Position numbers and translations under genes: made by a program
Assembly: GCA_016196885.1 (NCBI GenBank)
Contig: JACPWU010000056.1
Span: 56,804 to 88,803, forward strand
Source: Chlamydiota bacterium
Lineage (GTDB): Bacteria; Auribacterota; JACPWU01
DNA length: 32,000 nt
Direction of reading: 5' to 3'
Notes under the pieces: generated by a model
Seen by the model: the letters and a program-made list of their open reading frames with translations, nothing else
What the model was told of the DNA's origin: nothing
Databases searched by the model: none
Shown here: piece after piece, positions 1 to 32,000 of the stretch
Numbering within the stretch: position 1 is the stretch's first letter
Layout of the letters: each line of letters opens with the position of its first letter

Positions 1-199
1 GTGAGAGCTCTCGCTTCTTAATCTTATGGCGTTTGGCCTTTGGGGAAAGAGCCACTTGCTCCATCTCTCGCTCAATGCGAAGAGGGAAAAGGCTCTGATT
101 TTGAAGGGTCAATGCCACACGGTCTTCACTCTCAGCCTCCAGAGTACCGGTCGTCGTCTCTCCTCCAACACCTTTGGCAATGTATTTATAGAGGGGCAT
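1..199 (-). CDS. pilC: Type II secretion / type IV pilus inner-membrane platform protein (GspF/PilC family), N-terminal fragment running off the window
   Basis: Absent from the ORF track because it is open at the window edge. Reverse-strand ATG at 199-197 reads MPLYKYIAKGVGGETTTGTLEAESEDRVALTLQNQSLFPLRIEREME..., a typical GspF/PilC N-terminus. It lies 58 nt downstream of the GspE/PilB gene on the same strand. Confidence 0.75.
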   Translation of the reverse strand, partial: MPLYKYIAKGVGGETTTGTLEAESEDRVALTLQNQSLFPLRIEREMEQVALSPKAKRHKIKKRELS

Positions 200-203
200 A
201 ATT

Positions 204-262
204 CAGTTGTAAGTTTTAAGTTGTAAGTTCTAAGTTTTAAAAACTAAAACTCAAAACTTATA
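204..262. repeat. AT-rich imperfect hairpin built from GTAAGTT/TAAGTTTT words (word family W1), between pilB stop and pilC start
   Basis: Left arm agttgtaagttttaagttgtaagttctaagtttt (205-238) faces aaaactaaaactcaaaactta (240-260). The 12-mer taagttgtaagt (217-228) recurs exactly at 4325-4336. Confidence 0.6.
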
Positions 263-1979
263 TCTGGTTTTCATCTTGACTCACCCGAATCACTTCGCTG
301 ACGCTGGTCAGACCCTTTTTGACTTTCTCCCAGCCATCTTGTCCCAGGGTTCTCATGCCTCTGGCCAAGGCCAGGGCCTTGACTTCATGGGCCGCTCTTT
401 TTTTTACAATTAAATTTCGAAGTTCATCATCCAAAACTAAAAATTCATAAATGGCTGTTCGTCCTTGATAGCCCGTGAATTTACATTTCTCACATCCGTT
501 TCCATCGTACGCCGGCGTAGAAAGTTCCTTCGGCGACAAGCCCAAAATGGAGAGATCCTCCGGTGTCAGCTTGACTTTGTTCTTGCAATGAGGGCAAATA
601 AGACGTACCAGACGCTGGGCAATAATGCATTCCACAGAGGAAGCCACCAAATAGGGCTCCACTCCCATGTCCACCAAACGTGTCACTGCACCGGCCGCGT
701 CATTCGTGTGAAGCGTGCTAAAAACCAAATGTCCCGTCAAGGCCACTCGAATTGTAATCTCTGCCGTTTCAAAATCACGAACCTCTCCCACCATCATAAT
801 ATTGGGATCGTGACGCAACATAGACCTCAAGCCCCGAGCAAACGTTAAATCAATCTTAGGATGAATCTGTATTTGCGTGACCCCTTTAATCAAATATTCG
901 ATCGGGTCTTCAATGGTGATGATTTTCTTTTCCTCATTGTTGAGTTTTGAGAGACAGGCATAAAGCGTCGTTGTCTTTCCGCTTCCCGTAGGGCCCGTGA
1001 CAAAAATAATACCATGCGGCTTTCGAATCATTTTCTCCAAGGTCTCTAGATCAGGAGGTAAAAGTCCCAGGCTTTCCAATTCCAAAAGAACGGTGTGGCT
1101 TGAGAGAAGGCGAATGTTGACGCTTTCGCCATAAGGCGTCGGAAGAATCGAAACGCGCAAATCCAAATCCTCTTCTCCTATTTTAACCTTGATTCTGCCA
1201 TCTTGGGGAAGACGCCGCTCTGCAATATCTAAATTGGCCATGATTTTGATACGCGAAACAATGGAGGAATGAAAGTGACGGATGGTGGGGGGCATAGAGG
1301 CTCGATAAAGAACACCGTCAATGCGGTAGCGGATTCTCAAATCATCCTCAAAAGGTTCTATGTGAATATCCGTGGCTCGATCTTTATAACCCTCATAAAG
1401 AATTTGATTCACAAATTTAACAATCGAGGCATCTTCAGTTCCTTCAACTCCAGAGATTTCCTCCGTCTGAATGGTGGGGGTCTCAATGGCAATCGTAGGT
1501 CCGGATTCATTCAAGAGCTTCTCAACGGTTGCAGCACCGATTCCATAATATTTTTTAAGCGCTTCTTGAATGTCCCTTTCACCGGACAAAACGGGTTTGA
1601 CATCACACTCTAAGGCTAATTTGATCTCGTCTAAGAGCTCGAGATTTTGCGGATCATTGGTGGCAATCACCAATTTAGAACCGCTTATTTCTACAGGAAG
1701 GAATTGATAATGATGCGCAAACTTAGCCGGGACCTTTCCAATAATCTCTCGGTCAATCACCTTATCTGAAAGATGTTGATACGGGATTTTTAAATGATCT
1801 GCAAGGAGAGAAACAATTTTATCCTCTGGGATGTATCCGAGTTTCGCAATGACTTGATCCAATCTTTTGCTGGATTTAATGGCTTCACGAAGAGAAGCAC
1901 GGACGCGTTGCTCGTCCAAAATTTTTTGCTCCAAAAGAAAGCGGCTAAAATCATCATTGTTAAATCGTGTCAAATACAT
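258..1979 (-). CDS. pilB: Type II secretion / type IV pilus assembly ATPase (GspE/PilB family)
   Basis: 573 aa. Walker A GPTGSGKTTT, Walker B/Asp box IMMVGEVRD, His box TGHLVFSTLHTND and a C-terminal tetracysteine CPHC...CEKC. The N-terminal GspE_N-like domain is present and a GspF/PilC gene follows. Confidence 0.95.
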   Translation of the reverse strand: MYLTRFNNDDFSRFLLEQKILDEQRVRASLREAIKSSKRLDQVIAKLGYIPEDKIVSLLADHLKIPYQHLSDKVIDREIIGKVPAKFAHHYQFLPVEISGSKLVIATNDPQNLELLDEIKLALECDVKPVLSGERDIQEALKKYYGIGAATVEKLLNESGPTIAIETPTIQTEEISGVEGTEDASIVKFVNQILYEGYKDRATDIHIEPFEDDLRIRYRIDGVLYRASMPPTIRHFHSSIVSRIKIMANLDIAERRLPQDGRIKVKIGEEDLDLRVSILPTPYGESVNIRLLSSHTVLLELESLGLLPPDLETLEKMIRKPHGIIFVTGPTGSGKTTTLYACLSKLNNEEKKIITIEDPIEYLIKGVTQIQIHPKIDLTFARGLRSMLRHDPNIMMVGEVRDFETAEITIRVALTGHLVFSTLHTNDAAGAVTRLVDMGVEPYLVASSVECIIAQRLVRLICPHCKNKVKLTPEDLSILGLSPKELSTPAYDGNGCEKCKFTGYQGRTAIYEFLVLDDELRNLIVKKRAAHEVKALALARGMRTLGQDGWEKVKKGLTSVSEVIRVSQDENQI

Positions 1980-2053
1980 GATCGCCGGTCACCTTTTTTC
2001 GCCTCTTCTTGAATTGTAACAAGTTAGAGAGAGAATTTCAAAATAAAAAGAAT

Positions 2054-2184
2054 AGGCATATCCACTTGACTCCCCCAGTAGTCGCCCGATTCATCGGGCA
2101 ATCCATGCAAGGGACACAAGGCTGCCCCATAAATGGGGCGACTACAAATTCTTGCTATCTGAGGGGAATCAATGCATATGCCTA
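2054..2184 (-). mobile_element. Type I MITE-like element, copy 1, carrying a REPIN-like hairpin doublet
   Basis: TIRs are aggcatatccacttgactcccc (2054-2075) and ggggaatcaatgcatatgcct (2163-2183). Internal REP-B gtagtcgcccgattcatcgggc lies at 2078-2099 and REP-A (rc) gccccataaatggggcgactac at 2124-2145. A direct repeat aaaaagaat flanks it (2045-2053 and 2185-2193). Confidence 0.8.
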
Positions 2185-2270
2185 AAAAAGAATTCAGAAG
2201 ACAGAATGAATAATGAATAAGGTGCATTATTTATTCTGAATTCTGAATTCTGTCTTCTGAATTCTTTTTC
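2185..2270. repeat. Long AT-rich hairpin built from GAATTCAGA words (word family W2) in the divergent pilB/gmd intergenic region
   Basis: A perfect 23-bp stem pairs aaaaagaattcagaagacagaat (2185-2207) with attctgtcttctgaattcttttt (2247-2269). Imperfect pairing continues toward the loop ggtgcat (2221-2227). Confidence 0.8.
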
Positions 2271-2347
2271 TTTATTCTCTTTCTTTTAAAAATTTCTTGA
2301 TCAGGGGACACTACCCCATTACAATGGCCGCTACAGATGGAGGCAAG

Positions 2348-3358
2348 ATGAGTCAAAAGCGAGCTTTGATCACGGGTATTACGGGGCAGGATGGTTCGTA
2401 TCTGGCGGAGTTTCTTTTGGAAAAAGATTATCAAGTCTATGGGCTGATTCGGCGAAGCAGCACTCCGTCCCTAGATCGAATTCAACATTTGGATGATAAA
2501 ATAGAATTGGTTTCCGGAGATTTGATTGATGAAAATTCTTTGATTTCGGTTCTCCGGGAAACTCGGCCTGATGAAGTTTATAATTTAGCCGCACAATCCT
2601 TCGTTCCTGCTTCCTGGACGCAACCCCTTTTGACAGGCGAAGTGACGGCCTTGGGGGTTGCCCGCATGCTGGAAGCCATTCGCATCGTCAATCCAAAAAT
2701 TAAATTTTATCAAGCCTCCTCGAGTGAAATGTTTGGGCACGTTCAAGAAATACCTCAAACGGAGAAAACACCCTTTTACCCCAGAAGTCCCTATGGAGTG
2801 GCAAAACTTTATGGCCATTGGATCACGGTAAATTACCGAGAAAGCTATCATCTCTTTGCCTGCTCAGGCATTTTATTTAATCACGAATCACCCCGCCGTG
2901 GTTTAGAATTTGTGACACGAAAAATCAGTTACGGCGTTGCCTTGATTAAACACGGCTTGATTCAGGAACTCAGGCTTGGAAATTTGGATGCAAAAAGGGA
3001 CTGGGGTTTTGCAGGGGATTATGTGGAGGCCATGTGGCTCATGCTTCAGCAAAAAGAGCCGAGTGATTATGTGATTGCTACAGGAAGAAATCACTCTGTG
3101 AAAGATTTTGTGGAGCTTGCCTTTAAACATGCAGGGCTCACCTGGAAAAATCATGTCGTTGTAGATCCTAAATTCATGAGACCTGCAGAGGTTCATTTTC
3201 TCTTGGGAAATGCCGAGAAGGGCATGAAGGAATTGGGATGGAGACCCAGAGTGGATTTTGAAGGCCTCGCTAAACTCATGGTTGATTCGGATATAGAACT
3301 GGTGGGACAACTCATTCAACAAAAGGACAGGAGCTTAATTTCAAAGGTTACCCATTGA
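2348..3358 (+). CDS. gmd: GDP-mannose 4,6-dehydratase
   Basis: Motifs [31 protein letters not shown] (YxxxK) and the hallmark [11 protein letters not shown] prefer the ATG at 2348 ([10 protein letters not shown]) with GGAGG at 2338-2342 over the track's upstream TTG at 2297. Confidence 0.93.
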
Positions 3359-4338
3359 ATATTCTCATCACCGGTGTTTCAGGTTTTGCTGGCAGCCATT
3401 TGGCCGAATACATTGCGGGGCATGTCCCTTCCGCGGTGAAAATTCACGGGACCTACTTTCACTTGGAAGAAGCAAAAAAAAATTTAGGTCCTCTCTTTTC
3501 AAAACTCAAACTTTTTCATTACGACACGTCTCATCCTGAAACAATGGCGAAGATTCTTCGGGAATCCAGTCCTGAGATTATTTTTAATTTGGCCGGAATT
3601 GCATATGTTCCTGATGCAGAAAAAGACAAGTTCTTAACCTACCAGATCAACACCCTCAGTGTGGATAACCTTCTTGAAGGCGTTTCTAAAATTTGCCCTG
3701 GAGCAAAGATGATCCTCATCAGTTCGAGTGAGGTCTATGGCAAAGTCAAGCCCGATGAAACACCCCTTACTGAGAAGCATCCGGTCAATCCTCACAATAT
3801 TTATGGAGCTTCGAAGGGGGCCATGGAACTCATTGGAAGATATTACTTCAATCATTCAGGCTTACAAATCATAACACTCAGGGCTTTTAATCACGCGGGA
3901 CCCCGCCAGTCAGACCGATTTGTCATTTCTAATTTCTGTAGGCAGGCAGCAAAAATTAAATTGGGAATCTCCAGCCCCCGCTTAGAAGTAGGGGACCTTG
4001 AACCCCAGAGAGATTTTACAGATGTCCGAGACGTGGTACGAGGTTATTGGAATGCGGCGATCAGAGGAAAAGTAGGAGAGACCTACAATCTTTGCTCTGG
4101 TAGCGCTCATTCTATTAAAAAAATAGCTTCCATGATTGCACCATTGGCTGATCCTTCCATTGAAATTTTTCAGGATCCTACGAGACTGCGCAAAAGCAAT
4201 CTGCCGTTGCTGTTAGGAAGCTTCCAAAAATTTCAAGCGGATACCGGCTGGAAGCCAGACATTCCTCTTGAGAAAACCCTGCAAGATGTTTTCGAATTTT
4301 GGATGAAATATGAAAAAGCAGTCGTAAGTTGTAAGTAA
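3355..4338 (+). CDS. NAD(P)-dependent SDR epimerase/reductase, probably GDP-4-keto-6-deoxy-D-mannose reductase (Rmd-like)
   Basis: 327 aa with [15 protein letters not shown] glycine-rich loop, SSSEVYG and YGASKGA (YxxxK). The TTG start overlaps the gmd stop (TTGA at 3355-3358). The exact sugar specificity is inferred from adjacency to gmd only. Confidence 0.75.
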
Positions 4339-4370
4339 ATCACGTCTACCCTCCATCCTCTTAATTTATC

Positions 4371-4400
4371 TTGACTCTTTTTGAGATGGAATGTCATAAT
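4371..4400 (+). promoter_or_regulatory. Sigma70-like promoter candidate for the pyrophosphatase gene
   Basis: TTGACT (4371-4376), 18-nt spacer, then TGtCATAAT (extended -10, hexamer 4395-4400). This lies about 57 nt upstream of the ATG at 4457. Confidence 0.45.
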
Positions 4401-4456
4401 TCGTCCACGTTTTTCCTAGACAAAAACCAATCAAAATAAAGAAGAGCCCGCTTGAT

Positions 4457-6988
4457 ATGAAAAATTTAAAAAATAAGCGTAAACTTTCGACTTTTTCCCT
4501 TTTTGTCATCAGTCTGGTTTGGATAGGTCTTTACATTTATCCAAATGTTTTTGGAGAGTCCTCTTCAGGGGGAACCCCTCCTTTTGCATTTTTTTCCTTC
4601 ATGACCAATCCCCATTATACCTCCGTTGAGCGTGTTCTCCTCTGGAGCATTTTGGGGGTCGCGATTTCAGGCCTTCTTTACGCCCTCATGCTGGTAGGGC
4701 AGGTTCTTCGTGCTGAAAGAGGCACTGAAAAAATGATTCAGGTCGCCAAGGCGATTCGAGATGGAGCCAATGCCTACTTGATCCGACAATTTAAAACCAT
4801 TGCTCTTCTCATTGTTGTCCTCACCGTGGCCCTCTATTATACGGGGCTGGGTGCAGGAACCCATGTAGCCATTGGGAGGGCTTTTGCGTTCTTAATGGGG
4901 GCTATTTTTTCAGCGATGGTCGGCTGCGTAGGAATGAACCTTGCCGTACAGGGAAATCTCCGCGTGGCGGCCGCCTCTCGAAAAAGTTTTGGAAATGCAC
5001 TTCAAATTGCCTACCGCACGGGCACGATTACGGGCATGCTGACCGATGGTTTGGGACTTTTGGGCGGCACGGTGATTTTTATGGCCTATGGTGAAAAGGC
5101 TTATGAAGTTCTTTTAGGATTCGGCTTCGGAGGAACCTTGCTGGCCCTTTTCATGAGGGTAGGCGGCGGCATTTACACGAAGGCAGCAGATGTGGGGGCA
5201 GACATCGTTGGAAAAATTGAAGCTGGAATTCCGGAAGATGATCCCCGAAATGCGGCGACCATCGCTGATAATGTGGGAGACAATGTCGGAGACTGTGCAG
5301 GAATGGCGGCTGACATTTTTGAATCTTACGAAGTGACCATTGTTGCGGCCATGATCTTGGGATACGCATCCTTCGGACATAAAGGTGTGATTTATCCGCT
5401 TTTGGTCCGTGCGATTGGTGTTTTCTCTTCTATTATAGGGACCTATCTTGTGAAAGCGGGTGATAAGGGTAAAGCCTCTGACGCCATGAAAGCCATTAAC
5501 GTAGGCTTTTGGGTGTCTGCTGCGATTTCCATTGTAGGGTTTATGATTCTTGGATTTTTATATTTGAGATTTGATCCCGCTTATCTCTTGACCTGGAAAA
5601 TTCCAAGTATGGAAAACGCATCCTTTTGGATCACGCTTGGACAGTCAGGCCTCGACATGAGGCCGGTGTGGACGACCTTGATTGGAATTATTCTCGCCAT
5701 TGTCATTAACCGGGTCACCGAATATTTCACAGGAACTGATTTTTCCCCTGTCAAAAGCTTGGCTCGTTCTTGTCAAACAGGTCATGCCACCAATATCATC
5801 TCGGGCTTCGCAGTCGGCTATGAATCCTCTGTATGGGCTGTTCTTGTAATTGCAGGTGCCATTCTCGGCTCTGTTCTTGTTTACGGGGGGGCCAGTGCCA
5901 CCTTTGTCGCCTATGGCGTAGCCATGTGCGGTATTGGGATGCTAACCCTGACGGGAAATAACATTTCCATGGATGTGTTTGGCCCTGTCGCAGACAATGC
6001 AAATGGGATTGGTGAAATGTGCCATCTTGAAAAAGAGGCGCGTCAGACTTTGGCAGATTTAGATGCGGTTGGAAACACCACCAAGGCTATTACGAAAGGA
6101 GTCGCCATTGGCTCTGCTGTCATTGCCGCTGTCTCTCTCTTTAATTCTTATATCACAACGGTTGCCTCGGGTGGAGGAGGGGAGACCGCCATCGTCACGG
6201 AAGCCATGAAAGAGTTCGTCTCACAACTATTAACCGTTGCAGATCCCAAGCTTTTTATCGGGCTCTTAATCGGAGGTGCTATTCCCTTTCTCTTCTCATC
6301 ACTCACCATCCGAGCTGTTGGACGAGCAGCCTTCTTGATTGTCAAAGAAGTTCGTACCCAATTTAAAATCCCGGGCGTTCGAGAAGGAACTGTCACGCCC
6401 GATTACGGGAAAGTTGTTTCCATTTGTACTAGAGCTGCTCAAAAAGAATTGATCGGGCCCGGGCTCTTGGCCGTATTCACACCCTTAATTGTAGGTTACA
6501 GCTTGGGAGTGATTGGACTCGCAGGTTTTCTTGCAGGTCTCATTCTCTGTGGGCAGCTTTTGGCCGTATTCATGGCCAATGCCGGCGGAGCCTGGGACAA
6601 TGCCAAGAAAACCATTGAAGATGGTCTTTACGGAGGTAAAGGCTCTGAAGCCCATAAAGCCTCTGTCACAGGAGATACAGTTGGAGATCCCCTCAAAGAT
6701 ACCGCAGGCCCTGCGCTCAATCCCTTGATCAAGGTCATGAACATGGTCAGTCTCCTTAGCATTCCCCTGATTCTGCCTTACGATCGCCATATCATCGGGC
6801 TCATGAATAAATTTGCCACAGCACGCCAAATGCATGATACGGCAGGAAACCCCTTGGTGTTCAATCATGTTACCATGGGCCCTGCGGTCTATATTGGCCT
6901 GGCGGTTGCTGTTCTTGCCTTGGTCTGGACCCTTTGGAATTCCAAACGCGAGACGGCTGAGATGAAGCAAATGGATTTGGCGAAATAG
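4457..6988 (+). CDS. hppA: Membrane-bound proton-translocating inorganic pyrophosphatase (H+-PPase), K+-independent signature
   Basis: 843 aa, polytopic. Motifs GGGIYTKAADVGADIVGK, DNVGDNVGDCAGMAADIFESY and DTVGDPLKDTAGPALN. GNTTKA (Lys rather than Ala) is the signature of K+-independent enzymes. The start is uncertain: an alternative Met sits at codon 49 (nt 4601). Confidence 0.93.
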   Translation: MKNLKNKRKLSTFSLFVISLVWIGLYIYPNVFGESSSGGTPPFAFFSFMTNPHYTSVERVLLWSILGVAISGLLYALMLVGQVLRAERGTEKMIQVAKAIRDGANAYLIRQFKTIALLIVVLTVALYYTGLGAGTHVAIGRAFAFLMGAIFSAMVGCVGMNLAVQGNLRVAAASRKSFGNALQIAYRTGTITGMLTDGLGLLGGTVIFMAYGEKAYEVLLGFGFGGTLLALFMRVGGGIYTKAADVGADIVGKIEAGIPEDDPRNAATIADNVGDNVGDCAGMAADIFESYEVTIVAAMILGYASFGHKGVIYPLLVRAIGVFSSIIGTYLVKAGDKGKASDAMKAINVGFWVSAAISIVGFMILGFLYLRFDPAYLLTWKIPSMENASFWITLGQSGLDMRPVWTTLIGIILAIVINRVTEYFTGTDFSPVKSLARSCQTGHATNIISGFAVGYESSVWAVLVIAGAILGSVLVYGGASATFVAYGVAMCGIGMLTLTGNNISMDVFGPVADNANGIGEMCHLEKEARQTLADLDAVGNTTKAITKGVAIGSAVIAAVSLFNSYITTVASGGGGETAIVTEAMKEFVSQLLTVADPKLFIGLLIGGAIPFLFSSLTIRAVGRAAFLIVKEVRTQFKIPGVREGTVTPDYGKVVSICTRAAQKELIGPGLLAVFTPLIVGYSLGVIGLAGFLAGLILCGQLLAVFMANAGGAWDNAKKTIEDGLYGGKGSEAHKASVTGDTVGDPLKDTAGPALNPLIKVMNMVSLLSIPLILPYDRHIIGLMNKFATARQMHDTAGNPLVFNHVTMGPAVYIGLAVAVLALVWTLWNSKRETAEMKQMDLAK

Positions 6989-6997
6989 CGTTTTGTG

Positions 6998-7026
6998 TTG
7001 ATTTTTCCCTCACTTTTGTATAGAAT
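6998..7026 (+). promoter_or_regulatory. Sigma70-like promoter candidate upstream of receiver gene 1
   Basis: TTGATT (6998-7003), 17-nt spacer, TAGAAT (7021-7026). It would leave a very short leader before GTG 7036 or ATG 7045, so the promoter, the start, or both are uncertain. Confidence 0.3.
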
Positions 7027-7035
7027 AGATCTCTG

Positions 7036-7413
7036 GTGACTGCGATGAAAAAGCGTCAAAAAAGAATTCTTATTATTGACGATGATCAAACCATCGCTCT
7101 GATTCTCAAAGAATATTTGGAAAACAAGAGTTATTTTGTCTCTTACGCCACGCAAGTTTCGGATGTGGAGGGCCTTGTCTTAAAAGAAAAACCAAACATC
7201 ATCTTCTTAGATTACCGCATGAGCCCACTCACAGGAAAAGACATCTTAGAAAGAATCAGCCTTTTGAGGGAACCTGTTCCCGTTGTCATGATGTCCGCTT
7301 ATCGAACTCGGGAAGGTCTCTTCGAAGTTCAAAACCTAGGGGCCATTGATTATATCAGCAAGCCCTTTGATTTCGAAGAAATAGAATCTCTTCTCAACCG
7401 CGTCCTCCCTTAA
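7036..7413 (+). CDS. Single-domain response regulator (CheY-like receiver)
   Basis: 125 aa with acidic pocket ILIIDDD, phospho-acceptor context IIFLDYRM, MMSAY and SKPF. There is no output domain. An alternative ATG start lies at 7045. Confidence 0.85.
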   Translation: MTAMKKRQKRILIIDDDQTIALILKEYLENKSYFVSYATQVSDVEGLVLKEKPNIIFLDYRMSPLTGKDILERISLLREPVPVVMMSAYRTREGLFEVQNLGAIDYISKPFDFEEIESLLNRVLP

Positions 7414-7500
7414 ACTTCTGCGTTTCTACGATCACTTTTCACCGCAGAGACCCAGAGGAAAGATATTATCTCTAAAATTCAGTTGTAAACACCCCCACTT

Positions 7501-7666
7501 TTTTGCTATGAAAGTGAGGCTCATTTTGTAGTCGCCCCATTTATGGGGCGGTCTATGACATTGGGGCATTTGGCATTGCCCGATGAATCGGGCGACTACA
7601 AAAAAAGCATGATTGGGAGAACTTTCATCGTACACGATGATCTCGAAAGATCATTAAAATTGATAT
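7501..7666 (+). mobile_element. Type II MITE-like element, copy A, carrying the same REP doublet in a different carrier
   Basis: REP-A is at 7528-7549 and REP-B (rc) at 7578-7599, with a 28-nt spacer. The flanks ttttgctatgaaagtgaggctcat and aaaaaaagcatgattgggagaactttcatcgtacacgatgatctcgaaagatcattaaaattgat match 22163-22301 almost position for position. Confidence 0.8.
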
Positions 7667-7692
7667 AAAAAACAAAGGAACCAGGAGAATTT

Positions 7693-8073
7693 ATGTCTAA
7701 AAAGAAAATACTTGTTGTAGATGATGAGCCCAACATTCAAAAAATGTTGAGAACGCTTCTTGAAATTAACGACTACGAGGTGGAAACCGTTTCAAATGGG
7801 GGAGAGGCCATTGATCGGGTCAGACTCGAGGCGCCTGATTTGGTTTTGCTGGACTTGGTCATGCCCAAAGTAGATGGGTATAGGGTGCTAGAGACTTTAA
7901 AAAAGGATAAGGAAACAAAAGATGTTCCCATTATTCTTTTCACGGCCGCACCCCCTGAAGTTGCTGCAAAAACAGGGACTTCGGCTGTGGATGCGGTAGA
8001 CTATGTTTTAAAACCTTTTGACCGCGTCACGCTCTCTTTTCTTCTAAAAAGAATTAAAGAATTAACCGCATAG
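7693..8073 (+). CDS. Single-domain response regulator (CheY-like receiver)
   Basis: 126 aa with ILVVDDEP, LVLLDLVMPKVDG, ILFTA and LKPF. There is no output domain. Confidence 0.88.
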   Translation: MSKKKILVVDDEPNIQKMLRTLLEINDYEVETVSNGGEAIDRVRLEAPDLVLLDLVMPKVDGYRVLETLKKDKETKDVPIILFTAAPPEVAAKTGTSAVDAVDYVLKPFDRVTLSFLLKRIKELTA

Positions 8074-8091
8074 GAGTAACCATCTTAGGTT

Positions 8092-8421
8092 ATGAGTACA
8101 CAAATTAATAACACGCAAGATTTTGACAATGCCGTTCTCAATTCCAAAAAGCTTGTTTTGGTAGATTTCTGGGCTCCTTGGTGCGGTCCCTGCCGAGTGG
8201 TAGGTCCTGTGCTAGAAGAAATTTCAAAGGAGCTTTCGGAAAAGGTTGAGGTGGTGAAGATCAATGTGGACGAGAGCCAAGAACTCGCGGTTCGTTATGG
8301 AATCATGAGCATTCCGACGCTGATTCTTCTGAAAAATGGTAAAGTCATTGACCAGTCCATAGGTGCCTCTCCCAAAAATAAATTGGTCCAATGGATCAAT
8401 TCCGCATCGGATAACAAATAA
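8092..8421 (+). CDS. trxA: Thioredoxin
   Basis: 109 aa with active site WAPWCGPC and typical thioredoxin length and layout. Confidence 0.95.
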   Translation: MSTQINNTQDFDNAVLNSKKLVLVDFWAPWCGPCRVVGPVLEEISKELSEKVEVVKINVDESQELAVRYGIMSIPTLILLKNGKVIDQSIGASPKNKLVQWINSASDNK

Positions 8422-8437
8422 AACTCTTTGCCTCTAA

Positions 8438-9370
<933 letters not shown>

Positions 9371-9405
9371 AAAATACCAAAAATCAAATATCAAAAATCA
9401 AAATT
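9371..9405. repeat. Solo AT-word block (ATCAAAA family, W3) between mdh and the TPR lipoprotein gene
   Basis: aaaataccaaaaatcaaatatcaaaaatcaaaatt closely resembles the left arm at 12217-12252. I found no partner arm nearby. Confidence 0.6.
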
Positions 9406-9406
9406 A

Positions 9407-10885
9407 ATGAAATGCGTTTTTTTGCTTATCCTTTTCTTGACCCTAACAGGCTGCGGTCACCCTCCCGATGGCTCTTCTCAAGATTACGATCAAAAGATAA
9501 AAAAAATCCAAAGAGACCTTGAAAAAGATTATAAAAATCCAAGAATTCACACCAACCTGGGCGTTCTCTATGAAAAGAAGGGTATCTTGGATCAAGCAGA
9601 AAAACATTACCGGGTTGCGATAGAGATTGACCCTCAATTCACGGAGGCATGCATCAATCTTACCAATCTTTATATCACTCAAAAGGACTATCCGGGTGCC
9701 CTCCAAACTCTTCAAAAGGCGCTGGAGGAAAATCCCAACGACCCCCATCTGGATTATCTCTTGGCCACTGTCTTAAGAGAAACAAAACAATACCTAGAGG
9801 CCTTAACCCAATACGAGAAAGTTCTAAAATTAGATCCTAAAAATACACTTGCCCAAAATTACATGGGCGTCATTTTCTATGAATTAAAGGAGTATTCAAA
9901 ATCGGAAAGTTCCTTTCAGAAAACGATCGCACTAGATCCAAATTTTGCGGATGCCTATGGAAATTTGGCCTTTTTATACGATTTCAGTTTTCATGACAAA
10001 AAAAAGGCAATCGAATATTATGAAAAATTCTTAAATTTAAAAAGTGAGGGGCCCAATGTTGCCTTGGCCCAAGATCTTTTAAAAAAAGCCAAGGAGGAAA
10101 TAAATCGGCCACTTCCTCTCTCTGAAACACCTGAGAGAGAAGATAAGGAGTCTAGGGAAATAAAAAAGGAAAACACGGCTAAAGAAGTCAAGGCCCAACC
10201 CAAGCCCTCCCCAGAAGAACCCCAGACTCACGTCCCTGAAGCAAAGTCCGAAACGAACGAGGCGAATCCTCCGCAAAAAAAATCTCCGCCTCCCATTGTA
10301 ATTGTCAAAACCCCGCTCTTAACTCCTTCAATGCCATCTCCTGCTCCTCAAAACCAAGTCAGCCCAGTTGATTCTCCTCCCACCCCAAAAACCCAATCCA
10401 GTTTGAATGCAAAAAATGAGGCGGCCCATCATTTCAGCCTGGGATCCAGTTTTCAGGCAAAAGGGAAAAATGCAGAGGCCATTGCCGAATACGAAAAGGT
10501 CCTTCGGCTCAACCGATCCCACATGAAGGCCCATTACAATCTAGGCATCCTTTACAAATGGAAGGGAGAGAGTGAAAAAGCAGCTCGTGAATACCTAGAG
10601 GTGATTCGCCTGGATCCAAATTTTGCAAAGGCTTATTACAATCTGGGAATTATTTTAAAAACCCAAGGGAAATGGGATGAGGCCATCTTAAAATTTAAAA
10701 GCGCGATTCAAATAGACATCCGTTACTCAGACGCCTACTTGGGCGTTGCCCTCGTCTACAGCCAAAATAAAAAAGACATTCAACGTTCCATTCCTTATTA
10801 CAAAAAATACCTTCTCTTGAGCCCCTCAAGCCCAACAGCCGTGAAGATTAAAGGTTGGCTACACTCAATCGGAGAAGATGGATGA
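9407..10885 (+). CDS. TPR-repeat lipoprotein with central Pro/Lys/Glu-rich linker
   Basis: 492 aa. Lipoprotein signal MKCVFLLILFLTLTGC. Several TPR units lie on both sides of a low-complexity proline-rich segment (PKPSPEEPQ...SPPPIVIV...SPAPQNQVSPVDSPPTP). Confidence 0.85.
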   Translation: MKCVFLLILFLTLTGCGHPPDGSSQDYDQKIKKIQRDLEKDYKNPRIHTNLGVLYEKKGILDQAEKHYRVAIEIDPQFTEACINLTNLYITQKDYPGALQTLQKALEENPNDPHLDYLLATVLRETKQYLEALTQYEKVLKLDPKNTLAQNYMGVIFYELKEYSKSESSFQKTIALDPNFADAYGNLAFLYDFSFHDKKKAIEYYEKFLNLKSEGPNVALAQDLLKKAKEEINRPLPLSETPEREDKESREIKKENTAKEVKAQPKPSPEEPQTHVPEAKSETNEANPPQKKSPPPIVIVKTPLLTPSMPSPAPQNQVSPVDSPPTPKTQSSLNAKNEAAHHFSLGSSFQAKGKNAEAIAEYEKVLRLNRSHMKAHYNLGILYKWKGESEKAAREYLEVIRLDPNFAKAYYNLGIILKTQGKWDEAILKFKSAIQIDIRYSDAYLGVALVYSQNKKDIQRSIPYYKKYLLLSPSSPTAVKIKGWLHSIGEDG

Positions 10886-12105
10886 GACGGCTTGAACCGC
10901 TCAGCGTCATTCAAACCTCTTTGAAAAACAGCTTGGGGACTTTATTTCGCGGAAAAAAATTTTTCACAAAGCTTCTATGGATTCTTCCCCTTTTTTTGGT
11001 CGTTCAATTCTCTTACCCCTTTTTCAGACAATCCTTTTCAGAAAAGAACTCATTCCATCAGAATTCTCAAGCCCAGAGACTCTTCGAAGAAGGCAAATGG
11101 GAGATGGCAGCCATGGCCTTTGAAAAGGAAATAGTTTTATCTCCTCAAAAGGCTCAACTCCATCTCCAACTGGCGATCTTGTACGATGATTATCTTGGCA
11201 AAAAAGAACAGGGTATTGTCCATTATGAAACTTATTTAAAACTGGCTCCTGAAGATGAGAAGGCTCCTTTGGTTCGCCAATGGCTGCAAGAAATCAAACA
11301 AGAAGACAAAACCTTAATCTCTCACCCTCCTCCTCTAGGAGAAAAATTGGAAGAGGTCCAAAACAAGGAAGGAACTCATCTTTTAGACCTAGAAAGGGAA
11401 AATCAATCTTTAAAAAGCCAAATCACTGAACAAACCATTCAGATCCAAAAATTGCAACAACTCATCCATGAAAAAGAAAAAACAATGACCTCATTGAAAA
11501 CTCAATCTGAAAGTTTATCCTCCGAAAAATCCATGCAAGAAACTTCAAAGGAACTTCAAGACGCTAAAACCAAAATAACTCAACTGGAAATGAACAAAAG
11601 ATCACTTGAGATCCAGATTCAAGATTCTGAGGAGGCCAAAAACACAGCCAAGAAACAAATCAATGAGTTAAAAGCCCTTCAAGAGAGAAAACCTCCAACG
11701 GATCTCAGAGAAAGAAATCTTCAGACGTTTCGCGTTGAAAATGCTGAGCTAAAAAAGGAGATGGAGACCTATGAGGAAAATGAAGCCACACTCCTGACAC
11801 AAATCAACACACTCAAGGTTTATCAAGAAAAATTAAAAAATAAAATTTTAGAATATCAGAAACTGATTCTTTCAAAATCTCCTAAAAAAGAAATTAGAGA
11901 AGGAACAACTCTTACACCGCTTCATATCAAACCCATGAAAAGGTACAAGGTTTGCAGGGGAGAATCTTTGAGAAGCATTGCTGAACGGATGTATGGAGAT
12001 AAGGATAAGTGGAGGATTATTTACAATGCCAATCGCAGCAGAATTGTAAATCCAAATATTCTGACATCCGGCCAGGTACTGGATATCCCGGAAATCCAAA
12101 AATGA
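10882..12105 (+). CDS. Membrane-anchored TPR / long coiled-coil / C-terminal LysM protein
   Basis: The ATG at 10882 overlaps the upstream stop (ATGA), with GGAG at 10871-10874. It has an N-terminal TM (LLWILPLFLVVQF), one TPR-like region, about 200 aa of K/E/Q-rich coiled coil, and LysM YKVCRGESLRSIAERMYGDKDKWRIIYNANRSRIVNPNILTSGQVLDIP. Confidence 0.85.
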   Translation: MRRLEPLSVIQTSLKNSLGTLFRGKKFFTKLLWILPLFLVVQFSYPFFRQSFSEKNSFHQNSQAQRLFEEGKWEMAAMAFEKEIVLSPQKAQLHLQLAILYDDYLGKKEQGIVHYETYLKLAPEDEKAPLVRQWLQEIKQEDKTLISHPPPLGEKLEEVQNKEGTHLLDLERENQSLKSQITEQTIQIQKLQQLIHEKEKTMTSLKTQSESLSSEKSMQETSKELQDAKTKITQLEMNKRSLEIQIQDSEEAKNTAKKQINELKALQERKPPTDLRERNLQTFRVENAELKKEMETYEENEATLLTQINTLKVYQEKLKNKILEYQKLILSKSPKKEIREGTTLTPLHIKPMKRYKVCRGESLRSIAERMYGDKDKWRIIYNANRSRIVNPNILTSGQVLDIPEIQK

Positions 12106-12139
12106 TTGCACGGAGTCTCACATTCGCTTCGCTCAGTGC

Positions 12140-12410
12140 AAACTCTAAGGAAAGAAGAGGCTGGTGCGAAAATTCCCTCCCCCTTGTGGGGAGGGTTAGG
12201 GAGGGGGTGGATTTCTAAAATCAAATATCAAATATCAAAAATCAAAATGACAGTGTAAAATTTAAAATGTTTCTGGATTCTAAGCATATATAAAATTTTG
12301 CATTTTGATCTGTCATTTTGATTTTTGATGTATTTTCCACCCTCCCCTAACCCCTCCCATCAAGGGAGGGGAAAACAAGAGTTTTCGGCCCAGCCTGCCA
12401 GGGACGAAGG
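12140..12410. repeat. Nested composite palindrome: GC-rich arms enclosing a W3 AT-word hairpin
   Basis: GC arms ccctcccccttgtggggagggttagggagggggtgga (12175-12211) and tccaccctcccctaacccctcccatcaagggagggg (12336-12371) are inverted copies, and each holds its own small hairpin. Inside them a perfect 20-bp stem pairs 12234-12253 with 12310-12329. The outer weak inverted repeat is aggctggtgcg (12158-12168) with cggcccagcct (12386-12396). Confidence 0.8.
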
Positions 12411-12422
12411 ATTCATATTTAT

Positions 12423-13178
12423 ATGCAATCACCCTACGCCATTGAAACGGATGAGCTTGAAAAAAGATACGGAAAAACCGTTGCCGTTCAAAATCTCAAC
12501 CTCAAGATCAAAAGGGGAGAGTTTTTTGCCTTCCTGGGACCCAACGCCGCAGGAAAAACGACCACCCTTCGCATGCTGACAGGACTCATCCCTCCTACAA
12601 AAGGCCGCATTAAAATTTTGGGATTAGATCTTCCTCAAGAGAGTTTGGCCATTAAGAGAAAAATAGGGTATATTCCAGATTTTCCATTTCTTTACGAAAA
12701 GTTAACGGCGTATGAGTTTCTAAATTTCATAGCCAGGCTTTATTCCCTTGATGAATCCTTTGCCGCCCAAGAGATAGAAAAACTGCTTCATCAATTTGAC
12801 CTTTCTTCTGACCGAGACCGACTGATTGAAACATTTTCACACGGTCTTCGCCAAAGACTTGTTTTTTCGGCTACCCTTCTCCATCAGCCTGAACTTATCT
12901 TGGCAGACGAACCCATGGTCGGCTTAGATCCTAAGAGCGCCAAACTGGTTCGTGAAACCCTTAAGAAGTTGACGCGCCAAGGCTCCACCGTCTTCGTATC
13001 CACGCACACTTTGAGTTTGGCAGAGGAGCTCGCAGATAGAATCGGCATCATTCACAAAGGACGTCTCATTGCCATCGGAACAAGTGAAGAATTAAAATCA
13101 AAAACGTGCGATGCCCCCGATCTAGAGGCTCTCTTTTTGACACTCACACAAGAAGAAAGCAACGTCCCCCCTTTATGA
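12423..13178 (+). CDS. ABC transporter ATP-binding protein (ABC-2 type)
   Basis: 251 aa with Walker A GPNAAGKTT, signature FSHGLRQRL, Walker B LILADEPMVGLD and H-loop STH. Confidence 0.92.
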   Translation: MQSPYAIETDELEKRYGKTVAVQNLNLKIKRGEFFAFLGPNAAGKTTTLRMLTGLIPPTKGRIKILGLDLPQESLAIKRKIGYIPDFPFLYEKLTAYEFLNFIARLYSLDESFAAQEIEKLLHQFDLSSDRDRLIETFSHGLRQRLVFSATLLHQPELILADEPMVGLDPKSAKLVRETLKKLTRQGSTVFVSTHTLSLAEELADRIGIIHKGRLIAIGTSEELKSKTCDAPDLEALFLTLTQEESNVPPL

Positions 13179-14836
13179 TCAAAACTCAAACAAAAGCTAT
13201 TCTCGGAATTTATCTAAACTCTTTAAGAAATACGATTCTTCAACTTTGGCCCCTGACTTTGCGCAGTGACCTCATTTTCCTTTTTCTGGGAGGATATTCC
13301 ATCGGAGGCTTTTGGATTCTATTAAAATCCTTCAACTTTCTTCACACCTTCCCCCTGGTTGGAAATTTTCTTTTGAATCGTCTCTGGCATTTTTTCTTTT
13401 TCATCCTGGGGATGATGCTTATCTTTTCAAACTCCGTGGTTCTTTACTCCACTCAATATCAAGATGCCCAAACGAGTTTTCTCTTTCATCTCCCTCTTCC
13501 CCCCAGAACCATTTTCTACAAACAATTATTGGAAGGGGCCCTTTGGAGTTCTTGGGGATTTCTTTTCCTCTCTCTCCCTCTCATGATTGCCTTCGGCATT
13601 TCTTCTCATCATTCATGGGCCTATTACCTTTTCAGCCCTTTTTTTCTCTGCGCCTTTATTTTTCTAACCTCCCTCTTAGGGGCGTCTCTGGTTTCATTTC
13701 TCATCAGTCTTCATCAGAGATATCGAAAAGTATTTCTCATCGGAATGATTTCAATTGGGGTTCTAATCATGTTTCAACTTTTTAAATTTCCGTCTGAGAT
13801 TGAAGAGCCTGCCCGATTTCAGGTTCTGAAATTACTCGAGAAAATTTCAAAGAATTTTTCCTTTTCACTTTCTCCCTACCTTCCTAGCACCTGGGTGGCA
13901 CAGGGACTTTTGAGTATGGGAGGTTTCCATCCCAGAGAAGGACTTTACTTCTTAGGAATGATTCTTGCCTTGGATACGATTCTGGCTACAGCCTTTTTTT
14001 ACCTGGCCGAAAAATTCTATCCGGTCTTATGGGAGAGGAATCAGGAAGGCGGGGAAGATCAGCCCAAAAAGTATCTTTTGCGAGTACTCCAAAAATTTAA
14101 AATCTCTTCTCTGAATCAAAAAGATATTTTTATTTTCTCAAGAGATCGAACCCAATGGGTGCAATGGATGATCACTTTGACCTTGATGATTTTTTATCTG
14201 GCCAATCTGAAAAACATCAACACCTACTTGGATGAGGAGTATTGGAAAAACTTGGTTTTTTCCATGAATCTGTGCACCTGCGGCCTCCTCCTTTCAACTC
14301 TCAGCTTGCGTTTTGTATTTCCTCAGTTCAGCCTGGAGGCCCGAAAAAGCTGGATTTTGGGGCTTGCCCCTGTTTCTCTAAATTTTATTCTTAAAACAAA
14401 ATTTAAATTTTTCTATTTTATCATGACGATCTTGGGCCAAGTATTTAATTTCATTTCAGGTTTTATTCTGAAACTTCCTCTCTCAAAAATTCTTTTATCC
14501 TCAGCACTCCTTTTTCTGATTCCCTTGGGCCTCATTGCAATCGCCTTGGGCATAGGGATTTTTTATCCCCAACCCAAAACGGACAACCCCTCAAAAATCA
14601 TGTCGGGTCTGGGCGGAATTCTAACGCTTATCTTTTCGCTTGGATATCTCTTGCTCATGCTCCTTCCGGTCAGCATCCCATTTTATGTAAGATCGCTCGG
14701 AAAGCTGACCCCCTTATTACCATTTTATATTAGAATAGGGGGATGCGTTCTTTTCGATATTCTTCTTTCATTTATTTTGATGATTGTAGCTCTTAAAATA
14801 AGGAGAGGTTATCCATGGCAAACCCTAAATTTTTAA
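13175..14836 (+). CDS. Large polytopic ABC-transporter permease-like membrane protein
   Basis: The ATG at 13175 overlaps the ATPase stop (ATGA). About 553 aa with many hydrophobic spans. The function is inferred from translational coupling to the ABC ATPase, and the substrate is unknown. Confidence 0.75.
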   Translation: MIKTQTKAILGIYLNSLRNTILQLWPLTLRSDLIFLFLGGYSIGGFWILLKSFNFLHTFPLVGNFLLNRLWHFFFFILGMMLIFSNSVVLYSTQYQDAQTSFLFHLPLPPRTIFYKQLLEGALWSSWGFLFLSLPLMIAFGISSHHSWAYYLFSPFFLCAFIFLTSLLGASLVSFLISLHQRYRKVFLIGMISIGVLIMFQLFKFPSEIEEPARFQVLKLLEKISKNFSFSLSPYLPSTWVAQGLLSMGGFHPREGLYFLGMILALDTILATAFFYLAEKFYPVLWERNQEGGEDQPKKYLLRVLQKFKISSLNQKDIFIFSRDRTQWVQWMITLTLMIFYLANLKNINTYLDEEYWKNLVFSMNLCTCGLLLSTLSLRFVFPQFSLEARKSWILGLAPVSLNFILKTKFKFFYFIMTILGQVFNFISGFILKLPLSKILLSSALLFLIPLGLIAIALGIGIFYPQPKTDNPSKIMSGLGGILTLIFSLGYLLLMLLPVSIPFYVRSLGKLTPLLPFYIRIGGCVLFDILLSFILMIVALKIRRGYPWQTLNF

Positions 14837-16299
14837 ATTTCATCGATGGTGCTTGGTGCTCCTCAAAGTCAGGAAAAACCTTTTCCAATATTAACCCTGC
14901 CAACAAGGACGATATCATCGGAACATTTCCTGCCTCTGATGCCCAAGATGTTCAAAAAGCAGTCGAAAGTGCGGCTTCCTCTCTAGAAGAATGGCAAAAA
15001 ACTCCTCCCCCTAAAAGAGGTGAAATTCTCTTTCGGGTAGGTGAAATCCTCCAAAATCGAAAGGAAGAATTGGCCCAACTCATGACGCGGGAAATGGGAA
15101 AAATCCTAAGGGAGGCCCGAGGCGATATTCAAGAGGCCATTGACATGGCCTTTTACACTGCGGGGGAGGGCAGGAGGCTCCTCGGTCAAACCGTTCCTTC
15201 AGAATTGCCAAATAAATTTTGCATGACCCTAAGAGACCCCGTCGGAATTTGCGGGCTCATTACGCCTTGGAATTTTCCCATGGCCATTCCGTCCTGGAAA
15301 GTTTTCCCTGCCCTCATTTGCGCAAACACCGCTATTCTAAAGCCTGCCAGTGATACCCCGGCCTCTGCCACAAAATTTGTTGAAATTCTTTTAGAGGCAG
15401 GTCTTCCTCCTAAAACCTTGCAGCTGGTCCACGGCACAGGCCCTGAGGTAGGCACTCCTTTGGTGAAACATCCCCAAATCGAACTCATTTCCTTCACAGG
15501 CTCTTCTCAAACGGGTCAAGAGATTGCCGCTTATTGTTCCCAACATCACAAAAAGGTCTCCTTGGAAATGGGTGGGAAAAACGCCCAAATTGTCCTTGAA
15601 GATGCTAACTTAGACTTGGCCCTCGAGGGCATTGTCTGGGGAGCCTTCGGAACCACAGGGCAAAGATGCACGGCCAGTTCCAGGCTCATTCTCCAAAAGA
15701 AAATCGCCAGTGAGTTGACCCACAGACTCCTTAACAGGGCAAAAAATCTGAAACTGGGGAGCGGTCTTCTCTCGTCAACAGAGATGGGGCCTCTGATCAA
15801 TCAAAAACAGCTTGAGAAGGTCTCCGAATACGTCCAGATTGGACAAAAGGAAGGCGCTCAGCTTTTGACCGGGGGGCATCCTTACAGGGAAGGGGAATGC
15901 TCAAAAGGATTTTTCTTCTCCCCTACCATTTTCACGAATGTCCATTCTCAAATGCGTATTGCGCAAGAAGAAATTTTTGGACCCGTTCTTGCCATCATTG
16001 AGGTAGAAGATATTGAAGAAGCCATTCATGTGGCCAATGATACCTCTTACGGCTTATCCCTCTCTATTTACACTCAGGATATCAATCAGGCCTTTCATGC
16101 AATTCGGGCTTTTAAATCAGGTATTGTTTACGTCAACGCGCCCACAATCGGGGCGGAGGTACAGCTTCCCTTTGGTGGCATCAAACACACTGGAAATGGA
16201 CACCGCGAGGCCGCTCAAACGGCTCTAGATATTTTTTCAGAATGGAAAACGGTCTTCATAGACCACAGTGGAAGGCTGCAGAAAGCGCAGATTGATTAG
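14815..16299 (+). CDS. NAD(P)+-dependent aldehyde dehydrogenase family protein
   Basis: 494 aa with PWNFP, general base LEMGGKNA, nucleophile GQRCTASSR and EEIFGPV. AGGAGAG lies upstream of the ATG. The 5' end overlaps the permease gene by 22 nt. Confidence 0.92.
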
Positions 16300-16318
16300 A
16301 AATTTGAATTTTGATAAT

Positions 16319-16456
16319 AGGCATATGCACTTGATTCCCCTTTGTAGTCGCCCGATTCATCGGGCAAACCCATGCAAGGGGCACAGCCCCATGAATGGGG
16401 CGACTACAACTTCTTGCCATGGCGCTTGCTATCTAAGGGGAATCAAGTGCATATCA
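16319..16456 (-). mobile_element. Type I MITE-like element, copy 2 (same orientation as copy 1)
   Basis: TIRs are aggcatatgcacttgattcccc (16319-16340) and ggggaatcaagtgcatat (16437-16454). REP-B is at 16344-16365 and REP-A (rc) at 16386-16407. There is an 8-12 nt insertion (ccatggcg with repeated cttgc) relative to copy 1. Confidence 0.8.
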
Positions 16457-16721
16457 CACGTTCCACATTGTTAAAATGTTTAAATTCAAACGCGTATTCA
16501 TCCAGGCTGTTTCCCTCTTTGTGAAAAAGCCGATGGTGCTTTTTGCACAAGCTCTCCACATTATCCTGGGAAGAGGGGCCTCCATGAGACTTGGGCATGA
16601 CATGATGAATATCCAACTCATCCGTGGCAAATTCGTGCTTGCATTTCTTGCACCGATAATTATCCCTTTGAAGAATTTTATCTCTGAATTTCTTATAATT
16701 TACCTTTTCAAAGTCTTCCAT
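16443..16721 (-). CDS. Small stand-alone HNH endonuclease
   Basis: Motifs CKKCKH...LDIHHVMPKSHGG...N...LCKKHHRLFH give an HNH core with two CxxC/CxxH zinc pairs. I prefer the ATG at 16721 (MEDFEK...) with AAGGAGGA upstream. The track ORF extends to a GTG at 16817 that lies inside MITE copy 3 and adds a hydrophobic 32-aa N-terminus. The stop and last 4 codons lie inside the TIR of MITE copy 2. Confidence 0.8.
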   Translation of the reverse strand: MEDFEKVNYKKFRDKILQRDNYRCKKCKHEFATDELDIHHVMPKSHGGPSSQDNVESLCKKHHRLFHKEGNSLDEYAFEFKHFNNVERVICT

Positions 16722-16809
16722 AACAATCTCTTCCTCCTTTTGAAAAATAAAAAGTGGCACTATTATAAATAAGACTGTTAAGATGTAAAGAGGAAAGATG
16801 ATAAATTTC

Positions 16810-16936
16810 AGGCCCACGCACTTGATACCTCTTTAGATAGCAAAAGAATTTGTAGTCGCCCCATTTATGGGGCAGCCCCTTGCATGAATTTGCCCGATGA
16901 ATCGGGCGACTCCCAGGGGTATCAGGCGCATAGGCC
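16810..16936 (+). mobile_element. Type I MITE-like element, copy 3 (inverted relative to copy 2)
   Basis: TIRs are aggcccacgcacttgatacctc (16810-16831) and ggggtatcaggcgcataggcc (16916-16936). REP-A is at 16852-16873 and REP-B (rc) at 16892-16911, with a degenerate tail gcgactcc. The internal block ttagatagcaaaagaattt is the reverse complement of aaattcttgctatctga in copy 1. Confidence 0.78.
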
Positions 16937-17098
16937 GAATCAATTTTTCATATGGGGAATTTGATACCATGAAAGGCATTCAAAGAAGACAAAATAAAAT
17001 CATTCCGCTTCTACGGCCTGCCCATCCTCATGGGCCATCTCTCAAAGTGAAAAATGCGGGAAAAAATTCTCATGACAAGTGGGTAAGAAAAAATAAAG

Positions 17099-18157
17099 AT
17101 GGCGACGTCCCAAAAAATACCTAGGCAAATTTTCTTTTTCTTTGGACCTGATGAGTTTTTGCTTCGAGAAAAGGTAAAATCCCTTCTGGATTCCAAAGGG
17201 TTTGATTTTTCTCATGAAGCAGTTGAGACCCTAGACGGAGCAGCATCGGTATCTATGCAGGAAATCTTGGCTTCTCTCCAAACCCTTCCCCTCTTCACAG
17301 AAACAAAATACATCTGGATTAAAAATCTTCGTCTTTTGGAAAAAGGAGGAAGCCCAGAGGAAGAAAAAATCTTTTGCGAGACGATCGAAAAGGGAATCCC
17401 TCTCCAAAATGTCCTCATCATCACCCACTCGAGGGTAGATCAAAGGCGAAAAATCTTTATGGCCCTGAAGAAAATATCCATCTGGGAAGAGATTTCTTTA
17501 TCCGAAACATATCTGAAACAGAAAATCGAAAAAATAGCTCAGGATTTTGGAAAGAAAATACACTTTAAGGCCCTGAGCTACCTGATGGAAGAACTGGGGG
17601 ACAACCCCGCCCGTTTGACTCAGGAATTAGAAAAGATTGCTATTCACGTGGGCCCTTCCAAAACCCAGATTGAGGTGGATGACATTTCAAATCTCATCAC
17701 ATCCCGAAAAGAAGAGCCCTTCTACAAATTTGCAGACGCCTTTGTCAATCCTCAAAAAATGGTTTCCCTTAAAGTGGTTCGCCAGCTTCTCTTACAAGAC
17801 GAAAATCCCATTGGAATGATTCTCCATTTGGTTGGGCATTTACGAATGCTTATCCAGGCACGAACTTTAGTAGAATCAGGGTCTATGAATGAAAGTGAAA
17901 TTCCATTTTCATATCACAAGAATTGGATAGAACAAAAAATTCAAAAATCACCCCCTCAAATCATGGAACAATTTCCGCAAGAAGCCCATCTTTTAAAACA
18001 GCATCCTTACCGAATTCATCTTTTAATCAGACAAAGCCTACAATGTTCACTCTCAGAGTGGATTCAACGATTTTTAGACGTTTACGAATCCTATTGGGAG
18101 TTGGTCAATTCAAAACCGGCTGGAGAAGTTTTAGAAAAATTGATTTTGAAATCCTGA
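17099..18157 (+). CDS. holA: DNA polymerase III delta subunit
   Basis: 352 aa. The N-terminus FFFFGPDEFLLREKV resembles the delta clamp-loader family, and the size and helical C-terminal domain fit. The motif-level match is weaker than for the enzymes. Confidence 0.75.
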   Translation: MATSQKIPRQIFFFFGPDEFLLREKVKSLLDSKGFDFSHEAVETLDGAASVSMQEILASLQTLPLFTETKYIWIKNLRLLEKGGSPEEEKIFCETIEKGIPLQNVLIITHSRVDQRRKIFMALKKISIWEEISLSETYLKQKIEKIAQDFGKKIHFKALSYLMEELGDNPARLTQELEKIAIHVGPSKTQIEVDDISNLITSRKEEPFYKFADAFVNPQKMVSLKVVRQLLLQDENPIGMILHLVGHLRMLIQARTLVESGSMNESEIPFSYHKNWIEQKIQKSPPQIMEQFPQEAHLLKQHPYRIHLLIRQSLQCSLSEWIQRFLDVYESYWELVNSKPAGEVLEKLILKS

Positions 18158-18158
18158 C

Positions 18159-19352
18159 ATGATGGACGACAAATCTAAAATGATAACCTGGACTACAAAA
18201 ATTCTCGATTGCAGTCTTCTAACCCTCCCCGTTGCCATCACTTTCTCGAGGGCCCTGGTCGAAATTCTACTGGTTGTCATTATCTTTACCTGGATTTTCC
18301 GAGCTCTTCTGGAGAGAAAAACCCTTTGTGTAGAAATTCCCTTCCTTCTTCCTCTTTTTTTCTTCTTCATCTCCGGGGTACTTGCACTTGTCCATGCCCC
18401 TTTCCTCTTTAAAAGCTTTAAAGAACTCTTGAATATCTTGGAATACCTCTTTCTTGCGATGATCGCACGAGATCAATTCCGATCTGAAAAGAAGATTCTC
18501 CTCCTGACAAAAATCATCGTCTATACCTCTCTCGTTATTGGAATAGATGGAATCGTTCAGCATTGTTTCGGCCATGACCTGATTCATGGGAGAGTTCTAC
18601 AACCTTTTCAAGAAGCATTCAGACTCACCGCCTCCTTTAGTCACCCCAATGGACTGGGGGCCTATCTTGCGATGAGTTTCCCCATTCTGTTATCTCTGAT
18701 TTATCAAGAACGCCGATGGATTTATTTTCCAATCATTCCTATCTTACTCATGGTTCTTGCACTCACTTACTCCCGGGGGGCGTGGGTCAGTTTGTTTTTT
18801 TCCCTGATTCTCTTTGCATGGTTTAAGAATAGAAAAATGATCGTTGCAATGATTCTCTTGATACTCCTTTCCTGGTTCATTCTTCCATCTTCTATTACTC
18901 ATCGAATGCAAGACACCTTTAATTTTTCCAATGCGACCATCCAAACAAGGCTCCAGACATGGAAGGGGGCGTGGGATTTATTTCTCAAACATCCCGTCAC
19001 GGGAAATGGACTCAAAAGTTTCTCTCTTCTCCTTCAAAAAGGATATGTGCACAATTGCTATTTGCAAATCCTCGTAGAAATGGGAGCCTTGGGACTTTTA
19101 AGTTTTCTGTGGATTTTGGGATATTTCTTCAGAGGGCTATTTTCTTGCCAGAGGAAAACATTCAACATCGGCTATGGCTGTTCCATCCTTGCTTTTACCA
19201 TTCATTCTCTCAGTGACACCCATCTCTATTCCATACCCATTGCAACCTTCTTCTGGTTGATTCTGGGAATCGGCATTAGCTTATCGTCAACTCTTTCTTC
19301 CACAGAATATCTCGATTCATCCATAAATAGTAAACCATCGAAAACACTGTAA
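18159..19352 (+). CDS. O-antigen ligase / Wzy_C family polytopic membrane protein
   Basis: 397 aa with more than 10 TM spans, YSRGAWVSLFFSLILF and the Wzy_C-type loop HNCYLQILVEMGALGLL. It starts 2 nt after the holA stop. Confidence 0.8.
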   Translation: MMDDKSKMITWTTKILDCSLLTLPVAITFSRALVEILLVVIIFTWIFRALLERKTLCVEIPFLLPLFFFFISGVLALVHAPFLFKSFKELLNILEYLFLAMIARDQFRSEKKILLLTKIIVYTSLVIGIDGIVQHCFGHDLIHGRVLQPFQEAFRLTASFSHPNGLGAYLAMSFPILLSLIYQERRWIYFPIIPILLMVLALTYSRGAWVSLFFSLILFAWFKNRKMIVAMILLILLSWFILPSSITHRMQDTFNFSNATIQTRLQTWKGAWDLFLKHPVTGNGLKSFSLLLQKGYVHNCYLQILVEMGALGLLSFLWILGYFFRGLFSCQRKTFNIGYGCSILAFTIHSLSDTHLYSIPIATFFWLILGIGISLSSTLSSTEYLDSSINSKPSKTL

Positions 19353-19860
19353 AAAAAGTAACCAAGATGACGAGAAATTCCTTTGTGAAAAGCGCCACAT
19401 TCCTCGCAAGGCCGAGCAAGGGCTCATGGATGAGCTCCAGCCATCTCAAAAATCCTAAATGAAAAAGCAAAATATATTGAAAGAGAGCCTTTCTCTTACC
19501 TAAGAGATTGACCCGAATGTCTCGACGTTCCTGACGGACCAGAATCCGAAGATCGGTCATGGCCAATTCTCGAATGAGAACCAGAATCACAAACCAAGAA
19601 GGAAGCGCGTGCAAGGAAAGAAAATATAAAAATAAAATCACCACAAAAATTTTATCTGCCAGGGGATCTAGAAATTTACCAAATTTTGTCACAATCCCGT
19701 AACGGCGTGCCAAGTAGCCATCGAAATAATCTGTAAAACCCACCAGCGTGGCCAGCACATAACCCGATAAAAATAGAGAGGGTGAATTTTGGAAAACCAA
19801 ATAGAAGGTGAGCGGCATAAGAAGAATTCTCAAAGAGGTTAATTGGTTGGGTAAGTTCAT
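19276..19860 (-). CDS. pgsA: CDP-diacylglycerol--glycerol-3-phosphate 3-phosphatidyltransferase (CDP-alcohol phosphatidyltransferase family)
   Basis: 194 aa with family motif DGYLARRYGIVTKFGKFLDPLADK (D-G-x2-A-R-x8-G-x3-D-x3-D). Its 3' end overlaps the convergent Wzy_C gene by 77 nt. Confidence 0.88.
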   Translation of the reverse strand: MNLPNQLTSLRILLMPLTFYLVFQNSPSLFLSGYVLATLVGFTDYFDGYLARRYGIVTKFGKFLDPLADKIFVVILFLYFLSLHALPSWFVILVLIRELAMTDLRILVRQERRDIRVNLLGKRKALFQYILLFHLGFLRWLELIHEPLLGLARNVALFTKEFLVILVTFFTVFSMVYYLWMNRDILWKKELTIS

Positions 19861-19982
19861 TCTTCTAAATATCCCCTGATCCCAGTAAAAGAGGCTTTTC
19901 TACCGGTGGTAGTTCAAAGCCGAAACAGATGTTTTTTTACAACTCCCCTCTTCTTTTTAAAAGGGGGATAAGAAATTTGCGT

Positions 19983-20011
19983 TTGATTAAGAAAATTCTT
20001 TAGGGTATAAT
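19983..20011 (+). promoter_or_regulatory. Sigma70-like promoter candidate for the HAMP-like membrane protein / tsaC operon
   Basis: TTGATT (19983-19988), 17-nt spacer, TATAAT (20006-20011). This lies about 48 nt upstream of the TTG start at 20059. Confidence 0.5.
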
Positions 20012-20058
20012 TCATACGATTTGATTCATGAACAAACTATAACCTGTAGGGTGCATTT

Positions 20059-20529
20059 TTGGAAAGAAGAAAACGTTATTTCATTGATAGAGGCATTCAA
20101 CTCTCCTTCCTTAAATTTATTACGGTGATTGTCCTTTTGGTTTCGGGTGCCTTCGGTTTCTTTTTGATTCGTGTCAACAGTTACCTAACGGAATACATCC
20201 TGGCTACCATCGAGAGCGATTCAGGAAATGCCGTTCATATTGACACGAAGCCCATCATGAAGGACCTTAAAGAAGAGCTTCACAAAAAAGATTTTCAATT
20301 CTACATTCAGCTCTATCTTGCAATCCTGATCTTTGGATTGACCGTTGCCTTTATCAGCATCCGATTTAGCCATCGAGTGGCGGGCCCTATTTACCGAATC
20401 AAAACGGTGCTTGACCGGGCAACCCTTGGAGACTTTTCGCCTCGTATCACCCTGAGAAAAAAAGATCAATTAAAAGACCTTGCTCAAAAACTGAACACCT
20501 TGTTAGACACCCTTGAGAAGGAGAAGTAG
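20059..20529 (+). CDS. Small two-TM membrane protein with HAMP-like C-terminal helix pair
   Basis: 156 aa with TM1 LKFITVIVLLVSGAFGFFLI and TM2 IQLYLAILIFGLTVAFISI, followed by RFSHRVAGPIYRIKTVLDRATLGDFSPRITLRKKDQLKDLAQKLNTLLDTL (HAMP-like). It has a TTG start. Confidence 0.65.
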   Translation: MERRKRYFIDRGIQLSFLKFITVIVLLVSGAFGFFLIRVNSYLTEYILATIESDSGNAVHIDTKPIMKDLKEELHKKDFQFYIQLYLAILIFGLTVAFISIRFSHRVAGPIYRIKTVLDRATLGDFSPRITLRKKDQLKDLAQKLNTLLDTLEKEK

Positions 20530-20541
20530 TGCTCTAATTTT

Positions 20542-21639
20542 ATGACCCAACATCTCATCATTGACCGCTCTCTTCCTGATCCGGCGATTATCAATCAGGC
20601 CGCGCAAGTCTTAAGAGAAGGGGGGCTTGTTGCATTTCCAACAGATACCGTTTATGCACTTGGAGTCAATATTCTCCTACCGGAATCAGTCAAGAAAGTC
20701 TATGAGGCAAAAAAGAGAGCTCGCGAAAGAACGCTTCCCATTCTCTTATCCCACTCGCAACAATTGGAGCACCATCTTGAATCCCTGGACGGACGAGTAA
20801 AAAAATTGATCGAATGTTTTTGGCCGGGTCCTCTGACACTTGTCCTCACCTGTAACAAGGGAACGCTCTCGGGACAAAAAGTGGGCTTCCGAGTTCCTGA
20901 CGACTTGATTGCAAGCAAAATCATTGATCAGACAGGGGTTCCCATTGGCTGCCCCAGTGCAAATTTGAGCGGGGAAGCAGGCGCCCGAACGGCTCAAGAA
21001 GTTCTCAAAGACTTAGACGGAAAGATTGATCTTTTGATTGACGCGGGTCCGACCCGTATCGGAAAAGGTTCGACCATGGTGGAAGTAGAACCCAACAGAA
21101 TTAAGTTCCATCGCTACGGATTTATTTCTGAAGAGCTCATTGACACGTGTCTGAACCGCCCGCATCTTGAAAAGGGAAAAATTAAAAAGGTTCTCTTCGT
21201 TTGCACGGGGAACAGCTGTCGAAGCGTTATGGCAGAGGGTCTTTTCAATAAATGGGCGGGTGACAAAAAGGATATCAAAGCCGTCTCTGCAGGGACCACG
21301 GCCTTTCCGGGGATCCGCCCCTCTGAAAACACCATTCTCGTCATGAGAGATGAAGAGGCGGACGTCTCCTACCACCTCTCTCAATCTCTTACGCCTGAGC
21401 TGATCTCAAGTTCAGATCTCATCATTGCTATGACTAAAGCCCATCAGCGTTTTATCCTTGAAATATCTAAGAATCCTGAGGTAGATTCAAAGAAGGTTCA
21501 TATTCTGATGGAATTTGCAAGCCGATGGGATTTTTTCGGCATGGACGTCGAAGACCCGATAGGACAACCCTTATGGGCCTATCGCAATTGTCTAAAAATG
21601 ATGCGCGATCCCATTTTAAGATTGGTAGGGACGTTATGA
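20542..21639 (+). CDS. tsaC: Fusion protein: L-threonylcarbamoyladenylate synthase (TsaC/YwlC/Sua5 family) + low-molecular-weight phosphatase (YwlE-like)
   Basis: 365 aa. Residues 1-200 form a YrdC/Sua5 fold (GGLVAFPTDTVYALG, LPILL, WPGPLTLVL, SANLSG). Residues ~215-365 form an LMW-PTP domain with P-loop CTGNSCRS, SAGT and general-acid DVEDPIG. Confidence 0.88.
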   Translation: MTQHLIIDRSLPDPAIINQAAQVLREGGLVAFPTDTVYALGVNILLPESVKKVYEAKKRARERTLPILLSHSQQLEHHLESLDGRVKKLIECFWPGPLTLVLTCNKGTLSGQKVGFRVPDDLIASKIIDQTGVPIGCPSANLSGEAGARTAQEVLKDLDGKIDLLIDAGPTRIGKGSTMVEVEPNRIKFHRYGFISEELIDTCLNRPHLEKGKIKKVLFVCTGNSCRSVMAEGLFNKWAGDKKDIKAVSAGTTAFPGIRPSENTILVMRDEEADVSYHLSQSLTPELISSSDLIIAMTKAHQRFILEISKNPEVDSKKVHILMEFASRWDFFGMDVEDPIGQPLWAYRNCLKMMRDPILRLVGTL

Positions 21640-22076
21640 AAATTGCATTGGGGGCCGATCACGGCGGTTATAAACTCAAGGAAGAAATTAAATCTAAACT
21701 TGAGGGCCTGGGTCATCAAGTCACAGACGTAGGATGTTTTAATGAAGAATCCGTAGATTATCCAGACTACGGGGCCCGGGCCTCTAAAAAGGTTTCTGAA
21801 GGGAGTTCAGACCGGGCCATTCTTCTGTGTAAAACCGGAATCGGCATGAGCATCGTGGCCAATAAAATCAGAGGGGTGCGAGGAGCACTCTGCATGGACG
21901 AAAAGATGGCCAAGATGAGCCGCCTTCACAACGACGCGAATGTTTTGATTTTGCCTGCGACTTACGTCAAAGAAAATCAGGCGATGAAAATTGTGGATGA
22001 GTGGCTCAAGACCGATTTTGAGGGAGGCCGCCATGAGAAGAGGGTTAAGAAGATTAAAGATATAGAAAATCATTAG
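21636..22076 (+). CDS. rpiB: Ribose-5-phosphate isomerase B
   Basis: The ATG at 21636 overlaps the upstream stop (ATGA). Motifs MKIALGADHGGYKLK, LLCKTGIGMSIVANK and NDANVLIL. About 146 aa. Confidence 0.92.
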   Translation: MKIALGADHGGYKLKEEIKSKLEGLGHQVTDVGCFNEESVDYPDYGARASKKVSEGSSDRAILLCKTGIGMSIVANKIRGVRGALCMDEKMAKMSRLHNDANVLILPATYVKENQAMKIVDEWLKTDFEGGRHEKRVKKIKDIENH

Positions 22077-22135
22077 AAATATCAAAATGCAAAGATCAAA
22101 ATGCAAAATGACAATCCAAAAATCAAAATTTTTCA
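22077..22135. repeat. W3 AT-word block, left arm of a hairpin that encloses MITE type II copy B
   Basis: aaatatcaaaatgcaaagatcaaaatgcaaaatgacaatccaaaaatcaaaattttt. The segment caaaatgaca (22104-22113) pairs perfectly with tgtcattttg (22301-22310). Confidence 0.7.
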
Positions 22136-22162
22136 ACGCAACAACATGGGAGACATTTTAAA

Positions 22163-22301
22163 TTTTGCTATGAAAGTGAAGCTCATTCTGTAGTCGCCCC
22201 ATTTATGGGGCTGCCCGATGAATCGGGCGACTACAAAAAAAGCATGATGGGAAGGACTTTCATCACACACGATGATCTCGAAGGATCATTGAAATTAATA
22301 T
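22163..22301 (+). mobile_element. Type II MITE-like element, copy B (minimal REP doublet, 1-nt spacer)
   Basis: REP-A (22190-22211) and REP-B rc (22213-22234) are separated by a single T. The flanks are colinear with 7501-7666, including the hairpin gatgatctcgaaggatcat. Confidence 0.8.
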
Positions 22302-22330
22302 GTCATTTTGATTTTTGATATTTGAATTTT
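22301..22330. repeat. W3 AT-word block, right arm
   Basis: The reverse complement of tgtcattttgatttttgatatttgaatttt, aaaattcaaatatcaaaaatcaaaatgaca, matches the left arms at 22077-22113 and 12217-12252. Confidence 0.7.
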
Positions 22331-22345
22331 CCAGGAAATGAAACC

Positions 22346-23590
22346 ATGACAAGCAAACTTGAACAAGTAGATCCAGAAATTGCAAAGGCCATTCATGAGG
22401 AAACCCTGAGGCAGGCGCAAGGTCTAGAACTCATCGCCTCCGAAAATTTTGTCAGCGAAGCTGTTCTAGAAGCCCTCGGCTCCGTGATGACCAACAAATA
22501 TGCGGAGGGTTATCCCTCCAAGCGATGGTACAACGGCTGCGAATTTGTGGACGTTGCAGAGCAATTGGCCATTGACCGCGCCAAGCTTCTCTTTGGAGCC
22601 GAGCATGTAAATGTGCAGCCCCACTCCGGCTCCCAAGCCAACATGGCTGTCTATTTCAGCAAGCTCCAGGTAGGGGATACCATCCTGGCCATGGACCTGG
22701 CCCATGGCGGACATCTCACCCATGGGAGCAAAGTCAATTTTTCAGGAAAATTCTTCAACATTGTTTCTTATGGCGTCAATCGAGAAACCGAAAGAATTGA
22801 TTATGAAGAGGTTCGGCAATTGGCCCTAAAACATCGCCCCAAGCTGATTTTAGGAGGTGCCAGTGCTTATCCCAGAATCATTGATGCTCAAAAATTAAGA
22901 GAAATCGCTAGTGAGGTGGAGGCTTTTCTCATGGTGGACATGGCCCATTTTGCAGGACTGGTTGCGGCGGGGATTCACCCAAGTCCGATCCCGTATTCTC
23001 ACTTTGTCACCACCACAACCCACAAGACGCTTCGAGGTCCTCGAGGCGGTATGATTCTTTGCAAAAGTGAATTTGCAAAGGAAATTGATTCGCAAATATT
23101 TCCAGGCATTCAAGGCGGGCCTCTCATGCACGTGATTGCAGCCAAGGCAGTGTCCTTCAAAGAAGCCTTGTCGCCCCACTTCAAGGAATATCAAAAACGT
23201 GTTGTCGCCAATGCACTCACCCTGGCCAAGAGCCTTACAGAAAAGGGCTTGCGGATTGTTTCAGGAGGCACAGACACGCACCTCATGCTCGTGGATCTTT
23301 CCGCTTGGAAACTCACAGGCAAAGATGCGGCGACTTATCTCGACCGCTCAGGGATCACCGTTAATAAAAACCTCATTCCATTTGACAAAGAAAGTCCTTT
23401 TAAGGCAAGTGGCATTCGGATCGGAACTCCGGCCATCACGACACGGGGAATGGGTCCTTCCCAAATGAGTGAAATTGCAGAGTTGATTACGGACGTTTTA
23501 AAACATCCAGATGATAAAACGATTCAGGGCGTGCGTCAGAAAGTTCTAAAACTCTGCGAACAATTTCCCCTCTATCAGGATCGGCTCTAG
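22346..23590 (+). CDS. glyA: Serine hydroxymethyltransferase
   Basis: PLP-lysine motif [14 protein letters not shown] and the canonical N-terminus [15 protein letters not shown]...ELIASENF. I prefer the ATG at 22346 over the upstream TTG at 22322, which lies in the repeat. Confidence 0.96.
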
Positions 23591-24043
23591 GTGAAATGTC
23601 CTTTTTGCTCCCATCTTGAAGACAAGGTCGTAGACTCCAGAGAATCCGGAGAAGGGGATTCCACTCGAAGAAGACGCGAATGCCTTAAGTGTGGAAGAAG
23701 ATTCACCACCTACGAAAAAATAGAAGAAATCCCTCTTAAAGTGGTAAAGAAAGACAACACCCGCGAGGATTACGACCGCCGTAAAATTCTAAATGGTATT
23801 TTAAAAGCCTGTGAAAAAAGACCTGTCAGTGTTGAACAAATTGAAGGCATGGTGGATGAAATCGAGCGGGAAATCGAAAAGGGATACGAACAAGAAGTCC
23901 ATTCCAAGGAGATTGGGGAGCTTGTCATGGCAAAATTACACAACTTAGACGAAGTCGCCTACGTTCGATTTGCCTCTGTGTACAGGCAGTTCAAAGACGT
24001 GAATGAATTTATGGAAGTGATTAAGAAGCTATTGAAGGGATGA
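23591..24043 (+). CDS. nrdR: Transcriptional repressor NrdR
   Basis: 150 aa with zinc ribbon MKCPFCSH...[12 protein letters not shown] followed by an ATP-cone. The GTG start follows the glyA stop directly. Confidence 0.95.
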
Positions 24044-24057
24044 AGTCCTGTAGGGCT

Positions 24058-25611
24058 CTACTTTTTCAGCTCAAAAATCTCGCACTGCTTCAAAAGCCAC
24101 TGATAATACTCATAAAATATCTTTTGTTGTTTTCTTGCCAATACACGGTCGTGATAAGCTGTTTTTAATTTCTCAAATTCTTCCCTAGAAGGATCTAGAC
24201 TTTTCTTAACCCAGAAAAAGGCGCTGCCATTTTGAGTTTCTACCACTTGCGATATTTTTCCAATCTCTACGTCCCAAGCCGCTTTCCGTATCATTCCATA
24301 CGCATCAGATGAAACCAGAGATTCTGGACGGGTAAAAGGGGAGAGCTTCTCAACTTTTTCTCCAAGCGCCTTGCAGCTTTGAGAAAAAGAAAATTTAGGA
24401 TCATTTTTTGCCGAGAGTAATTTTCCGTAAATTTCCTCGGCTTTTTTCTTCGCTTCTTCTTTGGCTTTTTCCCCGATCAACAAATCACGGACCTGGGTCT
24501 GGACCTCTTCCAGCGAAGGAATGTAGGAAGGTTTCTCCCTCATAGGAACCACGACGTAATAAACCTCATTCACCCAAACGGGCTCCAGAGATTCTTTTAA
24601 GTCACCTTCAAAAATATTCTTGAGAAGGCCCGCTTCATTTTTCCAAATGGGTAGGGGGTTCCCCCGGGTAAAAAAATCTGTTCTTTGGACAGGAAAACCA
24701 CATTCTTGAGCTACCTTCACAAAGGATTTTTTCTTAGATAATCCGTGATAAATCTTTCTGGAAATTTTCTGAGCTAACTTGGACGCCTTTCCTTTTTTTA
24801 ACTGGTTTTCAATTTCTTGAGAAACCTCCGTCAGGGGTTTCTTAAAGTTCTCTTTATGTTTTTGATAAAAAGTTTCCACCTCCTTGGAAGAGACCACCAT
24901 CTTTTGATCGGCCAAATCCTTGACATTCACCGCAAAATAATTCACCCTTCGCTGGACGCCCACTCTAAAATTTTCCGGGTGCTGATCGAAATACTGTTTC
25001 AATTCCAGCTCATTCACAGAAACAGAATCCAGAAAGCGGTTCGAGGCAATCTCGCAATAGCGAATGTCCAATTTTTCCTTTTCATAATAATAAGACTCGT
25101 AAATTTCATCATCAGAAACCTGAACGAGTTTCTTCAATGCCTCTTGAAATTTTTCAATAAGAAGGGTCTCTCGATAGGCCTTTTCAAATTCATAGACGGA
25201 AAGCTTTAGGGCGTTCTTCACATAAAATTCATATATCCTGGAATCAAATACATCCTTGGGATCTTTTGCAAAGGCCTTCACAATCTCGCGTGACAATTCC
25301 TGATCGGTAACGCCTACCCCTGACTTTTGAGCCTCGTGAAGCAGAATCATTCGCTGCCAGGCCACTTGCTCTAAGAAAGAGGGATCCCGAAGCGACGATT
25401 GCTTCAAACTTAAAATGGCCGATGCATTGTTTCTCTCTTTGAGAAAATCTGAGAGACGGATCTTCTGTCCAAAAAGAATACCTACCACCCCATCTTCCTT
25501 GCGGGCAAAAACACTCTCGATCCCAAAAAAGAGAAAGGGCGGAACAATCAGGGTAAGCAAAGTCCATAAAATGAGCTTCGTATTTTTTCGAATCTTCTTG
25601 AGCACAGACAC
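24058..25611 (-). CDS. Membrane-anchored periplasmic chaperone, PpiD/SurA-like (parvulin domain apparently degenerate)
   Basis: 517 aa with an N-terminal TM anchor LILWTLLTLIVPPFLFFGI, SurA_N-like helical regions, and a C-terminal segment IGKISQVVETQNGSAFFWVKK resembling the end of a parvulin fold. Confidence 0.7.
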   Translation of the reverse strand: MSVLKKIRKNTKLILWTLLTLIVPPFLFFGIESVFARKEDGVVGILFGQKIRLSDFLKERNNASAILSLKQSSLRDPSFLEQVAWQRMILLHEAQKSGVGVTDQELSREIVKAFAKDPKDVFDSRIYEFYVKNALKLSVYEFEKAYRETLLIEKFQEALKKLVQVSDDEIYESYYYEKEKLDIRYCEIASNRFLDSVSVNELELKQYFDQHPENFRVGVQRRVNYFAVNVKDLADQKMVVSSKEVETFYQKHKENFKKPLTEVSQEIENQLKKGKASKLAQKISRKIYHGLSKKKSFVKVAQECGFPVQRTDFFTRGNPLPIWKNEAGLLKNIFEGDLKESLEPVWVNEVYYVVVPMREKPSYIPSLEEVQTQVRDLLIGEKAKEEAKKKAEEIYGKLLSAKNDPKFSFSQSCKALGEKVEKLSPFTRPESLVSSDAYGMIRKAAWDVEIGKISQVVETQNGSAFFWVKKSLDPSREEFEKLKTAYHDRVLARKQQKIFYEYYQWLLKQCEIFELKK

Positions 25612-25660
25612 CTTTTTGTTCTAGAATGATGGGGTATCTTCTATTATTTTTCACAAAACT

Positions 25661-26869
25661 TCAACCTAAAGTTATCATCTTCCACTCATTCTTAAAAAAA
25701 TCTTGCCAGGGTAGACAACGTACTTTCCCCAGTTGAATAGGCTGAGATATGTTTGAGACCACAATCAATTCTGCTTCAGGAAATTCTTCCGAGAAGCTAC
25801 GAAGCCCTCTGATTTGATCTTTCGTAATGGTGGAAGTAGCCTTGATTTCGATGGCGCGGATTTTGTCGCCTCTTTCTTGGACAAGATCTACCTCAACTCC
25901 GGAGCGTGTCCTAAAAAAGCCTATTCGATGTTCTGTTCTCAGATAGTCATGCAGGCGTATGAACTCAAGAATGCAGAAGTGTTCAAAGAACTTTCCAAAA
26001 AGAGGAGTCTTTGGACGAAGTTCTGTTGAGAGGTTTTGCGTGAGTGTATTCACAACACCTGTATCAAAAAAGTAAAACTTGCCATGTGTAACCAATTCTT
26101 TTCGAGAATGATGGTGTCCCCAGGACGACAAAAAGAAACCGATGAGCGTGTCTTCTAAAATCTCATAATAGGAAGCAACCGTCTTACGTGGAACAGCGGC
26201 TTCTTGACCCATTTTTGTCATATTGATAAGCTCACCGTTTGAGTAGGCTGCTGATTCCAAGAATCTATGGAAGGCATCTAGGCGTCTTGTTAAAGCCTCT
26301 GATTGTATCTCTTCTCTCAAATAGGTCATGACATAAGCCTTCATCTGTTCCATTTTTTCCTCCCTCGTTCTGTCAACAAGAGAAGGAAGAGTCCCAAATT
26401 GAAGAGCATCTAAAAGAGAAAAGTGCTCTCCTATTTCTAGGAAAGAAAGAGGATAGAGACTTCTTTGCCAAGCGCGACCGGCCAGGAGATTGGCTCCTCC
26501 TTTTTTTAATTTTCGAGCACTTGAACCACTCAAGAGAAAACGAATTCTACCTGGATAACTTTCCAAAAGGGAGTGGACCTCATCAAGCAAAGGGGGAATT
26601 TTCTGTATTTCATCAATATGAATTTGAATGGGTCCCTGACCTTCATGTAACAAGGCCTCGATTTCATGACGTAAGAGGGACGGATCCGCCTGGAGTTTTA
26701 AAAAGTCATCACTTTTAAGCAGGTCGTGAACAATTTTAGGCCCCTGTTCTGCTGCAAGATAATTTCTGATCAAAGTGCTTTTTCCTGTGGTACGAGGCCC
26801 AAAAAGAAAAAAAGACTGATGATGGGGGATATTCTGTATTTTAAACAATCTCGTATACATAGTTGCCAT
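25661..26869 (-). CDS. AAA+ ATPase of the COG1373 / AAA_14 + DUF4143 type
   Basis: 402 aa with Walker A LFGPRTTGKSTL and Walker B IHIDEIQKIP. The C-terminal region has the layout I associate with DUF4143. The function is unknown. Confidence 0.8.
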   Translation of the reverse strand: MATMYTRLFKIQNIPHHQSFFLFGPRTTGKSTLIRNYLAAEQGPKIVHDLLKSDDFLKLQADPSLLRHEIEALLHEGQGPIQIHIDEIQKIPPLLDEVHSLLESYPGRIRFLLSGSSARKLKKGGANLLAGRAWQRSLYPLSFLEIGEHFSLLDALQFGTLPSLVDRTREEKMEQMKAYVMTYLREEIQSEALTRRLDAFHRFLESAAYSNGELINMTKMGQEAAVPRKTVASYYEILEDTLIGFFLSSWGHHHSRKELVTHGKFYFFDTGVVNTLTQNLSTELRPKTPLFGKFFEHFCILEFIRLHDYLRTEHRIGFFRTRSGVEVDLVQERGDKIRAIEIKATSTITKDQIRGLRSFSEEFPEAELIVVSNISQPIQLGKVRCLPWQDFFKNEWKMITLG

Positions 26870-26998
26870 TATACGTCTAAATACGGCAACTGACTAGCCA
26901 AAATTCATAATAACGCCAAAAAAAGAGATATTTAACACCTGTATTGGAATTATCAGGAGCAGAGCAACATAACGAAAATGACTGGACGAATTCAGTTC

Positions 26999-27027
26999 TT
27001 TACTTCTCCCTTTCTGATTTTTATAAT
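26999..27027 (+). promoter_or_regulatory. Sigma70-like promoter candidate for the YacP-like gene
   Basis: TTTACT (26999-27004), 17-nt spacer, TATAAT (27022-27027). Confidence 0.35.
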
Positions 27028-27083
27028 GGCCCCATGGATTTATTTTTATATGACGAAATTCTGAAGGATATCCAAAAAGTTCT

Positions 27084-27500
27084 GTGATCCATATTTTAAT
27101 TGATGTCCATAATTATCTTCACTCCATCCCTCGCTATCGAAAGGCTCTTTCTAAAAATTACGGCCAGGCTCTTCTTGAGCTCTTACACGACCTTGTCGAA
27201 TATCAAGACTGGACACAAAATCACCTCATCTTGGTCTTAGACGGTCGCGCTCAAGAAAACGTTCAAAATCTAAAAGGGGTAGATATTCTCTTCAGCGGCC
27301 CGGATAAAACAGCTGATTGCCTCATCGAAAAATGGGTTGTTCAACATCCCCATAAAAATGGGATTCTGGTGATTACATCTGATTTTGCGATTCAAAGGGC
27401 GGCCTTGGCTGAAGGCGGACGTTTCATGAGCCCGGAAGAATTCGATCGAAGGATTCAATGTGAATTAGAGGAAGAAAAGCCCAAAGATTTTACATTTTAA
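27084..27500 (+). CDS. YacP/Rae1-like NYN-domain ribonuclease
   Basis: 138 aa with ILIDVHNYLH, LILVLDG and VITSDFAIQRAA, matching the YacP (DUF901) NYN pattern. It has a GTG start. Confidence 0.78.
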   Translation: MIHILIDVHNYLHSIPRYRKALSKNYGQALLELLHDLVEYQDWTQNHLILVLDGRAQENVQNLKGVDILFSGPDKTADCLIEKWVVQHPHKNGILVITSDFAIQRAALAEGGRFMSPEEFDRRIQCELEEEKPKDFTF

Positions 27501-27511
27501 ATTTTTAGGTT

Positions 27512-27530
27512 GAAAAGCCCTGGCTTTTTT
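27512..27530 (+). terminator. Weak rho-independent terminator candidate after the YacP-like gene
   Basis: gaaaagc-cctg-gctttttt: a 6-bp, mostly A-U stem followed by a T-run. Confidence 0.3.
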
Positions 27531-27552
27531 CACATACTAACGAGAAAATGAC

Positions 27553-27665
27553 ATAGGTGCTTGATACCCCTGGTTCAATGCAATTTGTAGTCGCCCCATT
27601 TATGGGGCCGACCCTTGTATGGATTTGCCCGACTACAAAGATCGCCCGATGAATCGGGCGACTAC
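27553..27665 (+). mobile_element. Type I MITE-like element, copy 4 (degenerate, right TIR missing)
   Basis: The left TIR-like ataggtgcttgatacccc lies at 27553-27570. REP-A is at 27587-27608 and REP-B (rc) at 27644-27665. An internally deleted REP-B remnant gcccgactac lies at 27627-27636. Confidence 0.7.
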
Positions 27666-27683
27666 AAAAGAAGGGTTTACAAT

Positions 27684-27830
27684 ATGTTTTCGAAGATCTT
27701 ATTCTTGAGCAGCCTGCTCTTCTTGGCAGCAATTTTTCAGGGTTGTCAAACTCCGCAGGGGGGTTCATCACTCCCTTGGTCACAACCCGAATCTTGGGAA
27801 ACAAACCCCACCGTGGGAATGTCTTATTAA
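27684..27830 (+). CDS. Small putative lipoprotein (48 aa)
   Basis: Internal ATG of track ORF 27615..27830. MFSKILFLSSLLFLAAIFQGC gives a signal peptide plus lipobox-like Cys. The upstream part of the track ORF is MITE-derived. The lipobox is non-canonical and the RBS is weak. Confidence 0.45.
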   Translation: MFSKILFLSSLLFLAAIFQGCQTPQGGSSLPWSQPESWETNPTVGMSY

Positions 27831-27852
27831 GCGATTCATTTTGGAGGAGTAC

Positions 27853-29517
27853 ATGATAAAAAAAATCACTGTTGTATTGAGTCTTTTTCTTTTTTTAATT
27901 CACCCCCTTTCCAGTTTCGCCCGATGGAGAGATCAGGGTCAGTCTGAAAAATATTTCAGCTTTTGGGAAAAGAAATTCGAGTGGGAGGCTTCCGCCATTG
28001 AGGGCTATGCCCTTTTGCTAGACGAAAATTATAGCATTGCAAGAGAAAAATTGGAGAAGGCAATCTCTTTGGGTTGCCCCCTTGGCAAAGTTTATTTTCA
28101 ATTAGGACTTTGTTTTGACAAACTAAACCAACGTGGAGAGGCCACTGAAAATTACAAGCACTCTCTTGATCTTCTTTCTAAATCAGACGAAAGAGACACT
28201 CAAGAATATGCCTTTTTGGCTCATTATAATTTGGGTGTCCTTTGGATAGAAGAGGGGAAAGACCCGGAGGCCGTTGGCGAGTTTGAAAAGGCCGTCCAGC
28301 TCAAACCCCAAGATGCATCCTCTTACCTCAATCTAGGCTACCTTTATTCCAGGAACGACATGCTGGAAAAAGCGGTCGATGCCTATCAAAAAACCATTCA
28401 ATACGACCCTCAGGCAGCCCTGGCCTATTATAATCTTGGAATTGTGCTGAGGCATCTGGGTCAATCCCAAGAAGCCCAAGAGCATTTCTCTCATGCCAAG
28501 ACACTGGACCCAACGCTTGAGGCAAAAACTCAAAAAGCTGCAACCGAATCCACCGAAATCAAAGACCCCTGGAATCTGACCCCTGAAGAAGTCGCAGAGA
28601 TTCGTTCTCGTGCCCAGGGAGTTGAAAATCTCACAGCTGTTGGAAACCTTTATTTTGCTAGGAACGAATTTGAGAATGCCCTCGCGATGTATGACCAAGC
28701 TCTCGCGGCTGATCCAAGCCGTGCAGAGGCCTACACGGGAAGGGGACAGGCCCTTCTTCAACTGGGCAGAGCCTGGGAGGCTCAAAAACCTTTGTTCAAA
28801 GCCCTGGAATTGGAACCCCATCAATGGAATGCCCACGTCCAACTTGGGAAGGTTTATTACGATCTTGGCCGTATTCAAATGGCCCGCTTGGAGTTTGAAA
28901 AAGCTGAGGCACAAAACCCCAACAAAATCGAAGTCCTTTTTTATCTGGGTGTTGTCCATGAATACAGCGGCGATCGTCGTTACGGCAAAGATTTTCCAGC
29001 TTCACAAGCCATTCAATATTATGAGAAAGTCCTGGAGCTAGCCCCCGATCATATGAAGGCCCGTACCAATCTGGGAAATGTCTACGCGAAAACAGGGGAT
29101 TGGGAAAGAGCGAAAAAAGAATTTGAATGGGCCTCCCAATACGCGGCCAACTGTGCTTACGCCCATTATAATTTAGGATACATCTATGATGAAATGGGTC
29201 TTCGCCGTCAGTCCATTGATGAATATTTTAAAGCGATTGGGCTCGATCCCAAGTTGACGGACGCCTATTTCAATCTGGGTTATGTCTACAGCGAATACAA
29301 ACTTTTCAAATTTGCAGAAAAGCAATATTACAAGGTGCTCGACATCGATAAAAATTATTCGGACGCCTATTTTAATCTGGGCGTCTTATACGACCGCTAT
29401 CTGAAAGAAAAAGAAAAGGCTCACACCTACTACCATGAATACGCCCTGAGATGTCCCAACGCACCTATAGACGAGCGAAAAACTCTTAAGAAAAGAATCA
29501 TTAAGTTGTATCCTTAG
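27853..29517 (+). CDS. Secreted TPR-repeat protein
   Basis: ATG at 27853 preceded by GGAGG (27843-27847). Signal peptide MIKKITVVLSLFLFLIHPLSSFA. There are more than 10 TPR units (repeated AYxNLGxxY... motifs). Confidence 0.88.
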   Translation: MIKKITVVLSLFLFLIHPLSSFARWRDQGQSEKYFSFWEKKFEWEASAIEGYALLLDENYSIAREKLEKAISLGCPLGKVYFQLGLCFDKLNQRGEATENYKHSLDLLSKSDERDTQEYAFLAHYNLGVLWIEEGKDPEAVGEFEKAVQLKPQDASSYLNLGYLYSRNDMLEKAVDAYQKTIQYDPQAALAYYNLGIVLRHLGQSQEAQEHFSHAKTLDPTLEAKTQKAATESTEIKDPWNLTPEEVAEIRSRAQGVENLTAVGNLYFARNEFENALAMYDQALAADPSRAEAYTGRGQALLQLGRAWEAQKPLFKALELEPHQWNAHVQLGKVYYDLGRIQMARLEFEKAEAQNPNKIEVLFYLGVVHEYSGDRRYGKDFPASQAIQYYEKVLELAPDHMKARTNLGNVYAKTGDWERAKKEFEWASQYAANCAYAHYNLGYIYDEMGLRRQSIDEYFKAIGLDPKLTDAYFNLGYVYSEYKLFKFAEKQYYKVLDIDKNYSDAYFNLGVLYDRYLKEKEKAHTYYHEYALRCPNAPIDERKTLKKRIIKLYP

Positions 29518-29541
29518 TTAACTGCCGGCGACGAGATCTTC

Positions 29542-30234
29542 ATGCCTTTTAATCAAAGTGAAGAAATACTGCCTCGTGAAAAATTGGAGGAAAATGGCCC
29601 TGAAAATTTAAAAGACCATGAACTCCTGGCCATTCTCTTGAGAACAGGGCTCCCCTCAAAAAATGTTCTTCAGGTGGCCAGAGACATTATCAAGGCCCAT
29701 CCTCCCAAACGGCTCTTAGACCTTAAATTAGATTCTCTTCAAAAAATAAAAGGGATTGGTCTTGCCAAGGCAAGTACACTCATTGCCGCCTTTGAACTTT
29801 CTAAACGGGCCCTTGAAAAAGGATTGGGTGTTTCCCACACCATTCACAGTCCGAAAGACATTCTTCCCCTCATCTCTGCGATCCGCCATTCTAAAAAAGA
29901 GCATTTTGTAGCCATCTACCTAAATTCAAGAAAACAGGTGATTCACCAGGAAACCATTTCTATTGGATCTCTGGACGGCAGTCTCGTCCATCCCCGGGAG
30001 GTTTTTCAACCGGGCATTCAATCTTCTGCCGCTTCGATCATCTTGGCTCATAATCACCCCTCCGGCGATGTGAGTCCCAGTCGGGAAGACATTGTTGTCA
30101 CTCAAAGATTGTGCAGGGCAGGTCACCTTTTGGGAATTGAAATTCTAGACCATGTGATTATCGCCAAAGAAAATTTCTTAAGTTTAAGAGAAGATGACAA
30201 GAGTGGGCAAATAGGATTTACCACGGATGCCTAG
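29542..30234 (+). CDS. radC: RadC-family JAB/MPN domain protein
   Basis: 230 aa with an N-terminal HhH region (ELLAILLRTG...IKGIGLAKASTLIAAFEL) and the JAMM motif HNHPSGDVSPSREDI. Confidence 0.92.
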   Translation: MPFNQSEEILPREKLEENGPENLKDHELLAILLRTGLPSKNVLQVARDIIKAHPPKRLLDLKLDSLQKIKGIGLAKASTLIAAFELSKRALEKGLGVSHTIHSPKDILPLISAIRHSKKEHFVAIYLNSRKQVIHQETISIGSLDGSLVHPREVFQPGIQSSAASIILAHNHPSGDVSPSREDIVVTQRLCRAGHLLGIEILDHVIIAKENFLSLREDDKSGQIGFTTDA

Positions 30235-31759
30235 ACCGATTAAAGAAATATATCCGACCCTTGAAAAATATGTTTCCAAAGACGCCCTTATTTGGATTCT
30301 AAAGGACTGTCTTTCTAAAAATGACTTGGAGGCGATTGCCAATCAATGCCGCATTCAATATTTAGGCACCCGAACGGCTGCCCAGGGCATAGAAGCTTTG
30401 TCTCGCGATATCGGTCAAGAATTTTTTAAAAATCCCAAGGCTCGGGAACTCATCGCCCATTATCTCGCTGGTGCCACCCAAGAAGAAATCTCGATCATCT
30501 CAAAAAAGGTGCCCAGCGAAATTCTTTCCAAGCTGCGGGAGCCTCAAAGTCCCATGATGGCGACAGGAAAGGTCGGGAAATTTCTGTGGGCACTTCTCAT
30601 GGATGAGAGAGCCGAAGTCATCCCCATCATTCCTATTTTTATTTTGAATGTATTCGAAACCATTCGCAAATTCACAAATATTCTTCAACAAATCAAGAAA
30701 CAAGAGACCGCTTCACCCAAAAGTACTTTTTCAATGCCACCCAGATCTCCATTCCCCCCTCATCCTCAGAACCTTCAACTCAAGGGAGAACTGGAAAAAG
30801 TCAAAAAAGAACTGACGTTTTCTAAAGAAGAAGTCGAAAAATTGGGAGAGAAGAATAACCAACTAGAAGTTCGTTTCCAAGACCTTCACAACAAATACAA
30901 AATCACCCTGTCTGAAGCACAAGAACTTAAACACGAAAGGAATAACTCTGCCAAAAAAATTCGAGATTTGGAACACGAACTCACCGAAATAGAATCCCGC
31001 TATAAAAATATCGAGAAACTTCAGCATCAATGGCATCAACTCGATCGCGACAACAAAATGCTTCGTTATGAACTTGAAAAAAGAGAAAAGTCCTTAGAAG
31101 AAATCTCACAGCTTAAGGCACAAAACGACCATTTCCAAAAAACCCAAATCCACTTAGAAAAAAAACTAAAAAATCTAGAGATCCTTCTCCAAGAAAAAGA
31201 AGAAGATCTCGCTCACATCAAAGAGGAGATCAAAAAAGAGGCCCTCATTAAAAAAGAAGCCAAAAAGGCTGTAAAAAGTCCTACCCCTCGCGTTGCTATT
31301 TTCGTGGATGTCCAAAACATTTATTATGCCGCCAAAGAAAAATACGAAGGGAAACTTGACTTTCAAAAACTTCTCTACGAAACCCTTCAAGGGAGAAAAC
31401 TGGTCAAGGCGGTGGCCTATGTCGTCATCACCCCTGAAATCAAGCAGACGAATTTTATCAGCACCTTAGAATCTATCGGTTATGAAATCAAATTGAAAAA
31501 CCTTAAAATCCGTCTGGATGGTTCTGCAAAAGGGGATTGGGATTTGGGGATCGCGATTGACACCCTTCTTTTGGCCGATAAAATGGACGTGGCCGTCTTG
31601 GTGAGCGGGGATGGTGATTTTGTGGACTTGGTTCGCATGCTTAAAGCCAAAAACATTCGTGTCGAAGTTGCGTCTTTCCCTCACAACACCTCGGGAGATT
31701 TGATTGACTCTGTAGATTTTCATTTCACATTGGATGAAAAAATCTTGCTGCCCTCATGA
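30227..31759 (+). CDS. Three-part protein: unknown N-terminal domain, long coiled coil, C-terminal LabA-type NYN ribonuclease domain
   Basis: 510 aa. The NYN/LabA pattern is RVAIFVDVQNIYY, KGDWDLGIAIDTL and VLVSGDGDFVDLV. Residues ~180-345 are heptad-rich K/E/L. It overlaps the radC 3' end by 8 nt. Confidence 0.8.
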   Translation: MPRPIKEIYPTLEKYVSKDALIWILKDCLSKNDLEAIANQCRIQYLGTRTAAQGIEALSRDIGQEFFKNPKARELIAHYLAGATQEEISIISKKVPSEILSKLREPQSPMMATGKVGKFLWALLMDERAEVIPIIPIFILNVFETIRKFTNILQQIKKQETASPKSTFSMPPRSPFPPHPQNLQLKGELEKVKKELTFSKEEVEKLGEKNNQLEVRFQDLHNKYKITLSEAQELKHERNNSAKKIRDLEHELTEIESRYKNIEKLQHQWHQLDRDNKMLRYELEKREKSLEEISQLKAQNDHFQKTQIHLEKKLKNLEILLQEKEEDLAHIKEEIKKEALIKKEAKKAVKSPTPRVAIFVDVQNIYYAAKEKYEGKLDFQKLLYETLQGRKLVKAVAYVVITPEIKQTNFISTLESIGYEIKLKNLKIRLDGSAKGDWDLGIAIDTLLLADKMDVAVLVSGDGDFVDLVRMLKAKNIRVEVASFPHNTSGDLIDSVDFHFTLDEKILLPS

Positions 31760-31905
31760 GACGAATCCTTTTTTTAGCCCTCATTTTTGTGGGATGTAGT
31801 GGTGTGGTTTATCTCTTGCCTAAAAAAAATTCAGCGCCTTCTTATGAACCCTTTTCCCTTTCTCCTCTGTGCGCCAAGAGAAGCTTGGCGTTTGTTGCAG
31901 GGTGA
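31756..31905 (+). CDS. Small putative lipoprotein ORF (49 aa), possibly disrupted
   Basis: Too short for the ORF track. The ATG overlaps the upstream stop (ATGA). MRRILFLALIFVGCSG is a signal plus lipobox-like Cys. The 3' third of the ORF runs through a strong hairpin (31872-31890), so it may be truncated or not genuine. Confidence 0.35.
   Translation: MRRILFLALIFVGCSGVVYLLPKKNSAPSYEPFSLSPLCAKRSLAFVAG
31872..31896 (+). terminator. Rho-independent terminator candidate
   Basis: A perfect 7-bp stem, cgccaag (31872-31878) with cttggcg (31884-31890), has a 5-nt loop and is followed by tttgtt. Confidence 0.4.
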
Positions 31906-32000
31906 GGCAAGAAGCTTGTGCTTCAAGCCAAGTCCCTGTTGAGAAAGGTCTAACCAACCACTCATACTGAGTGTTGCAGTTATGAAGGAGCAGAACATGC

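Follow-up and report, generated by a model that had tools for sequence, protein, structure and literature searches.

A new family of GTAG-tagged REP elements in head-out pairs in a groundwater Chlamydiota genome

This locus raises the question of what kind of element is formed by a short hairpin that recurs in inverted pairs, and how its copies came to lie where they do. The window, which is the whole 32-kb stretch of DNA that was analysed, comes from a metagenome-assembled genome (MAG) of a groundwater “Chlamydiae bacterium.” An earlier note, made from the sequence of the window, described six such pairs and likened them to REP elements. That comparison was well founded, as a GTAG head followed by a palindrome, arranged in inverted doublets, is the anatomy of GTAG-tagged REPs (REPIN or “HH dimer”). 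The repeats are a new family within this long-known kind, the GTAG-tagged REP in head-out pairs, and the family would extend GTAG REPs to an environmental Chlamydiota lineage. The note had suggested that the family may be undescribed; a literature search for 16-mers of the units found no paper containing them, and no description of the family was found in the literature searched.

The repeat unit and the six elements of the window

Each unit is 22 nt long and consists of GTAGTC, a 6-bp stem and a 4-nt TTYA loop. A search of the 32-kb window with GTAGTCGCCCSATTYATSGGGC, allowing up to three mismatches, returned 12 matches, which are exactly the six pairs listed earlier (Table 1). Shuffled sequences averaged 0.01 matches, and none of 100 had as many as 12. 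Eleven of the 12 units are perfect and the exception (16892-16913) carries GGAG in place of GTAG. All six pairs were recovered, with one correction to their positions: the end of unit B in pair 4 is 16913 and not 16911. The density is six loci in 32 kb, and an additional 10 kb of the contig contained none.

Every pair (6/6) is head-out, with GTAG on both outer ends, and every pair is composed of one A and one B unit (stem A GCCCC, stem B GCCCG), the spacers within the doublets being 1-35 nt. The swap from C:G to G:C at stem pair 5 that separates A from B is present as described. The loops differ as well: A units have TTTA, apart from one (16386-16407) with TTCA, and B units have TTCA. The swap is real, but the proposal that it prevents A from fully pairing with B has to be qualified, as 19 of 22 positions still pair between A and B, and five of the six elements are predicted by ViennaRNA to fold as a single long hairpin, not as two short ones.

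The doublets were also confirmed as repeats, but the repeat does not end with them, and conserved sequence runs 20-60 nt past the doublets. Each doublet is the core of a longer imperfect palindrome of approximately 115-165 nt. Two subtypes, type I and type II, have this core in common and differ in their outer inverted arms. The type II elements 2 and 5 are 91-96% identical. The spacer of element 6 holds a collapsed third unit (GCCCGACTAC, 27627-27636). An AT-rich inverted repeat (22078-22134 / 22301-22330) is split by element 5.

Table 1. Coordinates of the elements, their units and the resident HNH gene in the 32-kb window.
Feature	Type	Position	Strand	Units	Outer arms	Context or remark
Element 1	I	2054..2183	+	B 2078-2099 (+), A 2124-2145 (-), 24-nt spacer	AGGCATATCCACTTGACTCCCC / GGGGAATCAATGCATATGCCT	divergent genes: T2SS ATPase and GDP-mannose dehydratase
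Element 2	II	7501..7666	+	A 7528-7549 (+), B 7578-7599 (-), 28-nt spacer	GCTATGAAAGTGAGGCTCAT / ATGATTGGGAGAACTTTCATCG; 3' extension with hairpin GATGATCTcgaaAGATCAT	between two co-directional response-regulator genes
Element 3	I	16319..16454	+	B 16344-16365 (+), A (TTCA loop) 16386-16407 (-)		
HNH endonuclease gene		16443..16721	-			92 aa; resident, outside the element
Element 4	I, opposite to element 3	16810..16935	-	A 16852-16873 (+), B 16892-16913 (-, GGAG head)		between HNH gene and holA, divergent
Element 5	II	22163..22301	+	A 22190-22211 (+), B 22213-22234 (-), 1-nt spacer		between rpiB and glyA (SHMT)
Element 6	I, partial, single outer arm	27555..27670	-	A 27587-27608 (+), B 27644-27665 (-)		
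Type-I arms	I				AGGCATATGCACTTGATTCCCC	elements 1, 3, 4, 6

Occurrence in other phyla and covariation of the stem

Many further copies exist elsewhere. The 22-mer was also found in MAGs of more than 10 phyla, in independent assemblies, where it is usually partnered by a different hairpin in which GTAGT and the TTYA loop are kept and the stem covaries. Hairpins with this head, loop and stem length are present in MAGs labelled as belonging to at least 12 phyla. What the phyla have in common is the 22-nt unit alone, with BLAST similarity over 23-33 nt. Complete Poribacteria chromosomes (OZ242335.1, OZ220744.1 and OZ244042.1) are among the carriers of the unit.

Covariation was calculated from 48 distinct units of the window and 51 foreign loci, which were selected by GTAGT and TTYA at fixed spacing. 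All six stem pairs were changed on both sides, and there were 70 compensatory cells compared with 21 in shuffles. The covariation score was 0.593 versus 0.204, was equalled by 0 of 500 shuffles and collapsed when the partner was slid. The stem is selected for pairing. The conservation of GTAGT and TT.A in this set was imposed by the selection of units. A separate set of 140 units was required only to have GTAG and a paired 6-bp stem. In this set the loop was TTTA or TTCA in 129 of 140 units, and GTAG was followed by TC or TT in 118 and by T in 124. Among 57 pairs of adjacent units from the window and the foreign loci, 37 were head-out, and none of these 37, which span 12 or more phyla, was a homodimer. 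The compensatory swap between A and B is not a peculiarity of this lineage, since REPs are regularly joined to partners with another stem, both in all 37 head-out doublets and in many of the published GTAG families described in a survey of the group (PMC3733652).

Relatives, the resident HNH gene and the mobilising enzyme

The syntenic regions of three relatives (34 kb; about 75% identical, with intergenic DNA too diverged for exact empty-site alignment) contain zero copies of the unit. For example, 1 nt separates the genes called as rpiB and SHMT in one relative, at the place that element 5 occupies in the window. Because the hairpin is missing from the syntenic regions of all three relatives, the copies are lineage-specific insertions. 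Judged from these regions, absence at orthologous positions favours mobility over a conserved cis-element, which were the two outcomes that the earlier note had set against each other.

The claim that all copies are intergenic needs amendment at element 3 (16319-16454). This element overlaps the end of the HNH ORF, and its right end supplies the last codons and the stop. HNH orthologues with the same synteny are 133-138 aa long and have an acidic C-terminal tail, which in the window is replaced by element 3. One copy has thus altered a resident gene at its 3' end. The window and the NCBI record differ by 6 nt at the HNH gene. The HNH protein was itself considered as the mobilising enzyme, as its gene is flanked by two elements in inverted orientation, as a RAYT is in a REPtron. 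This candidate was rejected for two reasons. First, its orthologues occur in the same aldehyde dehydrogenase / HNH / holA synteny in element-free relatives. Secondly, no HNH homologue was found near the hairpins in 51 foreign loci.

The earlier note found no RAYT gene in the window, and in fact neither a RAYT nor any other transposase is encoded in the window or in 42 kb of the contig. No RAYT was found in the syntenic regions of the relatives. The hairpin-bearing loci were searched for RAYTs by motif screen, tblastn and a RAYT-profile HMM, applied to all their six-frame ORFs. Approximately 400 kb of foreign hairpin-bearing loci contained one Y1_Tnp/RAYT gene only, in a Stahlbacteria locus (L005), where it lies 1.7 kb from a doublet. 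However, the GTAG REP on the immediate flanks of this RAYT is another one, with a 4-bp stem, no spacer and a head-in arrangement. The proposed link to RAYT mobilisation is thus a putative one, with no RAYT in 42 kb of the contig and the lone foreign one flanked by another REP. In addition, the hairpin described here was found in 0 of 80 metagenome loci of the L005 RAYT clade. A profile search of the protein database returned 2,924 relatives, and the best 120 of these 2,924 were mostly from Chloroflexota, with none labelled Chlamydiota.

The profile of the L005 RAYT clade matched E. coli TnpArep (4ER8) with E = 8e-16. The RAYTs of L005 and of seven further loci (L057-L060, L066, L068 and L119) are flanked by hairpins with GTAG, a short GC stem and a TTTA/TTCA tetraloop, and the stems of these hairpins alternate and covary. 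Known RAYT-REP pairs thus have this loop and head in common with the present units. The Y REP of E. coli likewise has a TTCA/TTTA loop. A link between the repeats and a mobilising enzyme is inferred.

Origin of the elements and comparison with known systems

The best explanation, with a probability of roughly 0.6, is that the repeats are non-autonomous GTAG-tagged REPs, arranged as head-out heterodimers (REPIN / BIME-like), each within a longer imperfect palindrome, and moved in trans by a RAYT-type enzyme. Each 22-nt unit would form a 6-bp hairpin when its DNA is single-stranded. The TTYA loop, the 5' GTAG(T) and the base-paired stem would be the features read by a Y1 HUH enzyme of the RAYT / TnpA-REP type, whose gene would lie at another place in the genome and which would act in trans. 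The enzyme would then cleave beside the hairpin and rejoin the DNA, and the doublet with its arms would be copied into new AT-rich intergenic sites. The different stems of the two units would allow each to fold alone, and the locus would not be a perfect long palindrome. The anatomy, the covariation of the stems, the lineage-specific presence of the copies and the broad occurrence of the unit are shown directly; the enzyme, the single-stranded intermediate and any continuing movement of the elements are the parts that we infer. In vitro work with a perfect-palindrome REP of S. maltophilia and its TnpA-REP found the loop and GTAG to be fixed and the stem to be free in sequence but paired (PMC8266576). 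The conservation pattern of the units matches this mode of recognition.

The nearest known system is the GTAG-REP superfamily of Di Nocera, De Gregorio and Rocco (2013; PMC3733652), especially GTAG-1 and GTAG-2, which have a non-pairing dinucleotide after GTAG, and its HH heterodimers. According to the descriptions in that survey, the superfamily shares with the present repeats a short perfect hairpin with a 5' GTAG and a 2-nt spacer, 6-9 bp stems whose complementary substitutions separate the subfamilies, head-out (HH) dimers with 1-100 nt between the units, a preference for heterodimers, tandem clusters, occasional overlap with ORF ends and occurrence in the PVC superphylum. The repeats differ from it in two ways. 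First, the consensus GTAGTY-G(N4)A-TTYA-T(N4)C could be matched to no published family when compared with the text descriptions of the survey (PMC3733652). Secondly, the hosts here are almost all uncultivated phyla, including the Chlamydiota MAG. As in the REPIN-RAYT system (Bertels and Rainey 2011, PMC3116915), two inverted REPs form the replicated unit, and as in the E. coli BIMEs with TnpA-REP (PDB 4ER8), the partners are of different sequence types, such as Y and Z. Conserved sequence also continues past the REPs in both REPINs and BIMEs. However, the definition of REPINs includes a single-copy RAYT beside them, and the 42 kb examined here contained none. REPIN-RAYT systems are also described as mostly vertically inherited and lineage-specific, whereas the present unit occurs in more than 10 phyla.

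A wider reading of this distribution is that the unit, always head-out with a partner of different stem, represents one REP system that horizontal transfer has carried into more than 10 phyla, most of them uncultivated and Chlamydiota among them, and that its mobiliser is an undescribed RAYT subclass or a non-RAYT enzyme. We consider this doubtful. If it were true, it would contradict the view of REPIN populations as vertically inherited, lineage-bound partners of a resident RAYT. As the design is present in at least 12 phyla, it offers a short sequence tag by which the cognate enzyme could be sought and the movement of REP systems between phyla examined.

Apart from movement by a RAYT-type enzyme, three other explanations were weighed. 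The first is that the hairpins no longer move and are host-selected structural elements. They could act in RNA, by stabilising transcripts or marking processing sites, or in DNA, as sites for proteins such as gyrase or IHF, roles suggested for REP/BIME in E. coli. Functions of this kind are assigned to REPs in the published survey (PMC3733652), and they are compatible with a mobile origin. In favour of this reading, the elements have strong predicted folds (z = -5.7 to -10.1), the loop sequence is kept from phylum to phylum, and A comes first in all three window copies that lie between co-directional genes. However, no orientation bias relative to transcription was present in 12 foreign co-directional cases (8 versus 4), and the doublets occur in co-directional (tandem), convergent and divergent intergenic settings. 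The flanks of elements 2 and 5 have A-runs on the coding strand and no T-run, and no terminator-like site or promoter was found around these type II elements. Rfam 15 gave zero matches in the window at gathering thresholds, and permissive E-values gave only chance-level matches in 16250-17000 (E > 7). G:U pairs are rare in the units and A.C mismatches are equally present. As the hairpins are also absent from the orthologous sites of the relatives, a purely structural role is unlikely.

The second explanation is that the whole 115-165-nt palindrome is a classical MITE, moved by the DDE transposase of an unseen parent IS, and that the GTAG hairpins are only an internal module. Palindromic MITE-like repeats of 100-150 nt are known as Correia elements, ERIC/IRU and Rickettsia RPE. 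These have in common with the present elements a long imperfect palindrome, terminal inverted repeats and insertion into AT-rich intergenic DNA, and like RPE one copy here remodels the end of a coding region. To our knowledge, none of them has a GTAG-headed REP core or any sequence in common with this family. Several features count against the RAYT reading and in favour of a MITE. Element 3 (predicted MFE -79 kcal/mol, z = -10) has a perfect 19-bp terminal inverted repeat (ATATGCACTTGATTCCCCT, 16323-16341 and 16436-16454). The outer arms resemble MITE terminal inverted repeats and are related among elements 1, 3, 4 and 6, and a locus of an “Actinomycetota” MAG (L004) has related arms with an identical spacer. 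Element 1 is flanked by the 9-nt direct repeat AAAAAGAAT; neither such arms nor such a repeat is a feature of HUH-type insertion. However, no target-site duplication was seen at elements 2-6, and Correia elements make TA duplications whereas no consistent duplication was seen here. The type II arms are different and weaker, so that the subtypes share the core and not the outer arms, and across phyla the 22-nt unit is all that is common. In addition, the window contains no transposase or IS with these arms, and plasmids and viral contigs gave no match. A MITE is thus an improbable origin.

Third, there is chance recurrence or an assembly or binning artefact, which might be suggested by the MAG source and by a Logan contig of that sample that is interrupted within the repeats. 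This can be practically dismissed, as the 12 matches far exceed the expected number, the NCBI contig is 99.97% identical to the window over the elements, the copies differ from one another and have unique flanks, and identical units are present in separate assemblies from many phyla. Assemblies of these MAGs from short reads are fragmented by the repeats, which thus matter for binning and scaffolding.

Hairpin units and the GTAG-REP type

A degenerate 22-mer search of the window, allowing up to 3 mismatches, returned 12 matches, which were exactly the six inverted hairpin pairs described in the earlier note. Dinucleotide-preserving shuffles gave a chance expectation of 0.01 matches, and thus the pairs were confirmed. 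Eleven of the 12 units were perfect, and the unit at 16892-16913 carried GGAG in place of GTAG. Every pair joined unit A (GTAGTCGCCCCATTTATGGGGC) to unit B (GTAGTCGCCCGATTCATCGGGC) in head-out orientation (GTAG-hairpin ... hairpin-CTAC), with spacers of 1-35 nt. The two units differ by the reported C:G to G:C swap at stem pair 5 and by a T/C difference in the loop. The related claim that A cannot pair fully with B held only in part: the swap is real, but mutual pairing is still possible at 19 of 22 positions. ViennaRNA predicted one long hairpin in five of the six elements, the longer imperfect palindromes with a doublet as core (z = -5.7 to -10.1).

Covariation was analyzed in 48 distinct units, for which the sole selection criterion was GTAGT and TTYA at a fixed distance. 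Double-sided changes occurred at all six stem pairs, with 70 compensatory cells compared to 21 in shuffles. The covariation score was 0.593 (0.204 in shuffles; none of 500 shuffles was as high), and the signal was lost on sliding the partners. Because this selection fixed GTAGT and TT.A, head and loop conservation was judged on a separate set of 140 units, for which only GTAG and a paired 6-bp stem were required. The loop was TTTA or TTCA in 129 of these, and TC or TT followed GTAG in 118. Together, these results indicate that the hairpin is selected to pair, with a free stem sequence and a fixed loop and head. No more than about six positions in the 22-mer can truly vary, and the stems are biased towards GC. 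Thus, identical 22-mers across phyla need not signal recent transfer and could result from shared recognition constraints.

The GTAG-tagged REP superfamily of Di Nocera et al. (PMC3733652) covers every anatomical feature of the window elements. Its 24 families occur in Proteobacteria, Cyanobacteria, Chloroflexi and the PVC superphylum. Dimers are HH (GTAG outside, the commonest), TT or HT with spacers of 1-100 bp, subfamilies are set apart by complementary stem changes, some families have an unpaired dinucleotide after GTAG, and copies occur in clusters and at ORF ends. Heterodimers are frequent and were suggested to shield against hairpin-cleaving nucleases (PMC3733652). This match upheld the REP/REPIN-like structural reading. 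An A/B dimorphism peculiar to the lineage was not supported, since it is normal for GTAG-REP heterodimers. In addition, the conservation pattern equals the requirements of the TnpA-REP acting on the S. maltophilia perfect-palindrome REP (Corneloup et al., PMC8266576): binding and cleavage need the loop sequence and an uninterrupted stem, cleavage needs GTAG, and stem sequence is of little importance. The window repeats are real and REP/REPIN-like, and form a new family within the known GTAG-REP type.

Distribution and the search for an enzyme

An exact-pattern scan in which each GTDB species was represented by one genome identified at least 51 stretches, compared to about 0.5 chance matches by our own arithmetic, so the proposed family does have copies beyond the window. 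MAG labels among the matches listed were Stahlbacteria (many copies per MAG), WOR-3, Zixibacteria, Poribacteria, Nitrospirae, Nitrospinota, Planctomycetota, Elusimicrobiota, Actinomycetota, Doudnabacteria and Proteobacteria. Likeness to the window was limited to 23-33 nt around the unit. A second inverted unit typically lay 1-35 nt beyond the first, keeping GTAGT and the ATTYAT centre with another stem (GTCTG, GTCCA, GTTTG, GCTCA, GCCTG and others). Among the 57 neighbouring pairs, head-out orientation prevailed (37), followed by tandem (15) and head-in (5). The partners in all 37 head-out pairs differed, agreeing at 13-20 of 22 positions, and no homodimer occurred. The A+B combination also occurred in MAGs labelled Actinomycetota (L004, where the spacer and outer arms resemble type I as well), Nitrospinota (L006) and Doudnabacteria (L023). 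The chief interest is the repeated occurrence of one hairpin design in many uncultivated phyla.

Neither the window nor a further 10 kb of the contig, a T2SS operon, contained a Y1_Tnp gene. The window genes are ordinary chromosomal ones: T2SS ATPase, GDP-mannose dehydratase, H+-PPase, response regulators, thioredoxin, MDH, TPR proteins, ABC transporter, aldehyde dehydrogenase, holA, SHMT, NrdR, RadC and NYN proteins. No transposase of any class, tRNA or Rfam match was found within it, in agreement with the earlier report of no mobilising gene. A RAYT-profile HMM search of all six-frame ORFs from about 400 kb of hairpin-bearing loci identified no gene besides that of L005, a Stahlbacteria locus. 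Members of its clade are named 'REP-associated tyrosine transposase' by NCBI, and the clade profile matched E. coli TnpArep 4ER8 (E = 8e-16). The L005 gene is flanked by a different GTAG REP (GTAG-GGCG-TTTA-CGCC, 4-bp stem, head-in) and lies 1.7 kb from the nearest window-type doublet; none of 80 metagenome loci of the clade carried a window-type unit. The closest clade members are flanked by hairpins of GTAG, short GC stem and TTTA/TTCA, with alternating, covarying stems, and thus the head-and-loop design belongs to the RAYT world. A protein-database profile search returned 2,924 relatives; the Chlamydiota label was absent from the best 120 of them. We infer that a RAYT would mobilise the window elements.

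Several features accompany the foreign units. Tandem same-orientation arrays (34-37-nt period) lie directly upstream of a gene for a putative acetate/butyrate kinase (product read by eye) and resemble BIME-2-type clusters. At Stahlbacteria-like loci, other small hairpins sit exactly in the second unit's TTTA loop with loop bases duplicated, which reflects either insertion targeted to the loop or nesting of elements. CTACGCC/CTACTCC-like heptamer tracts (reverse complement GGCGTAG) flank doublets in Stahlbacteria MAGs. The REP beside the L005 RAYT ends in the tracts' ...CGCCCTACTCC motif, which may link this REP to the doublets.

Relatives and alternative origins

The window is 99.97% identical to JACOUD010000042.1 (GCA_016178005.1, 3' part; NCBI label 'MAG: Chlamydiae bacterium'). 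The sole difference over 19.4 kb is 6 nt (TCACAC, window 16455-16460) missing from that contig, exactly where element 3 joins the HNH gene 3' end; the C-terminus reads ...NNVELCT there and ...NNVERVICT in the window. The HNH gene, with its REPtron-like placing between inverted elements, was rejected as mobiliser because element-free relatives have the same synteny. Homologues (71-80% identical, 133-138 aa) occur in two other Chlamydiota assemblies and one Logan contig, in the order aldehyde dehydrogenase or ABC transporter, HNH, holA, and 34 kb of this syntenic DNA contained no GTAG..ATTYAT hairpin. Thus, the gene was resident and the elements arrived later. The window protein has 92 aa: all orthologues end in a conserved acidic tail of about 45 aa, and in the window element 3 occupies this position and brings in a new stop codon. 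Similarly, just 1 nt separates rpiB and SHMT as called in the syntenic relative L056, compared to a 245-nt spacer with element 5 in the window. The relatives, about 75% identical in DNA, are too diverged to give base-exact empty sites. The earlier note had posed presence or absence in relatives as the test of mobile against cis-regulatory elements; the elements are missing from the syntenic regions, a pattern that favours mobility.

That host selection alone maintains the hairpins as RNA or DNA structures, a reading compatible with a mobile origin, has a small but real chance; it is opposed by these missing orthologous copies, the mixed genomic contexts, and the absence of a preferred orientation (8 vs 4) and of terminator or promoter features. 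Conserved sequence does extend outside the hairpins (repeat finder and direct reading), defining types I and II. A classical TIR-type MITE is supported by the perfect 19-bp arms of element 3 and by the direct repeat of 9 nt that flanks element 1, but is rather unlikely, as no duplication was seen at the other five copies, types I and II combine one core with different arms, and nothing beyond the core is shared between phyla. An artefact is ruled out by the statistics and independent assemblies. The GTAG-REP elements 2 and 5 are 91-96% identical, aside from a 28-nt spacer deletion. The collapsed unit in element 6 suggests a possible hairpin-mediated deletion.

Coordinates of elements, genes and accompanying repeats (window positions unless a locus is named)
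Feature	Position	Strand	Remarks
Element 1	2054-2183		Type I; outer inverted arms of AGGCATATGCACTTGATTCCCC / GGGGAATCAAGTGCATATGCCT form
Element 2	7501-7666		Type II; other arms and 60-nt right-hand extension, common to element 5
Element 3	16319-16454		Type I; AGGCATATGCACTTGATTCCCC / GGGGAATCAAGTGCATATGCCT-form arms, here the perfect inverted repeat
Element 4	16810-16935		Type I, inverted; AGGCATATGCACTTGATTCCCC / GGGGAATCAAGTGCATATGCCT-form arms
Element 5	22163-22301		Type II; arms and extension common to element 2
Element 6	27555-27670		Type I arms common only in part
9-mer AAAAAGAAT	2045-2053 / 2185-2193		Either side of element 1; sole candidate target-site duplication
AT-rich palindrome	2184-2269		AAAAAGAATTCAGAAGACAGAATGAATAAT ... 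inverted; adjoins element 1
Collapsed extra unit	27627-27636		GCCCGACTAC, stem 5' arm fused straight to head; loop and other arm deleted
HNH gene	16443-16721	minus	Small endonuclease gene between mutually inverted elements 3 and 4
AT-rich heptamer repeat	12183-12370		Arms 12234-12271 and 12292-12329
G-rich inverted repeat	12183-12215 / 12335-12370		GGGGAGGGTTAGGGAGGGGGTGG / CCACCCTCCCCTAACCCCTCCC; brackets AT-rich repeat
AT-rich repeat, second copy	22078-22134 with 22301-22330		Split by element 5
AT-rich repeat, further site	9373-9405
L005 RAYT	1503-2045	minus	Pfam Y1_Tnp, E = 4.7e-10
Tandem arrays	L035 5836-6095; L014 177-291; L003 104-222		At least 8 copies in L035
Hairpins inside TTTA loop	L024 1094-1150 and 4736-4790; L005 ~3700-3770; L027 ~4080-4150
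Heptamer tracts	L010, L020, L032, L039, L040, L042, L048		At doublet flanks

A second repeat family in the window, unrelated to the doublets, is an AT-rich inverted repeat of ATCAAAA-like heptamers. The short-read contig L053 (Logan SRR12113387) equals window 7637-9405 and stops within a repeat on either side, at one end in the right-hand portion of element 2 and at the other in the AT-rich repeat at 9373-9405, which fits a multicopy state of both families in the population sampled.
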